Shown here in pieces: positions 1 through 64,000 of a stretch of DNA of 64,000 nt. Under the pieces are notes generated by a model, which made no database searches, was not told the origin of the DNA, and was given only the letters and a program-made list of their open reading frames with translations. Each line of letters begins with the position of its first letter. The first letter of the stretch is position 1. The stretch is from the IMG/VR virus record IMGVR_UViG_3300035182_002586, positions 372,001 through 436,000 of that record. One strand, given 5' to 3'. Both the position numbers and the translations under genes were made by a program.

Positions 1-341
1 CAGTCCTCCGCTGTCAGATCATACATGTACTGTCTGGAGGGCAGACGTTCCACAGAGAGAACCTGTACAGAGGCACTGTGACTCGCAACCTTGGTGTCTG
101 TGCTCAGTCTCTCCGTCTCTACCTTGGTGCGCGGGGTCAGAAACACCCGGTGACCACCAGTCAGGACAGACGAACCCTTGGAGGTCGTCACCTTGAGGAT
201 CGATTCCGGACCCACCTCAGCTCGATGAACGTGTAGGACGCGCTTCCACTCCGACTGACCCTCGGGGGAGACAGACTGCACACGCAACGACCCTTGTTCA
301 AAGGCCGCTCGGATCTTCTCGCGTTGCAAGGGGCTCAGCAT
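1..341 (-). CDS. C-terminal half (IntC) of a split intein, presumably followed by the C-extein beyond the window edge (partial)
   Basis: Not in the ORF track because it runs off the edge. Manual translation from ATG 341 (GAAGGA SD upstream): MLSPLQREKIRAAFEQGSLRVQSVSPEGQSEWKRVLHVHRAEVGPESILKVTTSKGSSVLTGGHRVFLTP...VQVLSVERLPSRQYMYDLTAED. It contains intein block B (LTGGHRVF) and block F (YMYDLTAE). Confidence 0.85.
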   Translation of the reverse strand, partial: MLSPLQREKIRAAFEQGSLRVQSVSPEGQSEWKRVLHVHRAEVGPESILKVTTSKGSSVLTGGHRVFLTPRTKVETERLSTDTKVASHSASVQVLSVERLPSRQYMYDLTAED

Positions 342-1263
342 CGAAGTCCTTCTCCGTCCAGATGAGGAAGTCCCACCCCATGCGCGCTGCATAGGAAGAA
401 GCTGCTTCGAGCCTGCGCGTCACACGGTGGTCCGGGGGGAGGCTCAGGGTCCAGCTCGCCTTCACTTCGACCAGAACGATGGACCCGTCATGGTGGGTCA
501 CAAAGAAGTCGGGAAGGATCCAACGACCATCTGGCAGCTCTACCCGTGGCTCAAACAAGTACTCTTTCACAGACGGGTCACGATCCAGAAGGCGCACCAC
601 AACCCGCTCATAGCTGCTGCGCGTCCAAATGAGTGCCCGTGTGCACTTCTTGGGGGACACCCACTCGCCGCGACCCCGCTGCCACTTTTCGGGGTTGTCC
701 AACATACGTTGTGTCTGCGCCGCAGACCGGAGCGCCCGCACATCCTCTCGGTGATGATACGCCAGAAGACGGCCACGCTCCTCAGGACGTTGCCACCTGC
801 GAAGCGCGGATTCACGGCGGCGATGCTTTACATCGGGCCTCTGTGCGACAAGGCGTAGCGTTTCCCGCTCCTCAACAGACCGAATACGACCACGGTGAAA
901 GTCGAACGAGCCGGCCTCCCACGCTTTCTGCATCCGCAATGAGAGCCACGGCTTCTCTCGGCCCTTACCTGCACGGCCAACGACAGCAGCGTTTGCGGCC
1001 CGGTTAGCTCTGGAGGCGTCGTTCCACGCTGCCTTGGTCAGTCGTTGTATGGCAGCGAGTGACAAGCCGGTCAGAGACATCATCCGCTTCCAGGGGGTCC
1101 CTGCGGCATGTAACTCTGTGACCAAAGCACTGCGTTTCTGGGCAACCCCCAAAGGAGGGCGACCGGGCTTTCGAAACACCTCCCAAGAAATACCGTGCTT
1201 CGCAAGCAACGGTACCAGTTCAGGGGGCGGGAGTAGTTCCGTGGATCGCCTCGTAGAGATCAC
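298..1263 (-). CDS. Free-standing PD-(D/E)XK (TnsA-N-like) endonuclease, probable homing endonuclease
   Basis: C-terminal RSSYE...ILPDFFV...VLVEVKA...AARMGWDFLIWTEKD; basic repetitive N-terminal DNA-binding region; lies between the split-intein halves. Confidence 0.75.
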   Translation of the reverse strand: MISTRRSTELLPPPELVPLLAKHGISWEVFRKPGRPPLGVAQKRSALVTELHAAGTPWKRMMSLTGLSLAAIQRLTKAAWNDASRANRAANAAVVGRAGKGREKPWLSLRMQKAWEAGSFDFHRGRIRSVEERETLRLVAQRPDVKHRRRESALRRWQRPEERGRLLAYHHREDVRALRSAAQTQRMLDNPEKWQRGRGEWVSPKKCTRALIWTRSSYERVVVRLLDRDPSVKEYLFEPRVELPDGRWILPDFFVTHHDGSIVLVEVKASWTLSLPPDHRVTRRLEAASSYAARMGWDFLIWTEKDFDAEPLATREDPSGL

Positions 1264-1726
1264 GGATAGTAACTACCATTTTCTCGCCCCCCACGTCAAG
1301 TTCGACCTCTTCCTCCCCACCTACACAGTTGTCGCGGAGCAGGATGCGCAGGCGGCGCATCAGGTCGCTCTCGATCTGCGTGAACGTCGAGGTGCCCATG
1401 AGCGAGGCGGTCACCTTGTCGACGACCTCGAACTCCTGGAGCACCTGCTGGATCGCTGCCCCGACCGACTGCCTGAACGTCCATCGGATGCGGTAGCTGC
1501 CGATGTTGGCGTCGAGAGGGATGATGATCGACGAGTAGTACTCGCCGACCGACGGGTTCACCGGCGTCCGCTTCGCGGGACCGAGGAGGACCTCCATCCC
1601 CGTCGTGTAGTCGTAGAGGGCGTAGGAGATCTCCGCGGCGTTCACCGGCACGTCAGACGACGAGACGAGGAAGATGTTGAGGTCCTCCCGCCCGAGCTGC
1701 TGACCCTTGTAGAACGCCGTGGACAT
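1220..1726 (-). CDS. Putative virion protein N-extein (133 aa) fused to a 35-aa N-intein (IntN)
   Basis: ...LRILLRDN|CVGGEEEVELDVGGEKMVVTIRDLYEAI; Cys1 codon at 1327-1325; block A-like pattern; codon usage shifts abruptly at the junction. Confidence 0.8.
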   Translation of the reverse strand: MSTAFYKGQQLGREDLNIFLVSSSDVPVNAAEISYALYDYTTGMEVLLGPAKRTPVNPSVGEYYSSIIIPLDANIGSYRIRWTFRQSVGAAIQQVLQEFEVVDKVTASLMGTSTFTQIESDLMRRLRILLRDNCVGGEEEVELDVGGEKMVVTIRDLYEAIHGTTPAP

Positions 1727-1730
1727 CGAT

Positions 1731-2846
1731 TCACTCTTCCGACATGCTCTTGAGCCCGTCGATCACCGACTTGATCTTTTTGTGATCGACCTTCTGCGGG
1801 TTTGCTCCGGGAAGCTTCATGCCCTCCGGCAGGTCGAGATGCTGCTCCAGACTCTTGATCGTCGAGTCGATCTTCTTCTTGGAGACTGCTTCGCCCTTTT
1901 CGAGCGCACGGGCGATCTCGTTCATCGAGCCGCCGCCCTGCGAGAATTCGTACAGCTTGTTCGAGAGGTCGCGCACTGCACCAGCATCACCCTTGTGCTT
2001 GTGCATCTTGTCGCCGCCGCTCTCCCCGCCCGACTCTTGGCCCTTGCTCTCTTCCTTCTTCTCGGGCTTGCCCTTTCCACCGGGCTTGCCGACGGTGTGC
2101 TTCGACTTGTCGGCTTTCGGGTGCTTCTTGAGGTAGGCGTCGAGCGCCTCCTGCGTCGGGAAGGTCGTGGCGGTCTTCTCCGTCGAGGCTTCGACGAAGC
2201 GCGCGACGACGTTGCGGACCGTGAGGGCGTGCTTGAACTCGAAGGCGGGATCGCGCGGCATGTTCTTGTCCTCGTACAAGGGGATTTTTGCTTGCGGTTG
2301 GGGCACCAGGAGTACCCGGGGACGTAGCCCAAAGGCCCGGAAGGTCATGAGCCGAGTGTTCCCGCCCACGAGAACGGTGCTGCCATCCGGCCGCTGGATG
2401 ACCATGGGCGTTTCCATGCTGCCGCCCAGGCCAAGGATCAGGTCTCGGATGTCCTTGTCGTAGAGGCGGGCGTACTCGATCGCCTTGTCGATCGTATCGG
2501 TGCCCCACGAGTCCGTGTTCTGCATCGTGGACCACATGGCGTCCGAGAGCACCACCGTGGGGGCTGTCCTGGCTGCTTCGAGTAGGGCGTCACCGGGGAC
2601 GCCTACGAGCTTGCCCGCGCGCTCGAACTCCTCCCGTTCGGCTTCGAGGTCGGGAAGCCTCCATGTGGTCTTGTGGGCGAGGAGGGAAGCGCAAGCGACC
2701 TCCAGTGGGGTCGGCTCGACGAACGCGTTGTGCACGGTCTGATACTCGTCTGGAGCCGCCCGCAGCGTGGCGCGCGGAACCATCATCGTCTGCCCCGTGG
2801 CGAGGTGACGAACGAGCACGTCCTCTGCTGCCTGTCGCTGCGCCAC
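1731..2846 (-). CDS. ParB/Sulfiredoxin-like domain protein with Lys-rich C-terminal region
   Basis: GTG start overlapping the upstream TAG, with GGAGG RBS; motif TPMVIQRPDGSTVLVGGNTRL. Confidence 0.55.
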   Translation of the reverse strand: MAQRQAAEDVLVRHLATGQTMMVPRATLRAAPDEYQTVHNAFVEPTPLEVACASLLAHKTTWRLPDLEAEREEFERAGKLVGVPGDALLEAARTAPTVVLSDAMWSTMQNTDSWGTDTIDKAIEYARLYDKDIRDLILGLGGSMETPMVIQRPDGSTVLVGGNTRLMTFRAFGLRPRVLLVPQPQAKIPLYEDKNMPRDPAFEFKHALTVRNVVARFVEASTEKTATTFPTQEALDAYLKKHPKADKSKHTVGKPGGKGKPEKKEESKGQESGGESGGDKMHKHKGDAGAVRDLSNKLYEFSQGGGSMNEIARALEKGEAVSKKKIDSTIKSLEQHLDLPEGMKLPGANPQKVDHKKIKSVIDGLKSMSEE

Positions 2847-3610
2847 TATTCCTCCCAACCGTACTTGCACTTGCGGGGGGTCAGATCGTTCGGGTCGTAC
2901 GCGAGAACCGCATCCAAAACCACAAACGGGTACTCTTGCTTGTACACGGGGCCGTTCTGGTAGCGCTGCCACTCCCAACGGACGACCCACTCACCCGGCT
3001 GCCCGCCCTCACCTGCGATGCCCACCGCGTAGAAGTCGCCTACGTCGGACATGATCGGGCTGCGATCGGCTGGACCCACCCTCTGCTTGATCCCCCCGGG
3101 AAGGACCTGGAAGAACGTGAAGTTGATGGCGAAGGGAGCGTACCGGTCGCCCGAGTTGGTCCGGAGGTAGAACGGCAGCTCGTCTTTCGAGATGAACTGC
3201 CCCCACCGCAGCTCGATGTAGGGGGGAGGCGGGCACGGGCAGATCGGCGGAAGGTGCAGAACCTCGGCATACCCTGCGAGACTCGACGTGCCCTCCAACG
3301 GAAGGGGGACGCCTGCGTCGAAGAAAGAACCCTGGCCGTCAACGTCACCGCTCGTGAAGGCCCAGATGATGGCGGGACCAACGAGCGACACACCCCCCGT
3401 GCCGGCGGTCGTCCCCGACGCGTCGATACGCAGGGGGTCGTTGAGATCCCCTTGCCCGAACGTGTACCCCGAAACGTACCAGACGTTACCAGGCGCGCTG
3501 AGCACGTCACCGGACCCAGAGACACCCTGGAGGATGTTCCGGACGATGAGAGGGACGACGCCGAGAAGCTCCCCAACGCCGCCGACGGTGCCGCCAGCGT
3601 CAATCAGCAT
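2846..3610 (-). CDS. Putative virion structural protein (C-terminal Ig-like domain)
   Basis: Gly-rich N-terminus; C-terminal domain resembles the N-extein at 1328-1726. Confidence 0.55.
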   Translation of the reverse strand: MLIDAGGTVGGVGELLGVVPLIVRNILQGVSGSGDVLSAPGNVWYVSGYTFGQGDLNDPLRIDASGTTAGTGGVSLVGPAIIWAFTSGDVDGQGSFFDAGVPLPLEGTSSLAGYAEVLHLPPICPCPPPPYIELRWGQFISKDELPFYLRTNSGDRYAPFAINFTFFQVLPGGIKQRVGPADRSPIMSDVGDFYAVGIAGEGGQPGEWVVRWEWQRYQNGPVYKQEYPFVVLDAVLAYDPNDLTPRKCKYGWEE

Positions 3611-3623
3611 GGGAGGTCACGCC

Positions 3624-4007
3624 CTAGCTTTCGGTGGCGACGAGCTGTCCTGCGGGGAACCGCAACTGGTCATTGATGCCGATCGTCCGCGGAGACGAGA
3701 GGTTCGCGAAGTACAGCATGTTGCCCCCCGTCGGCGCGTCGAAGAGTGCGAAGGCGACGACAGTGCCGTACGGCGAAGACGCGAGCGGGAAGACCACATC
3801 TGCGCTACTCGCACAGACCTGACCCACCGGTGCGGCGAAAGGGGCAGGCTGACGGGTGTAACCCCCACCACTCACTTCCACACCACCACCGCCTGAGGTT
3901 GGCGCCGTCGTGAAGAGGGCGACATAGACCGTGGCGGGGGGAGTGAACGGGATGTTGCGGAGGGCCGCGTTCAGAACAACCGTGTCGAGGTAGAGGCTCT
4001 TAGGCAT
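3624..4007 (-). CDS. Phage tail fibre/minor tail-type protein
   Basis: VYVALFTTAP...EVSGGGYTRQ...FALFDAPTGGNML motif typical of small tail proteins; paralog of 5678-6079. Confidence 0.7.
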   Translation of the reverse strand: MPKSLYLDTVVLNAALRNIPFTPPATVYVALFTTAPTSGGGGVEVSGGGYTRQPAPFAAPVGQVCASSADVVFPLASSPYGTVVAFALFDAPTGGNMLYFANLSSPRTIGINDQLRFPAGQLVATES

Positions 4008-4040
4008 GGCTCTATGAGCCCCGGCGCACAAGAGGAAGAA

Positions 4041-4445
4041 CTAGACCGTGCCGGGTTTGACGAACGAAGGCTTGAGACCCTGTTCGATCGTCGGAGACGC
4101 TGGGAGGACGTCGTAGTCCTGTGCGAGGATTTGCTGCCCAACCGGGTAGGAGATGAGCAGACGCCAGTACCCCACAGCGCTCGGACGGAACCGGACCCCG
4201 TAGAATCCAGGCGCTCCCGGGATGGCGTTCCAGTAGATCGACCCCGAAGTGGCCTTCACGTCCGAGATCGACGTGCCATCCACGAAGGGCCACGGCTGCG
4301 CTTCGTTGTTGTAGAAGAGGTTCATCACGAGCTGCGATGGGGTGAGCCCCACCACACGTGTGAACCCGTCCGTCTGGAAGAAGTCGGACTGGTCGAACAC
4401 CAGAGTGTTGACGTAGACCTGACGACCACGTGTCGTGTTCGGCAT
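4041..4445 (-). CDS. Hypothetical virion protein
   Basis: 134-aa beta-rich ORF in the structural block. Confidence 0.6.
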   Translation of the reverse strand: MPNTTRGRQVYVNTLVFDQSDFFQTDGFTRVVGLTPSQLVMNLFYNNEAQPWPFVDGTSISDVKATSGSIYWNAIPGAPGFYGVRFRPSAVGYWRLLISYPVGQQILAQDYDVLPASPTIEQGLKPSFVKPGTV

Positions 4446-4451
4446 CGCGGT

Positions 4452-4670
4452 TCAGCCTTTCGTCGGAACTACCCGCTGGAGCACCACCGTTCCGAGGTCG
4501 ATCGTGCCGGGCACCGGGATGGGAGAAGCTGCTGGGGGAGCTTGTCGCACCGGTTGGGGATCGGTCTTCCCGACGATGGCAGCGCTGAGGGACATGCAAA
4601 GACGCCCGGAGGCAGCGCAGTCCGCCCCACAGTCGATGTTCGCTTCGATTCCGATCTGGGCCATGTTCAT
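4452..4670 (-). CDS. Hypothetical protein
   Basis: 72-aa ORF tightly packed in the operon. Confidence 0.45.
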   Translation of the reverse strand: MNMAQIGIEANIDCGADCAASGRLCMSLSAAIVGKTDPQPVRQAPPAASPIPVPGTIDLGTVVLQRVVPTKG

Positions 4671-4671
4671 C

Positions 4672-5271
4672 CTACGGGCGGCGCGGCGCCCGGACCTTGA
4701 GTTTCGGGAGTGCGGGAGAGTACATGATCTGACGCGGCGGGACGGCTGCCTTGCGGAATCCGGGTGCTGGCGTGTAGCGCACGAGCATCATGTTCGCCGT
4801 GACTGTGGCTCCGCTGCTCAGTGCTGCGTTGACCGGCTTCACGTAGATGGGGTTCGCCACCACCGTCGCGTCGCTGGTGAGGATCACCGTCACCGAGTCC
4901 AGCTCCGTCAGAAGGGCCACCACTGCGGCCGTCGGAGAGAGAGCACCCGTAACGCCTACGGTGAGGAAGCCTGTGGCCCCTACCACCGCATCCGGGAACA
5001 TCGCTGCGTCTGCGGCGTACGTTGCCGTGCCGTCCGGACTCCCGCCCGCTGAGGGGGCGAGGTTCGAGAGGAGAGAGATCTGGAGAACCACCCCTGCGGA
5101 CAAGTCCACGTCCGGAGCAAGCGCTGCGTCCAGAGAGTAGGTCGCCGTGGGGTCGGCCGTCGTCCCCGCTTCCGGTTCGAGCGCCGCATCCACGACGTAC
5201 TGGATCGCGGTGTCTCCGAGATAGGAGGCATCGGGGAACAGGTCAGCAGTTACGTCGACGACAGGCATCAC
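4672..5271 (-). CDS. Ala/Thr-rich putative structural protein
   Basis: Low-complexity A/T/V/D-rich ORF translationally coupled to its neighbours. Confidence 0.55.
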   Translation of the reverse strand: MMPVVDVTADLFPDASYLGDTAIQYVVDAALEPEAGTTADPTATYSLDAALAPDVDLSAGVVLQISLLSNLAPSAGGSPDGTATYAADAAMFPDAVVGATGFLTVGVTGALSPTAAVVALLTELDSVTVILTSDATVVANPIYVKPVNAALSSGATVTANMMLVRYTPAPGFRKAAVPPRQIMYSPALPKLKVRAPRRP

Positions 5272-5678
5272 GGCCTCCGGTGAACAGTGAGTGTGTACGA
5301 GGGCGTGTTAGGGCCGGGAATCACCACCCCTGGACCGGGAACGACAGGGGGAGCAGCTCTAGGCTTCGCCTTCATGAGTGTCGGGACTGCGGTAAGTCCA
5401 GACGCACCCACTAGGGTGGAGGTCACGATCCGATAGAGTTCCAGGTCCGACGTGACCGTGGCTTCGGGCCGCAGATCGGCCACAGAGGTGTTGAGGGGGA
5501 AGGGGTCGGACGCGAAGCTCGCGTCCCCGCTGGGGGTGGCAACGAGGTCCGTTGCCACCCCACCCCCAGGGACCATACCAGAAGCGGGGGAAAAGGCCGC
5601 GATGAGGACGTAGGAAGCAGTGGCACCCACCGAAGCGGATGCCCCTGCCTCCAACCCCGCCGTGACCTCGACCTGCAT
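5268..5678 (-). CDS. Ala/Ser-rich putative structural protein
   Basis: Likely start MQVEVTAG at 5678, overlapping the upstream TGA. Confidence 0.55.
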   Translation of the reverse strand: MQVEVTAGLEAGASASVGATASYVLIAAFSPASGMVPGGGVATDLVATPSGDASFASDPFPLNTSVADLRPEATVTSDLELYRIVTSTLVGASGLTAVPTLMKAKPRAAPPVVPGPGVVIPGPNTPSYTLTVHRRP

Positions 5679-6079
5679 CAGGTCTCGGTGACGGTGAGCG
5701 CGCCCGTGCCGAACGACACCTGGTCGCCCGTGCCCACGGTCTTGCTCGTGCCGAGCGCGCCGTAGTAGAGCGCGTTGCCCGCCGTCGGGTCGTCGAGGAT
5801 CGCCATCGCGACGATGGTGCCGTAGGGCGCCGTCGCGACCGGGTACACGACCGGAGCCGAGTTCGCCACCGCGCCTGCCGGCGACGGAGCGCCGAACGTG
5901 ATGGCCTGGCGCGCGTACGCCGTGCCAACAGTGGTGACCTCGGTGCCCGAGCCGACCGCGTTCGTCGGGGCCACCGTGTAGAGCGCCGCGTAGACCGTCA
6001 CGGGTGACGTGTAGCTCGTGTTGCGGAGGACCGCGTTGACGATTGCGCTGCGGAGATAGTCGTTCTTGGCGTTGGCCAT
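5678..6079 (-). CDS. Phage tail fibre/minor tail-type protein
   Basis: VYAALYTVAPT...EVTTVGTAYARQ...ILDDPTAGNALYYG; paralog of 3624-4007. Confidence 0.7.
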   Translation of the reverse strand: MANAKNDYLRSAIVNAVLRNTSYTSPVTVYAALYTVAPTNAVGSGTEVTTVGTAYARQAITFGAPSPAGAVANSAPVVYPVATAPYGTIVAMAILDDPTAGNALYYGALGTSKTVGTGDQVSFGTGALTVTET

Positions 6080-6143
6080 TGCTCAGGGCTCCTTTGACAG
6101 AGGGGGTCGCCCTGATCGTCTTCACAACGAGAATATCGATCCG

Positions 6144-6686
6144 CTACTCCGTTACCGGACGCGCCTTCCAACGCTCGATGTACTCGATCGCCGCACGAAG
6201 AACCTGAGGGTCTTCCTTCGCGTACCCGATCATCACGTTGCAGCTCCAGTGGATGAGACCCCTCACACACTTGCCGCAGGACTTCCGGTCAGCACAGCAG
6301 CTTCGATCGTGGTCCACGACCACAGAGTCCAACTGCTTGCCCGAACGCTCCATGGCCCCACCACAGAGCGCACAGAGCCCCTTCTGCGCTCCCCACATCG
6401 CATCGAAGTCGATGTTGAAGCGACCCTTCCGCTGCATCGCCCGAAACTGGTCCGGGTTCCGCAGTTGCCAGGCACGAGAGATCGCTGACGCCCGACCGGG
6501 GTTGGCGTCACGCCACGCCTTCGATCGGGCGTTCGCTTTTTCAGGGTTGGCCGCCGCACGAGCGGCGTTCTCTCTGTTCACACACGTCTTACAAGCCCCA
6601 CGAGGCTTCCCCAACCTCTTGGAGACCTTGTGGAAGTCCTTCTCTTCATCCTGAGGTACGCCGCACTTTGTACAGATGCGCTGCAT
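6144..6686 (-). CDS. Endonuclease VII-family (HNH-type) free-standing endonuclease
   Basis: QKGLCALC...VVDHDRSCC...CGKCVRGLIHWSCNVMIG...LRAAIEYI; N-terminal CxxC; atypical codon usage. Confidence 0.85.
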   Translation of the reverse strand: MQRICTKCGVPQDEEKDFHKVSKRLGKPRGACKTCVNRENAARAAANPEKANARSKAWRDANPGRASAISRAWQLRNPDQFRAMQRKGRFNIDFDAMWGAQKGLCALCGGAMERSGKQLDSVVVDHDRSCCADRKSCGKCVRGLIHWSCNVMIGYAKEDPQVLRAAIEYIERWKARPVTE

Positions 6687-6709
6687 ACAACGAATGCCAG
6701 ATAAGAACT

Positions 6710-6985
6710 TTATTGCATGTGGCAGATGCTTTTCAACGATTTTACGTTGTGGGCATAAGGCTGCGCGGCCACCTTGCCGGTGTTGTTGAACCACGCGGTC
6801 TTCAGCTCGTCGACGTTCGAGATCGACGTGTCGAAGAAGAAGTAGATCCGCCCGTCGTACCGCTCGTGCCGGATCAACTCCACGCCTGCTGTCTGCAAGT
6901 ACGCGGCGAAGTACAGGTCGGGCGTGCAGAACTCGTTCGGCTTCGTGGCCGGGCCACGACCGTTGCCATTCCTGGGCATCGACAT
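6710..6985 (-). CDS. Small conserved phage protein (DUF5659-like)
   Basis: PDLYFAAYL...RIYFFFD motif. Confidence 0.55.
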   Translation of the reverse strand: MSMPRNGNGRGPATKPNEFCTPDLYFAAYLQTAGVELIRHERYDGRIYFFFDTSISNVDELKTAWFNNTGKVAAQPYAHNVKSLKSICHMQ

Positions 6986-7077
6986 CTATGCATCCTCATC
7001 TCGGCGCGAAGGATCGTGCCGGCTATTCTGACTCCCGATTCGCTATCCAGATTCGATTCAGATCTTCATCTTGGGGG

Positions 7078-7115
7078 AACGAAGAGGGCCGCCCCCTTGC
7101 GTGGAAGCGGCCCTC
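7078..7115 (-). terminator. Probable intrinsic terminator
   Basis: GAGGGCCGC...GCGGCCCTC stem followed by TTCGTT on the minus strand, just after the 7122-8228 stop. Confidence 0.6.
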
Positions 7116-7121
7116 GTTCGA

Positions 7122-8228
7122 TCAGGTCGTGGTGAAGCGGTTCGAGGCGAGGCTCGTGTACTTCACCTGCGCGACGTTGCCCGCCACGCCGAGGCCGTGG
7201 AGCAGCGACGCCGGGATGACGATGGAGGTGGCCGAGACCGCCCCCGTGGTGCCACCCGAAACGGTCGTCTCGATGATCTTCTGATCGAGGACGACGACCG
7301 CCCCCGTCGTCGGGTTCGAGACCTTGACCTTGACGGCATCCCACTCCGAGTTGCCGAGGCCGGTCCCGGTGATGGTGAGGTCGCCCGGGTTCGGGACGTT
7401 GTGGACCGCACCAGAGATGGTCGGGACCGGTGCCGTGAAGAGGCTCACGCCGTCGTTCTGGACGACCGTGATGGCTGCGCCGAGGGCGAGGGCCGGGAGG
7501 CGGCTCGGATCCGGCGAGTACGTCGCCTTGAGGTAGCCCGCGAGGTTGCCCACCTCGAAGCTCTTGATCGCCACGTCGGTCTCCACGAACTGCGGTGCGA
7601 TCGCGTCCTGGATGGCCAAGATCTGCGCTGCCGTGAGCATCGGAGACACCGCCGTCGCGAGCGTGCCGGTGCTCACGTCGAGGGGGCCGCCCACCGGGAG
7701 AAGCGCCGTGATGGTCGCTGCCGCCGTCGGGATGGTCCATGTAGCGCCGTCCGGGAGCCCGAGGTCCGTGTTCGCGGTCGAGCCGTTCAGCACGGTGTCG
7801 TTCGCGATGTACGCCCCGGGGCCCGACGGACCCATGAGGATCAGGCGGGTCGTCGAGAGACCCGAGGGTGCCGTGATGTTCAGACCTGCTGCCACGAGGG
7901 CCGCGTTCACGGCCACGAGGAGGGTCGCGAGGCTCGCGTAGACCGCGTGCCCGAGGGTGACGGTCGTGAACGCCACGGCTGCCGAGTTGTCCTTCAGCAG
8001 GAGGGTGTCGTTCGCCCCGTTGATGGTCAGCGGGAACGTGATCGCCCCGATGCCCACGAGAGGTGCATGAACCGAAGCGAGTGCCGCTCCGACCCCTGCG
8101 GTGGTGGGCCGACCGACGTAGCGCGTCTGCCCCGCCGGATCGACCGGGAAGTTCATCTGGCTGGTGGGCTCCAGGTCCGCCATGAAGAGGGGGCCCGGGA
8201 GATCCCCGCGAATGATGCCAACGCGCAT
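7122..8228 (-). CDS. Virion structural protein (IPT/TIG-like C-terminus)
   Basis: Very high GC3; A/G/T-rich; followed by a terminator; C-terminus shared with 8726-9661. Confidence 0.65.
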   Translation of the reverse strand: MRVGIIRGDLPGPLFMADLEPTSQMNFPVDPAGQTRYVGRPTTAGVGAALASVHAPLVGIGAITFPLTINGANDTLLLKDNSAAVAFTTVTLGHAVYASLATLLVAVNAALVAAGLNITAPSGLSTTRLILMGPSGPGAYIANDTVLNGSTANTDLGLPDGATWTIPTAAATITALLPVGGPLDVSTGTLATAVSPMLTAAQILAIQDAIAPQFVETDVAIKSFEVGNLAGYLKATYSPDPSRLPALALGAAITVVQNDGVSLFTAPVPTISGAVHNVPNPGDLTITGTGLGNSEWDAVKVKVSNPTTGAVVVLDQKIIETTVSGGTTGAVSATSIVIPASLLHGLGVAGNVAQVKYTSLASNRFTTT

Positions 8229-8252
8229 GTTGATCAGACTCCTTCCGTGCTT

Positions 8253-8705
8253 TCAGCTTGTCTTAGGGTGGGCAGGCTTCTGGAGACGCTCTTTCGGGTC
8301 AGGGCGGGGAACCACACGCTCCGAGGGAGTCGGGGGTGTGGGTGCCGAGTCGACGAAGCGGCCGAGGTCCTGTTCGTTCTTGAGGGTCCGCATGATGACG
8401 CCGAGGTCTGCGTAGAACCCGGCCACTGCGCGGATGAACGAGAGGTGGTCGGTTTTCCAGAAGAGACCCGCCTGGCGCACGTACATGCGCATGCGGGTGA
8501 GCAACTTGATGAGTAGATCGGCCTTCGTGAGGGTTTGAAGCTCGGCCTGTGCGACCGCGAGTTGCTCATACCGCTCGCGGAGATCGTGGAGGAGCGCGCG
8601 CGTTTGCTGGATGTACAGAATGTCCACCGGCCTCCAGCGCTGCTCAATGCGCTGGAAGTCGGTGCCCTCCTGTTGGAGCAGCCAGGGTAGGTATCGGTAA
8701 CGCAC
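8253..8705 (-). CDS. Hypothetical protein
   Basis: 150-aa helical ORF in the operon. Confidence 0.6.
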   Translation of the reverse strand: MRYRYLPWLLQQEGTDFQRIEQRWRPVDILYIQQTRALLHDLRERYEQLAVAQAELQTLTKADLLIKLLTRMRMYVRQAGLFWKTDHLSFIRAVAGFYADLGVIMRTLKNEQDLGRFVDSAPTPPTPSERVVPRPDPKERLQKPAHPKTS

Positions 8706-8725
8706 GCGCTCATTGCCCCATCAGC

Positions 8726-9661
8726 TCAGGTCAGGGCGACAGCAGCGGTGAGCTGCCCGTTGGCGCGAACGCGCGCGAAGGTGTCGCCGGCCTTGTTGGT
8801 CCCCGTCGGAACGAGGGCTGCCGGGATGACGATCGAGGTGGCGCCGACGCTGCCGCCTGCACCCGTGATCTGCGTCTGCGTGAGCGTCACGTTCGGGTAG
8901 ACGAGGTTCGTCGCCACGACCGCTGCGATGAGGCCGAGGCCCGTGCCCTGCGCCGTCGCCGTGACGAGAGCCGAGGCCGGAGCCGAAGCCAGGATGGCCG
9001 CTGCCACGTCCGCTGCCGTCGAGGTGACGAGACCGCCACCGTCCGTTGCGCTGTTCACCGTGATGGCCGTGCCGACTACGGAGACCGAGAGCGCCGTGCC
9101 GAGACCTGCCACGACATGACGGACCGTGATGGCCGTGCCCGTCGAGTTCGGGGCGACAGCCTTGTAGAGCACGTCACCGTTCGGCGAAACTGCACCCGCG
9201 AGGAGCCGGTAGGCGTTCGTCGTCGAGAGCGTCACGCTCGTCACGTCCGGCGAGAGCGACACGAGGGTCGTCCCCGTCAGGGTCATCTGCCCGGCACCCG
9301 GCGTGTTCGTCGCCGCCGTCGCCATCGTCGGAGCCACCACGTCTGCGGGGACGAAGACGGTCGCGGTGATGAAGCCCGCTCGTACGAGCTTCGAGATCTT
9401 GCCCTTGCCCGCCGAGAACACGACGCGGGGCGTCTGCTGGAGGTCGATGTAGCCCGGGATGGCGGGCTCGCCGATCTTCGTGCGCGGGATGTAGGACCGC
9501 TGCTTCGGCTTGTTGGCGTACCCGTCGTGCTCGAAAGCCTTCGGGTTGCCGCTCGAACCGAGGCGGTAGACTTCCTTGTTCGGCAGGCCGTCGTCGATGT
9601 CGTCGACGAGGATCGCGCCGGGGGTGACTGCGAGCTGGTTGTGGATCAGACGAAGCGGCAT
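8726..9661 (-). CDS. Virion structural protein
   Basis: GGAGG RBS; A/T/G-rich; ATSIVIPA motif shared with 7122-8228. Confidence 0.65.
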   Translation of the reverse strand: MPLRLIHNQLAVTPGAILVDDIDDGLPNKEVYRLGSSGNPKAFEHDGYANKPKQRSYIPRTKIGEPAIPGYIDLQQTPRVVFSAGKGKISKLVRAGFITATVFVPADVVAPTMATAATNTPGAGQMTLTGTTLVSLSPDVTSVTLSTTNAYRLLAGAVSPNGDVLYKAVAPNSTGTAITVRHVVAGLGTALSVSVVGTAITVNSATDGGGLVTSTAADVAAAILASAPASALVTATAQGTGLGLIAAVVATNLVYPNVTLTQTQITGAGGSVGATSIVIPAALVPTGTNKAGDTFARVRANGQLTAAVALT

Positions 9662-9748
9662 AGGGAGCCTCCTTGACCTGGTTCGGGTCCTCGTCGGATC
9701 GAACCAATAAAAGGAAACCCCACGGCTCTACGAGCTTCGCCGATGTCC

Positions 9749-10603
9749 TCAGGGCACCTGGCAGGCGTCCTTGTAGCCCGTCGCGATCATCTCTCGGATG
9801 GCTTCCGGGTCGAAGGCCAGAGAGTCGAGAACGAGCTTCCTGGAGGGCTGGAGCACCCGGACGGAGACCTTCTTGTACTTGGGGTCCATCTCGGCGATGT
9901 CGTTTTTCAGCCCACACACCTTCAAGTCGGCCCGGATGATCTCGTCGGACATGAGGTCGACAGTGCGCTCCAGGAAGCCCGGAATGGCGTGCTGCCCCGC
10001 AGGATCCCACAGGTTCGGGATGTCCGGGTTGGTGCACATGATCACGTCGATTTCGTCAGCCCCAAGCCGGATCGCTGTCCCGAGGGGGGTGACCGATCGC
10101 ACCCCTCCGTCCGTCCAGAGCTGCCCATCGACCTCGACGGGCTCCAGGAAGACCGGGAAGCTCGCCGAAGCAGCTACCCACTTGGCGAAGTCCGGGTCCG
10201 TTTCCTCCGCCAGGCGATACTCCCCCGTCGACCAGGACGTGCAGCCCACCCGGACCTTGCGCCCAGATGCCGCCACCGCCTTCACGTCCAGGGACTCATT
10301 GATGAGCTGCACCAGCGGATGGGACTTGTAGACGCTGACGCTCCACAGGGCGGAGAGCATCCCGAAGCACCGTGACTTGCGCACCTTGTCGTCGGTGATG
10401 GTGCCCCACAGATCTGCGAGCTTCTTGTACGCTTCCGCGATGTTCCCAAGCGGCGCCTGGCTGAGAAACGAGACGTTCAGCGCACCAACAGAGACGCCGC
10501 AGAGGATGTCGTAGTCCCTACCGTCTTCGAGGAGCCACTTCTTGAGGGCACCCACCTGGTAAGCGCCCTTCACCCCACCGCCGCTAAGCACGAGAGCACG
10601 CAT
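9749..10603 (-). CDS. Patatin-like phospholipase
   Basis: LVLSGGGVKGAYQVG oxyanion loop, GVSVG nucleophile elbow, ASASFP and DGG motifs. Confidence 0.92.
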   Translation of the reverse strand: MRALVLSGGGVKGAYQVGALKKWLLEDGRDYDILCGVSVGALNVSFLSQAPLGNIAEAYKKLADLWGTITDDKVRKSRCFGMLSALWSVSVYKSHPLVQLINESLDVKAVAASGRKVRVGCTSWSTGEYRLAEETDPDFAKWVAASASFPVFLEPVEVDGQLWTDGGVRSVTPLGTAIRLGADEIDVIMCTNPDIPNLWDPAGQHAIPGFLERTVDLMSDEIIRADLKVCGLKNDIAEMDPKYKKVSVRVLQPSRKLVLDSLAFDPEAIREMIATGYKDACQVP

Positions 10604-10637
10604 CTTTGGACTCCGTTTCTGACCGACGAGCTGAGGC

Positions 10638-11828
10638 TCAGGCCACAACCTCGTCCTTGGAAACGCAGTAGAAGGTTACCGTTACGGTGTCCCCCTCGAA
10701 GGGTCGGTCGTGCTTTGTGTGGACCCGGACTTCCATCAGAGCGGCGCTAGAGAGGTCTCGACTCGTCGAGTAGTTGAACGGGAGGGCCTGGACCTTGGAT
10801 CGAGTACCGCGCGACTTGCGGCGAAACTCGTCGAGCGAGAGTAGGAGGTCGGTATCCGAGGCGCCGAGCACCTCAATACTGGGGTACGCACCCTGCGCTT
10901 CGGCTGCGATCTGCCCCATGCGCTTGTAGACGACCTCATCGATGAGAATCATGGTCCCCGACGGAACCATGTTGGCGGCCACCAGTTGAGGCGCCACAGC
11001 ATCTACGAGCGCGTAGATGGAGTACACGACGGTATCCGTCATGACAGCACCCATGGCTACGTCCACTTCTGCCTTGAGAATACGAAGCACTTTACCGGGA
11101 GTCGGACGAATGTAGAAGGTCGAGGTTGTGGCGTAGGAGTAGTCTGCAACGGGGGCTGCCGCTGGAGACGCGAAGAAGTTGACCTGCCCCGTCTCCCAGA
11201 TGACCTCGTAGTCCCCTCCCGTGGCCTCGAAGGGCCCCCGCATCGTTTGCGCGACTCCGTTCACCTTGACGGTGACCTGATAGCCGTGAGGGTCGCCCGG
11301 GTTGCGATTCTTCTGATCCTGTACCCACCCGTCGTCGTTGTGGACGCGGCCCGAGATCATATCGATCCAGTGTGTGTGGGCGGACCCGAAGAGCTTGCCG
11401 TCACCTGTGTCCGTGAGCGTCTCCCCAGTCACCCGAACGGAGTCACCGAACCACGAGCACTTGTCACAGAGGTTGTGGCTCGCGATGACTGTCTCGGACC
11501 CTGTGGTCGGAGCGATCGCGATTTGAGGGATGCCGTCTGACTGGCGCTGCGCGATGGCAACAAGTGGGGTCCCATCGGGGAGGAAACCCGGCACCGGGTA
11601 GGGTTCTCCAGAGTGGACCGCCACGAGGCCGTCGAGCGTCGTCACATCCCCGGCCGAGAGGGCGTCCTTGAACCAGATGTCGCAGGCGTCATTCGCCGTG
11701 TCGATGTGACCGAGGGCGGTGACGATGGTGCTCGCTTGAATCTCGTTCGTGAGTCGATCCGTCGCGACCTTGTGGTTCGGGAACGCGGTCGAGATCGTGA
11801 ACGTGTACTTCGTCGGCGTTGCCATCAT
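10638..11828 (-). CDS. Putative tail/virion protein
   Basis: ATGA-coupled to the tail fibre gene; beta-rich composition. Confidence 0.6.
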   Translation of the reverse strand: MMATPTKYTFTISTAFPNHKVATDRLTNEIQASTIVTALGHIDTANDACDIWFKDALSAGDVTTLDGLVAVHSGEPYPVPGFLPDGTPLVAIAQRQSDGIPQIAIAPTTGSETVIASHNLCDKCSWFGDSVRVTGETLTDTGDGKLFGSAHTHWIDMISGRVHNDDGWVQDQKNRNPGDPHGYQVTVKVNGVAQTMRGPFEATGGDYEVIWETGQVNFFASPAAAPVADYSYATTSTFYIRPTPGKVLRILKAEVDVAMGAVMTDTVVYSIYALVDAVAPQLVAANMVPSGTMILIDEVVYKRMGQIAAEAQGAYPSIEVLGASDTDLLLSLDEFRRKSRGTRSKVQALPFNYSTSRDLSSAALMEVRVHTKHDRPFEGDTVTVTFYCVSKDEVVA

Positions 11829-14800
11829 GCCACCTTGATGTAGGAGAGGGTTCGGCGCGTGTTCGTCATTGTACCCGCACCACGACGCCATCTACCTTCG
11901 ATTGCCTGCGCACCGTTCACGGTGACGAGAGCTTGGCAGGCGAACACGTACTTCTGCGTCGCACTGCTCTGAGTCGAAGGTCGTTCCGAGGCCGTCACGA
12001 CTACGCCGCCGACCCAGATGTCAGCCGTCATCGTGGTTGCCGAAGTCGAGATGTAGTCTCCAGAGAACCATACGAGGTAGTTGCCGGCCGGCGGGGTGAC
12101 CGTCATACCGGTCATCAGGACGTCCGTGGCGCTGGAAGTAGTGATCGTCGAAGTACCAGAGACCTCCCCCGCTGTGGGGTTCTGGACGGGGACGTTGATG
12201 GTTGCGACACCACCGCCAGCATCCGTTGCCGTCACGCTCCCCGTAAAGTTGAGCGTTGCGTGCGGGGTGTTTGTAAGCGGGACGCCCTCGTCCTGCACTG
12301 TGACGGTGCTTCCGGACCCTGGAGCCCCTTGAGTCCCGTCCATCCTCTGGACAATGAACGTTGCCCCTACCTGCACGGTGCCGGCGCTGGACGTCCCGTT
12401 CTGAACCTGGACTGTAAGGTAGTCGCTAGGCGATAGGGTGACGATTACGTCACAGTCGATGAGGTCCGACTCGTTCTGGAAGATCGTCGAGTGGTTCTCG
12501 GACCCAGGGACCAGAGTTGCCCCATTCTTGAAGACACGCCCCTGAATGGACTGGTTCGTCGCCGCAGCGTGTGTGGCCTCGAACTCGTACTTGACACGAT
12601 AAGTGCCAGAGGCCGCTACCTGGATACGGGTCGGAGTACCGGCCAGGTGATCGACGACCGCTGCGTCTGTCTCTACGTCTGTCGTATCGAAGCTGATGTC
12701 GGTCCAAGCGTTCGTGATCGTCTGCGTCGTCGTACGGCGAGCCTGCGCAGCCGCCAGAGTCGAACCGCCGGCCGAGATGGTCTGCCAGGTGGCAGCCGTC
12801 CCCGACGTGGCTACGAGAGCCTGACCCGCTGTGGGAGCCGTCGCTGCGGAGACAGAGACGACGGTGGTAGCCGTACGGAGACCGGAGGCCGTGCGATCGT
12901 CTGAGAGGCGGGAGTCGTTACCCTGGCAGAACGTACCTGCGGTAGATCCGAAAGCTGCCAGAGAGTGCGTGTGGTCTGAACGAGCGAGGGAGGTGGCTGT
13001 ACCTTCGGCTGCGGAGGCGCCCGGAGTGACAGCACCCACTACGGCCGTCGAGACATCGTGCTTGTGGTCTGCACGAGCTGCGGCGGTTGCAACACCAACG
13101 GCTGCGGCTGCCTTCGTCACGTCCGCTGGGGCGGAAGCCGTCAGAGCGGCTGCTCCTGCGGAGATCCCATCCAGCTTCGTCTTGTCGGTCCCGGTCATGA
13201 AACCGGAGGTACCTCCCGCGATGACCGCTGCGTGGAGAGTCCCGCTCGTCTGAGCACCGTGGTCGTGTGTGTGGTCAGATCGGGCGAGGGAGGTGGCTGT
13301 GCCCTCGGCGTTCGCCGTCCCCACGGTGCTCGGGGCTGCCGTGGTGATGTCGTGCTTGTGGTCCGCGCGAGCAGCGTCCGTGGCCACGCCGACTGCCGCC
13401 GCCGTCTTCGTGACGTTCACCGGAGCGGTGGAAGTCAGGGGGGTGTTCGTGGCACCCGCGGCGATCCCATCGAGTTTAGTCTTGTCCGACTTGTCGAAGA
13501 AACCGTGGGCTACCCCTGCAACCGCAAGGGCGTGGAGGGTATCGACCGTCTGGCTGCCGTGGTCGTGGACGTGATCCGACCGCGCCAGAGAGGTGGCCGT
13601 ACCCTCTGCGTTCGCGGTTCCGATCGTACCCACCACGGCGGTGGAGATGTCGTGCTTGTGATCCGCCCGGGCTGCCGAAGTCGCGACACCGACCGCTGCC
13701 GCCGCCTTCGTGACGTTCGCAGGGGCACTCGCGGTCAGCGCAAGGGGAGTCTCCCAGTCGGCCGCAGAACTACCCGTAGCGGTGAGCACTTGCCCCGCAG
13801 TGGGGGCGGTTGCGGCCGAAACTGCCACCACTGTCGTTGCGGACCGGAGGCCGGAAGCCGTGCGGTCGTTCGTGTTTCTTGTGTCCGCGTCGGTGACGTA
13901 CTTGTTCGTTGAGCCGGGAGTACCGCTGGTGCCTGCGAGGGCGAAGACCTGGTTCGCAAAAACAGCGTCACGTCCGTCGATAGAGACGAAGATGTGCCCA
14001 TCGGACGGGTGGACCCTGGACACAACCCCAATGGGCTGCACCACACCATCACCGAAACCGGGGTTGGCGTCCGGAGGGCGGACCCAGGTGCCTGCGTCTC
14101 CGAGGACGAGCTGATCTGTGATCGCAAATGCTGAGGTGTCGAGTCCCTGGACGAGCCCCATCGTGGTGGCGGTCCCGGTCGTGGCGTCGGGGAGATTCGC
14201 CACCATGAACCCGATGGCTGGACGCAGAGCCGCGAACCGCTTGTCGGCGGGTTCGACCAAGCTCGTATGGCTAGGGGCATCCCACCCCGTCGCCACGACG
14301 AGTGTGCCCGCAGGGATAGTGATCCCCGTCTCGTTGCGGACCGGGATCGTCAGATTCCCGGCGGCAATAGCGTCAAGTGTCACCTTATCGGCCGCCGACA
14401 TGAACCCGGCCACCGAAGTCGTGACAACGGCGTGCTGGGTGCCACCACCCCTCAAACCGTGCTGAGCGTCCGTGGCCAGAATCCCGACCTGAATGTCGTT
14501 CGCGTTGACGGTGATGCTGCCGTCGGCGTTCGCCACGACGTTGAACGTCCGGTTCGCCGAGAGGTCGCCACCGCCCGTCATGCCGGCGCCGGCCGTCAGG
14601 GTCAGGGACGTGGGAACGGTCCCCGTCGTGCTGGCCGACGCACACAGAAACGCCCGCTCCAGGATGATCCGGGTAATGAACCCGCCCGACGTCACCACCC
14701 GGGCGAGCGGGATGTAGATGCCTGAGACCGGGTAGCCGACGACCGAGATGGCCAGCGACGCCCCGCTATCGAGGTAGACGTAGTTCGTCGTGTTGTCAGC

Positions 14801-14977
14801 GACGACGTTGTTGCACGACCCCAGGTACTTCCCCCTGGTGCCGCCTATGTCGTAATAGAAGTTGTTGACCTTGATGGTCAGGTCGCCGTCCGCAACCGTA
14901 GCCCCATCATAGAGGACGGCGCTCGGTGCGAGGCTGACCTCGTTGATGACTTCTACTTCCCCGATGGTGAAAGGCAT
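11825..14977 (-). CDS. Tail fibre protein with internal His-containing repeats
   Basis: 1050 aa; repeated AARADHKH, SLARSDHxH and DKTKLDGI motifs typical of fibres; beta-rich C-terminal head domains. Confidence 0.8.
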   Translation of the reverse strand: MPFTIGEVEVINEVSLAPSAVLYDGATVADGDLTIKVNNFYYDIGGTRGKYLGSCNNVVADNTTNYVYLDSGASLAISVVGYPVSGIYIPLARVVTSGGFITRIILERAFLCASASTTGTVPTSLTLTAGAGMTGGGDLSANRTFNVVANADGSITVNANDIQVGILATDAQHGLRGGGTQHAVVTTSVAGFMSAADKVTLDAIAAGNLTIPVRNETGITIPAGTLVVATGWDAPSHTSLVEPADKRFAALRPAIGFMVANLPDATTGTATTMGLVQGLDTSAFAITDQLVLGDAGTWVRPPDANPGFGDGVVQPIGVVSRVHPSDGHIFVSIDGRDAVFANQVFALAGTSGTPGSTNKYVTDADTRNTNDRTASGLRSATTVVAVSAATAPTAGQVLTATGSSAADWETPLALTASAPANVTKAAAAVGVATSAARADHKHDISTAVVGTIGTANAEGTATSLARSDHVHDHGSQTVDTLHALAVAGVAHGFFDKSDKTKLDGIAAGATNTPLTSTAPVNVTKTAAAVGVATDAARADHKHDITTAAPSTVGTANAEGTATSLARSDHTHDHGAQTSGTLHAAVIAGGTSGFMTGTDKTKLDGISAGAAALTASAPADVTKAAAAVGVATAAARADHKHDVSTAVVGAVTPGASAAEGTATSLARSDHTHSLAAFGSTAGTFCQGNDSRLSDDRTASGLRTATTVVSVSAATAPTAGQALVATSGTAATWQTISAGGSTLAAAQARRTTTQTITNAWTDISFDTTDVETDAAVVDHLAGTPTRIQVAASGTYRVKYEFEATHAAATNQSIQGRVFKNGATLVPGSENHSTIFQNESDLIDCDVIVTLSPSDYLTVQVQNGTSSAGTVQVGATFIVQRMDGTQGAPGSGSTVTVQDEGVPLTNTPHATLNFTGSVTATDAGGGVATINVPVQNPTAGEVSGTSTITTSSATDVLMTGMTVTPPAGNYLVWFSGDYISTSATTMTADIWVGGVVVTASERPSTQSSATQKYVFACQALVTVNGAQAIEGRWRRGAGTMTNTRRTLSYIKVA
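12790..13870 (-). repeat. Internal coding repeats of the tail fibre (approximate bounds)
   Basis: About three ~100-aa units (TKAAAAVGVAT.AARADHKHD...AEGTATSLARSDH.H) bracketed by two copies of DRTASGLR.ATTVV.VSAATAPTAGQ. Confidence 0.85.
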
Positions 14978-14981
14978 GGTG

Positions 14982-15725
14982 CTACGTCCTCACCCGGGTG
15001 ATAGAAGCAACCTTGCTACACGTCCGGCTGACGGTTTCGGTCAGCGTTTCCTTGACCGCCCCGAAGCCGTCGTACTGGATAGTCACGAGCTGTGTGACCC
15101 GTCCCAGAGAGTTTCGTGTCACCTGGACCTCCCGGATCTTGAGAAGCATCGCCGGGCTGTCCCACGTCGTGACGTTGCTGACCCGATCGTTCACATCACG
15201 AGTCACGTCGTCGTAGGAGTTCTCGTCGATCTCATGGACGAGGGTGTCGAGGTTCTGGTGCTGCCCCTCGGTGATCCCTCCTCCCGTGACTGCGTTCGCA
15301 ACGTCCTTGAGGGCTGCTTGGAGGTTCGCAGCCGTCGTGATCGTCTGTCCTGTGGGGTCGAACCCCACTCGGCTCGCTCCAGACGGGTAGAACCACGTCA
15401 GCGTTCCGCCGGTGGAGGTTGGGATCGACCCTTCCACCGTCACGGACGTGTCATCTACAATCGTCGCAACAACGTAGGTGCCGTCAGCACCCGAGGACCC
15501 CACCAGACGAACGAAGTCGCCCGCTTCGACAGGGTGATCGCTGCTATACAGCAGACCCTCACCATCCGGCCCAAGACCCGAAACGATGGTGTTCGTCCCG
15601 CTTGTGGTCGAGACCGCAGTAGTTGTGCGGTAGACGGAGGGCGTGGTTGTGGCACGCCCGTCCGACTTCAGCTCGTACGAGTCGAGGATGTCTACGTCTT
15701 TGAAGTCAGCCTTCGTCAGGGGCAT
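14982..15725 (-). CDS. Putative virion protein
   Basis: Start MPLTKADF; Thr-rich; in the structural block. Confidence 0.6.
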   Translation of the reverse strand: MPLTKADFKDVDILDSYELKSDGRATTTPSVYRTTTAVSTTSGTNTIVSGLGPDGEGLLYSSDHPVEAGDFVRLVGSSGADGTYVVATIVDDTSVTVEGSIPTSTGGTLTWFYPSGASRVGFDPTGQTITTAANLQAALKDVANAVTGGGITEGQHQNLDTLVHEIDENSYDDVTRDVNDRVSNVTTWDSPAMLLKIREVQVTRNSLGRVTQLVTIQYDGFGAVKETLTETVSRTCSKVASITRVRT

Positions 15726-16173
15726 TGGAGCCCGCCTCCGGCGTAGATGCTTCCGCACCCACGGCCGGTTCTGAGGCTTCCGGGGCCTTCTTCTTGGGTC
15801 GACCCCCCTTGCCCTTCTTGGGGGCTACCACCTCGGACTTCGGGGCCTCCTGGGCCTTCCGCTCCGCTTCCTCGCGGGCGTTCTTCTCCTGGATGTCGAG
15901 GTACCCGTTCACGACCGCGAAGAGCACGGAGCCAGAGACCGAGAAGGCGTGCCCCTGAGCCTCACTAGCAGCCGCCTGCGCCCGGAGCGTATCTGCCTGC
16001 TGAAAGCAGGTGGCCTTCCGACGATCGAACTCCTGGAGGAGTTGCAGCATCGTCTGCTGATACATGCCGAACCCCTCCGGTGTCACGACCCCCGTGCGAA
16101 GCAGGTCGTTCATCCGGGTACGGAGCTTGACGAGAACGGTCGTGGGGGACTCGTCGGCTTGATTCTGGCTCAT
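15706..16173 (-). CDS. Hypothetical coiled-coil protein
   Basis: 155-aa ORF. Confidence 0.6.
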   Translation of the reverse strand: MSQNQADESPTTVLVKLRTRMNDLLRTGVVTPEGFGMYQQTMLQLLQEFDRRKATCFQQADTLRAQAAASEAQGHAFSVSGSVLFAVVNGYLDIQEKNAREEAERKAQEAPKSEVVAPKKGKGGRPKKKAPEASEPAVGAEASTPEAGSNAPDEG

Positions 16174-16186
16174 TTGGATATGGTTC

Positions 16187-16429
16187 CTATCTGGGTTTCA
16201 CGCCAATTTCGTTGCGCTGCATGGCGTGAGCGAGAACGAGGCACGGCTCACAGTAAACCCCGTTCACCTGTGGGTTCGCATTGCTCGCGATCTGGAAGAA
16301 CCGCGTGGGTTGAGCTTCCCCCTTCTCCCCATCACGGTGGAACTCCGTCGGTGCACTGTGCCCCGACTTGCACCAGAGACCGTGAGGGGAGGGGACTTCC
16401 TTGACGACGAGATCAGCCTTCGGGAGCAT
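16187..16429 (-). CDS. Small Cys/His protein
   Basis: CxxGH...CxxC pattern. Confidence 0.5.
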   Translation of the reverse strand: MLPKADLVVKEVPSPHGLWCKSGHSAPTEFHRDGEKGEAQPTRFFQIASNANPQVNGVYCEPCLVLAHAMQRNEIGVKPR

Positions 16430-16452
16430 GACTCACACTAGACCGACGGCGA

Positions 16453-18228
16453 CTACTGGACCACGAAGAAGTTGATGTGGTCGTTCTTGTTGATGGTCGC
16501 GTACGGTGTGATCTGCGTCGTGCTCGTCTCGGCATAGTCGTCGCCGTTGACCACCGAGCCAGGGTCGCGGAGGATACCGCGCCAGAAGACCCAGAGGTTG
16601 CGGCCGTTGTTGGTGCCGTCGATCGTGTACGTTGCGGCGCCCGGGAGCGTGATCGCCACGTTGGCCGGGGCCGCTGCGGCGAGGCGGGTGATGTAGCGAA
16701 CGACGCTCGCTGCCGAAATGGCGTTCGAGAGCGCCTGGAGCGACGCCGTGATCGTCTGGCCGTTCGTGAGTACGCCGAGGGGCGAGTACGTCCGGTTGCC
16801 GATCTGCGCGTTGAGGGCGTTGAGGGCCGACACCACCGTGTCCCCAGCGCCGCCGGGGAGGGTGAAGAAGACGAAGTTCGCGCCCGTGTTCGTGAGGTAC
16901 GTCGAGAGGTTCGTCGTACCGTCCGCCCAACCCCCCGTGCTCTGGAGGTCGATGATGTCCTGGCGAAGGTCCGCGTCACCGACGAGGCCCGAGGCCATCG
17001 GGAAGCGGAAGGCGTTCTGGTCGAGCTGGTCGAGGCGCTGGTTGTAGCCGTACGTCAGGTTGACGAACGTGGGCTGCGTCTTGGTGTACTGCGTCCAGGT
17101 GACCGAGGCAGTCGGGCCTTCCGCGACGGCTGCACGGTTCTGGACAGTGACGGCCGTACCCGACTGCACTGAGAGGATGACGAACGTTCCGTCGTTCGCC
17201 GGGTTCGCCGAACCCGAAATCGTGAGCCAGGTGCCGACATCTGCCGGCGTCGCGAAACCGCCCGCCGTGAGACCTGTGAGAGCCGACGCGCCGTTCGTAC
17301 CCGGGGTGACCGTGACCGACGTGGTACCGGTCTTGGCCGTCGCCGTACCCTGCTCCCACGTGTACGCCGTGGAGCTGGTCGCGATGTTCCCGCCGTTCGG
17401 GCAGGAGTACCACTTGATCCCCACCGAGTTCGGCGAGGTCGAACCTGCGGCCTGCGTGACACCGAAGATCTTCTCGCCGATGTGGAGACCCGCAAGGACC
17501 TCCAGCTCGTTCCCCGTCACCGAGTCGGTGACCTCGACGAAGCAGGTGTTGTAGTCACCAACCCACGGGGCGGCGTCGAAGCAGGGAACGCCGGTCTCGT
17601 CCGTCGCGTCCGAGTGCTTGAGGACACCCACACCGTAGATGTTCGTGACCGTTGCTTCGACGGCCCAGTTGAACTGACCACGGCTCACCGAACGGGCGAA
17701 CGAGTCGAGGGTCTTGCCCGCGATGTTCGAGAGGTTCGCCGGGACGTTCGTACCGATCGCCGTCGGACGTACGTACGTCGGGATCGGCTGGTCGTAGTTG
17801 ACGCCCTTGATCGCCTGACGATCGGTGCGCTCGAAGTTGAGGTCGTCGAGGAGCGTGTACGGCCGACGCTCGGTCCAGGTGATCGCACCGTTGTTGGGGT
17901 CCGGCACCGTACCCGGCGTCGCGTTCGCGACCTGCACGCTCGTCGCCGAGATGTAGTTCGTGATGAGGAACGTGCCGTTGCTGGTCGTGTCAGCACCGGA
18001 CACCGTGAGGTAGTTCCCCACGGAGTTCGCCGTCATGCCTGTCAGACCCGTGAAGGTCGACAAGCCGCCCGCAGCGGCGGTGATGTTCGCAACAGCACCC
18101 GTCTGGCCCGCCAACGCGGCGCCGAACCCGGATGTCTCGTCCGTCAGGGTAGCGGAGCTGGTCTGCGACGGAGACCCCGCGATGTCGAGAAGCTGATCGA
18201 TGGCGTTGAAACGGGGAAACTGGGGCAT
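16453..18228 (-). CDS. Virion structural/tail protein
   Basis: 591 aa, T/G/A/N-rich with duplicated GLT...LTxSGxxxxxNGTF module; AGGAG RBS. Confidence 0.7.
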   Translation of the reverse strand: MPQFPRFNAIDQLLDIAGSPSQTSSATLTDETSGFGAALAGQTGAVANITAAAGGLSTFTGLTGMTANSVGNYLTVSGADTTSNGTFLITNYISATSVQVANATPGTVPDPNNGAITWTERRPYTLLDDLNFERTDRQAIKGVNYDQPIPTYVRPTAIGTNVPANLSNIAGKTLDSFARSVSRGQFNWAVEATVTNIYGVGVLKHSDATDETGVPCFDAAPWVGDYNTCFVEVTDSVTGNELEVLAGLHIGEKIFGVTQAAGSTSPNSVGIKWYSCPNGGNIATSSTAYTWEQGTATAKTGTTSVTVTPGTNGASALTGLTAGGFATPADVGTWLTISGSANPANDGTFVILSVQSGTAVTVQNRAAVAEGPTASVTWTQYTKTQPTFVNLTYGYNQRLDQLDQNAFRFPMASGLVGDADLRQDIIDLQSTGGWADGTTNLSTYLTNTGANFVFFTLPGGAGDTVVSALNALNAQIGNRTYSPLGVLTNGQTITASLQALSNAISAASVVRYITRLAAAAPANVAITLPGAATYTIDGTNNGRNLWVFWRGILRDPGSVVNGDDYAETSTTQITPYATINKNDHINFFVVQ

Positions 18229-18243
18229 CTCGGACTCCTTGGG

Positions 18244-18759
18244 CTACGGAAGCACCTGGTAGTTCGCCACCAGGACCGAGCCCCCTACTGGGGCAAAGCT
18301 CAAAAGGTTTATTGTGTCGAACCCTGAGATCGAGCCCGTGACGTAGTAGTCGCCGTCTCGCGGGTCAGCAGTGGCGCTCTGCGCGAGCCGTCTGCCGTTG
18401 TGGAACACCTCTACGGTCTTCCCGGTGGGCAAGTCGTGGACGAAGTAGTCGGGCGTCGTGAACGTCCGATTCAGCCCGTTTCGAGCACCTAGAAGAGAGA
18501 TCCCGATCTTCGAGTGGGCAAGCCCGGAGATCCCCGTGAGGTCATAGAGACTCGGAATCCCCGTGGATCGGAAGTCGTCGAACCACCGGCCCGGGTGGTC
18601 CCCGAAGATGATCTGCTTGACCTGGCTGAGGATGTAGCTCTGGAGGTCTTCCTGCGTGACCGACACGATCTCCGCGAGCTTGATCTGCCCGGGCGTGTGC
18701 TGGTCCTGCCGCACGTCTGCGACTCGGATTTGCTTGTATCGGAGGCGCGTCTGCGACAT
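18244..18759 (-). CDS. Putative virion protein
   Basis: LxGxxNGxNxxFxTP...VFxNGxRL...DY domain. Confidence 0.6.
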   Translation of the reverse strand: MSQTRLRYKQIRVADVRQDQHTPGQIKLAEIVSVTQEDLQSYILSQVKQIIFGDHPGRWFDDFRSTGIPSLYDLTGISGLAHSKIGISLLGARNGLNRTFTTPDYFVHDLPTGKTVEVFHNGRRLAQSATADPRDGDYYVTGSISGFDTINLLSFAPVGGSVLVANYQVLP

Positions 18760-18777
18760 GGCCTACCCCTGTCCGCC

Positions 18778-19095
18778 CTACGCGAGGACGTAATCCGCGA
18801 CGAGGTGGTCGTCAGGGTAGGGTGCCATGGTGACGGTGATTGTATCGAATCCCGTTCCGGGGCCCCCGCTCTCCGACACCATGTAGTCGTCGAGGAGGGT
18901 CAGACGGACGCCATTGTAGTAGACCGTGACATCCAAGAAGGGCAGGTTGTGGGCGAATTTGTCCGTACCCGGTGTGTGGAACACCAGATTCGTGCCGTCT
19001 TTCACACCAGAGAGGTTCTGCGCGGTGCGGAACCGACTGATCTGAATGAAGCGGGCTTGAAGCGATGAGAGTGAGAGGCCGTTGAGAAGGTACAC
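18778..19095 (-). CDS. Putative virion protein, paralog of the 18244-18759 C-terminus
   Basis: LSGVKDGTNLVFHTP...VYYNGVRL...DDY. Confidence 0.6.
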   Translation of the reverse strand: MYLLNGLSLSSLQARFIQISRFRTAQNLSGVKDGTNLVFHTPGTDKFAHNLPFLDVTVYYNGVRLTLLDDYMVSESGGPGTGFDTITVTMAPYPDDHLVADYVLA

Positions 19096-19139
19096 TCACA
19101 CCCACCCTCCTCCCGTGGGAACGTGAGGGAGCCAGGCCC

Positions 19140-19775
19140 TCACTTGGGGAAGGCGCGAGTAGAGGTCATCGAGAAGGTCGTGGGTCCGCCACTACCTCGG
19201 ACGAAGATGCTCCCCTGCGTTGCGACGAACGAGAGGAACTGGCCGACTTCGCCTGCGGGGAAGTGCGTCTCCGCACCCCCAAGCTCCGTCGAGACGAGAA
19301 GGGGGTTCGCTCCGTCGACGTGCACACGCATGTCGAACATGAGTGTGGGGAGGTCGATCTGGAGCGCGAGGTCCGCAGATACGACATCCGGTGCCGTCCC
19401 TGCGATGGTTACGACCCCGACACCGTGATTCGCCTCGTCGGGGAGGAGAAGCGTCGGCGGGCTCACGTACGTCTCGACGGCACCGTCGAAGCGTGCGAGC
19501 TGGAGCCACATGCTCTTCGTGTCGGAGGCGATGCCGTACGCGGGGTTCGTCGGGTCGAAGATGATCCGAACGTTGTTCCCGTACATCACCGCGACCGTCG
19601 CCTGATTGATCTGCGGGTCGAGGTAGCCCGTGGCGGGCGCTGCGATGATCGTGTTAAACACCCCGTCGAAGTTGGTGGCGTACTTGAGGCGGTACTCCGC
19701 CGTCCCGTACACGAAGGGGGTGATGATGTCGACGTGCTTGGGACGGCGACGGATGGTCGAGAATTGGCGGCTCAC
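19140..19775 (-). CDS. Putative virion protein
   Basis: 211-aa beta-rich ORF. Confidence 0.6.
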   Translation of the reverse strand: MSRQFSTIRRRPKHVDIITPFVYGTAEYRLKYATNFDGVFNTIIAAPATGYLDPQINQATVAVMYGNNVRIIFDPTNPAYGIASDTKSMWLQLARFDGAVETYVSPPTLLLPDEANHGVGVVTIAGTAPDVVSADLALQIDLPTLMFDMRVHVDGANPLLVSTELGGAETHFPAGEVGQFLSFVATQGSIFVRGSGGPTTFSMTSTRAFPK

Positions 19776-20179
19776 GTGTTCTGCTCCTGGCTGACGAGGG
19801 GTTCGTAGGTGATGGCCGAGACTTCACCGCCCTTGTCCCGGGCGACTTCCTGGGCATCCTTCCAGGTGGGAGCTTCGATGCCGTCGTAGTTCGGAACGAG
19901 CTTCGGCTTGAACACGTTGTCCCGTTCCCGCTGCGCCATCGTCGTTGCCCGACGCGCGCGGTACTTGTTCTCCTTGCCCGCCTTCGAGGCCCAGCCGCCG
20001 CTCTCCCCGTCCTTCATGACGAAGCCCAAGATACCGGGAGCGAACTCGATCACGGACTTGCCGCCGCACTCGCATTCGACCGCCATCGCACCGCTCTTCA
20101 CCGAGTCGTACTCAGCAAATGTCAGGCGAACGTCGCGGGTTTCTTTGCACGTGGTACAGCGGGTCGCATAGTTCGGCAT
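19772..20179 (-). CDS. FmdB-like zinc-ribbon protein
   Basis: MPNY...CTTC...CECG...FVMKDG..GGW. Confidence 0.6.
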   Translation of the reverse strand: MPNYATRCTTCKETRDVRLTFAEYDSVKSGAMAVECECGGKSVIEFAPGILGFVMKDGESGGWASKAGKENKYRARRATTMAQRERDNVFKPKLVPNYDGIEAPTWKDAQEVARDKGGEVSAITYEPLVSQEQNT

Positions 20180-20192
20180 TTGATCCCTTCTT

Positions 20193-21299
20193 TCATCCCG
20201 TAACCCCGATCGAGAGCATCGCCGTTGCGAGGTCCTCGGTCGGCGTCCACGTCTGTGGCCAAGGAGTACCCTCAGCTCGAATCTGGTACGCGCCAGCTCC
20301 CTCGGGGTCTCCCACTGCCCTCACGTAGAGGCCGGCGGTCCGGTGCCCCGTCTCGAAGCTCCTGAGAGCTTCGGTTGCCACGCAGATGGCAGAAGCGCGC
20401 TTCACAAGGGCGTAGAGGTCGACCTCCTCGCCCGCTTTCTTCACCTTCCCCTTGGCCTTGGGCTTCGGAAGCTCCCAAGAACGCAGAGAGGACATGGTAG
20501 CCGCCACGTGCTTGCACACGTGGTTGATGCCCCGAGGATCCTTCACGACCGGCACGGAGGCCGTTCCGCGAGGCTTGCCGTCCAGGTACTCTTCCCGCTG
20601 CGCGTGGTGCTCGCTTCCGAGCCACTGCCACGCATTGCAGGAACACGAGAAGAGGAGGTCCATCTTCGTGATCTTCGTGACGTTCCCCTTGCGAACGGCC
20701 TTGACCTTGACGGCCTTCGGCCCGTTCCCGCAGTCCACGGAGAAGATCCAACGAAGGTTGGGGATGTCGGCCCGCTTCATCGTGGCCGAACACGTGGCCG
20801 CACGCTGCACCGTCTTGGGGTTGAGCCCCGAGAGGATGTCGTCGATCTTGGCCGCCACCTTCACGTCACTGTTAGCCCGAACGAGCAGCTCCGGTGCGTG
20901 AGCGAGCTTGAAGAGTGCCGCGACAAACTCAGCCGACGCGTTGTGCGCGTTGGGGATGCCGTCTCGGTACGGGTACTTCGTGATGGAGTCGTCGTCATCA
21001 CGTGGGCCCGGTACACCGATGGACGGCTTGAACTGCTCGTGGTGCCGCTCATCGTCCTTGGGGTCGTTCTGCGGCTTGGCCCGGTCGTCGGGGCCGTCCA
21101 CCCGGTAGATGGAGCCCTCCTCGGCCTTGTCGAACTCGCGGATGTCGTCGACTTCTTTATCGAAGGTCGACGTTCCTGGGATACTCCTATCCAGAGAGAG
21201 GCCCTTGTCGGAGGGGCCCGTGCCGGGAAGGCCCGACTCCGCGAGGATAGACTGAGAGCACACCCGTCCACACGCAGGACGTGGAGTTAGGGGTTGCAT
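20193..21299 (-). CDS. SWIM-type zinc finger protein
   Basis: FSCSCNAW...VCKHV motif. Confidence 0.6.
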   Translation of the reverse strand: MQPLTPRPACGRVCSQSILAESGLPGTGPSDKGLSLDRSIPGTSTFDKEVDDIREFDKAEEGSIYRVDGPDDRAKPQNDPKDDERHHEQFKPSIGVPGPRDDDDSITKYPYRDGIPNAHNASAEFVAALFKLAHAPELLVRANSDVKVAAKIDDILSGLNPKTVQRAATCSATMKRADIPNLRWIFSVDCGNGPKAVKVKAVRKGNVTKITKMDLLFSCSCNAWQWLGSEHHAQREEYLDGKPRGTASVPVVKDPRGINHVCKHVAATMSSLRSWELPKPKAKGKVKKAGEEVDLYALVKRASAICVATEALRSFETGHRTAGLYVRAVGDPEGAGAYQIRAEGTPWPQTWTPTEDLATAMLSIGVTG

Positions 21300-22099
21300 A
21301 GTGCCCCTTTCTTTTTCCGAGCACGTGACCTGCGGGCGCTATCCCTGTTGCGGATCCTACGGTCGAGTTCCTCTGCCGAGTAAAGAGCGTCCCTCGCCGC
21401 TGTCTTCGCAGCCATAGCAGCCCGGCCCTTTACCAGGTTACCCTTAACTGCATCACGCCACACCGTGTTGGACGCCCTCTTGAGCATCCTCCCCTGGTGT
21501 GCTTCCTGCCATGCGGGGTCTGCCGAGCGCTTATGCATAGCCTCCGCATGTGCTCTTTGGTACGCAGGGTCCTTCGCCTTATCTCGGTTGAATCTCGTGA
21601 CTGCTGCCAGCCACTCGGGGTTAGTAGCCAGTTTGCGAGCTGACTCGGTTTGATGCGCCCGCACAAGAGGGTCGGCTGCTCTCCTAGCCGCCGCTTCGGC
21701 GGTATGCTTCAACCACTCCGGGCTTGCGGAACGTTTTCGGGCACCCTCCAACATCCGTTCATACACCCCAGGCACTTGAAGGTCCACTCCGTCGCCCCCA
21801 CTTGTGAGGTTGTACCCCAAGGGGGAGGCACTCTTGTACGCAGCGATGTAGCGGATTTCCGCTTCCATCAAGTCAGCATGTGCGCCCTTTACGGTCTCGA
21901 CTCTCTCGATCGTAAAGTTCACGGCACCGTACTTACGAATCGCTGCGTGCAGTGCGAGAGGACTACCTTTCTTCGCGGCACTGAGGTGTTGGACCCACCT
22001 GTGTTTCAGGGTGGCTTTCGTGCAGCCCACGTACAATTTCCCGTTCACGAGATTCGTGACGAGATAGACGTAGCCTGCGATAGCAACCTCTTGTTCCAC
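21287..22099 (-). CDS. GIY-YIG homing endonuclease
   Basis: GYVYLVTNLVNGKLYVGCT...RWxQH...AIRKYG...E...GYNLTSGG followed by basic helical repeats; atypical codon usage. Confidence 0.9.
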   Translation of the reverse strand: MEQEVAIAGYVYLVTNLVNGKLYVGCTKATLKHRWVQHLSAAKKGSPLALHAAIRKYGAVNFTIERVETVKGAHADLMEAEIRYIAAYKSASPLGYNLTSGGDGVDLQVPGVYERMLEGARKRSASPEWLKHTAEAAARRAADPLVRAHQTESARKLATNPEWLAAVTRFNRDKAKDPAYQRAHAEAMHKRSADPAWQEAHQGRMLKRASNTVWRDAVKGNLVKGRAAMAAKTAARDALYSAEELDRRIRNRDSARRSRARKKKGALCNP

Positions 22100-22121
22100 G
22101 GGGGTCCTTTCACCACAGTTC

Positions 22122-22424
22122 CTAGTGCTTGCCCTTGACTACATCCTTATTTTTCTCCCAGTGGTCAGCGATCTCTTCGAGCTGATCCTTGGTGAGCGAG
22201 GGATTCGACTCCTTGAACCCCTTCATGACCTCTTCGCGGGAGTTCGCCTGGAGCGGGCCCATCGCCTGAACGGCTTCCTGCGCCGTCTCGGAGAGGGCCA
22301 TCTTCACGCGATGGAGTGCGGCGACGACGACGTGCTTGTTCGGCTTTGCTTCCGTCTCGACGTACGCGAGGATGTCACGGAGCGACTGAGCGATGAAGTT
22401 CTTGGAGGCGATCTTGAGCGGCAT
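22122..22424 (-). CDS. Hypothetical protein (possible head-internal protein)
   Basis: Start MPLKIAS with AGGAG RBS; shares the QANSREEVMKGFKESNP module with the upstream gene. Confidence 0.6.
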   Translation of the reverse strand: MPLKIASKNFIAQSLRDILAYVETEAKPNKHVVVAALHRVKMALSETAQEAVQAMGPLQANSREEVMKGFKESNPSLTKDQLEEIADHWEKNKDVVKGKH

Positions 22425-22438
22425 GTTCGTGGGTCTCC

Positions 22439-23737
22439 TCAGAGAGTCGAGAGGGTCTTCTTGGCGGCGTTCTGGAGCAGCTCTCCGGCGTACTTGAGAG
22501 ACGACGCCGACGAGGGGAGCCCACAAGAGTGCAGAGCCTCTCCGAGCCCCTGCACCCCACTTGCGAGCATCATCAGGGCGACGGGCTTGTTCACCCCGAG
22601 CATCCGGCCACCGTTGACCAGAGACGAAGCTGCATCGATGACGGCAGCCGACGCCTTCTTGTCGGCCTCCTCGTCCTGTGCACTCTCGTGGTGGCTGCCC
22701 TCGACCTGCTCGGCGTGGTGGGAAGAGAGCTTGGAGAGGAGCTTCTTCTTGTTCTCGATGACGGCCGACAGACCCTTCTCGACGTCCTTGGCGCCATCCA
22801 GGGTGAGGTTCTCGACCTTCTCACCCTTCTCCAGCTTGGCGATGTCCTTCTTGATCTTCACCAAGTCCGACTCGTCCTTCTTGAGACCGGATTCGATGTC
22901 GGCCTTCACCGCGGCCGACTTGTCCTTCACGACGGACTTGTTCTTCTCCCACTCGTCCGCGATGCGCTTGAGCTGTTCCTCGGTGAGGTCCGGGTTCGAC
23001 TCCTTGAAGCCCTTCATGACCTCTTCGCGGGAGTTCGCCTGCTGCATGACGGCGACGGCGCTCTGCGAGGCCGTGGGCTGAACCGAGTCCGCGAGGAACG
23101 ATCGGAGGGACTTGGCGATCTCGATCCGGCTCGGGTTGGTGCGGGTCTCGACACTCGCAGCCAGCTCGCGCAGACGGTCCGAGGCGCTCACCTTCGAGCC
23201 TGCCGTCCGGCCCCCACGCTCCAGAGACGCGAGAAGGACCATCACGTCCTCGACGGGAACCCGGCCCGTAGCATCCGACACGTCCGCGATGCGGCGGATC
23301 TCCGCAGCCGCCTGCTTGGCGTTCGACACCCCACCACCAGACCGACGCTGGAGGTAGCGGACGCGTGCATCTTGAAGGACCGTCTCCAGCTCCTCGACCT
23401 TTTCGGGCTTGAGATTCTGCTTGATCTCTTCGTAGTCCATGCGGGCAGCGGACATCGCCGCTGCGTCCAGGGCCTTCTCCAGCTTGAAGAGGGCGTCCGG
23501 GATGCCCTGGATCAGGTGCGCAGCGACCTCGAAGAAGTGGTCCCGATGGGTGGACTTCTCCACGAGTTGCTGTGCCTCGGACACGTACTTCTTGAGTTGC
23601 GCACAGCGGAGCCGTGCATCCCCCAGCTCCTCCAGGAGGTACACGGCGATGCCAGCCGCCGTTTTCGCGGGACTGGCATCGCCAGCGGTCGCAACCTTCG
23701 TCGTCGTATTGCAGCGATCGTCGAGCGGCTTTTCCAC
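22439..23737 (-). CDS. Hypothetical helical protein (possible head-internal protein)
   Basis: GTG start with GGAGA RBS; charged helical sequence. Confidence 0.65.
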   Translation of the reverse strand: MEKPLDDRCNTTTKVATAGDASPAKTAAGIAVYLLEELGDARLRCAQLKKYVSEAQQLVEKSTHRDHFFEVAAHLIQGIPDALFKLEKALDAAAMSAARMDYEEIKQNLKPEKVEELETVLQDARVRYLQRRSGGGVSNAKQAAAEIRRIADVSDATGRVPVEDVMVLLASLERGGRTAGSKVSASDRLRELAASVETRTNPSRIEIAKSLRSFLADSVQPTASQSAVAVMQQANSREEVMKGFKESNPDLTEEQLKRIADEWEKNKSVVKDKSAAVKADIESGLKKDESDLVKIKKDIAKLEKGEKVENLTLDGAKDVEKGLSAVIENKKKLLSKLSSHHAEQVEGSHHESAQDEEADKKASAAVIDAASSLVNGGRMLGVNKPVALMMLASGVQGLGEALHSCGLPSSASSLKYAGELLQNAAKKTLSTL

Positions 23738-23789
23738 GTGGTACGTCTCCCGTTCGCAGGGAGGCAGTACACAAGAGGAAACGCTACGC

Positions 23790-25010
23790 CTACGCGCCGC
23801 TCTGCGGGAAAGCGGCCGGGAACTCCTGGACGAGGAGGGGCTTGAAGTCCTCCGTCTCGGCCATGTAGATCGCCTGGATGATGTCCAGACGGTCCTCGAA
23901 GTCGAGGGAGATGCGGGCCAGCTTCTTCTTGGCGGGGGCCGCGAAGTCGTAGTTGTCGGGGACGTCCGCACAGACGCTCTTGGCGATTCCCATGCGCACA
24001 GCCGGGGAGAGCTGCATCACGTAGGCCGCCGGGGCCGGAGCGGCGGGGGCCGCCGGGGCGGCCTGCTGGCTGGCCTGACGGGGGTGTACCGAGGGCTGGA
24101 GGTCGCGCTTCGGGCCGTTCACGGAGCGGAAGCGGATCCCCTCCTGGTCGTAGGTCGACTCCACGGGCTTGCCGGTGCTGAGACCCGCCGGGTCGGCGAT
24201 CTCGGTACCCCCGCCGACGCTGTTGGCGTAGCGGATGCCCTCCTGCTGACCCGTCTTGTTCGAGGCGATGCGGTTGACGACCTGCCGGGACTCGGCCACG
24301 ACCGGGGGCTCGTCGACGTACTGCGCCTTGTTCGCCGAGATGCGCGCGAGGTACTCCTCGCGCTCTTCCGGTGACATCCGCTCGATCAGCTCGTCCCGGG
24401 TCGCCCCCTGAACGGGCTCGATCTTGAGCTTCGAGATCTGCGACTCGACCGCGCTGGCGTTGTCCGCCGAGGTGCGCGTGTGCTTCGCCTTCTCGCCGGC
24501 TGCCGTCTTGAGGGGCGCACGGTCGACCACCTGACCGTCCTGGAGTTCGACCTCCATGACGCCACGCTGCGACTTGACGAGCTGACCCGCCTGAACGTTG
24601 CGCGGATTCACCGGGGTCTGACCCCGCACGTAGCCCGTGTTCGCGTTGCGCGTCTGCGCCGCGTGCGTCTGCGTGTTGCCGATGACCCTCTCCTCCTCGG
24701 AGATCTCGGTCGACATCGACTGCCGGGGCTGCATCGGATTGCCGCCCTGCGTCGGATGACGCACCTGGATGTTCGCGCGCGTTGCCACCGGTCCGACGTT
24801 CTCGTCGTACTCGTCGAAGGGCATCAGCCAGCCGGCCTTCACGGCCCCACGGAGCTGCGGGCAGACGTACTCACTTCCGTCGACCTGCGCCTTGGTCCCG
24901 TCGAAGAAGACTTCCTGACCCCTGGCCAGGTTGACGCCGGTGTTGCCCAGAGCGAAGGGGCGCGTTGCCACGAGGTGGTGGGGGTGGCCCCCCTGGTATC
25001 GCAGTTCCAT
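23790..25010 (-). CDS. Hypothetical protein
   Basis: 406 aa, AGGAGA RBS, high GC3. Confidence 0.7.
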   Translation of the reverse strand: MELRYQGGHPHHLVATRPFALGNTGVNLARGQEVFFDGTKAQVDGSEYVCPQLRGAVKAGWLMPFDEYDENVGPVATRANIQVRHPTQGGNPMQPRQSMSTEISEEERVIGNTQTHAAQTRNANTGYVRGQTPVNPRNVQAGQLVKSQRGVMEVELQDGQVVDRAPLKTAAGEKAKHTRTSADNASAVESQISKLKIEPVQGATRDELIERMSPEEREEYLARISANKAQYVDEPPVVAESRQVVNRIASNKTGQQEGIRYANSVGGGTEIADPAGLSTGKPVESTYDQEGIRFRSVNGPKRDLQPSVHPRQASQQAAPAAPAAPAPAAYVMQLSPAVRMGIAKSVCADVPDNYDFAAPAKKKLARISLDFEDRLDIIQAIYMAETEDFKPLLVQEFPAAFPQSGA

Positions 25011-25100
25011 GTCGATCCGATCTCCTCTGGGGCAAGAGGTGGCCCCAAAGTCACGGAAAGATAAGAAGACTAGCGATCCAAAATCACCCGCGAGGGACCC

Positions 25101-25484
25101 TCAGGGTACGGGAGGGGGAGGGGCAGCTTCCGGGAGGGCTTGTTTCAGAGCCTCCAGAGCCAACCCACAGGCTTCGGCTTCGGCGGTACGAATTGCCTTC
25201 TGCTCGTCGAGGAAGTCGACGACCTTGGCAGCCAGGGCGTCGATCGACCCCGCGTAGTCCCCCTCCCCGTCGAAGTTGTACGTGAAGGACACGTTGGGGT
25301 GCCCCTCCTCGTTGAAGCCCTCGATGCCGAAGAGGGTAGCCGTCGCCTTCCACTCGGGACCTGCCTCCGGCATCTCGACCGTCGTGCGTTCGAGCGTGAA
25401 GGCCACCTTCGGGATGACCGCTTGGGCGCTACCCCGGGCATACGTGATGAGAGCGTCGGAGATGTACGGGAGGGGATCGTTCAT
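25101..25484 (-). CDS. Hypothetical protein
   Basis: Start MNDPLPY, 10 nt downstream of a CGGTGTA motif. Confidence 0.55.
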   Translation of the reverse strand: MNDPLPYISDALITYARGSAQAVIPKVAFTLERTTVEMPEAGPEWKATATLFGIEGFNEEGHPNVSFTYNFDGEGDYAGSIDALAAKVVDFLDEQKAIRTAEAEACGLALEALKQALPEAAPPPPVP

Positions 25485-25561
25485 GCCGCCCCCGTACACC
25501 GGAAACGACGAAGGGCTCGTGGTCACCCACGAGCCCTTCGCACTTGCTAGAAGCGCGCTGC

Positions 25562-28500
25562 CTACACGAGGAGGCAGACACCGCCCGAGCAGGCGACCTC
25601 GCCCTTGAGGTCCGTGTCGTCGCTGTCCTCGACCATGAGCGTGTAGTCGAGGGGCTCGTAGCTCTCCAGGATCGCGTTCCAGCGAGCCTCGTCCACCGGG
25701 GTCACGATGGCCTCGTTGGGCGCGAAGGCGTAGTCCTTGTCCCCCGTGCTCGCCAGGAGGCTGACGCCCGTGAAGAACTCCCGGTTCTCCCACAGGTAGT
25801 CCGCCACCTTGTCCCACTCGTCCGGGCGGACCGTCACGGTGTTCGAGACGTTGTGGTTGAGGCCCGGCGAGTACGTGGAGTCGGCCGTACCGGCGAGGAC
25901 CCAGTTCTGCTGCGTGGACTTCACCATGTCGAGGAACGGGATGGCCGTGATGTCGTCCTTGATCGTCGCCTCGGGGGGCGCCTCGACCGGGAACTCGATC
26001 ACGTACTTGCCGTCGGGCTTCCTGACGCACATGTGCGGGTTCTTGGCCTTGAACGCCTGGAAGACCGGCTCCAGCTCGTCGGCGGTGACGCGGCGGATGT
26101 ATCGTCTGGCGTGGTGGGCGTGGTGGCCCGAGCCGACGCACCCCAGCTCCAAGCTGGTCGTGCCGGAGGGCTTCACGCAGGTCGTACGGGCAGCGGGCCG
26201 GATCCCGATGCGAGCCGACAGCTCGATGTTCCACTGCTTGATGAGCCCCGCGACCTCACGCTGGTATTCGGGGTTGCACGCGATGTGCGGTGCGTCGAGC
26301 ATCCCGGTCATGCCGATACCGAGAAGCGACTCGCGCTCGGCGATCACCTCGGAGACGGCGCCGAGGTAGGGCATCTTCGTGTACCCTGCCTGGAGGGTCC
26401 CGATGATCGTGGCAGCCCTGGCGGCCTCCTTGAAGTCCTCCAGGCTGGTCAACCGGGCCGCGTTGATCTCGCAGAGGTTGCAGAAGGCCCACCCCGTGTG
26501 AGACGAACCAAGGGCGACGGTGACACCCTTGGCAGCGAACTTCGCCTGCATCTCGGCGTCCACGACCACCTTCGGGTTCATCCCGATCTCACAGCACGGG
26601 TTGGTGCCGTAGTCGTAGTCGCTGGTGAAGTAGAAGCCGGGCTCGCCCCACTGGCGAGTCATGTTGAAGATGCGCTTGAACTGCTTCTTCTTCACCTCGT
26701 CGCGCTTGAGCACGACGGAATTGTTCGAGTTCGCGAGCCACGGCTCCTTGGCGAACCAGTTGCCCGTCTTGATGTGCATCATCTCCGAGTCGTCGAGGGA
26801 GAAGAGGCAAATCATCGCGGACCGACGGATGCCGCCGGAGAGGACCGCATCAGCCGCGTGGCACATGATCCGGTGGCACTCGACCGAGCGGAGCTTGCGA
26901 CCCTGCGCGCCGCTCAGGACGCCGCGGATCTGTTCCAGGGAGTCCTTGAGCTTGAGGTGGCCGGGGGCCCGACCACCGCTGGTGCGCAGAGGCGTCCCTG
27001 CGTCCCGGATCAGGTGATAGCTGATCTCCAGGTTCACGCCGTCGAGGAAGCTCTGGACGAGGGCCTTGAGGCCGTCCGCCCACCCCTCGATGGTGTCCTG
27101 CACGACGTGGTGCCGAACCTTCTTCGGATCGACGTACGCGATGGCGGGGAGCTTCTCGATGTGATCGAACTGGACCGAGTAGCCCACGCCGCAACCGGAG
27201 AGGAGAAGGTAGAGGGCCTCTGAGAAGACCTCCATGCGGTCGACGAGGCTGAACGAGCAGTTACCCGTCACGATGCCGTTCGGCAGGACGAACGAGTGAT
27301 CGTCCTCGACCTCAAGACACCAGACCGTCTCGTATCCCGCTTCCTTGATGGACTGCACGCTGTAGGGAGACGATGGGGCATCCCCAAAGCCGAGCACGAG
27401 GCCGAACCGAGAGGTTTCCGGGCGGATACCGAAGTTCGTCTCCTGGCCAGTCAGGTCGTCCTCACGGGTGATGTACGCCCCAACAGCCGGGAAAACCTTA
27501 CGGATGAAGTCGATGGCTTCGCCACCCGTTGCCTGGATGCCGTTGAAGGGGCTCGGCCAATCCCCGTTCTCGTTCTTGTGCCCGTCCGCATCGAGGAAGC
27601 CCCGCACGAACGCCATGACGTTCTCGAAGCCGTCCTGCTCGATGCTAGGCAGCGTCTTGAGATACTTCCCCGTGTAGGCCATCGCGTCGCCGCCGAAGGT
27701 TGCAGGAGAACTCGTCGCAAAGCCCAACTCCTTGAACCGCTCCAAGAAGCGTTCCTTGTCCTTCCCGCAGAGACGGACCATCGAGTAGGTCGGCTCCCCC
27801 TCGCGACCCTTCACGAGGGTACCGTCGCCGTAGACATACCCGAGAGCCCAGTAGTACCGGGCCTCGGGATTGGCCTCGGTGTAGTCCCAGGCCCCGACGA
27901 GACGCGGAGCCTTTGCGAGCTTGTGCTTGACGGAGAGGTCACGGGTACGCTCCCCGTTCTCCAGTAGCCACTGGTGGTCTCGGGTCGACCGCACCGTGAA
28001 CGAAGACCGCCCCCGGCCGATGGTGACCTCGAAAAGCTGCTGCGTCCCGTAGCTCTTCACGACGGCGGACTTCCACGCCCCCGTGTGCGTTAGGACGGTG
28101 ATCTTATCACCGTCCTTGAAGTCGGAGAACTTCTTGACCCCTTGCGTCGTGATGAACTCCGTCTCGACCCCCATGCAGTTGTAGATACGGTTGTTGTTCG
28201 CGAGGATGGCCTGCCCACCGAACTGCATCGAGCGCATCGACGGCAGCACACGCTTCTCCCGCACCCGGTCGAAGGCCCACCGGATTTCCTTCTGCATCTC
28301 GGGGTATACCTCCAGGTGCATCCCCTCGATGCGGGCGACCGTCTCGGAGTAGACCTCGCGGCGCTTCTGCCTCGGCAGGTAGCGTGCGTACTTCCCCGCG
28401 TGGATGTAGTCGGAGATCGCCTTGGGGTCCGGGGTCTTCGCAGTTCGACCCTGACGGGCTTCCGCCCGCTGATGCCGGTAAAGAATGAACGCCTTGGCGA

Positions 28501-28792
28501 CGGCGAACTGACCCTGCCGCATGAGCGCCGTCTCGACGGCATCCTGCACGTTCTCGACGCAGACGACTTCTTCCGTCAGTGCATCGATGACCGTGTTGAG
28601 GGTCCGATTCAGTGCCCTCTCGTCGACGCTTCCCTTGGCTTCCTCCCATGCGCGGCTGATGGCGCGACGCAGCTTGGACGTGTCGAACGGTTGGTGAACC
28701 TTACCGTCGCGCTTTCGGATGCTCTGCACCACCGCCCGCATCGAAGGGGCGTGGTCGTTCGAGATGGCCTGGATAACCGCAGCAGCTTGCAT
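25562..28792 (-). CDS. nrdJ: Class II (B12-dependent) ribonucleotide reductase with N-terminal ATP cone, intein-containing
   Basis: ATP cone (IRKRDG...FD..KL..AI...VENVQDAVE); GGIRRSA; GTNPCCEI; TCVKPSGT; C-terminal CSGGVC. Confidence 0.93.
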   Translation of the reverse strand: MQAAAVIQAISNDHAPSMRAVVQSIRKRDGKVHQPFDTSKLRRAISRAWEEAKGSVDERALNRTLNTVIDALTEEVVCVENVQDAVETALMRQGQFAVAKAFILYRHQRAEARQGRTAKTPDPKAISDYIHAGKYARYLPRQKRREVYSETVARIEGMHLEVYPEMQKEIRWAFDRVREKRVLPSMRSMQFGGQAILANNNRIYNCMGVETEFITTQGVKKFSDFKDGDKITVLTHTGAWKSAVVKSYGTQQLFEVTIGRGRSSFTVRSTRDHQWLLENGERTRDLSVKHKLAKAPRLVGAWDYTEANPEARYYWALGYVYGDGTLVKGREGEPTYSMVRLCGKDKERFLERFKELGFATSSPATFGGDAMAYTGKYLKTLPSIEQDGFENVMAFVRGFLDADGHKNENGDWPSPFNGIQATGGEAIDFIRKVFPAVGAYITREDDLTGQETNFGIRPETSRFGLVLGFGDAPSSPYSVQSIKEAGYETVWCLEVEDDHSFVLPNGIVTGNCSFSLVDRMEVFSEALYLLLSGCGVGYSVQFDHIEKLPAIAYVDPKKVRHHVVQDTIEGWADGLKALVQSFLDGVNLEISYHLIRDAGTPLRTSGGRAPGHLKLKDSLEQIRGVLSGAQGRKLRSVECHRIMCHAADAVLSGGIRRSAMICLFSLDDSEMMHIKTGNWFAKEPWLANSNNSVVLKRDEVKKKQFKRIFNMTRQWGEPGFYFTSDYDYGTNPCCEIGMNPKVVVDAEMQAKFAAKGVTVALGSSHTGWAFCNLCEINAARLTSLEDFKEAARAATIIGTLQAGYTKMPYLGAVSEVIAERESLLGIGMTGMLDAPHIACNPEYQREVAGLIKQWNIELSARIGIRPAARTTCVKPSGTTSLELGCVGSGHHAHHARRYIRRVTADELEPVFQAFKAKNPHMCVRKPDGKYVIEFPVEAPPEATIKDDITAIPFLDMVKSTQQNWVLAGTADSTYSPGLNHNVSNTVTVRPDEWDKVADYLWENREFFTGVSLLASTGDKDYAFAPNEAIVTPVDEARWNAILESYEPLDYTLMVEDSDDTDLKGEVACSGGVCLLV
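27260..28177 (-). mobile_element. Intein (306 aa) with LAGLIDADG endonuclease in nrdJ
   Basis: RIYN|CMGVETEFIT...STRDHQW...LGYVYGDG...FVRGFLDADG...VWCLEVEDDHSFVLPNGIVTGN|CSF. Confidence 0.93.
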
Positions 28793-28807
28793 GGAGCCCT
28801 TTCCTCC

Positions 28808-29776
28808 TCACCCGGCAGCAATCGACAGGACCGCCAGCTCCACGAGGGTGCGCTTCGAGCGGGCCGGTCCTTTGACGTCCACATCCAATTTACATAGCCG
28901 TCCCATGTGGCGGACGAGCGATCCCAAGTCGTGCTTGCGCACGTTGGGGATGAACTGTGTCTTACACCTCCACGGATTCATCGACAGACGGGCAGCGACG
29001 TCTTCTTCGTTCCCGCCCCTGTCCAAGATCCGCCGTGCAACCGCAACCTTCTCGACGGCCTTGAGCAGAGCCGCCGTGATCGGAACGTTCGCCTCCTCCC
29101 CCATGGTCTTGTAGACGATGGACAGCGTGTTCATCGCCTTGCGGGGGTTCTTCTCAACCACCGCATCGGCAACTTCGTACGGCTCCGCAGAGGGCGACGG
29201 AGACAGGACCAAGCTGAGATGCTTCTTGGTCACCTTGTCACCCTCAGGGACCAAGAGCGCGAGCTTGCGCACCTCGTTCACGATCTTGTGCAGACCGGGC
29301 CCCACGACATCGTAGACGGTTTGCGAGATGCCCACGTCCGTACGGAGACCCACACGACGGAACTCCGCATCGATGAACTTCACGACCTCGTTGTTGCTGT
29401 CGAAGGTCTTGAGCTTCTCGTGCTTCATCAGGCGACCCTTCGCGGCCGCCTTGGACCAAACCTCAGGGAGCTTCTCCGATCGGACGATGGCGAAGAGGAT
29501 CGTCGAGAGGTCGGTGGGGCTCCTCTCCTCGATGTACAGCTTGAGGGCCTTGTCCCCCTTGATCTTGTTCGCCGTGTCGACGATGACGACGCGAGGCTCC
29601 TCACCGTGCTCTTCGCACAGCGTGACCAACTCCTGGTCGGGCATCCCCTCGCCATCAACGAAGATGATCTCCCGGTCCTTCCACTGGCGAGCCTTCTCGA
29701 TGTCCTGATCGAGGAAGTAGTCTTCGCCTCCATAAGAGACGAAAAAAGGCACGTTGTTCTTCTTCGGCGCTGCCAT
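28808..29776 (-). CDS. holA: DNA polymerase III delta subunit-like (clamp loader)
   Basis: YGGEDYFLDQ N-terminus, NEVRKLALL, C-terminal LCKLDVDVKG...LVELAVL; adjacent to holB. Confidence 0.75.
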   Translation of the reverse strand: MAAPKKNNVPFFVSYGGEDYFLDQDIEKARQWKDREIIFVDGEGMPDQELVTLCEEHGEEPRVVIVDTANKIKGDKALKLYIEERSPTDLSTILFAIVRSEKLPEVWSKAAAKGRLMKHEKLKTFDSNNEVVKFIDAEFRRVGLRTDVGISQTVYDVVGPGLHKIVNEVRKLALLVPEGDKVTKKHLSLVLSPSPSAEPYEVADAVVEKNPRKAMNTLSIVYKTMGEEANVPITAALLKAVEKVAVARRILDRGGNEEDVAARLSMNPWRCKTQFIPNVRKHDLGSLVRHMGRLCKLDVDVKGPARSKRTLVELAVLSIAAG

Positions 29777-29783
29777 GTCTCGC

Positions 29784-30746
29784 TCAGTTCCCCGAGAAGG
29801 CTTCGACGAAGAGGGTCTTCATGTGGAAGGCCGCGTTGATCTTGGACGCACGCATGCGATCACGGATCACCCGAGTGCCCGTGAGGAGACGCGGAAGCGC
29901 CTTCACCAGAACGCCTTCGGATGCGAGCGCGTTGATCTTGTCGGCGAGGTCGACGTTCACGATTCGTCCTGGCTCGTGGTGGATCATGAGGAAGTCGTGA
30001 AGGATCAACTCAAGGAAACGAAGCACGAGGGGAATGTCCTGCGTAACCGCGTCGACGGCGGAAAAAAGAGACGACAAGTCCCCGCTGAAACCCTGTTCGA
30101 GCAGCGTCCAAGCTTGATCTCGTGTGCGGAGGCGACCTGCGCCCCAGTACCGTGTGGCGCGGCCGAGTGAACCGTCCGCCATACGTGCGTAGACAAGAGC
30201 TTTAGTGTTGTCGCGCTCGAACTTGGACAGCTCGGCTACGACAACGGATTCAGGTAGACGACTGAAAGGGACCTTACCGCAGCGTGAACGGATGGTCGGG
30301 ATCACCCGTTGCATCTGTTCAGCGAGCAGGAAGAAGCGAGACGTTTCGGGAGGTTCCTCTAGGGTCTTGAGCAGTGCGTTTGCTGCGGCGCTTGTCATCC
30401 GATCCGCACCATCGATCACGAAGAGGCGCAACGGTGCCGTAGTGGGAGAGATACCCGCAGTCTCGATCACCTCTCGCATCGCATCGATGCCGATGTCTTT
30501 CCCATCAGCGGGAGACACGACCTTGAAGTCGAGGTGCACCCCTTCGTCGATCTGGCTGCAATCTAGGCACGTGCACCCTGAGGCACGAGAGCCCGTACAG
30601 AAGATCTCTTTGGCGGTCTGTGTCGCAGCGAAGCGTCGCCCCGTACCATCGTCGCCGATGAACAGAAGCGGACTCACGACCCTCCGATCGATCACACCCC
30701 GCAGGTACAGGAGCGCGCGATCTTGACCTCGTACGTCACCCAGCAC
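29784..30746 (-). CDS. holB: DNA polymerase III delta-prime subunit (clamp loader)
   Basis: LLFIGDDGTGR, Zn cluster, HLDF, ADRMTSAAANALLKTLEEPP, IPTIRSRC. Confidence 0.88.
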   Translation of the reverse strand: MLGDVRGQDRALLYLRGVIDRRVVSPLLFIGDDGTGRRFAATQTAKEIFCTGSRASGCTCLDCSQIDEGVHLDFKVVSPADGKDIGIDAMREVIETAGISPTTAPLRLFVIDGADRMTSAAANALLKTLEEPPETSRFFLLAEQMQRVIPTIRSRCGKVPFSRLPESVVVAELSKFERDNTKALVYARMADGSLGRATRYWGAGRLRTRDQAWTLLEQGFSGDLSSLFSAVDAVTQDIPLVLRFLELILHDFLMIHHEPGRIVNVDLADKINALASEGVLVKALPRLLTGTRVIRDRMRASKINAAFHMKTLFVEAFSGN

Positions 30747-30939
30747 GACCGGGCTCCTCCGCTGCTGGAAGTTGCAGAGGACGGAGAGGTTCGACGGGGA
30801 CGAGCTGCATCACCGCCACGAAATTCTGCCCACAGGCAGAGCAAACGTAGCGGTACGGCTCTTGGCCACTCGCTTCGAGGGGATGCTTGCAGTGGAGGCA
30901 GCGCATGTGCGCCTCCGGTCTCGGCAGGTTGTCGGGCAT
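30736..30939 (-). CDS. Small zinc-ribbon protein
   Basis: CLHC...CSAC. Confidence 0.5.
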   Translation of the reverse strand: MPDNLPRPEAHMRCLHCKHPLEASGQEPYRYVCSACGQNFVAVMQLVPVEPLRPLQLPAAEEPGRAG

Positions 30940-30942
30940 GGG

Positions 30943-31767
30943 TCAGTTCCCTTGGGGCGGGATCAATCCGTATTCCGACGCGCACCGGTACACCAGGTCG
31001 TAGGGCGTTTCCTTCTGGAGTTCCCCGCTCTTTGCCCGAGCCACGATGTCGAGAAGACGCTGCCTTGTGGCAGCCGGCGCCCAGCTCATGAAGTAGTAGT
31101 TGGAGCCGGTGAAGTTGGAGAGGATCCCGTCGACGTAGGTGTCCGGCACGGATCCGTAGTGCCACTGCCGAAGGGCGAGCTGGACGGAGTAGCCACGCAG
31201 CTCCCAGTGCACCCGGCCCGGGGAGGGCCACGGCAGGAACAGTACGATGGCGGCGAGCAGAAGCAGCGACCACCACCCTGTGATCAGCACGGCCCCCGTC
31301 CCCACCGCGAGCGCGGTAGTACCAAGCAGCACCCAGAACGCGCTCATCGAGGTGCGTGCAACCGTGAGGCTCATCACGAACCCGAAGAGGAAGGCCGCCA
31401 GGAGCACAGACGCTCGCCATCCACCGAAGACCCCGTAGAGAACGAGGGGGATGAGTGCGAGCACCTGAGGGAAGATGGTCCCGAGCGTGTACGTCCAGTA
31501 GCTCTTCTTGGAGTCCGTCAGGTGCACGTACTCATGGGCGAGGATAGAGAAGCTCGACGCCGGCTGCGCCTCGTAGAACTCCCTGCTCGGGAACCACACC
31601 TTCGGCGCGAGCGTCGTCGTGTAGGACTCCATGAACGTGCGGTTGAATGGGTACGCGAAGAACCCCAAGACCTTCATCAGGGGTGACTCGTTCTTGAAGC
31701 GGATCTGGAACCCCGGGATGGCGGCCCCAACCTCACGCTCGAATGCCTGGAGCTTCGCGACGTCCAT
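30943..31767 (-). CDS. Membrane protein with HExxH metallopeptidase motif
   Basis: ILAHEYVH, several transmembrane segments, downstream WELRGY. Confidence 0.65.
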   Translation of the reverse strand: MDVAKLQAFEREVGAAIPGFQIRFKNESPLMKVLGFFAYPFNRTFMESYTTTLAPKVWFPSREFYEAQPASSFSILAHEYVHLTDSKKSYWTYTLGTIFPQVLALIPLVLYGVFGGWRASVLLAAFLFGFVMSLTVARTSMSAFWVLLGTTALAVGTGAVLITGWWSLLLLAAIVLFLPWPSPGRVHWELRGYSVQLALRQWHYGSVPDTYVDGILSNFTGSNYYFMSWAPAATRQRLLDIVARAKSGELQKETPYDLVYRCASEYGLIPPQGN

Positions 31768-31773
31768 GTCTGG

Positions 31774-32022
31774 TCACCCGATCGTGAAACTGCCACCCAT
31801 CTGAACGTTGTGCGTGTGCCCGCACTTCACGCACCGGTACATGCGGAACCCCGCGTTGCCCGGCACCTGCATCTCGTAGGCTTCGATCGAGTCACAGGAC
31901 CAGACCACGCGACCCTCGCTGTCCGTGCGGCTCTGCTTGCAGCGCATGAAGCTCTTGGGGAGGTCGGCGGCACCAGGGGGGAGGCCAGGGGTCGTCCCGG
32001 CAGGATCGATCGGCATCTGCAT
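31774..32022 (-). CDS. Small zinc-ribbon protein
   Basis: C...C...YRCVKCGH. Confidence 0.55.
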   Translation of the reverse strand: MQMPIDPAGTTPGLPPGAADLPKSFMRCKQSRTDSEGRVVWSCDSIEAYEMQVPGNAGFRMYRCVKCGHTHNVQMGGSFTIG

Positions 32023-32028
32023 TTTCTC

Positions 32029-32349
32029 CTAGAGAGGGGAGGTGGGGAAGTCGTCGGTGAAGATGGTCTGGAGGGTCAAGAGCACGCGCCCGTAGAACTC
32101 CGGGTTGGCCTGTGGGGCCGGCGTGTCATCTGTCGTGTTGCGAGGCTTGATCACAGCGCTGTTCTGAGGGGCGAAGGTGCCGTCCACGAGGTGGGGGATG
32201 ATCTTCAACCAGTCCTCTTGGCGGACGAGGATGTCGACTCCCGGGCCCTCAAGGTAGACCGCTTCGATCTGCGCCTGGTACACCCGAGAGACACGCACGC
32301 GTCCGCGATAGTAGTCGACGATCGCACCCGCCAACGCAGGCAGGTCCAT
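32029..32349 (-). CDS. Hypothetical protein
   Basis: Likely start MDLPALAG. Confidence 0.5.
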   Translation of the reverse strand: MDLPALAGAIVDYYRGRVRVSRVYQAQIEAVYLEGPGVDILVRQEDWLKIIPHLVDGTFAPQNSAVIKPRNTTDDTPAPQANPEFYGRVLLTLQTIFTDDFPTSPL

Positions 32350-32454
32350 GCGACGAAGAAACACAGGACGGTGCCCCCGGATTGTCAGCAGTCGTGCATC
32401 CACGAAAGGGGGCGGGCACAAGAAGACCCACCACCCACCCGGGACGCTACAAGG

Positions 32455-32793
32455 TCACTGGCAGACCTTATTCCGTGCAGCCTCGATCTCGTCGCAGGAC
32501 TTGACGAGAAGCAGGCATTTCGGGTTCAGCACGACGCCATTGTTCTGCTGGAGCGCGCAGAACTCCTCGCAGCTTTCGTTCGGGACGCCCTTGGGGCCCG
32601 GCTTGTCTGAGTCGTAGACCGGCTGCCCTTCCTCGCAGTTCAACCCCTCGGGCCCGATGTGCTTGCACACGGCGCCACAGAGTTCCGTGTCCGGTGCCGG
32701 ACGGGGCTTCGGTGGGGCGGGGTCTCGACTCGGGGGGCACGCACACACAAGCGTGGCGACGGCGGCAGCGAACAGCAGGGGCTTGAGGTTCAT
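32455..32793 (-). CDS. Cys-rich putative lipoprotein
   Basis: Signal peptide with lipobox-like LVCAC; Pro-rich linker; multiple Cys. Confidence 0.65.
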   Translation of the reverse strand: MNLKPLLFAAAVATLVCACPPSRDPAPPKPRPAPDTELCGAVCKHIGPEGLNCEEGQPVYDSDKPGPKGVPNESCEEFCALQQNNGVVLNPKCLLLVKSCDEIEAARNKVCQ

Positions 32794-32848
32794 GGCTTCG
32801 TCCTTCCCCTAGGGCCCGCGACGAATCGTTTATTGGGCGTGCTGAGGC

Positions 32849-33652
32849 ATGGCGAACGTCTACGGGTACAGGCGAGATCCTGCGGAAAAGGTGGCTCAGG
32901 CACTCAAGTTCGCAACGGACTTGAAGCCGAAACTCGTCACGGTTTCGACCGGTGACGTGGACCTGCGTGGTTTCTGCACGGACACCAACCAGCTCCAGCT
33001 CTCCGCTTGCGCCGGCAACGCCACCGCAGACTCGATCGAGATCCTCGGAGCCATCGAAGAGGACACCCTCGCGAAGTCCGAAGGCCGAGAGCCGCAACCG
33101 CAGATTCAAGTCGCCCGGCTCTACATCTACTCGATGGCCCGAGACGAGCACGACGAGATCGACAAGGACGAAGGGACCTACATCTCAACGTGCTTCGACG
33201 TGCTCTCACGCTTCGGGGTCTGCGACGAGACCGTGTGGCCCTACGACGAGTCGAAGGTCTATGTCCGCCCCTCGATCAAGGCCCTCCGCCAGGCGACCGG
33301 GCACAAGATCCACAGCTACTACCGCATCGAGGGGACCGGTGACGACCGCATCGACGAAGTGATCTCGGCCCTCCGTGCGGACCACCCCGTCGTCTTCGGC
33401 ACGGACATCAACGAGAAGGTCTTCAACGAGTACGACGGGAGCTACGTGCTCACGCCGCCGGCTCACTCGGACGGTGGCCACGCGATGATCATCGTCGGCT
33501 GGCTGTCCAAGATCAACGCCTTCATCGTGAAGAACTCTTGGGGCGGCCGCTGGGGCGACAAGGGCTTCGCGTACTTCTCCACCGACTACATCAAGTGGGC
33601 AAGGACGACGGACCTGTGGGTCCCCACGAAGGGCACGAACCTCGCCTTCTAG
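32849..33652 (+). CDS. Papain-family (C1) cysteine peptidase
   Basis: QLQLSACAGNA (Gln/Cys), GGHAMIIVGW (His), KNSWG..WGDKG (Asn). Confidence 0.92.
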   Translation: MANVYGYRRDPAEKVAQALKFATDLKPKLVTVSTGDVDLRGFCTDTNQLQLSACAGNATADSIEILGAIEEDTLAKSEGREPQPQIQVARLYIYSMARDEHDEIDKDEGTYISTCFDVLSRFGVCDETVWPYDESKVYVRPSIKALRQATGHKIHSYYRIEGTGDDRIDEVISALRADHPVVFGTDINEKVFNEYDGSYVLTPPAHSDGGHAMIIVGWLSKINAFIVKNSWGGRWGDKGFAYFSTDYIKWARTTDLWVPTKGTNLAF

Positions 33653-33845
33653 CCGACCTTGCGACGCAGGATCTCGTCGAGGGATGACGGACGCTCCGCG
33701 AACGCGGCGTACTCCTCCCACGTGAGGCCGAGATAGGCGTGTAGTGGCCCCGAGTTGTTCGGGGCCACGTGCCACGCGTCGATCCAGTCGTCGATGTCCG
33801 CGAGAACAGCGTCTCCGCTCCTCACAGCTTCGACGAACGTGGGCA

Positions 33846-33846
<1 letters not shown>
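33649..33846 (-). CDS. Small conserved hypothetical protein
   Basis: MPTFVE...IDDWIDAWH...LHAYLGLTWEEY; coupled to the groEL stop. Confidence 0.6.
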
Positions 33847-35927
<2,081 letters not shown>

Positions 35928-35931
<4 letters not shown>

Positions 35932-36992
35932 TGGAAGCTCCCTACGTGGTCCACCGCAGCTTGGTAGGTGCTCTCGGACTCGACGAGGCCAAGGAACCGG
36001 TGGCCCACACAGCGGGCGGCAGCACACGCGTCACCGAGCCCGCAGTAAGGGTCCAGCATCAAACCCCCCGGCGGGCAGATCATCTGCACGAGGTAGCTGA
36101 GCAGCTCGACCGGGATGGCCCCCGCAGTCTGCGTGGCGAAGGTGCGAAAGAACCGCGAGGCCCCGCCGGCATCCCCGTGTTGATTCGAGGGGCCCGAACG
36201 ACCTCGCAGGAAGGGCGTGTTTGACACCCCCTCGTAGGCTTCGACCTCACGACGCATGGCCCCCGATCTAGTAACGCCGCTCAGGCTGTCGAGGGCTGAG
36301 ATCGGGCAGTCCTCGACACAGGACCAGGACGCCACCTCTTCCATCCCGTCGGCGTCCCCGGTCTGAACCGTGTGGTACTCATGGCCGGCACCACCTCCGA
36401 ACGGCTTCATCCCGTCGGAGAAGCGGTTGATCACGGGAGCCGGCACCCGGCGGGAGCCGATCTTCTGACACGCAGGAGCGTGAGCGAAGACGGCATTCGC
36501 CGGCCACCGGCCCGCTTGCGTCACATCGTTCGCCCCGGCCAAGTCGGACGAGTTCTTCCAAGAGTTCCCGAGGGAACCCCCGCGCGCCTTGAGGGCCTCG
36601 ACCCCCGCCTTGTGCTTCTCGAAGTCGGCGGCCGAAGAGTGGCGCACCCGTGTCCCGTCGATGTTGATGGCCCCCGTCCCGGTAGCGAGCGTCTGTGCAG
36701 CCACCGTGGAAGCTCGAAGCGGGCGACGTACGAGGTACGCCACTTCGTTGACGACCCTCGCACCATGGGTGATGAAGAGGGAGTCACGCATCTCGAACCC
36801 AACACGGCGAAGGGTGACCCCCACCTGCCACGTGCCGAACACGATCGCGTGCGCACCGGGACGGAGAACCCTGGCGATCTCCGTCCAGTCTTCGACCGCC
36901 GCACTCCCCGTATACGTGAGCACAGCGGAAGCCGCTCCCTCCGGAATCTGGCGGAGCGTTGCGAGACGGTCCCCGAGAACGATCCCTTCCAT
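35928..36992 (-). CDS. Beta-class N4/N6 DNA methyltransferase homologue with degenerate catalytic motifs
   Basis: RVLRPG, GRWPAN, GGASRFF and PPGGLMLDPYCGLG match the family, but DPPY is absent. Confidence 0.7.
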
Positions 36993-37412
36993 CTAGGCGA
37001 GCTTGCCCCCGTGAAGCAGGGGGCGTCCAGTGTTGAACGCGTGCTTCACGGCGACCGCCTTGGCCACGTCCACACCGTGCGCCTGTGCCTTGTCGAGGGC
37101 GCGGATGATCTCGTCCGCGATCTCCTCCTCCGCGTTGGTGAGCGGGGGGAGGCCCATCGCCTGCATCTTCTCGGCCTTGTCGCACAGCTTGTCGAGGGTC
37201 CCCTTACGGAACGCCTCCCAGAACTCTGACGCCTCGCCGTGCTGGTTGGACGTGTACGTAGCGGCCCGAACGAGCTGCCCGAGCGGGCCGTTCCACTGCT
37301 CGTCGGTCATGTCCTTCCGCATCTGGTCTCGGAAGCCCTTGTTCACGGCGTTCGCGGCCACAGCGTCACGGATGGTGTTGAGAAACGCAAGCTGGTCGGG
37401 GGTGATGTCCAT
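36993..37412 (-). CDS. MazG-like NTP pyrophosphohydrolase
   Basis: HGEASEFWEAFRKG...EEEIADEIIRALD...KHAFN..R...HGGK. Confidence 0.8.
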   Translation of the reverse strand: MDITPDQLAFLNTIRDAVAANAVNKGFRDQMRKDMTDEQWNGPLGQLVRAATYTSNQHGEASEFWEAFRKGTLDKLCDKAEKMQAMGLPPLTNAEEEIADEIIRALDKAQAHGVDVAKAVAVKHAFNTGRPLLHGGKLA

Positions 37413-37433
37413 GCGCGCGCCGGTACACCGAGT

Positions 37434-37832
37434 TCAGCGTCGCCGTGTCCCTAGAAAGTCCCGAAGCGTGTGAGCGTTCGCGGCATCTTCAAGGCGCCCG
37501 GTCAGAGACAACATCCGTAGGGTCGACGAGAGCGAAGCCACCCGAATCCCGCTTCGGACTTCGACGTCACGGAGCACTTCTTCGGTGAGCCCCGGCGCAA
37601 GATGTTCGAGGGTAGGAGTAGCCTCGAACACGAACCCACCGAAGTCACCAACCTCTTTCTCCGCGTCCAGCCCTGGGACTAGGAGCACAACGTCTCGGAA
37701 GTCCTCTCGAATTCCGTGCAGCCACAAGGCTGCGCCGGTGAGCACAACGTACCCACCCTCCGCGAGGCCCCGCCCCAGCAAGAACGTCTGGAGGGCGTAC
37801 TGGAGGCGGTTGGCGACGAATCGAGCGATCAC
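37434..37832 (-). CDS. Hypothetical protein (nucleotidyltransferase-like fragment)
   Basis: VLTGAALWLHGIRE.FRDV resembles the minimal NTase N-terminus. Confidence 0.4.
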   Translation of the reverse strand: MIARFVANRLQYALQTFLLGRGLAEGGYVVLTGAALWLHGIREDFRDVVLLVPGLDAEKEVGDFGGFVFEATPTLEHLAPGLTEEVLRDVEVRSGIRVASLSSTLRMLSLTGRLEDAANAHTLRDFLGTRRR

Positions 37833-38347
37833 GTCACCGCGAGAACGACCGGACGAGGCGACGACTGCTCACCCCGCTCGACCACGTGGACGGAGCCCTC
37901 CGGAATGGCCGAAGACACGATGATGGCAGCGCCTTCGACGTGTCCCACGACACCCTGACGTAGGCGGTCCGGATCCGACTCACGATCGAACCGTGCATGG
38001 CCGTGGAGCTTCTCGACGTCGAGCTTGTTCATGAAGATCGCTTCGACCACCCCACCACGCGAACGAACCGGGTCGAGCACGCGGTCGAGTAGGTGGCTGA
38101 TCATCACCTCGCTCTTGAGGATCGAGCCCTCCAGAGCCACCGCCGAGTTCGCCATCATGACGGCCTTGCGCACGTGGCGGATGGCATCGTCTTGGTCTGG
38201 CCCCGGCGGAACGTTTTCCAGAAGGGTCTCCGCAAACACCACCGCGGCCGCTCGGATGGCCTCGTACTTGGGGAGGTGATGGCCCTTCTGTCGGTGAAGC
38301 GCAAACAGATGGTCCAGGTCGTAGGGACGCGGCGTCGGTCGGGGCAT
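37829..38347 (-). CDS. Acb2/Tad1-like helical-hairpin protein with C-terminal extension
   Basis: LDHLFALH...KYEAIRAAA..FAE......P..PDQ..AIRHVRKAVMMANSAVAL resembles the Acb2/Tad1 hairpin family. Confidence 0.6.
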   Translation of the reverse strand: MPRPTPRPYDLDHLFALHRQKGHHLPKYEAIRAAAVVFAETLLENVPPGPDQDDAIRHVRKAVMMANSAVALEGSILKSEVMISHLLDRVLDPVRSRGGVVEAIFMNKLDVEKLHGHARFDRESDPDRLRQGVVGHVEGAAIIVSSAIPEGSVHVVERGEQSSPRPVVLAVT

Positions 38348-38386
38348 CGCGGGCTATCTCCTGATGAGGCACGCGATACCAATGGA

Positions 38387-38725
38387 TTAGAAGGCCAACC
38401 CTAGGGACAAGACTACCCGACGACCCCGTACAGTAGAGACAGAGTGGGGTGAAATGTCCGGGCGAAACAGCGTGAACCGACGCCCAACACGCAGAATCGC
38501 GAGGCCCTCGAAGTCCCCGCCCTCTTTCGGGCCCCAAAGGACGAGGTTCGCACGATAGTGTCTGCGGCCCGGAACCTCATCCACATGCGTTGGGATGTAG
38601 GTATCCTCCGGGTAGTCGATCACCCACGAATCCCAACCGAGGCTCCCAAGCGTTCCTTGTGCGAGGAGACGCTTCCGGTACCCGGTGCCCTGTCGCCCTG
38701 CCTCCCACGACCCCCAGAAGCGCAT
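38387..38725 (-). CDS. 2OG-Fe(II) oxygenase-like protein
   Basis: IPTHVD (HxD)...GGDF...FRPDISPHSV...RVVLS. Confidence 0.7.
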   Translation of the reverse strand: MRFWGSWEAGRQGTGYRKRLLAQGTLGSLGWDSWVIDYPEDTYIPTHVDEVPGRRHYRANLVLWGPKEGGDFEGLAILRVGRRFTLFRPDISPHSVSTVRGRRVVLSLGLAF

Positions 38726-38776
38726 CGTACCGAGTTTTACACCGGCGGGTTCTGGTGTAGAGATGTAGTAGAAAAC

Positions 38777-39412
38777 ATGACCAAGACCAAAGAAGAGAAG
38801 CTGGCCCGGCGCTGGATGCCCGGCATTCGACAGCGGGCGAAGGGCGACACGAGCCCGGCCCGACCTGCATGGAAGCATCCGGAGGACCTCGCGAAGCTCC
38901 TCCACGACCTGATCGGCCCGACCCCCGACCCCGGCCCGGAAGGCCCCGGTGGGCTCCCCGTGAGCGAACGCGAACAGCACGAGTACACACGCTACCGGGA
39001 CCAGCTCGTCGCGACCGCCTGGCTCCACGACATCATCGAGGACGGGCGGAAGCTCGACGGCACGGAGGTCACCGAAGAGGACCTCCGAGCGGAAGGCGTC
39101 GAGGAGATCGTCATCGAGGACGTCGTGGCCCTCACGCAGCGGGAGGGGGAAGACAAACCCGTCTACCTGGCCCGCCTCGAAGCCGCATCGTCGCGGGCGA
39201 AGCTCGTGAAGATCGTCGACCGCATCTGCAACCTCCGCGAGGGGAAGACAACCTTCAAGGACGCCCGGTGGGCCCGCTACCTCGACGAGACGCAGAAGTA
39301 CATCGTCCCGCTCCTCGGAGGCGTCACCCACTCGTACATCCGCCTCGTACTCCGGGACTTGCTGCACACGGCTGCCGGCGCGCGCCCGGCAGTCCCTCCG
39401 GCCTCCTCGTGA
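38777..39412 (+). CDS. HD-domain hydrolase, SpoT/Mesh1-like (small alarmone hydrolase-like)
   Basis: HP..., AWLHDIIED, VVALT, VKIVDRICNL. Confidence 0.8.
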   Translation: MTKTKEEKLARRWMPGIRQRAKGDTSPARPAWKHPEDLAKLLHDLIGPTPDPGPEGPGGLPVSEREQHEYTRYRDQLVATAWLHDIIEDGRKLDGTEVTEEDLRAEGVEEIVIEDVVALTQREGEDKPVYLARLEAASSRAKLVKIVDRICNLREGKTTFKDARWARYLDETQKYIVPLLGGVTHSYIRLVLRDLLHTAAGARPAVPPASS

Positions 39413-39723
39413 AGGTCATCCGCGTCGACTTCAAGAAGAGGGTCCGGGTCAAGACCCCCCAGAAGCTCTCCTCGGAGGAGTACGCTCAGCGCGACTTCCC
39501 GTTGAAGTGCAGCACATGTCGCCACTGGATGCGCATGCGCCCGAAGGACGGGCGGTGCGTTCAGAGGCGACCCTCCCCGCATGCAAGCCAGTGCGTCCAC
39601 TGCAAGGTGAAGCACCCCTGCCGCACCGAACGGGAGCAGCGGTGTGACCAGTGCCGCAACCTCGTGAAGGATCCGAGTACGGCCATCTGGCATGAGCTGC
39701 ACGACGTGAAGGCGAACTCCTAG
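39409..39723 (+). CDS. Cys-rich hypothetical protein
   Basis: GTGA-coupled; three CxxC pairs. Confidence 0.5.
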   Translation: MKVIRVDFKKRVRVKTPQKLSSEEYAQRDFPLKCSTCRHWMRMRPKDGRCVQRRPSPHASQCVHCKVKHPCRTEREQRCDQCRNLVKDPSTAIWHELHDVKANS

Positions 39724-39992
39724 AGATCGGTGTCCACGCCGCGCGCTAGGCGCACCCACACCGACGGCCCCTTGCGAACCACTCGCGGGGGCTTGGGGTG
39801 GTAGTAGCCCCACCCACCTCTCGGGCCTACCCCCGACTGGCGCTGGAGCGTGCCCTGGTGCACGAGCTTCACGAGCAGGGAGGAGAGGGAGGCTGCATGG
39901 CGCCTAAGCGCGTGGGAAAGCTCCGTCGCGCTCATGCCCGGGTGGGCCCGGACGTACTCCACAACCTCGTTGACCGTCCCCGGCTCAGCCAC
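39720..39992 (-). CDS. Winged-helix DNA-binding protein
   Basis: YVRAHPGMSATELS.AL...LSSLL.KLV..G.L. Confidence 0.6.
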   Translation of the reverse strand: MAEPGTVNEVVEYVRAHPGMSATELSHALRRHAASLSSLLVKLVHQGTLQRQSGVGPRGGWGYYHPKPPRVVRKGPSVWVRLARGVDTDL

Positions 39993-40569
39993 AGTCGATT
40001 CCGACGAGGGCGAACAGGGCGCGGTTGTACTCGCGGTACGAGCAGTTCGGCGTCACGATCGCACTTGGCGGAACCCATGCAGCCCGACCTTCTCCCTGGA
40101 CCTGGCGCACCGGGCCCTCCCACCGGAGGACCTTGAAGCACGCCACGGGCAGGGTCGGCGTGGACTCGCCGGGCCGGTAGTCGAGGCGCCGGAAGATGAA
40201 CTCGGCCTCGTGGATGGCCACCCCAGTCTCTTCCCTCGTCTCTCGAATGGCTGCGTCGAGGGGGGACTCACCAGGCTCGTTCTTGCCTCCGGGGAGGCCG
40301 AGGTCGGTCAGGTCAGTCTTCCGGGAGGTCGACAGCACGTACCCGTCCGAGTCACGGACGAACAAGGAGACGGCTGCGAAGCGCTCCCCCATGTACACGA
40401 CCGGACGCTCGCTCCCAGGACACCGCTGGCTGCTGGTCGCCCCGTGGTGTGGCTCGATCATGTGCGCGCCCGTCTTCGGGTCGGGCTTGAGCCTCATGTC
40501 GAAACCACAGTCCACGCAGGTGGTCGTGGTGATCATCGCGGGTTCGTAGATCCACAGGGGGCTGCGCAT
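39985..40569 (-). CDS. Nudix hydrolase
   Basis: Nudix box GGKNEPGESPLDAAIRETREETG. Confidence 0.9.
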   Translation of the reverse strand: MRSPLWIYEPAMITTTTCVDCGFDMRLKPDPKTGAHMIEPHHGATSSQRCPGSERPVVYMGERFAAVSLFVRDSDGYVLSTSRKTDLTDLGLPGGKNEPGESPLDAAIRETREETGVAIHEAEFIFRRLDYRPGESTPTLPVACFKVLRWEGPVRQVQGEGRAAWVPPSAIVTPNCSYREYNRALFALVGIDCG

Positions 40570-40578
40570 GGTCTTTCT

Positions 40579-40707
40579 CTACTTGCGAGCGGTCGTACGT
40601 GCGAGGAGGAGGAAGTAGAGGTCGTACAGTACGACGGTGAGGAGGATCGCGCTAACCGTCAGGGGCAGCAGCCAATCCGGGTAACCGGGATCGAGGTCGG
40701 GAGCCAC
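40579..40707 (-). CDS. Small single-TM protein (42 aa)
   Basis: GTG start 12 nt after TGGTGTA; hydrophobic WLLPLTVSAILLTVVLYDLYFLLL. Confidence 0.4.
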   Translation of the reverse strand: MAPDLDPGYPDWLLPLTVSAILLTVVLYDLYFLLLARTTARK

Positions 40708-40730
40708 GCGTCTATCAGGTACACCAGACC

Positions 40731-43700
40731 CTAAGCACCCGCCTCGATCATCCCGATCAAGTCCATAACCGAGGGCTCGTGATGAACGACCGCCGGTTTC
40801 CTGTGGGTGGACCCCACGCGGAAGACCTCCTCATCCCGAGCCCTCTCTCGCGCCGAACCCTCCGTCAACATGGCGTAGAGCTGCTTGCCGATCGAGAGGC
40901 CCGCAAGGTACTCGTCTTCCGCCACGCCCGCCGCCTGGAGAGCAGCCTCGGGGTCGAGGCCGTCCGTGGAGACGGAGACGGCGACCTTGTGCATGAGCAG
41001 GTCGTGGAGCTGTTCCTGGAGAGTGTCGACGTAGATCGGCACGTGCACCCGCGTCTCAATCTTCTGCCCGATGCGATCGATGCGACCGATCGCCTGACGA
41101 AACACGACCGGGTTGCACGCCGGGTTCTGCATCCACACTTCCGTCGCGAAGTGCACGAGATTGTTGAGCCCCGTCTGGATGCACACAGGGTTGGTGACGA
41201 GCACCTGGCGCTTCTTCTTGACGATCTCGCGATCGATCCAGTCCTGACGCTTGGCCGTCGACACCTTGTCGGCGTAGAGGACCGGGACCGTCTCACCGAT
41301 GCGCTCGGAGATGATGCGCGCGAGGCGCGGCAGCAGCGTGATGTGCCACGCAAAGACCATCACGTTCCGACCCTCGGCCAGCTCCGCCTCGATGGTCCGG
41401 AGCATCCACTCTTCTTTCGCGAGGAGGGTCGAGGGGTCGAGAGGGGTTGCTGCCGCCACGAGCGCCGAACCCACGGACTCGGGGTAGCGGACCTCGAAGA
41501 CGCCCTTGTCGCAGTTGCCCACGTCTCCCGTCGCGCGGTCGAGGTACGACGGCAGCTCGGAGAGCTGACCGAAGAGCTTTCCCGCCATGTCCGGCTCGAA
41601 CTGGTCCTTGCGTACGGCCGCGAGAACTGCATCGAGGAGATGACGGTACTGCTTCATCACGTCCGTCTCCGCCTGGATGAGATGACGGTGCTGACGGCAC
41701 GGCGGAAGGTCGATCGCGAGGTCAGTCTTGTGCAAAGTGACCGACATCGGGAGAAGATGACGGAGCAAGAACAGGGGAAGGACGCCGGGGGCGTTCCCCA
41801 CGAAGCGCTCCTGACGCTCGACGCGATCGGTGTGCGAGCCGAACTCGACGATCTTGCCGGTTTCCTTGTCCTTGTCCTCGACGAGCCGCTTGCGGTAGCC
41901 GTAGCGATCGACGAACTTGGTGCGCTCGCTGCGGTCGAACTCAGTACGGAACGCGGGGGAAAGGGCCCAGAAGTTCGTGAACAGGCTCTCCGCGTAGCCG
42001 TTCATGATCGTCCCCGTCATCAGGATCGTGGGGAGGCCGAGCCCCGTGAGACGGTGCGCCGACCGCTCCTGCGCCGACCCGTCCGTCGCGTACTCATGCC
42101 CTTCGTCCAGCACGAGGAAGTCGAAGAGGCGCGGGTGACGCATCGAGATGAGGCGGGCGAGGGGGTAGCGAAGGGGGGCGGGGCTCGCCTGGAAGAGAGG
42201 CTCGCCGCACTCGGGCCCCATCGGGAAGTGCCCGAGCGAGCACAAGGAAGCGAGCACTTCCCGGGCGAGGCGCATGGACCCGGCCGCGTGTTCCGCGACG
42301 ACGAAGTGCCCGTCCCGGAACGCCAGCTCGCCGGCCCCCATGAAGTTGGGGAGCCCCTTGCCCGAAGCCAGCTCGCCGATCCGGCGATTGATGTCCCCCC
42401 ACGGCCCGCTGCCGCCGTAGCTGCCGTAGCCGTAGTACCCATGGGTCGGTACGGCGCGCATCTCCTCGATGAGGCTCATCTGGAGGTCACTGCCCGGGGG
42501 GAGAAGCAGCACGAGGTCTCGCGAGAGGTCGCGGCCACCGCCCCACCCCTCCTCTGCCCACATGAGCAGGCGGATGGCCCGAACGAGACGTTCCGTGTCG
42601 TTCGCCGCAAGAAGCGTGTTCAGAAGAGCCCGGTCCAACTTCTCCCGGGCCCCCTCACCTTCGAGGCGAGCCGTCACGATCTCCGCAAGAACCCGGTCGA
42701 CGATCTCGCTCGGGATCCCTGCCCACACCGGCGCCGCGCCGCCCTTGATCCGTGCCGCGTACCTCACCTTGCGGGCACGGCCCGCCCGACCCGACATCAG
42801 AGCCGTCACGTTGCCGTCGGTCGGGGCGTGCGGCTGGAGGAGCACGGCGAGGCGGTGCGCAATCGCGGCCTTGGAGCAACCCAGCGTGTACGCTTTCGCC
42901 TCGCAGCGAGCGCGTTTCTTCACGAGATCCACGTCCGTCGGAACCGGAGCCCCACACTTCGGGCACGCCCCCGTCGAGACCCCCTCCCACCCGTGACCGA
43001 GCTTGGCCGACTCTCGCGAGAGGACCGCCACGACCGGCTGATCCATCGGGATTTCGGTGAGGGCGTCGACATCCGCCACGTTCTGGAGAACGCGGACCGT
43101 CGCCTCGGGAACAACCGCAGAGATCTCGTTCTTCCACGAGGTCAGGAGGTGCGGCGGACACAGGATCAGGATCCGCTTCGCGCCGATGGAGCGCGCCGCC
43201 ATGAGAGAGACGGTGGACTTCCCCGACCCGATCTCACCGAGCAGGATCGCCGTCTTGCCGCGACGAGAAGCCGCAGAGGCACCCGTGCCCCCAAGGAGCT
43301 TTACGAGGGCGCGCGAGGCGTGAGCCTGCGCCGAGAAGAGCCGACGGGGCGACGACGCGAGCGTGATGCTCTCCGCATCCGTGCGGGGGTCGTAGAGAAT
43401 CGGGCACTGGCGTTCCATCACCGCCATGAGGCTTTCGCCGTAGTGCGCGAGCAGGTCTGCCACCGTCATCGACTCGACGGACGGAGCCTTCGATGCTTCC
43501 GTGCCCGTCTTGAGCACGTGGTAGTGATGCGTGTGGAGGTCGAGAACCGTGGTGACCAGCTTCGGCTGCTGGACCTGGACGACGCCCCGCACTTCCCCTT
43601 CCTTGTTCTTCTTCTCTTCGATGGTCCGGAACTCCCGGTCGAAGACGCCCTTCACGAGCAAGGGCGGGAGCCGAGTGTTCTTCGACTCGATACGGGCCCC

Positions 43701-44654
43701 GTTGAAGATGCCGCTGGCGATACCGGCCGCGATGTGCGCCGGCCGCGGGGGCATCGCTACGGGGTACTTCCGGAGAAGCATCTCCGCCACGGGCACGTCG
43801 GGGATGATACCGGGCGTCGGCACGAGAGCGCCCGCGCGCGTCGTCTGCATCCAGGGGCGAGCCTTGGCCGTGAGCGTCGCCACATCGACCGGACGCATGA
43901 CCCACTCGGTCAGCCCGTAGCTACCGTGGTAGTCGACCGTCGCGGGGACCGTCGTGCGCTCGACTTCACCACCCTCCGGAAGGACGGGCATTGCGGACGG
44001 GTCCGACGCCCACTTGAGGACGGCCAGGACAGCATCGGGGTCCGGGTTCAGCAGGGGCGCTGAACGCTTGACGCCGATCAGGACAACCTGCTTGTAGCTG
44101 TCCCAGTCCGGATCCGGGAAACGGAAGCACCGGAGAGACTCGAACTCCCGGCTAAGGGTCTCGGCCGACGCCTTGAGCGCCGAATAGGGGACTACGAAAA
44201 CGAGAACGCCCGAGGTTGCCAGCGTCCCGAGGAAGCGGACGAGGAAGCGTTGCTCCAACCGCCCGTGGATCGGGTCGAGGTCGTACGGGGGGTTGAGGTA
44301 GAGCAGGGAGACGCCACGGCTATACCCGTGCGCGTAGGTGACCCGGAAGGCGTCTCCGTGCACCAGGCTGCGAGACAGGTTGTAGGAGATTCCCTCGCAG
44401 GTCTTCTTCAACGCGTTGAAGCGCGTCTCTTCCATCTCGCACGCGTAGAGGTGGCTGTCTCGGGACCAGTTGTCCCCGCCGCCGCGAAGCTCCTTGATGA
44501 GGTCCAGGACGGCCGAACCCTCACCCGCGCAGGGGTCGAGGAACGCCGGGGTGCGGGCTTCTTCTGGCAGGGCCAGGACCGCCGCGATGCGCGGGATCAG
44601 ACGGCTCGGGGTGGGGTAGTACCCCGCCACTGCCACGCTCTCAAGCCTCGCCAT
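40731..44654 (-). CDS. DNA methyltransferase (DUF6094-like)-SF2 helicase fusion
   Basis: GYYPTP, LDPCAGEG and LNPPY; Walker A GEIGSGKS; DEGH; TGT; QTGLN; QAIGRIDRIGQ. Confidence 0.88.
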   Translation of the reverse strand: MARLESVAVAGYYPTPSRLIPRIAAVLALPEEARTPAFLDPCAGEGSAVLDLIKELRGGGDNWSRDSHLYACEMEETRFNALKKTCEGISYNLSRSLVHGDAFRVTYAHGYSRGVSLLYLNPPYDLDPIHGRLEQRFLVRFLGTLATSGVLVFVVPYSALKASAETLSREFESLRCFRFPDPDWDSYKQVVLIGVKRSAPLLNPDPDAVLAVLKWASDPSAMPVLPEGGEVERTTVPATVDYHGSYGLTEWVMRPVDVATLTAKARPWMQTTRAGALVPTPGIIPDVPVAEMLLRKYPVAMPPRPAHIAAGIASGIFNGARIESKNTRLPPLLVKGVFDREFRTIEEKKNKEGEVRGVVQVQQPKLVTTVLDLHTHHYHVLKTGTEASKAPSVESMTVADLLAHYGESLMAVMERQCPILYDPRTDAESITLASSPRRLFSAQAHASRALVKLLGGTGASAASRRGKTAILLGEIGSGKSTVSLMAARSIGAKRILILCPPHLLTSWKNEISAVVPEATVRVLQNVADVDALTEIPMDQPVVAVLSRESAKLGHGWEGVSTGACPKCGAPVPTDVDLVKKRARCEAKAYTLGCSKAAIAHRLAVLLQPHAPTDGNVTALMSGRAGRARKVRYAARIKGGAAPVWAGIPSEIVDRVLAEIVTARLEGEGAREKLDRALLNTLLAANDTERLVRAIRLLMWAEEGWGGGRDLSRDLVLLLPPGSDLQMSLIEEMRAVPTHGYYGYGSYGGSGPWGDINRRIGELASGKGLPNFMGAGELAFRDGHFVVAEHAAGSMRLAREVLASLCSLGHFPMGPECGEPLFQASPAPLRYPLARLISMRHPRLFDFLVLDEGHEYATDGSAQERSAHRLTGLGLPTILMTGTIMNGYAESLFTNFWALSPAFRTEFDRSERTKFVDRYGYRKRLVEDKDKETGKIVEFGSHTDRVERQERFVGNAPGVLPLFLLRHLLPMSVTLHKTDLAIDLPPCRQHRHLIQAETDVMKQYRHLLDAVLAAVRKDQFEPDMAGKLFGQLSELPSYLDRATGDVGNCDKGVFEVRYPESVGSALVAAATPLDPSTLLAKEEWMLRTIEAELAEGRNVMVFAWHITLLPRLARIISERIGETVPVLYADKVSTAKRQDWIDREIVKKKRQVLVTNPVCIQTGLNNLVHFATEVWMQNPACNPVVFRQAIGRIDRIGQKIETRVHVPIYVDTLQEQLHDLLMHKVAVSVSTDGLDPEAALQAAGVAEDEYLAGLSIGKQLYAMLTEGSARERARDEEVFRVGSTHRKPAVVHHEPSVMDLIGMIEAGA

Positions 44655-45467
44655 TTAGACACCACCCGTGTGCTGGAAGAACAGGGCCACTTGCTCCGCG
44701 AGAATCGTCTCGATTTGCTCGTGGCTGGCCTTGAAAGAGATGCCGGGGAGCAACCCCACGTCTGCCGTATCGACCTCGAAGAAGACGTGGTGCGAATGCC
44801 GCCCCCACTGCTTCTCACGGTACGAGTACTTCTCCGCCCCCGACCACGACGCGTAGCCCGCGTCCAAACAGGCGAGGAGGAGCTGGAGATAGAAGCGACC
44901 GTCCGAGAGCAACGGACAACGGGTCCGGCGGTCCAAGTAGACGGCGAAGAGGAACGCGACGGACACGAGCGACGGGAACGCTTCCTCCGTGAGGGGGTAG
45001 CCCAAGCGCGTCGCGTGTTCGAGAATGGGGGCCGTCTCGATCTTCTGTTCTGCCGCCCACGAAGCGGAGGGGAGCACGACGAACCGAACTCCGCTCGGAT
45101 CAACCATCCCAGGATCCGCCCGAAAGAGGTCCGGAAGGAACACCGTGGCGATCATGCCCTCAGGCTCCCGCTGCCAGGTCACCTGGTAGCCCGCAGAGCG
45201 GAGCAGCTCCAAGCGATCACCGCCCTTGCGGGAGTTGTGGTACTCGTTGGCCTTGAGGAACATGCCCTTCCGGCCGCTAGTCAGGTTCGCCATGAAGGGG
45301 CGCATCTCCGCGTCGCTTCCGGCGAACATCGCCCACACGGGCCGTGTGTCGTCGGTCGTTGCGTTGCCGCCCGACCAGAGACCATCGGCGATGACACTGG
45401 CCAGGCAAAGGGCCTCGAACGAGCGCCCTTTGCCCTCCTGCTGCGGTGCGATGACGATGCGCCTCAT
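44655..45467 (-). CDS. Hypothetical protein, co-transcribed partner of the methyltransferase-helicase
   Basis: Start MRRIVI downstream of a GATGGATC cassette; abuts the next gene. Confidence 0.65.
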   Translation of the reverse strand: MRRIVIAPQQEGKGRSFEALCLASVIADGLWSGGNATTDDTRPVWAMFAGSDAEMRPFMANLTSGRKGMFLKANEYHNSRKGGDRLELLRSAGYQVTWQREPEGMIATVFLPDLFRADPGMVDPSGVRFVVLPSASWAAEQKIETAPILEHATRLGYPLTEEAFPSLVSVAFLFAVYLDRRTRCPLLSDGRFYLQLLLACLDAGYASWSGAEKYSYREKQWGRHSHHVFFEVDTADVGLLPGISFKASHEQIETILAEQVALFFQHTGGV

Positions 45468-45596
45468 CTCAGACCCTCTACCGCACGAACCCGAAGCCGA
45501 TCCATCGGGAATCGTCCGGAAGGCCCGGAGGCCACCATTCAAGGATACACCGTGATCCTTCGATACAAACAGAGGTGTACTCTATCAGGAGCCCCC

Positions 45597-45793
45597 ATGT
45601 CCTACACCTACGACCAACGCACCGCCTCGAAGAAGCTCACCCCGGCGCCGCCCGCATCCTCAAGGACGTGGAGCACGCGATGCAGGAAGCAGAAGAGATG
45701 AGCGGGCCGGAGGGGGAGGACTACCTCAACCTCATGGAAGCGATCGCGGCTGAGGCCAAGAAGCGGCACGACGCCTACAAGGCGACGCTCTAG
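45597..45793 (+). pseudogene. Small gene with an apparent frameshift
   Basis: AGGAG RBS + MSYTYDQRTASKKLTP; coding-like sequence continues in another frame (AARILKDVEHAMQ...KATL*); span is 197 nt. Confidence 0.5.
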
Positions 45794-46053
45794 GGCTTCT
45801 TCGGAACAGGGACTCCTCGACGCTCTAGCTCGGCACGCGCTTGCTTCAGGTCACGCTGAACCAAGTCATCGTCACCCGCATTCATCGAGTCGTAGCGACC
45901 CTCCACGAGGCCCACGAGGTACTCCGTCTCGGCCTCCTCAGGAACGAGGGTCCAGCGACCGGGGACGGCGAGCAAGCTCGGGGTGTCGGGCCCGAACTTG
46001 AACTTGGCCCCTCCCAGGGCCGCCAGAAGACCTCGGGGCTTGTTCTCGCTCAC
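45790..46053 (-). CDS. Hypothetical protein
   Basis: GTGA-coupled start. Confidence 0.5.
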   Translation of the reverse strand: MSENKPRGLLAALGGAKFKFGPDTPSLLAVPGRWTLVPEEAETEYLVGLVEGRYDSMNAGDDDLVQRDLKQARAELERRGVPVPKKP

Positions 46054-46361
46054 CTCTTGGACCTCTTGGTGCGCCGGCCGACCCCTTGGAGTTGCTCCAG
46101 CACGAACACAGCGTCGCTGTACATCTGAGCCCCTTTCTTCGAGGCAATGGGGTCCCCGTGGACGTTCACGTCGACGTCGTAACCGTGCGAGACGAGGAAC
46201 ATGGCCTCGGCCACCGTGAGCTTGCGGCTCACCCAGGTCTTGAAGGCGGGGCTCACGTCCCACAAGTACTCGGAGTTGTTCGGGCTCCGGTAGTTGTGGT
46301 TCTTGGGGAGGCGGGGCAGACAGTCCAACGGCCTCCAGTAGTTCGGTCGCGTCTCCGGCAT
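46050..46361 (-). CDS. Hypothetical protein
   Basis: Start MPETRPN coupled to the upstream stop. Confidence 0.55.
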   Translation of the reverse strand: MPETRPNYWRPLDCLPRLPKNHNYRSPNNSEYLWDVSPAFKTWVSRKLTVAEAMFLVSHGYDVDVNVHGDPIASKKGAQMYSDAVFVLEQLQGVGRRTKRSKR

Positions 46362-47242
46362 CACGCCTCCGTCAGAACCCGGAAGAACCTCTCCCGGTCG
46401 ATGGACACAGAGATACGGGTCCGCGTCCCCTCTGCGAGGCGCGAGCCCCACTCCCCCCGCTCACGGTAGACCTCGACCTCCCGGAAGGCACAGACCTCTC
46501 GGTCGATAGCCACCGCAGCCGCGAGGGGGTCGTGGAACGCCTTCCCCTCCGCCCTTCGCGCGAGGTAGACCTCCATCCCCTCTTGCACGAGGAGCATCCC
46601 CGCCGTCTTGTGCGTGAGCGCCTTGACCCTCTCGTGCATGGCCTGGTCGTACACAACGCCGTGGCAGACGTTCTTCGAGACGAGCCAGCGCTCCCCGATC
46701 CGGTCACTCGCGAGCATCTCCTTGGCGAGGTCGGGGGCTCCGTTGAAGTTGAAGGTCGGACACGTCTCCCGACCCGCGAACTTGGCCAACCGGTGCTCGG
46801 GCGGCACCACAGAGTCCCCCGCGAAACCCCCCTGCGCGACCCACGTGCCAATCCGCACGTCCGCGTGCTGTCGTAGAAGGGTCCCCGGATTCTTGAGCGC
46901 CGCGCCTGTAAGCATCGTGGCATCCGGGCGGCGACGGAACACGGCGGCCAAGATCTCGGCGCCGCTTCCCGTCGGGTCCGTTGGAGCGATGTCCCCGAGC
47001 CACCGGTGGTGGAACTCCGAGACGTTCTTCGGGTTGGAGGTGCCCGTGAACGCACCGATAGGGAGTGCGGATCGACCCAGGCGATCCAAGAGGTGACGGA
47101 CGATGCCTACCTGTTCGAGAGAGCCCGGCGTCACCGTGACCGCCATCAGGTCGACGCGCGGGTGTGTGGCCAGGATGCAGAGCGTGAGCGCGTCGTCCGG
47201 GTCCGACGTCTCCATGTCGAAGACAAGAGCCACAGGGTTCAT
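46361..47242 (-). CDS. Nucleoside hydrolase (IU-NH family)
   Basis: FDMETSDPDDALTL, TFNFN, AFHDPLAAAVAID. Confidence 0.85.
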   Translation of the reverse strand: MNPVALVFDMETSDPDDALTLCILATHPRVDLMAVTVTPGSLEQVGIVRHLLDRLGRSALPIGAFTGTSNPKNVSEFHHRWLGDIAPTDPTGSGAEILAAVFRRRPDATMLTGAALKNPGTLLRQHADVRIGTWVAQGGFAGDSVVPPEHRLAKFAGRETCPTFNFNGAPDLAKEMLASDRIGERWLVSKNVCHGVVYDQAMHERVKALTHKTAGMLLVQEGMEVYLARRAEGKAFHDPLAAAVAIDREVCAFREVEVYRERGEWGSRLAEGTRTRISVSIDRERFFRVLTEA

Positions 47243-47922
47243 GCGGTGCCGGAGGCAGGTGCCTCCTCCTCGACGAAGAGCCCGCGAACCAGGTCCCTCA
47301 TCACGGACAGCAGCGCGCCCGACATCAGGTTCGCGAGGTAGATGCGGGCCCACCCCCGGTCTTTGGTCGAGTCCGGTGGCACTTCATCCAGCAACCGCAC
47401 GGCCGTAGCCCCGGGAGGAACCTCCTCCGTGCTGACACAAACGTGCACCGTCACGTCATGTCCCTCCAGAGTGGGCTCCTTTCGCAGCTCCTCCGCACAC
47501 AGGTGTCCGATCGAGTGGGCCTCTGCCACGCTGATGCGGCACGACTCGACCACAAGCGCCAGTGTGAGCGACGGCCGGGAAGGGCAGGAGAGTGCGTCGC
47601 TGAGCGCCGACTTCGAGAACGGCTTGAGGAGGAAGTTGTCGAGGTCGGGGTACGATCGATCGGTCCCGGACATCAGCACGATCCGCAGGTGAGGGTAGGA
47701 CTCGCGAGCGAGGCGGAGAAAGTCGGCACCCGTCTTCTCCGACCCCAAGTCGTGGTCCGACCCCAAGTCGTGGTCCGAGATCACGACATCCAGATCCGCC
47801 CCGAGGGCGCTCACGGCTTCGTCGTACGTTGCGGCTTGCACTGTCTCGTGGCCCAGCGTGCGCAACGTACGGCTGAGCGACGAACGGTTCCCTGCGCAGT
47901 CATCAAGGACGAGCACTTTCAT
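47239..47922 (-). CDS. Response-regulator receiver domain protein
   Basis: MKVLVLDD...VVISDHDLG...LMSG...FLLKPF. Confidence 0.85.
   Translation of the reverse strand: MKVLVLDDCAGNRSSLSRTLRTLGHETVQAATYDEAVSALGADLDVVISDHDLGSDHDLGSEKTGADFLRLARESYPHLRIVLMSGTDRSYPDLDNFLLKPFSKSALSDALSCPSRPSLTLALVVESCRISVAEAHSIGHLCAEELRKEPTLEGHDVTVHVCVSTEEVPPGATAVRLLDEVPPDSTKDRGWARIYLANLMSGALLSVMRDLVRGLFVEEEAPASGTA
47738..47778. repeat. 18-nt in-frame tandem duplication
   Basis: TCCGACCCCAAGTCGTGG x2 plus TCCGA, encoding SDHDLG SDHDLG. Confidence 0.9.
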
Positions 47923-47970
47923 CCCTGCTAGCCCTACACCGAATGTCCTGCGCGGTGTACGCGTAGTTGC

Positions 47971-48432
47971 ATGAAGGCGAAAACTCTCGTGCACAAGTGC
48001 CACCAGAACCTCCTGGAGCTGCACTCTCGCCTGTGCGTCGATGTGATCGACGACCACTCGAAGGCCGTCGCGCTGGCTGCGGCCAAGAAGCTCGCCGAAG
48101 ACGCCGCGCAGCTCGTCGAGGCGATCACGAGGGGCGTTCCCGAACCCCTGCCCAAGAGCCCCCCGTGTGTGGCGAACGTCGGCGAGGGCTTCGGCGGGTG
48201 GGACGAGGCCCTCGAAGACGGGACCCCGCGCTCCCCGCTCATCTTCTCGTGCCAGATCGAAGCACGGGCCAAAGCTCGAAAGCTCCTCCGGGAAGTGCTC
48301 GATATCCCTCTGGAAGTCGCCGCTCGTTCCGTACCCACGGATGCGGGGCCCGAGGTGTCGGACCGTGACGTGGAGAGGCTGGACGCCGCCCTCAAGGCGC
48401 ACCGGATCGACGCAAAGGTTTCGCGGCGCTAG
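47971..48432 (+). CDS. Hypothetical protein
   Basis: ATG 11 nt after CGGTGTA. Confidence 0.6.
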   Translation: MKAKTLVHKCHQNLLELHSRLCVDVIDDHSKAVALAAAKKLAEDAAQLVEAITRGVPEPLPKSPPCVANVGEGFGGWDEALEDGTPRSPLIFSCQIEARAKARKLLREVLDIPLEVAARSVPTDAGPEVSDRDVERLDAALKAHRIDAKVSRR

Positions 48433-48680
48433 TTCATCGCCACGGGCGCGATGAGTACGCGCAACTCTTGCCGTGCCTCGTCCGCGTGAGGGAAGCTCCC
48501 GATGAGGATGTCGAGGACCTCATCCATGGAGCGACGCTTGTTGTGCATCACGTCGTGGATGGCCCGGGCCGCACGGTTCCGGTCGTCCACGCTCACCGTG
48601 CCCACTGGTCGACGGTAGAGGATCGAGGCCACGCGGCAGAACGGGTCGCCCTTCTGATACATCAGCACAGGAGTGAGCAT
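48429..48680 (-). CDS. Hypothetical protein
   Basis: GGAGG RBS; start MLTPVLMY. Confidence 0.5.
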   Translation of the reverse strand: MLTPVLMYQKGDPFCRVASILYRRPVGTVSVDDRNRAARAIHDVMHNKRRSMDEVLDILIGSFPHADEARQELRVLIAPVAMN

Positions 48681-48717
48681 AGCGCCTCCAAGAAGAAGTG
48701 GGACCCCCAGTGCCGTT

Positions 48718-49188
48718 CTACTTCTCCAAGAGGTCGTCCTCCAGGACCCTCTCGTAGCAGGATTGTGCTTCCGGGGAGGTTCGGGCAGGAACCTGTGCAC
48801 GCTTGAGAGCACCGTCAAGACGGGTATCCAAGGCCCGGGCTTGGAGGTAGATCGCCCTAGGAGATAGGGAAGGACCGCCGATTACGCGCTCCCAATCCAG
48901 AGGCAGACCGTCCAACCCTCCCATCCTAGCGCCCAAAGGTTCGGGGTCAGGGTGGTTCAAAGGTGACGGGATCACACGCGGCACGGGAAGGGACCTCGTG
49001 TGAAGAGCCCTCTCGAACGCGTCCAGCTCCTTGTCCACATCGGCCAAGCGTGCGCGATCCTCACGGGCTTGCTTCCCCATGGTTTTCAGCAGGGGGTGCA
49101 AGTACAGGTAGATGTAGAGCACGAGGCCCGTGACCACGAGGGCCAACACCGCTGAGAGGGCCTCTAGGGCGTGTAGACTCTGCTCCAC
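48718..49188 (-). CDS. Membrane-anchored hypothetical protein
   Basis: N-terminal TM helix followed by a coiled coil. Confidence 0.55.
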   Translation of the reverse strand: MEQSLHALEALSAVLALVVTGLVLYIYLYLHPLLKTMGKQAREDRARLADVDKELDAFERALHTRSLPVPRVIPSPLNHPDPEPLGARMGGLDGLPLDWERVIGGPSLSPRAIYLQARALDTRLDGALKRAQVPARTSPEAQSCYERVLEDDLLEK

Positions 49189-49198
49189 CCCTACGCTG

Positions 49199-49558
49199 TT
49201 ACACCACGCCGTCAGGGAACGTCGGATCAGGCTCTTCGTGCCAGTCGAGGCCCCCGCGATTGCTCTCCTCGTAGACGACCATGCCGGGATGCAGCCCGTC
49301 GTGGACCTCCCGGTGGCAGTTCGCGCAGAGCAGCTCGCACTTGTCCAGCTCGGGCTTGATCGCCTCGAACGAGGTCATCCTGTCGGAAATCGTGAAGTCC
49401 TTGAGCCAGACCTCGACGTGGTGGAACTCCAGAGCAGAGGGGCACTTGTCATAGCCGCACAAACGGCACTTGCCCCCGAGGTACGCGATCGCGTGCTCCC
49501 GGAGCTGCCGTCGCCTACGAGCCTCTTTGAACCGCCGATCGTAGCTCTCGCTCGCCAT
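49199..49558 (-). CDS. Small HNH endonuclease
   Basis: GGKCRLCGY...ALEFHH...KCELLCANCHREVH. Confidence 0.85.
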   Translation of the reverse strand: MASESYDRRFKEARRRRQLREHAIAYLGGKCRLCGYDKCPSALEFHHVEVWLKDFTISDRMTSFEAIKPELDKCELLCANCHREVHDGLHPGMVVYEESNRGGLDWHEEPDPTFPDGVV

Positions 49559-49584
49559 CCACAGGGGGTGGCGTATCGAAAGAA

Positions 49585-49708
49585 CGTCGAGGGCTTGATA
49601 CGGCCCGTCACCCTCGTCTGAGGAGAGTGCCGACTCCGAGTGATCAGCCCGGAGAGGGTGGGTCTCTTGGCCTTCGAGCCCACCACAAGCCGTATCAAGC
49701 CCTCGACG
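49585..49708. repeat. Perfect 20-bp inverted repeat enclosing 84 nt; candidate structured RNA
   Basis: CGTCGAGGGCTTGATACGGC (49585-49604) / GCCGTATCAAGCCCTCGACG (49689-49708), fully intergenic. Confidence 0.85.
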
Positions 49709-49712
49709 AATC

Positions 49713-50072
49713 TCACACGCTGACGCAGATCTCCCCCTCCTGACGCGCGCCTTCGACCGCCTCTGGGAAGGCGGCGACGATCGCCGCGTAACACTCCTCA
49801 CGCACCTGCTTGCGCCACGCGTCGATCGCGTCGAACCGCGCCTGGTTCCACTCGCCGTTGACGCGGACGGGGATGGCGTCGATCGCCCCCGGGAGACGGC
49901 GCGACGTGACGCTGCCGTGCACCTGGTTGCCGATCGTGAAGAGCGTCGAATGCGGGCCGAAGTACGACGACGGCTCGTAGACCGAGAACACGATGCGGCC
50001 CGTCGGGGCGATCGAGTTCTTGCACACCACGAACCCGCCGACCGCCTTCTTCTCGTTGATGTATTGCGCCAT
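49713..50072 (-). CDS. Hypothetical protein
   Basis: Start MAQYINEK directly after a GATGGATC cassette. Confidence 0.65.
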   Translation of the reverse strand: MAQYINEKKAVGGFVVCKNSIAPTGRIVFSVYEPSSYFGPHSTLFTIGNQVHGSVTSRRLPGAIDAIPVRVNGEWNQARFDAIDAWRKQVREECYAAIVAAFPEAVEGARQEGEICVSV

Positions 50073-50115
50073 GTCCCCTCTACAATGGGGGACCCCCGAC
50101 GATCCATCCGAGAAG

Positions 50116-50406
50116 CTACATGCCGGGGAAAGAAAGTTGGCGGGGGTCGCCACCCTCCTCAACCGCTGCGGCTACCGCGAGCAGAGCGCTCCGAGGCCCT
50201 ACGGTCCCCACGAACGCCCGTGCGACCACGAGCGCGGAAGTCCAGGAGACCTGTGCGCCACCGCTCTTCGTGAGCGTCCACGCGGCCTCTCCGGACTTCT
50301 GCGCCTCCGTGCAGGGGCCGATCGTCACCCCTCGTGAGGTCAGCGTGCGACCCGCGATGAGCAGGCCCTCTACCCTTCGTACGACGTAGGAAGTGTCGTT
50401 CGACAT
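50116..50406 (-). CDS. Hypothetical protein
   Basis: AGGAG RBS. Confidence 0.5.
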   Translation of the reverse strand: MSNDTSYVVRRVEGLLIAGRTLTSRGVTIGPCTEAQKSGEAAWTLTKSGGAQVSWTSALVVARAFVGTVGPRSALLAVAAAVEEGGDPRQLSFPGM

Positions 50407-50436
50407 CTCCTACGTCGTATGACAAGAGGAAGTTCG

Positions 50437-51756
50437 CTAGCCGTCGACAGACACTTCCTTCGCCGAGCAGTAGTGCAACTGCCCGCAATCGGGGCAGGTC
50501 ACCTCGACCTCGCCGCCCATCTTGCGGGGCTTGGCCGAGAGCTGCTTCTTGCACTTGTGGCAGGCGAACGAGCGGTCGACCGTCTCCTCCTCGGGCGGGA
50601 TGTAGACCTCGGGGCGGTCCCGGACGGCCCACCCGATCGACGGGCGGATCACGAGCGTCTCCGGGTCCTGCGAGTAGCCGAGGAGCCCCGCGACGAACTC
50701 CATCGGGAACTCCTGCTCGTAGTAGGACCACTTGAAGTCGACCTTCGAGAGGCTCGGGGGCACGGAGTCTACGGTCGGTCCGTGGTGGGAGTCGAAACCC
50801 GTGTCACGGTGACGCAGCTCGGAGGCGGGGCGCTCCCCCCACTTGAGGACGGTGGAGTTCTGGCACGTGTACTTGCCCGGGGACTTCCAGTCCTCGACGT
50901 ACGGGAAGAAGAACTGGATCCAGCCCGTCACGAAGGGCCCACCGGAGCCGCCCCCCTGGTGGTAGATGGACTGCCAGAACTTCTGGTCCTCCTGGCTCAG
51001 CGGGCCGTCGAATGCCCGGACGAAGTACTGGAGGATGCCGGAGAGGGGTTTCGTCCACCACCCGAGGTCGTACTCGGCGAGGACTTCCGCCCGCTGCTGG
51101 ACGCTCTTCCAATCGGCCTGCGTACCGAGGAGCGTGACCTCGGGGATCCCGCACATCGTCGAGACGCGGTACTCGAAGTAGTTGCGCATCGCGTCCATCA
51201 GGACGACCTCGGAAGCGGCGCGCTCGACGGGGCCCGTGGTCGAGAAGGCGGAGACCACGAGGTCCCGCTGCTTGCCGATGTGCTCGCCGATCTGATCGGA
51301 GAACTCGCCGAAGACCCCCTGCCAGTCGTTGGCGGCGGAGCCCTTCACGAAACTGTCCCGGACGACGAGCAGCTCTTTCTTGCCCTCGTGCTGGACGAAC
51401 CGGCTGCGCAAGGCTTCGGCGTTCGCGTCCACGTGCCGGGCGAACCCCTGCGCGATCGTGAGCCAGATGTCGTCCGGGCTCAGGGCGAGGGGGTAGTGAC
51501 GGTTGAACGCCGCGTCCACGGCCCCGAGGAGCCCGTTCGGCGTCCAGCCGTCGCAGATGTTCGGCGTGTTGACGCCGGACGCCTCGATGGTCGGCGGGGG
51601 CTTGGAGTGGCCCTCTTTGACATACCGGCTTGGCTTCACGCCGAGCTGGACGGAGAACGCCTTGTTGAAGTCCTGCGAGGTCGCGAGAGGGCCTTCCGGC
51701 TTGGTGAGCGGATTGCCCCTCGCGTCCTTCTCGTTGACCTTGAACTTGATCGCCAT
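50437..51756 (-). CDS. DUF4419-family protein with C-terminal zinc ribbon
   Basis: NGLLGAV..AFNRHYPLALSPDDIWLTIAQG, CGIPEVTLLGT..DW, GSGGP.VTGWI. Confidence 0.8.
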   Translation of the reverse strand: MAIKFKVNEKDARGNPLTKPEGPLATSQDFNKAFSVQLGVKPSRYVKEGHSKPPPTIEASGVNTPNICDGWTPNGLLGAVDAAFNRHYPLALSPDDIWLTIAQGFARHVDANAEALRSRFVQHEGKKELLVVRDSFVKGSAANDWQGVFGEFSDQIGEHIGKQRDLVVSAFSTTGPVERAASEVVLMDAMRNYFEYRVSTMCGIPEVTLLGTQADWKSVQQRAEVLAEYDLGWWTKPLSGILQYFVRAFDGPLSQEDQKFWQSIYHQGGGSGGPFVTGWIQFFFPYVEDWKSPGKYTCQNSTVLKWGERPASELRHRDTGFDSHHGPTVDSVPPSLSKVDFKWSYYEQEFPMEFVAGLLGYSQDPETLVIRPSIGWAVRDRPEVYIPPEEETVDRSFACHKCKKQLSAKPRKMGGEVEVTCPDCGQLHYCSAKEVSVDG

Positions 51757-51835
51757 GAGGGGCGATCTACACCGTCTAGTCTTGCACTTGGGAGCGGCAA
51801 GCAGCTTTTCCAGTTTGGGTGCAGGGGCACACCGC

Positions 51836-52180
51836 CTAGAAGCGCTTGCCCTTGAGCAGCGAGTCGATCGTGCGGACGAGGGAGTCGTTGTACACGCCTT
51901 CGACCTTGCCCTCCTCGACCCACTTGATGCCCGTCGCCATGCGACGGCCGAGGATCTTCTCGAAGGTCTGCGCGTTGCGGCCCACGGTGACCTCGTAGAG
52001 GTCGCTGCCGGCGTCGAGCTTCACGATGACCTTGCGGCCACGCGCGAGGCAGAACTGGACGCCCGACTCGTCGAAGAGGACTTCCGTGCGGCCGGACATC
52101 CCGGTGATGCCCCACGAAGCGAGGGCGTAGCGGTCGGTGGCGCGGATCTGAGCGATGATGGTGGAGGCAACGGGGGTCAT
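51836..52180 (-). CDS. Hypothetical protein
   Basis: Follows a GATGGATC cassette; high GC3. Confidence 0.65.
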   Translation of the reverse strand: MTPVASTIIAQIRATDRYALASWGITGMSGRTEVLFDESGVQFCLARGRKVIVKLDAGSDLYEVTVGRNAQTFEKILGRRMATGIKWVEEGKVEGVYNDSLVRTIDSLLKGKRF

Positions 52181-52223
52181 GTCCCCTCTACAACGCGAGG
52201 GGTGGACCGATCCATCGAGATTG

Positions 52224-52493
52224 TTACAGCTTCCCGGTCAGATGGTACCGGTAGCGGCCGATCGTCTTGTCGAGCAGACCGTCGAGCGTGTCTTCCCCCA
52301 AGGTCCGCAGCGTGACCATCTTCCCGGGCATGATCCGGAAGCGCTTGTCACGCGCGGGGACTGCGACCGAAGTATCGAACGAGTACTGCCCTTGGATCAG
52401 AACGCGGTTGACCGTGACCATCGTGGCCTCGGGGATGGCTACCTGGATGGCCGCGCACAGCGTGTCGATGTCGTCGAGGGTCGGGGTCGGCAT
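52224..52493 (-). CDS. Hypothetical protein
   Basis: Follows a GATGGATC cassette. Confidence 0.65.
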   Translation of the reverse strand: MPTPTLDDIDTLCAAIQVAIPEATMVTVNRVLIQGQYSFDTSVAVPARDKRFRIMPGKMVTLRTLGEDTLDGLLDKTIGRYRYHLTGKL

Positions 52494-52531
52494 GTCTCCT
52501 CTACAGCGGGGCGCGGCCCCTGATCCATCCC

Positions 52532-52831
52532 CTACACCGAGACCATCGCGAACGCGTCGGCCAGGGCGGCCAAGAAGCTCGTGCGCTGCATCCAGATCGT
52601 GGTCGACGTGTCGCCGTTGTCACGGCTCGCGCAGTAGTAGCGGCCGAAGGGGCCAACCTGAACGTCGAGAACCGAGTCCTTGCCGTCCTTGACGAGGATG
52701 ACTGACGCGTCCTCGGACTCGTCCTTGGCGGGCTCGAAGCGCAGTTCGTACCCATGCTCACGCGCGAGCTTGGTGGACTTGGCCGAGATCGGGTTGTGGT
52801 TCACGTCGCGGGGGGTACGGGAGGTTGCCAT
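52532..52831 (-). CDS. Hypothetical protein
   Basis: Start MATSRTP after a cassette. Confidence 0.65.
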   Translation of the reverse strand: MATSRTPRDVNHNPISAKSTKLAREHGYELRFEPAKDESEDASVILVKDGKDSVLDVQVGPFGRYYCASRDNGDTSTTIWMQRTSFLAALADAFAMVSV

Positions 52832-52872
52832 GCTCCCTTTACAATGCGGGACCCGGATCGATCCATCGGGGG

Positions 52873-53169
52873 TCAGGGCGTGATCTTCGACGCCCACTCG
52901 GCCAGGGCCGTCGCGAGGTTGCCACCATTCGCTTCCGCAGCCTTCACGACCTCCTCGACGCGACCGTAGTGGTGGCTCCAGCCGTTCCCGAAGACGATGT
53001 TCGCCTTGTGTTCCCAGCAGACGGCCAGCATCTCGGTGCAGATGTTCGTCTGGCGCGAGACCTCGGACTTCGCACTGCTCTTCTTCAGGAGCAGGCCGGA
53101 GAGGGTCGCCAGGTTGTACTCGGTGGCGTTCGCGTACTGGTTGAAAATGTCCTTGGGGCCACGGTTCAT
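52873..53169 (-). CDS. Hypothetical protein
   Basis: GAGGAGG RBS. Confidence 0.6.
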   Translation of the reverse strand: MNRGPKDIFNQYANATEYNLATLSGLLLKKSSAKSEVSRQTNICTEMLAVCWEHKANIVFGNGWSHHYGRVEEVVKAAEANGGNLATALAEWASKITP

Positions 53170-53179
53170 GACATCCTCC

Positions 53180-53455
53180 TCACACCAGATCGAAGATCAC
53201 GCCCTTATCCTGGTCGGCAAAGTGGAACTTCGCCGTCTCACTGTCGACCTTGAAGGTCACGTAGCGCGTCCCGATGTCGGTGACGAGGCAACCACCGCCG
53301 CTGCCGCTGCCGCAGAAGGCGAGTTCGCCCTTGGAGTCGGTCACCGTGCTCTGGATGCGCAGCGCGGGCTTATGCCCGAAGAGCACCTGAAAGGCCGCCA
53401 CGACCTGGTTCAGCTCGCGGATGGAAGAGACCTCACGACGAATGTTGCTCGACAT
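53180..53455 (-). CDS. Hypothetical protein
   Basis: GGAGG RBS. Confidence 0.6.
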   Translation of the reverse strand: MSSNIRREVSSIRELNQVVAAFQVLFGHKPALRIQSTVTDSKGELAFCGSGSGGGCLVTDIGTRYVTFKVDSETAKFHFADQDKGVIFDLV

Positions 53456-53456
53456 G

Positions 53457-53642
53457 TCAGACCTCCTCAGAGACGCGGGCGACGGCCTTGTTGAGACGGC
53501 GGGCCGCGCGAGCGGTGAAGCGCTTGGCCCAACGGGTGGACTTGGGGGAGCGGGCGACGGGCGACTCGAAGAAGTCGTGGCCCTTGAAGCTGTGGCAGGC
53601 GACGAGCGCCTTTTCGGCCTTGCGGAGGGATGCGGTGTTCAT
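53457..53642 (-). CDS. Small basic hypothetical protein
   Basis: Follows a cassette. Confidence 0.6.
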   Translation of the reverse strand: MNTASLRKAEKALVACHSFKGHDFFESPVARSPKSTRWAKRFTARAARRLNKAVARVSEEV

Positions 53643-53681
53643 ATCCCCACTACCGCGCGACCCCCGGATCGATCCATCAGG

Positions 53682-53963
53682 CTACTCGTCGAATTCCTCC
53701 GCAGCGAGGGAAGCCTCGAAATCCGCGTCGTCCCCGGCCCGGCGGGCGAAGTCCTCCGCGAACGCGTCCTGGATGAACGCCTTGGGCGGGGTCTTGGCCG
53801 CGAACGCCTCTGCGGCGACCATCTTGAGGTCGTAGGGGTCGTCGTCCGCGAAGCAGTCCGCGAGCCCAAGCTCGCTCTCCGCGTAGGCGGCGGCTCTTTC
53901 TCTCCACTGCTCGAAGGTCAGGACCGAAGCGGCCCTGACCCTCTTCTTGCGCCTCGCACCCAT
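53682..53963 (-). CDS. Small acidic hypothetical protein
   Basis: Start coupled to the upstream TGA. Confidence 0.55.
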   Translation of the reverse strand: MGARRKKRVRAASVLTFEQWRERAAAYAESELGLADCFADDDPYDLKMVAAEAFAAKTPPKAFIQDAFAEDFARRAGDDADFEASLAAEEFDE

Positions 53964-54553
53964 CACGCCCCCACGGGCGCGCCGCAGTTGAGCGAGCGGT
54001 TGCGGTAGAGGCCCTCGGAGCGGCGCTTGGCTGCGATCGCGCCACGGTCGCCGATGAGGGCTTCCCACTGGCGGGCGGAGAGGGGGGAGCGGTACTTGCG
54101 CTCCTCAGCCGGGGTCTCTAGCCAGGCGACGATCTGGTCGCGGAGCGACTTGCGGAACTCCGAGCGGAAGTTCTTGGTCTTGAGGAGCGTGGCGGCCGCC
54201 ATGCACTCGGCCATGTCCAGGCCGCGGAGACCGCGCTGCCACGCCTCGCACCAGGTCGGGTCCACGCCCGCGCCCCACAGGTACTTCCACGCGGTCACGT
54301 TGTCGGCCCACGACTGGACCGAGAGCCACGACGGGAGCGTGACCTCGTGGACCTCGTACTTGTTCGCGGTCACGAGCATGTCGTTGTCGTACGACATGCA
54401 GTAGCTCTCCTTGATCGAGAGCAGGTGGTCGTCGGCGCCGTCCACGAACGCGCGGATCGGGTCCGCGGCGGTGGTGACGTTCTCGCCCGTCTTCTGGAAG
54501 AGGACGCGGATGGTGGTGAGGGTCGAGGCGGCGGAGGCGGTCGTGATGTCCAT
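53963..54553 (-). CDS. Hypothetical protein
   Basis: Follows a cassette; high GC3. Confidence 0.65.
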   Translation of the reverse strand: MDITTASAASTLTTIRVLFQKTGENVTTAADPIRAFVDGADDHLLSIKESYCMSYDNDMLVTANKYEVHEVTLPSWLSVQSWADNVTAWKYLWGAGVDPTWCEAWQRGLRGLDMAECMAAATLLKTKNFRSEFRKSLRDQIVAWLETPAEERKYRSPLSARQWEALIGDRGAIAAKRRSEGLYRNRSLNCGAPVGA

Positions 54554-54586
54554 GTCCCTCCTACAACGCGGGCCAGACCCGATCCA

Positions 54587-54865
54587 TCAACTTTCGATCG
54601 CGAGGACGATGTAGCCCGTGGGCTTGCCCCCATCGAGCACGACCATGCCCATGCCCTGCACCTCGTCCAGGTTGATCAGGCCATACTTCGACGGCGAGAT
54701 GTCCAGGCCACGAACGTCGAGCACGGGCCGGAGGGACATCTTCTCCAAGTCCACGTGGTCGAGCGCGATGGAGGTGAGCTTCCGAAAGACCCCCATGAAG
54801 GTCCAATCGGGGGTCGTGTTGAAGGTCGATGGCGCGGGGTCTCGGTAGAGTAGGATGAACAGCAA
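54587..54865 (-). CDS. Hypothetical protein
   Basis: GGAGG RBS with TTG start. Confidence 0.5.
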   Translation of the reverse strand: MLFILLYRDPAPSTFNTTPDWTFMGVFRKLTSIALDHVDLEKMSLRPVLDVRGLDISPSKYGLINLDEVQGMGMVVLDGGKPTGYIVLAIES

Positions 54866-54877
54866 GGGGCCTCCAAG

Positions 54878-55507
54878 TCAGCGAAAGATCGCAGCACCGG
54901 GCATGGTCTTGGGCTCCGGGCGGCCGAGCTTCCGCCGGATCGCGGACGCCAGCATGTCCGGGAGGGTGCCCACGTCCGTAGGCAGCCCGGCGTCCTCACA
55001 GGCCGCCAGGAGCCACTGCAACAGCGCCACCTGCCCCTGCTCTCCGAGGTTCACCTGACTCGTGTTCGTGGGTGTACGGCGCCCACAGAGGGCGGGGTCG
55101 CTCACGACGAGGTGGGTCCGGCAGGGAGCCGGACGGTACTCGTATACTCGACAGAGCTTGGTCTCGGGGTCGAGCAGGGCACACTGGTGGCGCGCCTGCC
55201 ACCACTCGTGGCGGAGCGGGCCGATGTCGTCCGCGCCCCACACGAGGGCGACGGACTGACGGTCGAGGTTCGCGAGGATGGCCTCTACGTCCCCTTTGAG
55301 CGCCGGGTCGTTCACCACACGGTCCGCCAGTGCGTCCGCCTCGACGGCCGTAAGGACCACGAGGAGTTCGCAACAGGCGGAGCACCCCTTGGTGCAGGTC
55401 GGATGGTGCCGCTCGGCGGCGATCTGCATACTCCGGTCGATCTCCTGATAGATCGGGAGCAGAACGCGCGTCGAGCTGCGCTTCTTGGGGGTGGCCTTCT
55501 TAGGCAC
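54878..55507 (-). CDS. YkgJ-family Cys-cluster protein
   Basis: CTKGCSACC...CALLD...CRVYEYRPAPCR. Confidence 0.85.
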   Translation of the reverse strand: MPKKATPKKRSSTRVLLPIYQEIDRSMQIAAERHHPTCTKGCSACCELLVVLTAVEADALADRVVNDPALKGDVEAILANLDRQSVALVWGADDIGPLRHEWWQARHQCALLDPETKLCRVYEYRPAPCRTHLVVSDPALCGRRTPTNTSQVNLGEQGQVALLQWLLAACEDAGLPTDVGTLPDMLASAIRRKLGRPEPKTMPGAAIFR

Positions 55508-55799
55508 GCCGGACCTCGATCCGGTGCTCGGGGCGGCCGTCGTTCATGGCGACGAACACGTCCGAGAGGCGGTTCGTGTGACGGGCGTAGAACACGACCG
55601 TCTTGCCGCTGAGGCGGCCGTTCAGGAAGTAGAGAACGACCTGAACCTTGTGGCTGTAGTCGGCGCCGAGGGGCGTGATCGACTTGATCTGCGCCGTCGT
55701 CCCCTTGACGACATCGCGGCCGTTGCAGCCCTTCTCGATGCGGACGCGGGCGCCAGCGGTGAGAGCGGGGAGGGCGGGGGTGGTCGTCGTGGTGGTCAT
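55500..55799 (-). CDS. Hypothetical protein
   Basis: Start MTTTTTTP after a cassette. Confidence 0.6.
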   Translation of the reverse strand: MTTTTTTPALPALTAGARVRIEKGCNGRDVVKGTTAQIKSITPLGADYSHKVQVVLYFLNGRLSGKTVVFYARHTNRLSDVFVAMNDGRPEHRIEVRRA

Positions 55800-55853
55800 G
55801 TTCCCTCTACAACGCGTGGGTGGGGACGATCCATCAGAGAAGAAGTACACCAA

Positions 55854-56261
55854 TCAGATCCGGGACCACTTAGCCGAAGCCTCGGGGCGGTCACCCTTGC
55901 GAAGCGCGTCACGGACGACTTCTGCGAACGCACGGGCCGAGGTACGCGACGAGAACCGACGCTTGCTGGACCAGCTACCGCCGAGGAGGTCCTCGACCAC
56001 GATGACGAACTCGTTCGAGATCGCCTGGACGTGGACGTAGTGGGTGGGGTAGCGACCCACGGTCGAGGCGCGCGCCATCTCGGCGCCCACCGTCACGCGC
56101 TCCTGCTGCGCGGGAGTCATCGAGCGGTACTGGCTGCGGAGAGCCGCGAGGCGCTCGTTGTTCGCCTCGACCTCGCCGTCCGCCGTCACGCCCTCGTAAC
56201 CCTGGTGGTTCCAGATGAGGTCGTTGAGGTCCGCGTCCGAGAGCTTGGTGGAGGGGGCCAT
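55854..56261 (-). CDS. Hypothetical protein
   Basis: Follows a cassette. Confidence 0.6.
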   Translation of the reverse strand: MAPSTKLSDADLNDLIWNHQGYEGVTADGEVEANNERLAALRSQYRSMTPAQQERVTVGAEMARASTVGRYPTHYVHVQAISNEFVIVVEDLLGGSWSSKRRFSSRTSARAFAEVVRDALRKGDRPEASAKWSRI

Positions 56262-56294
56262 GCTCCTACTACAACGCGAGGCGCGGCCGATCCA

Positions 56295-56654
56295 TCAGCC
56301 CTCGGGTGGATCTTCCTCCACCGAGCTGAAGTTCCCACTCAGGAGGGACGCCAGCTCTTTCATGGCGTCCAGCTTGTCTTCGAGGCTACGGCGCGCGACC
56401 TGGAGCGCTTCGAGCTTCGCACTCTCCGCGTCCGCGATGTCCGCCTGGAGGCGAACCCGGTCGAGCCCGAGCTGAGGGCAGGACACGAACCACACGTCTT
56501 TCTCGTGGATCCACCCGTGGATGCTGATGCGGAGACCCTTGTGCGCCACCTCCCACGCGTCCGCGCGGGCCTCACCCCGGCGCTGGCCGGGCATGTAGCT
56601 GTAGCTCGTCACGTCCTTCCACTCGGGCTTCGCCGGGGGTGGCGGGAGCGGCAC
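56295..56654 (-). CDS. Hypothetical protein
   Basis: 119-aa ORF. Confidence 0.55.
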   Translation of the reverse strand: MPLPPPPAKPEWKDVTSYSYMPGQRRGEARADAWEVAHKGLRISIHGWIHEKDVWFVSCPQLGLDRVRLQADIADAESAKLEALQVARRSLEDKLDAMKELASLLSGNFSSVEEDPPEG

Positions 56655-56710
56655 GTTGATCGGGCGGGGGGGTCTTCTTGCGGGACGCCAGGACTCAATC
56701 TCCAGAGGGG

Positions 56711-56737
56711 AAGAAGAGGGGGCGTTTCCGCCCCCTC
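56711..56737 (-). terminator. Probable intrinsic terminator
   Basis: GAGGGGGCG-GAAA-CGCCCCCTC then TTCTT on the minus strand. Confidence 0.7.
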
Positions 56738-56744
56738 GGGGATG

Positions 56745-57323
56745 TCAGGCGAGGACCGCCAGGGTGTCACCCACGCGGACGACGCTGCCGGCGCCGAAGA
56801 CGGCGGCGAGAGCCTCCATGAGGGCCGGCTCGGACGAGACGGGCATCACGCGAGCCTTGCGCGCGCGGTCCCACGAGGCGCCCGCGATGCGGTAGCAGGC
56901 CGAGATGAACCGCTCGTTGTAGGGGGTCTTCACGACCAGGGTGTTGCCGTCGCGCTCGACCGAGAGGTCCGAGAGGCGCTTGGCCACGCGGTTCGCCAGC
57001 TTGGTGAAGCCGCAGGCAGCCACGGCGGCCGTCCAGCGGGCCACGTTCTCGCCCGTCTGCTTGAGCGCGATCCGGTGGACCAGGACGTTCGCCGCGCGGC
57101 GGGCGTCACCCTCGACGATGGCCTTGGTGGCCTCGGGGACGTCGTACGCGAGAGCGAACGCTTCCTCAGGGTCCATGGCCGTCTGAGACTTGCTGAGGCC
57201 GTGACGCTTTGCACACTCAGGACCAACGCCACGTTCAACGGATTCTGCGTCAACAAGCTCTTTGCCGCAGCAGGCACAGTGAGTGGCCACGAGGATCGTC
57301 GCGGGAGCGTTTTCGTATGACAT
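56745..57323 (-). CDS. DUF6011-like zinc-finger protein
   Basis: CACCGKELVDAESVERGVGPECAKR; start MSYENAP after a cassette. Confidence 0.7.
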   Translation of the reverse strand: MSYENAPATILVATHCACCGKELVDAESVERGVGPECAKRHGLSKSQTAMDPEEAFALAYDVPEATKAIVEGDARRAANVLVHRIALKQTGENVARWTAAVAACGFTKLANRVAKRLSDLSVERDGNTLVVKTPYNERFISACYRIAGASWDRARKARVMPVSSEPALMEALAAVFGAGSVVRVGDTLAVLA

Positions 57324-57432
57324 GCCCCCTCTACAACAGGGGGAGCTAGAGATCCATCGGCATGGCGAACGATTTCCACGTGGGCCAAACACACGGGCGG
57401 CACGTACGCGGTCCAACACCAGTGTTGACGGG

Positions 57433-57735
57433 TCACCCCTTACAGAGGGTGTACCCCTTCTCCGGGGCCTTGGCCCTGAACTCCTCGTAGAAGCGGTCCG
57501 CCGCTTCCTTCCCGTCCCCATACGTGGGCCACGGGCGCCCCACGACACGCTGCGCCAGCACCTTCCCCATCGCCTCTCGGGTGCAGGTGTCCATCCCCCC
57601 AAGGAGGAGTTCCGACGCCACGGCCGGGTCCATGAGCAGCTCACGCGCCTGCTCGTCGGTGAGGTCGACCTCCATCCAGTCGTGGCACTCAGCGCGGGCA
57701 GCAGCGATGTCTTTGGGAGAGGGCTCGAAGGTCAT
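57433..57735 (-). CDS. Hypothetical protein
   Basis: ATG 10 nt after CGGTGTA. Confidence 0.6.
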   Translation of the reverse strand: MTFEPSPKDIAAARAECHDWMEVDLTDEQARELLMDPAVASELLLGGMDTCTREAMGKVLAQRVVGRPWPTYGDGKEAADRFYEEFRAKAPEKGYTLCKG

Positions 57736-57755
57736 GCCCTCGATCTACACCGGGG

Positions 57756-58274
57756 TCACGACGCCGGAACGACGGTCGCGCGCAAGTCCAGGGTAGCTTC
57801 ACGCAGCGCCCGGATGCGATCGAGCCCGGCTTCCTTTGACGCAGTGAGAGAGATCTGCGTCACGTTCGCCTTGCCCGCCTCGTAGTAGACGAAGCCCACG
57901 AGGCGTCGCATGGGATCGTCCGCTCGGTAGAGCTTCTTGCCTTCGAGGGCATCGAGGGCCTGAGCTACGTCGGAGGTTACTTCCGCGTCCGTCTTGCGCT
58001 CCATGAGCGTGTGGTTGCGGGTCGGGCGGTAGCAGCCCACCTCGACGACGTTCGGGACGACGAAGCCGAAGGGCATCCACTCGAAGGACGCGACCTCTTC
58101 CTGATCCCCCACCTGTCGGAAGCACATGTACCCGATCACGCCGTGTGTCGGGAGGTCCGCCGGGAGCTTCGTCCACCCCTCGGCGACGAGCTTGTCAGCG
58201 GCGGCCCTCATGGCTTCGTACGTTGGAAACGCCTTCTTGGCGGTCTCCGCGAGCGTCTGTTCGTAACTGTTCAT
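57756..58274 (-). CDS. Hypothetical protein
   Basis: 172-aa ORF. Confidence 0.6.
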   Translation of the reverse strand: MNSYEQTLAETAKKAFPTYEAMRAAADKLVAEGWTKLPADLPTHGVIGYMCFRQVGDQEEVASFEWMPFGFVVPNVVEVGCYRPTRNHTLMERKTDAEVTSDVAQALDALEGKKLYRADDPMRRLVGFVYYEAGKANVTQISLTASKEAGLDRIRALREATLDLRATVVPAS

Positions 58275-58409
58275 GTTGATGCGATCCCCTTGTGATCAGG
58301 GGGTTCGCATCGAAAGAAATGTCTACCGCGCCCCGTTCCAACGCGGTTGGTGTATATCAAGCCGACCGAGCTGTGATGGATCAGAGCTACCCCCTGCGGT
58401 AGTAGGACC

Positions 58410-60329
58410 ATGAGCGACAAGATCGTCCGTGCCACCATCGACCCCGGCAGAGGGGAGGTCGTCGAGAACGATGACGGCCCGAAGGTTGGCCAGTGGTTCC
58501 ACGTCAACGGCACGGACTGGCGGGGCAAGAAGACTCGCTGGCTGGCCTGCTGCATTCACATCGGCACGAACTACGCCCTGCTGGAGAGCGTGGGACGCGG
58601 GGAAACCCGCGTCCACTTGGACGAGTTCTGGAAGACCTGCGAGCCCGTCGAGAACCCGGACGAGATCATCGACGGGGCCGTCTTGAAGCACCGGAAGGAA
58701 ATCGCGCGGCTCATGGGCCGCGTCCGGGAGATCACCGCGCGGTTGGGGGTGGGGGACACCCCCGCCCTGACCGGAGGGTCCGAAGAGACCAGCGCCCTCG
58801 CGCTCCGGACCGACGAGCCCGTCAAGGAGTACAAGACGGCCCTCGTCAAGGCGAAGGACGAAGACCTCCCGAAGCTCTTCGAGAAGATCAAGGACGAGAG
58901 CAAGTCGCTGTCGCACTGGATGTCGGCGAAGCTCATCCCGCTCGAAGCCGAGGCCAAGTCCCTGGAGGGGAGCCTCAACGCCATCAAGCGCCGCATCTTC
59001 TCCGTCGAGCTGTACGCGGGCCTGACCGAGGATGTCGTCGAAGTCCTCGACGGGGAGCCGGCCCCGACCGACACGAAGATCCACCTGATGCAGCGTCGCT
59101 GCTACATGGACGAGGAGTGCCTCGTTCAGTACGAGATCGGGGGGATGAGCTTCGACAGCATCGAGGAGTTCGATGCTTGGCTGGCACGCCCGGCCAACTT
59201 CCAGCGGATCTTGCCCTTCCCGCGAACGGTCGTGGCGTTCCGCGTCCGCCGCACGATGAAGGACCGTGAGGTTCTCACGCTCAGGGACTTCTTCGAGTTC
59301 GCTTTCGAGTCTTCGGCGAACAAGAAGACGTTCATCTACATCCGCAACGGCGGGCGCCTGTACCGCCTGTCGACGGGCATCGAGTTCGACGAGCAGCTCT
59401 TCCCGGACCTCGACGCGCAGATCCTCGCGACCGGTAAGGTCTACGCGAAGATGTTCGCGAACCGCGTGGACCGTCTCGCGTCCGAGGGAGAGTACCTCGA
59501 ACTCCTCAAGCATGAGGCCGAGCAGAAGCGCCTGTACGAAGCAGCGGACGAGAAGGATAAGTGGCGGTACAGCCACAGCTTTCACGACTCGGATCGCTAC
59601 GTCGCGTACACGCCGGAGTCCGTCTACTACGACGACATCTCCAAGTACATCGCCGAAGAGATGGCGCGCCACAACCGCCTCGTCCTCGTGCTCCAGGGGC
59701 TCCTTGACCGGTCCCCGGTGATGCACCCCCACCCGCCGTGGCAGCTCTGGACGCACGAGGGCTTCACGTCCGCCCTCCAGCTCGTCTACGACAACGCCCG
59801 AGCCCTCGTGGCCGGGGACAAGCCCGACTTCGAGGCGTACCGCGCCCGGCTGAACGCCTCGTTGAAGGTGGGGTCGATCACGGTTGGCCAGGAAGTCATG
59901 TGGGAGATGGCCGAGGCCGAGAAGGAAACGGAGCGTCGGCGCCAGAGTTCTCGCGGACGCTCCTCCGACTACGAGTTGAAGCGCTACCGGCCCTACGGCA
60001 ACCCGGGCCCCGGAACGCTCGCGAAGGTCACGAAGATCGCCCCCCGTGCGAAGACCTGCACGTACGAGTGGGATCGCCAGCGCCGCACCTACGACCGGTG
60101 GGATCGCAACCCGGCGCCCGTGCACGTGACCCATACGGCACCCTTCGACGCGATCCTGAACGTCGACGCGTACAAGCCGGGAGACTTCAAGCAGTTCTAC
60201 GACGATCCCCGGACGCGTGCGGAGTACCTGGAGTGGGCGCCCCTTCTGCTCGTGGCCGAGGAGTACCACGCGGGCTGCCGCGATGTTGGACTGCCGCAGG
60301 GCAAGAGGAAGAAGGACGAGGATGAGTGA
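58410..60329 (+). CDS. Large hypothetical phage protein
   Basis: 639 aa, high GC3, preceded by the plus-strand cassette. Confidence 0.8.
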   Translation: MSDKIVRATIDPGRGEVVENDDGPKVGQWFHVNGTDWRGKKTRWLACCIHIGTNYALLESVGRGETRVHLDEFWKTCEPVENPDEIIDGAVLKHRKEIARLMGRVREITARLGVGDTPALTGGSEETSALALRTDEPVKEYKTALVKAKDEDLPKLFEKIKDESKSLSHWMSAKLIPLEAEAKSLEGSLNAIKRRIFSVELYAGLTEDVVEVLDGEPAPTDTKIHLMQRRCYMDEECLVQYEIGGMSFDSIEEFDAWLARPANFQRILPFPRTVVAFRVRRTMKDREVLTLRDFFEFAFESSANKKTFIYIRNGGRLYRLSTGIEFDEQLFPDLDAQILATGKVYAKMFANRVDRLASEGEYLELLKHEAEQKRLYEAADEKDKWRYSHSFHDSDRYVAYTPESVYYDDISKYIAEEMARHNRLVLVLQGLLDRSPVMHPHPPWQLWTHEGFTSALQLVYDNARALVAGDKPDFEAYRARLNASLKVGSITVGQEVMWEMAEAEKETERRRQSSRGRSSDYELKRYRPYGNPGPGTLAKVTKIAPRAKTCTYEWDRQRRTYDRWDRNPAPVHVTHTAPFDAILNVDAYKPGDFKQFYDDPRTRAEYLEWAPLLLVAEEYHAGCRDVGLPQGKRKKDEDE

Positions 60330-60679
60330 TCCGCACGGGTTGTATCCTTACCCCTCGGGGCCCGAACGATGGGCTCCGGGTCTCGGTAATGAGCCGGCAC
60401 ACGCTCCAGGACGGTGTGACACCCGACCCACGCATCGTGGCGTTCGACGCGTGGTGGCAGGACCTCGCCCCGCCCCCGAAGCTTGTCGGCGCATATTACA
60501 AGCGCGGGCTCCCGTGGGCGGAGTTCGAGGCAGCCTACAAGGACCACCTGCGAGGGCTGGCGTTCGTGGAGAAGCTCCTGGAAGCCTCCCAGCGCCCCGT
60601 GGTCCCCCACCTGGAAGTACCCCCCAGCAGCGGCCGACACCGAACGGCCCGCCGTTGCATACCGAAGCGCCACACGTAG
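60326..60679 (+). CDS. DUF488-family protein, apparently C-terminally truncated
   Basis: DGLRVSVMSR...FDAWWQDLAPP..L...YK....WAEF...Y; the usual C-terminal LLC...CHR is absent. Confidence 0.6.
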   Translation: MIRTGCILTPRGPNDGLRVSVMSRHTLQDGVTPDPRIVAFDAWWQDLAPPPKLVGAYYKRGLPWAEFEAAYKDHLRGLAFVEKLLEASQRPVVPHLEVPPSSGRHRTARRCIPKRHT

Positions 60680-60790
60680 GACCTGTTCAGGGTCGTTCTT
60701 CACGTAGACCCCTACCGATAAGCAGACTTGCAAAGCCCCGGAGCCCGACGCACACTGGAAGTACAACCCCTGTCTCTTCGGGGTCAGGGT

Positions 60791-60830
60791 AAGGGTCGCG
60801 GCCGATACACGGTCGGGGCCCTTGGTTTTT
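60791..60830 (+). terminator. Possible intrinsic terminator
   Basis: AAGGGTC-CGGCCG/CGGTCG-GGCCCTT imperfect stem followed by GGTTTTT. Confidence 0.4.
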
Positions 60831-61192
60831 CAGCACAACGCGTTGATCGCGTCGATGTGAGCTAGGATCTCCGTCAGGTGCACGGGCAAAGAGACTCGGC
60901 GGCGTCCGTAGAGGAACGCCGCCAAGCTCGCGTCGTTCGGAGCGTTGTCGAGGAACACGTAGCGCGCGGCCAGCGCCGGGTGTGCAAGGGGAACGGCTTG
61001 CATGAGAAGCTGCTCCGCGGTCATGTCCGGAAGGTGCACGCCACAGATGGCTGCGTTGAACCCTCCTGCCAGTAGGGTCGGGATCGCTGCCGCGCCGGTG
61101 TCGAAGCTGTCGACCTCGTACCCCTCACCAGAGAAAACCTCTGCGAGGATCTTGAGTACAACTGTGTCGGGGTAGATCAGCGCGACTCGCAC
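60830..61192 (-). CDS. Pseudo-receiver (CheY-like) domain protein
   Basis: Receiver-like pattern (VALI..D......LAEVFS.EGYEV...TGAAAI......AAIC.VHLPDMT) without the acidic pocket or phosphoacceptor Asp. Confidence 0.6.
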   Translation of the reverse strand: MRVALIYPDTVVLKILAEVFSGEGYEVDSFDTGAAAIPTLLAGGFNAAICGVHLPDMTAEQLLMQAVPLAHPALAARYVFLDNAPNDASLAAFLYGRRRVSLPVHLTEILAHIDAINALC

Positions 61193-61243
61193 CCTCGCCT
61201 CCTGATGCTCTCGCGCCGTTCGCGTCGGTGTACTTCCTTGATC

Positions 61244-61846
61244 ATGACAACGAAGGAATCGCGGGACGACAGCTCCGCCGTACCGGGGTCCATCGAAGCT
61301 CGACTCTTGGATGCCGAAGCACGAGCCAAGGCCATCACCGAAGAGATCCGCGCACTTTACCGTGAGTCGCGAGCTGCGGCGGAGGCCGACAAGGCCAACG
61401 CAGACGACTACACAGCGGAGGTGCTGGAGAGGGGCTACCAGGTCGGCGCTCCTCAACCTCTCCCTACGCCGTGGGAGGTCCACCGCATTGAGGCGCCCGC
61501 TGGCCGACCCATCGAGGTCAACGAGCGTCGAGGCGGGAAGTTCGTCCGCGTTCGTCCGTGTGGACCCGAGTTCGCCGGCAAGACGTACCTTGGGGTCTAC
61601 CTTGGGGACATGGCCCTGTCCGTGGGGATCAACTTCCACACGGAGACCCGCACCGCCCACATCCGGTGGGGGTCGCACAACCCCGCCATCTTCGTGCCCG
61701 ACCTCGGGCGCATCGTGCTAGGCGCCGAGTCGTGGTGGGGGCTGATCAAGTCGCCGGAGGACTTGCAGACGATCTCGGACCTCGACATCCAGTCGGTCTG
61801 GTACGTCCGCGCACTTCAAGCACTCTCTCCGGACAAGAAAGAGTGA
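61244..61846 (+). CDS. Conserved hypothetical phage protein
   Basis: VRVRPC...KTYLGVYLGD...NPAIFVPDL...GAESWWG. Confidence 0.7.
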   Translation: MTTKESRDDSSAVPGSIEARLLDAEARAKAITEEIRALYRESRAAAEADKANADDYTAEVLERGYQVGAPQPLPTPWEVHRIEAPAGRPIEVNERRGGKFVRVRPCGPEFAGKTYLGVYLGDMALSVGINFHTETRTAHIRWGSHNPAIFVPDLGRIVLGAESWWGLIKSPEDLQTISDLDIQSVWYVRALQALSPDKKE

Positions 61847-62019
61847 CGCGCAGGGTCATCATCGACAGCCGCATGCTCTGGACGGCCGGACGCCCAGCCC
61901 TGCTGAGGCTAGCGCGCTGGCTCAACGTTCCCTTCGACCCGTGCGAGTGCATGTGCTGCCACGCGTTGCTCGTAGAGAGCGTCCGAAAGCGGATGGACGA
62001 GAATGCAGCCAGTCTGTAG
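61843..62019 (+). CDS. Small hypothetical protein
   Basis: GTGA-coupled, 58 aa. Confidence 0.45.
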   Translation: MTRRVIIDSRMLWTAGRPALLRLARWLNVPFDPCECMCCHALLVESVRKRMDENAASL

Positions 62020-62495
62020 CGAGCAGGAAGAGGACGACTCGTTGGATGGGGTGTCCCTCTTCGAGGGGGAAACGCTCCGTATTTTGTGGCCCGACGGAAC
62101 CCTAGAAGAACGGGACACCCACATCCGAGAAACCCCCACCAAGGGAAGGGGGGACCAGGTACAGGGCCTTCGTGGAGGAGGTTTTACGTGGCGTCACCGT
62201 CGAGGTCCCCTTGCATGGGGTCAAGGCGGAACGGGTTCACCCCCCGAAGTTCCGGGTTGGGGATGTGGTGCACACCATCAACAGCTCGGACCGCCTCGCT
62301 GGAAACACCCTCTGCATCACACAGATGGAGTGGGACGACCCGTGGAGGGTCGTTACCCGGCCCCTCTTCACCACGACGGGTTACTTCGTGTCGCACTTCA
62401 CGGAGGAGGAACTCCGCGAAGGGCCCGACCCTAGAGAGCCCACCCCCTTCGCGGTCATCGCGGAAGACGGGAAAGTTGCCTACCGGCAGCTCTAG
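62003..62495 (+). pseudogene. Gene with an apparent frameshift near 62165
   Basis: Frame 1 (LDGVSL..GETLRILWPDG...DQVQ) would join frame 2 (AFVEEVLRGVTVEVPL...) on removing one base; span is 493 nt. Confidence 0.45.
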
Positions 62496-62541
62496 CGTGT
62501 GACACCTACTTATGCGGGGGATTCAGATGGAGGCTCCACCC

Positions 62542-63087
62542 ATGTACAGGTACGACCACCGCACCGTCACCGCAGACCGCTCGACGCAGGAAGGGCTAAT
62601 GCGCCTGCACGACACGGTGCCGTACACGTATTTCCTGATGTCGAAGGACTTCACGGGGGTCCTGGACAAGCTCTCGCACCAGGCGCACTCGATCGCGGAC
62701 CGCGCGGACGCCATCGCCGACGGGCGCAAGGGCGACACGGCGGACCTCTGCAACAAGATGCTGGACGTCCTCTCCAAGTCGATCGATCCCTTCCGCAAGT
62801 GGGGCCCGGCGCACGAACACGAGTGCGCAGCGATCCACGGGATCGACCGCATGAAGGACGTGTACCGCGAGATGATGAACCTCGGGCACGTCTACAAGAA
62901 GCTCGACCTGGTTCATCGCCAGGTCTACATGGCGGCCAAGGAGCCGCCCGCCAAGGCCGCAGAGGTGCTCGGCCAGGCGGCGATCGAGGTCTCCACCGCG
63001 CACTCGATCCTCAAGCAGCTCCACCACGCCTGGAAGGCGTACCTGGCGATGCCCTTCGTCGACCCGGGCGGTTCCACGAACTTCTGA
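62542..63087 (+). CDS. Hypothetical helical protein with YDxRT N-terminal motif
   Basis: GGAGG RBS; start MYRYDHRTVTA. Confidence 0.65.
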   Translation: MYRYDHRTVTADRSTQEGLMRLHDTVPYTYFLMSKDFTGVLDKLSHQAHSIADRADAIADGRKGDTADLCNKMLDVLSKSIDPFRKWGPAHEHECAAIHGIDRMKDVYREMMNLGHVYKKLDLVHRQVYMAAKEPPAKAAEVLGQAAIEVSTAHSILKQLHHAWKAYLAMPFVDPGGSTNF

Positions 63088-63093
63088 GCAGAG

Positions 63094-63327
63094 CTAGACC
63101 GGATCCTCGTCAGCAATCCGCTCCCACAGCGTCTTGATCATCCCATCGGAGAGGTCGACGCGTGGGAGCAAGGGCTTCTCTCCGCCTTCGAGCTGCACGT
63201 AGTGGGCATCGAAGAGCCCGCCGACACGGCTCGTCACAACACCCGTCTGCCCTGCATGCTGGCCACCCGTGATGCGCACTCGCGTACCCACAGGAAAGCC
63301 CTCTGGTATCTCTCTGCCCGGCATCAT
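63094..63327 (-). CDS. KOW-motif small protein
   Basis: FPVGTRVRITGGQHAGQTGVV. Confidence 0.6.
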   Translation of the reverse strand: MMPGREIPEGFPVGTRVRITGGQHAGQTGVVTSRVGGLFDAHYVQLEGGEKPLLPRVDLSDGMIKTLWERIADEDPV

Positions 63328-63382
63328 CGTCACTGCCTCCGGTGTACCCATACCACACACCAAGTAGATCCTCGGAGGCCAC

Positions 63383-64000
63383 GTGATCACGTCGTGTCTC
63401 GCTACTGCCGGGTATGCCGCCAAGTTGCCCGCGCTCAAGGACCGCACGTTCACGTTCGGTCCCGGCCTCATCATTCTCTTCGGGCAGAACGGCTCGGGGA
63501 AGTCGACGTTACTGTCCATTCTCGCGAGCTACTCGGGGTGCTGGGAAGCTGGATGGACAGCGTTCTCTTCCAACTATGTGGGCTTCAACGACGCCCCGTT
63601 CCCGCACAGGCTCGCTACCCGTGGGAACCAAGCAGAGGTCGCGTGGGACGGCACCCCGAGCTTCTACAGCACGGGGCCCGAGTCCGGGCAGTCGGGGTTC
63701 AACAACGCCCTCGAAGACGGTGGTGAGGACGCGGACAACTACCTCCGGAGCCTCCTGGCTCCTGGTTCGGCAGGCCAAGGCCAGATCCAGTGGCTCAATC
63801 AGATGGAGAAGAAGCTCTCCGCGCCTCCGGATCTTCTCCGGGAAGACGGGACTCTACGCATACGTGGTCACGGTGAGGTCGAGAGGTCGAGCGTCAATAG
63901 CCTGTGGGGGGAGGCCATCGACGGCTTCCAGTCACACATCCGGTCGCTGCCCCACACGGGACCCGTGACGGTCCTTCTCGACGAACCCGACGCACACATG
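63383..64000 (+). CDS. ABC-type P-loop ATPase (partial, runs off the window)
   Basis: Not in the ORF track; GGAGG RBS + GTG; Walker A GQNGSGKST, signature-like GSAGQ, Walker B VLLDEPDAH. Confidence 0.85.
   Translation, partial: MITSCLATAGYAAKLPALKDRTFTFGPGLIILFGQNGSGKSTLLSILASYSGCWEAGWTAFSSNYVGFNDAPFPHRLATRGNQAEVAWDGTPSFYSTGPESGQSGFNNALEDGGEDADNYLRSLLAPGSAGQGQIQWLNQMEKKLSAPPDLLREDGTLRIRGHGEVERSSVNSLWGEAIDGFQSHIRSLPHTGPVTVLLDEPDAHM

Follow-up and report, generated by a model that had tools for sequence, protein, structure and literature searches.

A huge-phage gene fractured by a TnsA-like nuclease gene inside a probable, atypically split trans-splicing intein

The window, which is the whole stretch of 64,000 nucleotides analysed here, carries at its left edge a huge-phage gene that is split in two by a likely homing-endonuclease gene lying inside an intein, with all parts on the minus strand (Table 1). 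A sequence-only reading of the same DNA had described an N-terminal ORF with a 35-residue tail headed by Cys, a 321-residue endonuclease ORF and a separately initiated C-terminal ORF, and translation of the window places every one of the features it listed where it had put them. From its ATG at 341, the C-terminal ORF runs for 113 codons without a stop to the window edge, and it contains both of the intein blocks that had been named, LTGGHRVF as block B and YMYDLTAED as block F. Block G had been predicted to lie off the window. Leftward extension along the 529-kb IMG/VR contig (the extended piece is labelled L001) locates it 1.4 kb of contig further left, in the sequence ...WHNFVLHRSGMLVSN/SPDRNYHF, where the slash marks the splice junction. 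The complete IntC-ExtC polypeptide has 314 residues.

Table 1. Positions of the genes and sequence features at the fractured locus (window coordinates unless L001 is given)
Feature	Position	Strand	Basis or remark
N-ORF (ExtN-IntN), 168 aa; 35-aa tail starting with Cys directly after ...LRILLRDN	1726-1220	minus	
N-extein, 133 codons, ending ...LRILLRDN	1328..1726	minus	residues 1-133 homologous to intein-free proteins of 296-323 aa; GC3 0.955
IntN, 35 aa (Cys1, block A, first helix)	1223..1327	minus	aligns with residues 1-33 of the 162-aa L014 mini-intein
TGA stop of N-ORF, directly after IntN	1220-1222	minus	
Free-standing gene of the likely homing endonuclease, maximal ORF 321 aa	298..1263	minus	PF08722 match and catalytic motif
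Putative catalytic D252	510-508	minus	
Putative catalytic E266-V-K268	468-460	minus	
Shine-Dalgarno-like GGAGAAGGA, 5 nt upstream of the IntC ATG	347..355	minus	read from the sequence
IntC, first 113 of 128 codons, ATG at 341-339	1..341	minus	translation; KlbA and L014 alignments
IntC, continuing beyond the left window edge to ...LVSN	L001 1369-1752		contig extension
C-extein, 186 aa, beginning with Ser+1	L001 808-1368		47-78% identical to intein-free homologues

The endonuclease ORF had been said to overlap each half of the split gene by 44 nt, and arithmetically both figures are right (1263 against 1220, and 341 against 298). The 5′ figure, however, assumes the most upstream GTG as the start; since conservation of the endonuclease begins only near residue 10, this overlap may be shorter, or absent if translation begins at TTG 1209. 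The two candidate starts, GTG 1263 and TTG 1209, give a product of ~300-321 residues. At the 3′ end, the Shine-Dalgarno-like motif ahead of IntC sits within the conserved WTEKD codons of the endonuclease, of which WTEK shows little or no variation across the endonuclease alignment, and the IntC start that follows, ATG-CTx (Met-Leu), is itself conserved. A scan for promoters and terminators around the locus gave nothing above expectation, and a megablast search of window positions 1-6000 against GenBank phages gave no match.

Are the segments that flank the endonuclease gene the two parts of an intein? Cys1, the block B TxxH, block F, the terminal Asn and Ser+1 are all kept in the window. A terminal Asn followed by a nucleophile, which the sequence-only reading had set as a test, is present in the contig extension as ...LVSN/S. 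Among the site-matched homologues, the Asn occurs in 83/83, with Ser (72/83) or Cys (11/83) at +1; block B TxxH is found in 78/83, and all 20 homologues that have the N-terminal junction keep Cys1. In intein-free homologues the +1 position is mostly Asn and in no case Ser or Cys; the latter two are found there only together with the intein. The penultimate residue is Ser in the window and in 74/83 homologues, and His in 5/83. Inteins that lack the penultimate His can splice, so that a Ser at this position does not bar membership of class 1.

The curated intein models gave no match above their cut-offs. For PF14890, with a gathering cut-off of 35.8, the window IntC scores 19.9 bits and contiguous homologues 22.7-24.4 bits, and none of the Pfam and NCBIfam models matched the N-ORF. 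We take the intein family to be divergent because of these low Pfam scores, and for the same reason turned to fold comparison and to profile searches of PDB sequences. A natural contiguous intein from a related locus (L014:3893-4378), with the window IntN and IntC as rows of its alignment, served as the proxy for the fold of the joined halves. Its model has a pLDDT of 95.8 and a pTM of 0.89, dipping only in the split loop (residues 31-40). Of the 50 best Foldseek matches in the PDB, every one is an intein or a HINT domain, most of the inteins matching at TM 0.7-0.84, and the HINT fold, likewise put forward as a test, is thus predicted by way of this contiguous relative. The profile search returned the Mja KlbA (1e-4), PI-PfuI and Pho RadA inteins as best matches; LTGGHRVF aligns to block B of the KlbA intein, and the HMMER alignment spans blocks B and F.

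Each of the two intein pieces in the window is 54% identical to the L014 intein, IntC aligning with its residues ~35-162, and the window IntN shares 60-84% identity with its counterparts at other fractured loci. IntN and IntC have 35 and 128 residues in the window, while IntN has 29-35 elsewhere in the family. On this comparison and the modelled fold, the element reads as a class 1 mini-intein split between blocks A and B, near residue 33 of 162, rather than between blocks B and F, the region where endonucleases canonically insert.

The insertion is precise and in frame. Intein-free homologues read ...LRDN/NPDRNYHF... and intein-bearing ones ...LRDN/C...N/SPDRNYHF..., and the site interrupts the best-conserved motif of the host protein. 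It had also been asked whether the CVGG... tail might be ordinary protein sequence in some homologues; the intein-free proteins lack it wholly and run ...LRDN-NPDRNYHF.... At exactly the LRDN site, contiguous homologues carry a 162-residue mini-intein (L014, P0039, P0057, P0097 and P0121), and the intein-free state is seen in ~35 viral loci (L015, for example) and in P0102, P0111, P0114 and P0118. At least 15 independent loci of large phages, from separate metagenomes and at ~35-70% amino acid identity, share the three-gene layout of IntN, endonuclease and IntC, which is thus not a product of chance. The TnsA-like endonuclease is intact in L002-L005, L007-L010, L016, L053, L054 and L058 (LR745208.1), frameshifted in L013 and truncated in L006. 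It is reduced to a 47-residue remnant in L012, where the intein is still split, and replaced by an HNH endonuclease in L011. Intact free-standing C-halves make up 90 of the best 120 protein clusters; the arrangement, which the earlier account had implied to be singular, is instead abundant. The homologues number 892 in total.

The last 100 residues of the endonuclease match Pfam PF08722, Tn7_TnsA-like_N (E=2.6e-8, 34.7 bits against a cut-off of 26.5), and there is a weak match to the NCBIfam model TnsA_like (4.5e-10). Across 25 endonuclease homologues, S216, E219, E238, P251, D252, E266 and K268 are invariant. The N-terminal part is a helix-turn-helix-like region, and the sole match among PDB sequences is of this helix-turn-helix-like kind, to a designed repeat protein; neither the single sequence nor a 25-sequence profile matched TnsA chains, Vsr or I-Bth0305I in the PDB. 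There is likewise no Vsr or DUF559 match to the endonuclease. The intervening gene reads as that of a TnsA-like PD-(D/E)xK nuclease whose catalytic motif is intact. Across collinear alleles it occurs sporadically at one site (intact, frameshifted, truncated, deleted or replaced), and the nuclease is likely to act as a homing endonuclease. At a different site in the same host gene, locus L016 has a true DUF559/Vsr-like endonuclease as the fracturing element.

The host protein combines an Ig-like N-domain with a helical C-domain and would have ~319 residues when mature, and the AlphaFold model of an intein-free homologue has a β-sandwich at residues 1-102 with pLDDT above 90. The 'head-tail connector' family phrog_17327 matches the window C-ORF (E=5.7e-4) and 8 of 32 homologues (best 2.4e-5), and gp319 of the Tunturiibacter phage Tunturi_5 carries the same annotation at 28% identity; this phage has the homologue in its intein-free state. 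BFVD matches include uncharacterised Bacillus phage G proteins. Searches of the host-protein profile against PDB sequences, and of the AlphaFold model against the PDB, gave nothing significant beyond a generic Ig-like domain and so do not pin down the function. The names given to homologues in the protein collection do not go beyond 'hypothetical protein', and no enzyme domain was detected. The sequence-only reading had claimed a non-enzymatic virion protein. The weak PHROG connector matches (E about 1e-4 to 1e-5), the gene context and the fold model hint at such a role, perhaps as a head-tail connector, and we retain the claim as a tentative one.

The composition of the element is foreign. 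GC3 is 0.95-1.0 in the N-extein, falls to 0.571 exactly at Cys1, and has values of 0.57 for IntN, 0.66 for the endonuclease and 0.70 for IntC before it returns to 0.85-0.95 right past the C-terminal splice junction (Asn/Ser). The shift in codon usage that had been reported at the Cys1 junction is thus real, and by GC3 it is sharp. In the intein tree the contiguous forms are scattered, with five changes, at least two of them forced by well-supported branches.

We conclude, with a probability of roughly 0.85, that the locus is a fractured gene with a trans-splicing split intein and a resident homing endonuclease. A virion-region gene of a huge phage carries a class 1 mini-intein at the strongly conserved ...LRDN/xPDRNYHF..., and the free-standing TnsA-like endonuclease gene occupies the intein loop after the first helix, near residue 33. 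Three polypeptides would be translated separately, namely ExtN-IntN (168 residues), the endonuclease (~300-321) and IntC-ExtC (314), the last from a ribosome-binding site and ATG within the 3′ end of the endonuclease gene. The 35-residue IntN would dock on the 128-residue IntC and complete the HINT fold; an N-S acyl shift at Cys1, acyl transfer to Ser+1 and cyclisation of the terminal Asn would follow, and a peptide bond would then join the exteins into a product of ~35 kDa. The endonuclease may cut endonuclease-free alleles in co-infections and in this way spread the element. Natural trans-splicing had been proposed before, with missing junction residues, the lack of a HINT fold or an ordinary-sequence tail named as findings that would speak against it. 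None of the three was found, and the proposal is supported, the activity itself being predicted from sequence.

Could the intein fragments instead be high-affinity docking modules only, holding the two halves together without splicing? Split-intein halves bind tightly, the penultimate His is absent here, and a precedent exists in a fragmented phage RNR, which is reported to assemble without splicing (PMC3045599). Docking alone, however, requires neither that Cys1, TxxH and the terminal Asn be strictly conserved nor that Ser or Cys at +1 co-occur perfectly with the intein. It would also leave a 163-residue domain in the host protein's best-conserved motif, where it would probably be disruptive. 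We give this explanation a small probability.

Slightly less probable still is a dead gene, inactivated by insertion of the endonuclease, with halves that are decaying and a function that is dispensable or supplied by a paralogue. The adjacent ORF at 2846-3610 does contain a domain homologous to the N-extein, and one lineage (L055-L057) has no N-half within 10 kb. This neighbour, however, has only the Ig-like domain in common, at 24-32% identity, and both halves are intact ORFs in all fractured loci examined, intact C-halves accounting for the 90 clusters noted above. The catalytic residues are kept, the terminal Asn without exception, and dN/dS is ~0.14-0.22 for IntN, IntC and both exteins alike, a rough estimate since dS is saturated in many pairs.

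The least probable alternative is a single polypeptide, that is, a contiguous intein with a nested endonuclease whose separate frames arise from assembly frameshifts, stop reassignment or two programmed ribosomal frameshifts: neighbouring ORFs among the three share up to 44 nt, each is +1 relative to the preceding one in the window, and huge phages at times recode stop codons, but at least 15 loci, independently assembled from different samples, have the stop-plus-restart layout, the endonuclease is not at the canonical site for a nested one, and the intein parts of L012 are still in different frames without an endonuclease. Programmed frameshifting and stop-codon recoding were rejected, since the frame relations vary by locus (+1/+1 in the window, +1/-1 in L004, -1/+1 in L006), which is incompatible with a conserved frameshift signal, and since read-through of the TGA enters an unconserved frame that meets a TAA ~200 nt on.

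How new is a trans-splicing locus of this kind? Phage structural proteins that contain inteins have been described already, as have fractured genes in which endonuclease and IntC overlap, so that the novelty is below that at which the sequence-only reading had rated it. Literature searches on split inteins in huge phages, and on TnsA-type homing endonucleases with inteins, returned nothing relevant. We think there is a slightly better than even chance that one huge-phage gene hosts a large family of atypically split inteins, none of them described in the literature searched. Taken as one joint proposition, this would comprise insertion sites at RDN/C, PDRNY/S and DEF/S, each of them occupied in a contiguous form and in one that breaks after ~30-35 residues; splitting endonucleases of at least three unrelated families (TnsA-like, HNH and Vsr/DUF559-like), the TnsA-like type being unreported as an intein-associated homing endonuclease in that literature; some genomes in which two orthogonal trans-splicing reactions build the protein from three polypeptides; and inteins at sites b and c in which Ser1 is paired with Ser or Thr at +1.

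If this is true, the site b and c inteins would be natural atypically split inteins with non-cysteine splice-junction nucleophiles, sister inteins in the same host gene using Ser1/Ser+1, for instance the atypically split site-c intein of L016 (3995-4741 and 5653-6282). Few natural split inteins have a short IntN (AceL-TerL, GOS-TerL, VidaL and PolB16), and they are in demand since so short a fragment can be synthesised. With natural variants in the many dozens, at 30-75% identity, the family is large enough for consensus design and orthogonality testing. All stages of the homing cycle would be represented in one gene, from the empty site and the mini-intein to the split form with a live, decaying, lost or replaced endonuclease, with three target sites and up to two fractures within that gene. 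The TnsA-like nuclease would join the repertoire of likely homing endonucleases, and a phage protein that is probably structural appears, from this locus, to tolerate being put together by trans-splicing.

The TnsA of Tn7-like transposons (PF08722) belongs to the nuclease family matched by the window's endonuclease, which has the invariant E...PD...ExK pattern; the window gene, however, stands alone inside an intein, without TnsB, TnsC or a transposon context, and has a distinct helix-turn-helix-like N-terminal region. The I-Bth0305I family, Vsr-like (EDxHD) enzymes of the PD-(D/E)xK superfold with DNA-binding and nuclease domains, is free-standing in phage fractured genes (PMC3239194). The window's endonuclease is also a free-standing, bipartite PD-(D/E)xK protein, but differs in giving no match to the Vsr or DUF559 models. 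Among inteins, VidaL (PDB 6vgv) and PolB16 OarG are atypically split and metagenome-mined, with an IntN of ~15-16 residues (PMC10189870). The IntN of the window is longer and its host different; the VidaL structure is the Foldseek match at rank 30 (TM 0.65-0.72, 14% identity), a similarity no closer than that of any other intein.

In layout the locus resembles phage fractured genes such as the gp41-1, NrdJ-1 and IMPDH-1 loci (Dassa et al. 2009, PMC2677866), which likewise combine a split intein with a free-standing homing endonuclease. These share the order ExtN-IntN, endonuclease ORF, IntC-ExtC, the stop and start codons supplied by the invading element, and an overlap of the endonuclease 3′ end with the IntC start (6-69 bp there, 44 nt in the window). 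With one exception they break at the canonical region to give a long IntN and a short IntC, whereas the window intein breaks after ~33 residues; they have GIY-YIG, HNH or Vsr-like endonucleases in place of a TnsA-like one, and their hosts are enzymes of nucleotide metabolism and replication, in contrast to a host without a detectable enzyme domain. For the position of the split, the natural, phage-derived TerL inteins provide the parallel, with a short IntN and long IntC of 25/104 residues in AceL-TerL and 37/115 in GOS-TerL, for which a consensus Cat-TerL exists (PMC11766414). There too the split appears to follow the first helix, the positions being probably equivalent. The host in that case is the large terminase, the Cys1/Ser+1 pair of the window differs from the Cys/Cys or Ser/Cys of the TerL inteins, and no TerL intein is among the sequence matches to solved structures in the PDB. 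The window locus is thus a further example of the known 'fractured gene' class, split at an atypical, TerL-type position.

The gene is broken in two, and a free-standing TnsA-like endonuclease gene separates its halves. This arrangement, proposed in the sequence-only reading, is borne out by its anatomy, its homologues and the fold of a contiguous relative. We conclude that the gene carries a natural split intein of the fractured-gene kind, for which trans-splicing and homing are predicted from sequence and modelling. Both halves that had been described, the Cys-initial tail and the separately initiated frame, are present on the minus strand, which holds all genes of this part of the window (table).

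Features of the fractured locus, its neighbourhood and a doubly fractured relative
Feature	Coordinates	Strand	Description
N-ORF (ExtN-IntN)	1726-1220	-	168 aa; 35-aa Cys-initial tail directly after ...LRILLRDN, then TGA
Endonuclease ORF	1263-298 (maximal extent)	-	321 aa; frame differs from N-ORF
C-ORF (IntC-ExtC)	ATG 341 to window edge	-	113 codons without stop; LTGGHRVF and YMYDLTAED; third frame
N-extein-like neighbour	2846-3610	-	254 aa
Endonuclease VII/HNH-like ORF	6144-6794	-	PHROG E=2.7e-21; within same gene block
Ribonucleotide reductase	25562-28792	-	class II (B12-dependent, RTPR-like); ATP-cone; contiguous intein
Chaperonin	33846-35495	-	phage-encoded, Cpn60/GroEL type; E=1.3e-69
1307-aa protein	40731-44654	-	DUF6094 methyltransferase and SNF2-like regions
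Zinc-finger-like/DUF7487 gene	L001:1-800	-	zinc-finger-like motif, DUF7487 repeats; just left of window, directly 3' of C-half
Three-piece host gene (IMGVR_UViG_3300035150_000015)	L016:2634-6282		in order: ExtN-IntN (165 aa); TnsA-like endonuclease; IntC, middle extein and second short IntN (248 aa in total); DUF559/Vsr-like endonuclease (323 aa); second IntC and ExtC (209 aa)

The window's own contig, IMGVR_UViG_3300035182_002586 (IMG/VR, 529 kb), was identified by an exact match of a 32-mer at the window edge. The fractured gene lies near its position 370 kb, and locus L001, taken from this contig, supplies a further 1411 nt leftward. Because the C-ORF continues there as ...YMYDLTAEDWHNFVLHRSGMLVSN|SPDRNYHFRPP..., with a stop 186 residues on, the intein is complete: block F, the terminal Asn and Ser+1 are all present, so that leftward extension yielded the expected Asn and nucleophile. 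IntN comprises 35 residues and IntC 128, and the mature host protein is predicted to have 133 + 186 = 319 residues. The claimed shift in codon usage at Cys1 also holds, GC3 being 0.95-1.0 over the N-extein, 0.57 exactly from the Cys, and 0.5-0.75 across the endonuclease and IntC. The two 44-nt overlaps are as described, although the upstream one hinges on the first possible GTG being the endonuclease start; conservation among endonuclease homologues begins only at about residue 10. A Shine-Dalgarno-like GGAGAAGGA and the IntC ATG are embedded in the conserved WTEKDF codons of the endonuclease.

Relatives were collected with the C-ORF (892) and, among cluster representatives, with the N-ORF (253). 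They take four forms: intein-free proteins of 296-323 aa, which continue past LRDN as ...LRDN-NPDRNYHF..., as had been anticipated; full-length proteins interrupted precisely there by a contiguous mini-intein; free-standing N-halves of ~160-175 aa, with a C-terminal IntN of 29-40 aa; and free-standing C-halves of ~290-300 aa, which open with Met-Leu and IntC and make up 90 of the 120 top clusters. No motif of the host protein is more conserved than the one in which the insertion falls.

Scores against curated intein models were below cut-off. Blocks B and F nevertheless align to the Mja KlbA intein with HMMER, and a profile of the intein family searched against the PDB ranks the KlbA (E=1e-4), PI-PfuI, Pho RadA and Spl DnaX inteins top. 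For the fold, a natural proxy was modelled, the 162-aa contiguous intein of locus L014, which is 54% identical to each window piece; its alignment was made up of IntN and IntC pieces from eleven loci. The predicted HINT fold was recovered (pLDDT 95.8, pTM 0.89, residues 31-40 being the sole weaker block): each of the first 50 Foldseek hits in the PDB is an intein or a HINT domain, and most of the intein hits have a TM of 0.7-0.84. On this model, IntN spans strands 1-2 and the first helix, and IntC starts from the second helix; the break falls in the loop joining them rather than between blocks B and F, the canonical endonuclease-insertion region.

The residues expected of working halves are retained. 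Among homologues with an intein at this site, the terminal Asn is present in 83 of 83, followed by Ser (72) or Cys (11), TxxH is found in 78 of 83 and Cys1 in 20 of 20; at the +1 position of intein-free homologues stands Asn or a different non-nucleophile, never Ser or Cys. Pairwise dN/dS is ~0.14-0.22 for IntN, IntC and both exteins, with synonymous saturation as a caveat.

A tblastn survey with five pieces against 58 fetched loci showed the site in several states. The split form with an intact TnsA-like gene occurs in the window, L002/L003, L004, L007-L010, L016, L053, L054 and L058 (LR745208.1, a published 485-kb uncultured phage). Elsewhere the endonuclease is frameshifted (L013), truncated so that the last 92 aa are left (L006), present as a remnant of 47 aa with the intein still in two frames (L012) or replaced by an HNH endonuclease (L011); L014 has a contiguous mini-intein and about 35 loci are intein-free. 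Assembly error and programmed frameshifting are both excluded, because the frame relations of the three ORFs vary from locus to locus. In the intein tree the contiguous forms are scattered, with five changes, at least two forced by well-supported branches. Since the GC3 boundaries fall at the splice junctions, joint arrival of intein and endonuclease as a single element is suggested.

The endonuclease matches Pfam Tn7_TnsA-like_N above cut-off (E=2.6e-8) and NCBIfam TnsA_like weakly; no sequence match to a solved structure was found. Across 25 homologues, RSSYE ... YE ... LPDF ... EVK ... WTEK is invariant or nearly so, and the N-terminus has a conserved helix-turn-helix-like segment. The endonuclease is not of the Vsr-like kind that PMC2677866 describes in fractured genes. 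It also matches phrog_218 (E=2.1e-9), whose label 'head closure' is probably wrong here and may stem from nearby virion genes (guilt by association). Its relatives number only 60; among those with examined contexts, the complete fractured layout is found at L053, L054 and L058, with endonuclease identity down to 35%. At L052 and L055-L057 the endonuclease lies directly 5' of IntC-ExtC with no N-half nearby; L055, L056 and L057, contigs of 135-158 kb with NCBI GCA_029556615.1 among them, lack an N-half within 10 kb on either side, so in this lineage it may lie elsewhere in the genome, away from the C-half, or may have been lost.

What is the host protein? It had been taken for a non-enzymatic virion protein; no enzyme domain was detected in it, and the virion role is no more than plausible. 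In the AlphaFold model of an intein-free homologue (mean pLDDT 77), residues 1-102 form an Ig-like sandwich, predicted with confidence, and are followed by helices and an extended tail that is conserved. PDB matches are generic, and those in BFVD include Bacillus phage G gp165 and gp160 and BppU-N-like domains. There is a weak match to the PHROG 'head-tail connector', the annotation also borne by an intein-free homologue, Tunturiibacter phage Tunturi_5 gp319 (28% identity), and 1.9 kb upstream is a gene for a Gp80-like fibre/head protein. The N-extein is homologous to the N-terminal domain of the 254-aa neighbour (24% identity, E=1e-6), a paralogue recurring upstream in many related loci, and 7-12 tandem copies of such a domain occur in some large proteins (P0173, P0218).

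The host gene is interrupted at further points in relatives. In the three-piece gene of L016 the second intein (...DEF|S...AHN|SYSIGG) has Ser1 and Ser+1, and by its sequence is atypically split with non-cysteine nucleophiles at the splice junctions. A third site, six residues downstream of the window's (...PDRNY|S...HN|S/T), is occupied in P0158, P0201, P0170, P0183, P0192, P0199 and P0246, by an intein that is contiguous in some and split after ~30-35 residues in others.

The zinc-finger-like/DUF7487 gene also directly follows the C-half in L002, L011, L012 and L053, its C-terminal end appearing nuclease-motif-like by eye in L011 and L012. GC3 falls to 0.35-0.65 over the last ~60 codons of the C-ORF, a possible co-conversion tract left by a second mobile endonuclease gene. 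Elsewhere in the window, the endonuclease VII/HNH-like ORF is probably another free-standing homing endonuclease, and the ribonucleotide reductase matches the NCBIfam intein C-terminal splicing region at residues 490-512, above cut-off. The chaperonin and the 1307-aa protein both fit a phage genome of very large size.

In layout and in the overlap between endonuclease and IntC, the locus matches the fractured genes reported by Dassa et al. 2009, where overlaps are 6-69 bp and just one departure from the canonical break point is mentioned (PMC2677866). The 35/128 split is of the short-IntN/long-IntC type known from AceL-TerL (25/104), GOS-TerL (37/115), VidaL and PolB16 OarG (15/168), and inteins have been reported in phage portal, minor capsid and tape-measure proteins (bioRxiv 10.1101/2025.01.02.630785). 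Our literature search found no paper tying a TnsA-type nuclease to inteins or homing. The kind of arrangement is already known; new are the host gene and the endonuclease family, how large and diverse the intein family is, and the three insertion sites, with double fracturing in relatives.

What the first reader, a model, noticed from the sequence alone, without database searches (positions are those of the whole stretch)
45467..58410. Array of promoter-plus-gene cassettes defined by GATGGATC-N14/15-(TT)GTAG-RBS-like-ATG
Seen: 11 copies with an invariant 8-mer, a variable GC-rich spacer, a conserved GTA(G) box and a 27-28 nt distance to ATG (one at 31). Nearly every copy heads a different small unknown gene, upstream stops sometimes overlap the motif (TGATGGATC at 54587 and 56295), and the outermost copies diverge at 57351/58375. 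The core contains GATC, a Dam-type methylation site. Known: T4-type early-promoter cassettes mediate gene shuffling, and bipartite fixed-spacing motifs typify alternative sigma promoters. Inference: a phage-specific early regulon with leaderless or very short leaders that may double as recombination points for swapping host-takeover genes.
Basis: partly seen in the sequence, partly recalled or inferred. Interest (0 to 1): 0.7.

Follow-up and report, generated by a model that had tools for sequence, protein, structure and literature searches.

The report
Huge-phage sigma promoters heading leaderless genes
The repeated GATGGATC…GTAG…ATG motif is most likely a phage-specific promoter, read by a previously undescribed sigma factor that this 529-kb phage encodes, which starts each small gene's mRNA right at its ATG; it belongs to a genome-wide set of about 180 such promoters.

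Summary
The window lies in a 529-kb, 64% GC huge-phage record that holds about 67 copies of GATGGATC-N16/17-GTAG-N7-ATG, against 0 in a reversed-sequence control.

The geometry is that of a -35/-10 promoter whose start site falls on the A of ATG. All 55 tightly spaced start codons are ATG. The purine run sits too close to the ATG to be a normal ribosome-binding site, whereas internal genes carry GAGGAGG 6-7 nt upstream.

The 61 headed proteins are almost all unrelated, so the motif is not a by-product of gene duplication.

A second, -35-less class (GGTGTAS-N8-11-ATG, about 110 sites) shares the GTAG core.

The phage has no RNA polymerase genes and no excess of sigma-70-type promoters. It does encode a divergent ECF-like sigma factor. 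In six independent phage contigs the gene for this sigma is preceded by that phage's own version of the motif (GGATC, TTGATC or CGAAC at -35, always GTAG at -10).

No transcript data exist, so "early" timing and start sites are unproven. The idea that the motifs are recombination points is neither supported nor excluded.

The parts
45465..45506 (-). Class I promoter: GATGGATC 45499-45506, GTAG 45478-45481, ATG 45465-45467 (10 nt after GTAG). Heads the 270-aa gene 44655-45467.
50070..50108 (-). Class I promoter: 8-mer 50101-50108, GTAG 50080-50083, ATG 50070-50072. Heads the 119-aa gene 49713-50072.
52178..52216 (-). Class I promoter: 8-mer 52209-52216, GTAG 52188-52191, ATG 52178-52180. Heads the 114-aa gene 51836-52180.
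   Evidence: In related strains, homology breaks at 52217.
52491..52529 (-). Class I promoter heading the 89-aa gene 52224-52493.
52829..52867 (-). Class I promoter (GTAA variant of the -10 box) heading the 99-aa gene 52532-52831.
53640..53678 (-). Class I promoter heading the 61-aa gene 53457-53642. Two downstream genes follow, 53180-53455 and 52873-53169, each with GAGGAGG 6-7 nt before its ATG.
54551..54588 (-). Class I promoter (16-nt spacer) heading the 196-aa gene 53963-54553. The TGA stop of the upstream gene overlaps the 8-mer.
55797..55835 (-). Class I promoter heading the 99-aa gene 55500-55799.
   Evidence: A strain breakpoint lies at 55835.
56259..56296 (-). Class I promoter (16-nt spacer) heading the 135-aa gene 55854-56261. 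The TGA stop of the upstream gene overlaps the 8-mer.
   Evidence: Strain breakpoints lie at 56289 and 56297.
57321..57358 (-). Class I promoter heading the 192-aa gene 56745-57323.
   Evidence: A homolog in related contig L058 is also headed by the motif.
58375..58412 (+). Class I promoter heading the 639-aa gene 58410-60329, which is conserved across the phage clade.
51754..51773 (-). Class II promoter-like site: GGTGTAG, then 10 nt, then ATG. Heads the DUF4419 gene 50437-51756.
57733..57751 (-). Class II site: GGTGTAG, then 9 nt, then ATG. Heads gene 57433-57735.
47934..47973 (.). Back-to-back pair of class II sites: 47934-47940 on the minus strand and 47954-47960 on the plus strand. The plus-strand site heads gene 47971-48432.
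43040..43047 (-). Isolated GATGGATC inside the 1307-aa methyltransferase-helicase gene. It has no GTAG/ATG partner and is not part of the regulon.

Best explanation
**Proposed mechanism.**
- The motif is a promoter of the sigma-70/ECF type.
- GATGGATC lies at about -36 to -29 and acts as the -35 element. After a 16-17-nt spacer, (Y)KGTAG lies at about -12 to -8 and acts as the -10 element.
- A G-rich discriminator follows, and transcription starts at the A of CATG. Most transcripts are therefore leaderless, with the first base being the A of the start codon.
- Host core RNA polymerase is directed to these sites by a phage-encoded, divergent ECF-like sigma factor of 393 aa (G000:93299-94480, outside the window).
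- The same sigma probably also reads a second, -35-less class, YGGTGTAS-N8-11-ATG.
- A leaderless gene must sit at a transcript's 5' end. This explains why the small genes of the array each carry their own promoter, while the second and third genes of short operons use ordinary Shine-Dalgarno sequences.

**Status of each step.**
- Shown: the motif statistics, the geometry, the link to start codons, the existence of the sigma family, and its co-occurrence and co-variation with the motif.
- Inferred: the transcription start sites, which protein binds the motif, and the timing of expression.
For: **1. Statistics**
- 12 copies in the window against 2 expected.
- About 67 sites genome-wide against 0 in the control.
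- The spacer is 16 nt in 17 sites and 17 nt in 40 sites.

**2. Link to gene starts**
- 53 of 55 motif ATGs open reading frames with coding-type third-position GC of 0.8-0.97.
- The ATG lies exactly 7 nt after GTAN in 44 sites and 8 nt after it in 9.
- Position -1 is C in 43 of 51 sites.

**3. Leaderless signature**
- All 55 starts are ATG, compared with 74% ATG among 82 genes led by a Shine-Dalgarno sequence.
- The purine run lies 1-4 nt from the ATG, whereas Shine-Dalgarno sequences elsewhere peak at 6-8 nt.
- The roughly 8 sites whose ATG is 19-45 nt away carry a proper Shine-Dalgarno sequence in that leader.
- Internal genes have GAGGAGG 6-7 nt before the ATG.

**4. Not gene duplication**
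- 61 headed proteins fall into 59 clusters.

**5. The polymerase must be the host's**
- No beta or beta-prime domains were found.
- TTGAC...TANNNT promoters are not enriched: 8 against 7 in the control.

**6. The sigma candidate**
- Its family has 257 cluster representatives.
- 23 of 60 members hit Pfam Sigma70_r2, the best at 1e-8.
- The structural model has pLDDT 81.
- The top structural matches are almost all sigma region-2 domains, with Z of 5.6-7.0.

**7. Autoregulation-style co-variation**
- The sigma gene is preceded by the local motif plus a leader carrying a Shine-Dalgarno sequence in six contigs.
- The -35 boxes are GATGGATC in G000 and L166, CTTGGATC in L192, TTTGATC in L297 and L298, and CCGAAC in G001.
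- G001 has about 45-55 copies of CCGAAC-N16-CGTAG-N7-ATG, against 11 in the control.

**8. Phyletic match**
- Class II sites are enriched only in the three genomes that carry the sigma family: G000 113 against 5, G001 27 against 4, G004 20 against 5.
- G002 (1 against 3) and G003 (7 against 1) lack the family.
Against: - There are no transcript data. No RNA run was listed, so start sites, timing and dependence on the sigma factor are all inferred.
- The sigma protein itself scores below Pfam and NCBIfam cut-offs (E 0.024; 16 bits). Foldseek matches are not significant. A VIA-align Z of 7 is within the range that unrelated helical proteins can reach.
- The sigma gene sits behind its own promoter type, and no sigma-70-type promoter was found. 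How the first sigma molecules are made is therefore unexplained.
- GGATC departs from the canonical ECF AAC at -35.
- Only five whole genomes and six sigma-bearing contigs support the co-variation.
- The host is unknown, so a host sigma with this specificity cannot be excluded.
Confidence: 0.66

Rival explanations
1. The motif is a leaderless promoter, but a host sigma factor reads it (a host ECF or other alternative sigma, or an unusual housekeeping sigma). In this view the class I genes, including the phage sigma gene, are true early genes, and the phage sigma then reads only class II promoters, forming a cascade.
For: - The sigma gene lies behind a class I motif, which would solve the bootstrapping problem.
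- Class I genes are small genes of unknown function plus defence-like genes, which is typical early content.
- The ECF-like geometry is shared with many cellular ECF promoters (from memory).
- Class II tracks the presence of the sigma family.
Against: - The -10 core GTAG and the downstream GTAGTAGGGACATG are shared by class I and class II and by phages with different -35 boxes. One reader is the simpler explanation.
- An invariant 8-mer in about 67 copies is unusual for promoters read by a host sigma.
- Host ECF sigmas are normally held inactive by anti-sigma factors (established knowledge).
- The -35 box differs between related phages in step with their own sigma's C-terminal region.
Confidence: 0.17
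2. GATGGATC is the binding site of a separate phage DNA-binding protein that replaces or supplements -35 recognition, while a sigma factor reads only GTAG. The protein could be an activator acting like the T4 MotA box, the stand-alone 117-aa sigma region-4 protein, or a repressor operator overlapping the promoter.
For: - The phage encodes a stand-alone sigma region-4 protein. Its best PDB matches are RpoS and SigA region 4 (E 2.5e-9), and Pfam Sigma70_r4 scores 5.6e-18.
- It also encodes a 215-aa protein with two region-4-like helix-turn-helix domains.
- The 8-mer is far more invariant than the -10 box.
- Class II shows that the -10 part can stand alone.
Against: - G001 has the same architecture with a different -35 box but no homolog of the 117-aa protein.
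- The 16-17-nt spacing and the co-variation with the ECF-like sigma fit direct recognition by sigma region 4.
- No binding data exist either way.
Confidence: 0.1
3. The primary role of the motif is recombinational: a cassette junction used to shuffle small genes, as with T4-type PeSL elements or integron attC sites. Promoter-like features would be secondary.
For: - Contigs of related strains lose homology exactly at the edges of the 8-mer (52217, 55835, 56289/56297).
- Related contigs share the motif, but most of their motif-headed genes have no homolog here.
Against: - The fixed 7-nt distance to an ATG, the strict orientation with the gene, and the 16-17-nt bipartite spacing are initiation features, not recombination-site features.
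- There are no stem-loops or inverted repeats at the motif: mean folding z is about 0, and terminator-like sites are not enriched.
- The motif fills the whole intergenic gap, so any breakpoint at a gene boundary maps to it.
- The joints reported had short sides of 20-26 nt, which is consistent with cross-matching between motif copies.
Confidence: 0.04
4. The conserved block acts at the RNA level, as a 5'UTR element or an unusual ribosome-binding site, on transcripts that start further upstream.
For: A purine-rich run (GAGGGG or GGAGG) precedes the ATG.
Against: - The spacing of 1-4 nt is unlike the genome's own Shine-Dalgarno spacing of 6-8 nt.
- Two invariant boxes separated by a variable spacer of constrained length are a feature of DNA recognition.
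- No folding signal was found and there is no Rfam match.
- Starts are exclusively ATG.
Confidence: 0.03

Closest known systems
ECF (group 4) sigma-factor promoters, e.g. B. subtilis sigma-W TGAAAC-N16-CGTA and the general GGAAC-N16/17-CGT pattern (consensus recalled from memory, not checked here)
   Same: - Bipartite layout with a 16-17-nt spacer.
- A -10 box built on (C/K)GTA.
- A -35 box ending in A(A/T)C.
- The sigma gene is preceded by its own target promoter.
- Relative G001 uses a near-canonical CCGAAC-N16-CGTAG.
   Different: - The -35 box here is GATGGATC (GGATC rather than GGAAC).
- The sigma is 393 aa, with an N-terminal extension and an insertion of about 110 aa in region 2.
- No anti-sigma factor was identified.
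- The regulon has roughly 67-180 promoters on a phage genome, and almost all are leaderless.
Regulons of phage-encoded sigma factors (SPO1 gp28 and gp33/34, T4 gp55, phiEco32 gp36; from memory)
   Same: A phage supplies a sigma factor that redirects host core RNA polymerase to a highly conserved phage-only promoter consensus.
   Different: - The sigma family is different: no tblastn match in 50,697 GenBank phage records.
- Two promoter architectures share one -10 core.
- The start site is systematically placed on the start codon.
- The -35 box diversifies among relatives.
T4 middle promoters (MotA box at -30 plus a sigma-70 -10 box, sigma appropriation by AsiA/MotA; from memory)
   Same: A conserved 8-9-bp box replaces the host -35 element at about -30 in many copies upstream of small early or middle genes.
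   Different: - The -10 box here is not of the host sigma-70 type.
- No MotA or AsiA homologs were sought or found.
- The stand-alone sigma region-4 protein is only a speculative counterpart.
   Same: A repeated promoter unit flanks small, highly variable genes of unknown function. Related genomes differ by whole units.
   Different: - There is no stem-loop component.
- No mini-circle or junction evidence was found.
- The promoter type is different.
Leaderless gene expression in Actinobacteria, Deinococcus-Thermus and their phages (from memory)
   Same: The -10 box lies about 6-7 nt upstream of a start codon that coincides with the transcription start site. ATG is strongly preferred.
   Different: - The -10 box there is TANNNT, read by the housekeeping sigma.
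- Here it is GTAG, with a phage sigma as the candidate reader.
- The host is unknown. GroEL hints at Planctomycetota.

Membership tests
Sigma-70-family bipartite promoter | Two conserved boxes separated by a spacer that is constrained in length but variable in sequence (16-18 nt) | tested here: met
   The 8-mer is invariant and GTAG is present in 45 of 51 aligned sites. The spacer is 16 nt in 17 sites, 17 nt in 40, and 15 nt in 1.
Sigma-70-family bipartite promoter | Transcription starts about 6-8 nt downstream of the -10 box | not testable with these tools
   No RNA run was listed. The only indirect support is that the ATG lies 7 nt after GTAG and is preceded by C at -1.
ECF-type promoter | A -35 box containing AAC and a -10 box containing CGT, 16-17 nt apart | tested here: inconclusive
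   The spacing and the GTA core are met. The -35 box is GGATC in this phage (AAC not met) but CGAAC in relative G001 (met).
ECF-type promoter | The cognate sigma gene is preceded by its own target promoter | tested here: met
   Seen in six contigs with three types of -35 box.
ECF / sigma-70-family sigma factor (the 393-aa protein) | A region 2 domain detectable by sequence profile | tested here: inconclusive
   The protein itself scores below cut-off: PF04542 E 0.024 and TIGR02937 16 bits. Among 60 family members, 23 match Sigma70_r2, the best at 1e-8.
ECF / sigma-70-family sigma factor (the 393-aa protein) | The region 2 fold | tested here: inconclusive
   The model has pLDDT 81. The top 17 VIA-align matches are almost all sigma region-2 domains, but Z is only 5.6-7.0. 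Foldseek E-values are 0.66 or higher.
ECF / sigma-70-family sigma factor (the 393-aa protein) | A C-terminal region 4 helix-turn-helix domain | tested here: inconclusive
   A few family members match Sigma70_r4, r4_2, ECF or other HTH models. The protein itself has a helical C-terminal domain (residues 323-384) but no direct match.
ECF / sigma-70-family sigma factor (the 393-aa protein) | Compact two-domain size of about 170-220 aa | tested here: not met
   The protein is 393 aa. It has a disordered N-terminus of about 70 aa and an inserted domain at about residues 136-250.
Leaderless mRNA | The start codon is at the 5' end, there is no Shine-Dalgarno sequence at functional spacing, and AUG is preferred | tested here: met
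   The sequence-level criteria are met. The 5' end itself has not been mapped.
PeSL / T4-type mobile promoter cassettes | The promoter is coupled to a stem-loop, and cassettes excise as circles | tested here: not met
   No folding signal at or upstream of the motif (mean z 0.04 and 0.36). Terminator-like sites number 6 against 8 expected. Circles were not tested.
Integron attC cassettes | Imperfect inverted-repeat sites downstream of promoterless cassettes, plus an integrase | tested here: not met
   The motif lies upstream of genes at a fixed distance from the ATG and has no dyad symmetry. An integrase was not searched for.
Dam-regulated promoter | A GATC in the promoter whose methylation state changes its activity | not testable with these tools
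   GATC is present in the -35 box and two D12-class methyltransferases are encoded. However, GATC is at its expected frequency (0.96) and relatives' -35 boxes lack it.

The most novel reading that the evidence does not exclude
A widespread but undescribed family of huge-phage sigma factors (257 cluster representatives, none in cultured phages or in 185,000 prokaryote species genomes) drives an almost wholly leaderless, one-promoter-per-gene transcription programme.

- **Natural orthogonal sigma/promoter pairs.** The region-4/-35 specificity has diversified between related phages (GGATC, TTGATC, CGAAC) while the -10 core GTAG stays fixed.
- **Possible delivery with the virion.** The 529-kb record shows no excess of sigma-70-type promoters and the sigma gene sits behind its own promoter. 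The first sigma molecules may therefore arrive with the virion.
- **Possible role in gene exchange.** The near-identical 40-nt promoter units may also serve as short homology tracts for exchanging accessory genes.
Probability: 0.3. Interest if true: 0.78.

Novelty: new variant of a known kind. Interest (0 to 1): 0.6.

Why it matters
**What it would provide**
- The transcription logic of uncultured huge phages is almost unknown. This would give a readable promoter code of about 180 sites in one 529-kb genome, tied to a candidate factor.
- That code would allow operons and gene starts to be annotated in a whole clade of 360-620-kb phages whose proteins mostly have no known relatives.

**Biology**
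- It suggests why arrays of tiny accessory genes each carry a promoter: leaderless translation needs the ATG at the 5' end of the transcript.

**Practical use**
- A sigma family with a fixed -10 core and naturally diversified -35 specificities would be a ready set of candidate orthogonal sigma/promoter pairs for testing in vitro.

**Limits**
- It does not show a new kind of regulation. Phage sigma regulons and leaderless mRNAs are both known.

Tried and rejected
**Transcript data**
- Two searches for RNA sequencing runs listed none (one search failed because the machine was busy). Only metagenome DNA runs hold the sequence.

**Near relatives**
- A megablast search against GenBank phages found no match.
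- A scan of IMG/VR for the motif pattern gave only 6 single, chance-level hits.
Only about five short contigs truly share the motif.

**Cultured relatives**
- The cultured phages that share the 639-aa protein (Erythrobacter and Mesorhizobium phages) use ordinary TTGAC-type promoters with leaders, so they are not models for this system.

**Phage RNA polymerase**
- Rejected: no Rpb1_2 or Rpb2_6 domains were found. A T7-like polymerase was not searched for.

**Split sigma gene**
- I tested whether the 273-aa ORF upstream of the region-4 ORF is the missing front half of a split sigma gene. It has no sigma-like match.

**Sigma candidate against solved structures**
- Sequence and profile searches against PDB were uninformative.
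- The first structural model, built from 5 sequences, was poor (pLDDT 54).
- hhalign of the sigma family against the 117-aa protein found nothing.

**Other motifs and causes tested**
- TTGAC-N17-GTAG as a repeated class in G004 is not enriched.
- Tandem gene duplication as the source of the repeat is rejected.
- GATC over-representation is rejected.

**Host identification**
- A genome-contig scan with the sigma family found nothing.
- GroEL points weakly to Planctomycetota.
- The tmRNA tag and the cultured-phage hits point weakly to Alphaproteobacteria.
- The host remains unresolved.

**Terminase**
- The Pfam terminase hit is only marginal (E 0.008).

Full report
**Context**

- The window is G000:C1:372001-436000 of a 528,957-bp IMG/VR virus record with 64% GC.
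- The record carries 53 tRNA genes and a tmRNA gene.
- In the window it encodes GroEL, a ribonucleotide reductase with an intein, and a methyltransferase-helicase fusion.
- Most of its proteins match no PHROG family.
- One of its proteins is on record on a 620-kb contig, so the "provirus" record is probably a trimmed piece of a larger phage contig.
- Near-identical DNA occurs only in sediment, microbial-mat, groundwater and wastewater metagenomes.

**Checking the observation**

- GATGGATC occurs 12 times in the window against 2.0 expected. None of 100 shuffles reaches 12.
  - After the 8-mer comes a 16- or 17-nt spacer, then GTAG (once GTAA), then ATG 7 nt later (once 10 nt later).
  - This gives 27-28 nt, or in one case 31 nt, between the 8-mer and the ATG.
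- The overlaps with upstream TGA stop codons at 54587 and 56295 are real.
- An independent repeat finder recovers the same family.
- Genome-wide there are 78 copies of the 8-mer, and 55-58 of them sit in the full layout.
- A two-block weight matrix finds about 67 sites scoring above 20, against none in the reversed sequence.
- Sites are dense at 417-529 kb and 0-9 kb and sparse elsewhere.
The consensus is GATGGATCG-N6/7-CYCNCRYKGTAGWRGGGRC-ATG.

**What the motif is**

- With the A of ATG numbered +1, GTAG lies at -11 to -8 and the 8-mer at about -36 to -29. This is the geometry of a -35/-10 promoter whose start site falls on the start codon.
- The nearly invariant C at -1 and A at +1 fit the usual pyrimidine-purine preference at start sites (established knowledge).
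- 53 of 55 motif-linked ATGs open frames with third-position GC of 0.8-0.97, the coding signature of this genome.
- Several features argue for leaderless mRNAs rather than an unusual ribosome-binding site.
  - All 55 closely spaced starts are ATG. Among 82 genes with an unambiguous Shine-Dalgarno sequence, only 74% start with ATG.
  - GGAG/GAGG peaks 6-8 nt before the start in non-motif genes, but lies 1-4 nt before it at motif genes.
  - The roughly eight sites whose ATG lies 19-45 nt downstream carry a normal Shine-Dalgarno sequence in that leader.
  - Inside the array, second and third genes such as 53180-53455 and 52873-53169 have GAGGAGG 6-7 nt upstream.
- This gives a simple reason for one promoter per small gene: a leaderless gene must be first on its transcript.
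- The motif is not a by-product of gene duplication. The 61 headed proteins form 59 blastp clusters.
- It shows no folding signal, is not accompanied by terminator-like hairpins, and matches no Rfam family.

**A second promoter class**

- Many genes without the 8-mer are preceded by YGGTGTA(G/C) followed 8-11 nt later by a start codon.
- Of 272 GGTGTAS sites, 116 (43%) precede a coding start, against 6-7% for permuted controls.
- The stricter pattern gives 113 hits against 5 in the control.
- Class II heads DNA methyltransferases, helicases and nucleotide-metabolism enzymes.
- Class I heads mostly genes of unknown function. The exceptions are an SNF2 helicase, a GmrSD-like protein and an HATPase.

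**Who reads the motif**

- The record has no RNA polymerase beta or beta-prime domains.
- TTGAC...TANNNT promoters are not enriched: 8 against 7 in the control.
- Profile searches found three sigma-like genes:
  - a stand-alone region-4 protein of 117 aa;
  - a 215-aa protein with two region-4-like domains;
  - a 393-aa protein with a weak region-2 match.
- The 393-aa protein belongs to a family with 257 cluster representatives.
  - 23 of 60 members match Pfam Sigma70_r2, with E-values down to 1e-8, and a few match region-4 models.
  - With a 60-sequence alignment the structural model reaches pLDDT 81.
  - Its best structural matches among 48,161 chains are almost all sigma region-2 domains: ECF sigmas, SigB, sigma-28 and T4 gp55.
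  - The Z-scores are modest, at 5.6-7.0, and the match is split by an inserted domain.
  - Foldseek gives no significant match.
- I read this protein as a divergent ECF-like sigma, with moderate confidence.

**Link between the sigma and the motif**

- In G000 the sigma gene is preceded by GATGGATC-N17-GTAC and a 21-nt leader carrying a Shine-Dalgarno sequence.
- Its 60%-identical ortholog on contig L166 has GATGGATC-N17-GTAG.
- More distant members carry other -35 boxes:
  - CTTGGATC-N17-GTAG on L192;
  - TTTGATC-N16-GTAG or GTAT on L297 and L298;
  - CCGAAC-N16-CGTAG on G001.
- Each of those -35 variants is the one repeated in that phage's own genome.
  - G001 (372 kb) has about 45-55 copies of CCGAAC-N16-CGTAG-N7-ATG, against 11 in the control. 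They are again clustered at the ends of the genome and again have the ATG exactly 7 nt after GTAG.
  - L298 has TTGATC-N17-GTAG-N7-ATG sites.
- The C-terminal helices of the sigmas differ in step with the -35 groups, although only six sequences were compared.
- Class II enrichment is confined to the three genomes that carry the family (G000, G001, G004). It is absent or weak in G002 and G003, which instead have a full-length conventional sigma.
- A promoter upstream of its own sigma gene, and co-variation of the -35 box with region 4, are the standard arguments used to assign ECF target promoters (established practice; the ECF consensus is recalled from memory).

**What remains open**

- No RNA data exist, so start sites, timing and dependence on the sigma are inferred. 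"Early" is unproven.
- The source of the first sigma molecules is unexplained.
- A host sigma, or a separate protein that binds the 8-mer, remain possible readers.
- The host is unknown.
  - GroEL's nearest cellular relatives are Planctomycetota, at 45-47% identity.
  - The conserved 639-aa protein's nearest cultured relatives are alphaproteobacterial phages that lack the motif.

**The recombination idea**

- Contigs from other metagenomes share the full motif (L031, L032, L058, L072, L142).
  - L032 is 74% identical to 422.9-424.2 kb.
  - Most of their motif-headed genes have no homolog in G000.
- Contigs of related strains in runs X4 and X5 lose homology exactly at the edges of the 8-mer: 52217, 55835, 56289 and 56297. 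Meanwhile the one listed difference inside the motif at 52178-52216 keeps the consensus.
- So gene content does turn over in units of promoter plus gene.
- However, the motif occupies the whole intergenic gap, often overlapping the upstream stop codon. The reported joints have short sides of 20-26 nt that could be cross-matches between motif copies.
- The data therefore cannot separate motif-mediated exchange from ordinary mosaicism at gene boundaries.

**GATC**

- Two D12-class (Dam-like) methyltransferases are encoded.
- GATC is at its expected frequency (observed/expected 0.96).
- The CCGAAC -35 box of relative G001 lacks GATC, so methylation control is not a general feature of this promoter type.

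**Verdict**

- The best explanation is a phage-specific, sigma-dependent promoter regulon that produces leaderless mRNAs.
- This is a new variant of a known kind of system. It is interesting mainly for the undescribed sigma family, the scale and regularity of leaderless initiation, and the natural diversification of the -35 box.

Noticed in passing
G000:123254-123328 (outside the window): A tRNA with anticodon TTA, which would read the stop codon UAA, lies among 53 tRNA genes and a tmRNA gene (tag ANDNGTVITALKAAA) at 123-177 kb. No recoding was assumed or tested.
   Followed up: no
G000:479437-479790 (outside the window): A stand-alone sigma region-4 protein of 117 aa (Pfam Sigma70_r4 5.6e-18; closest PDB matches are region 4 of RpoS and SigA). 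Its TGA stop overlaps the next class I -35 box. Relatives G002 and G003 carry full-length sigmas with a homologous region 4. G001 and G004 have none.
   Followed up: partly
G000:71524-72171 (outside the window): A 215-aa protein with two sigma region-4-like helix-turn-helix domains.
   Followed up: no
G000:501849-504236 (outside the window): A 796-aa protein with a Cas12f1-like TNB domain (TnpB/Cas12-like), headed by a class II site.
   Followed up: no
window:49585-49708: A perfect 20-nt inverted repeat with 84 nt between the arms, just downstream of the motif-headed gene 49713-50072, in a stretch with no convincing gene.
   Followed up: no
window:47934-47960; also G000:132112-132151 and 95061-95105: Class II sites often occur as back-to-back palindromic pairs (CTACACC...GGTGTAG) between divergent genes. 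This suggests compact bidirectional promoters.
   Followed up: partly
whole record G000: Sigma-70-type TTGAC-N17-19-TANNNT promoters are not enriched anywhere in the 529 kb (8 against 7 in the control). This leaves open how transcription of the phage begins.
   Followed up: partly
whole record G000: IMG/VR labels the record a provirus, but one of its proteins is on record on a 620,031-bp contig and the motif regulon runs to both ends of the record. The record is probably a trimmed piece of a larger phage genome.
   Followed up: no
G000: 122275(-), 135328(+), 187708(+), 285392(-), 493882(+): High-scoring class I sites with no gene at +1. One is followed by a 3-codon mini-ORF (ATG TCC TAC TGA). 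They may drive non-coding RNAs or mRNAs with leaders.
   Followed up: no
window:25562-28792, 33846-35495, 40731-44654: A ribonucleotide reductase with an ATP-cone and an intein; a GroEL whose nearest cellular relatives are Planctomycetota (45-47% identity); and a 1307-aa fusion of a DUF6094 methyltransferase with an SNF2 helicase.
   Followed up: partly
G000:94461-96014; L166; L193: The sigma gene keeps the same neighbours in distant relatives: a dephospho-CoA kinase on the opposite strand, then an N6/N4 DNA methyltransferase. Conserved synteny supports orthology.
   Followed up: partly
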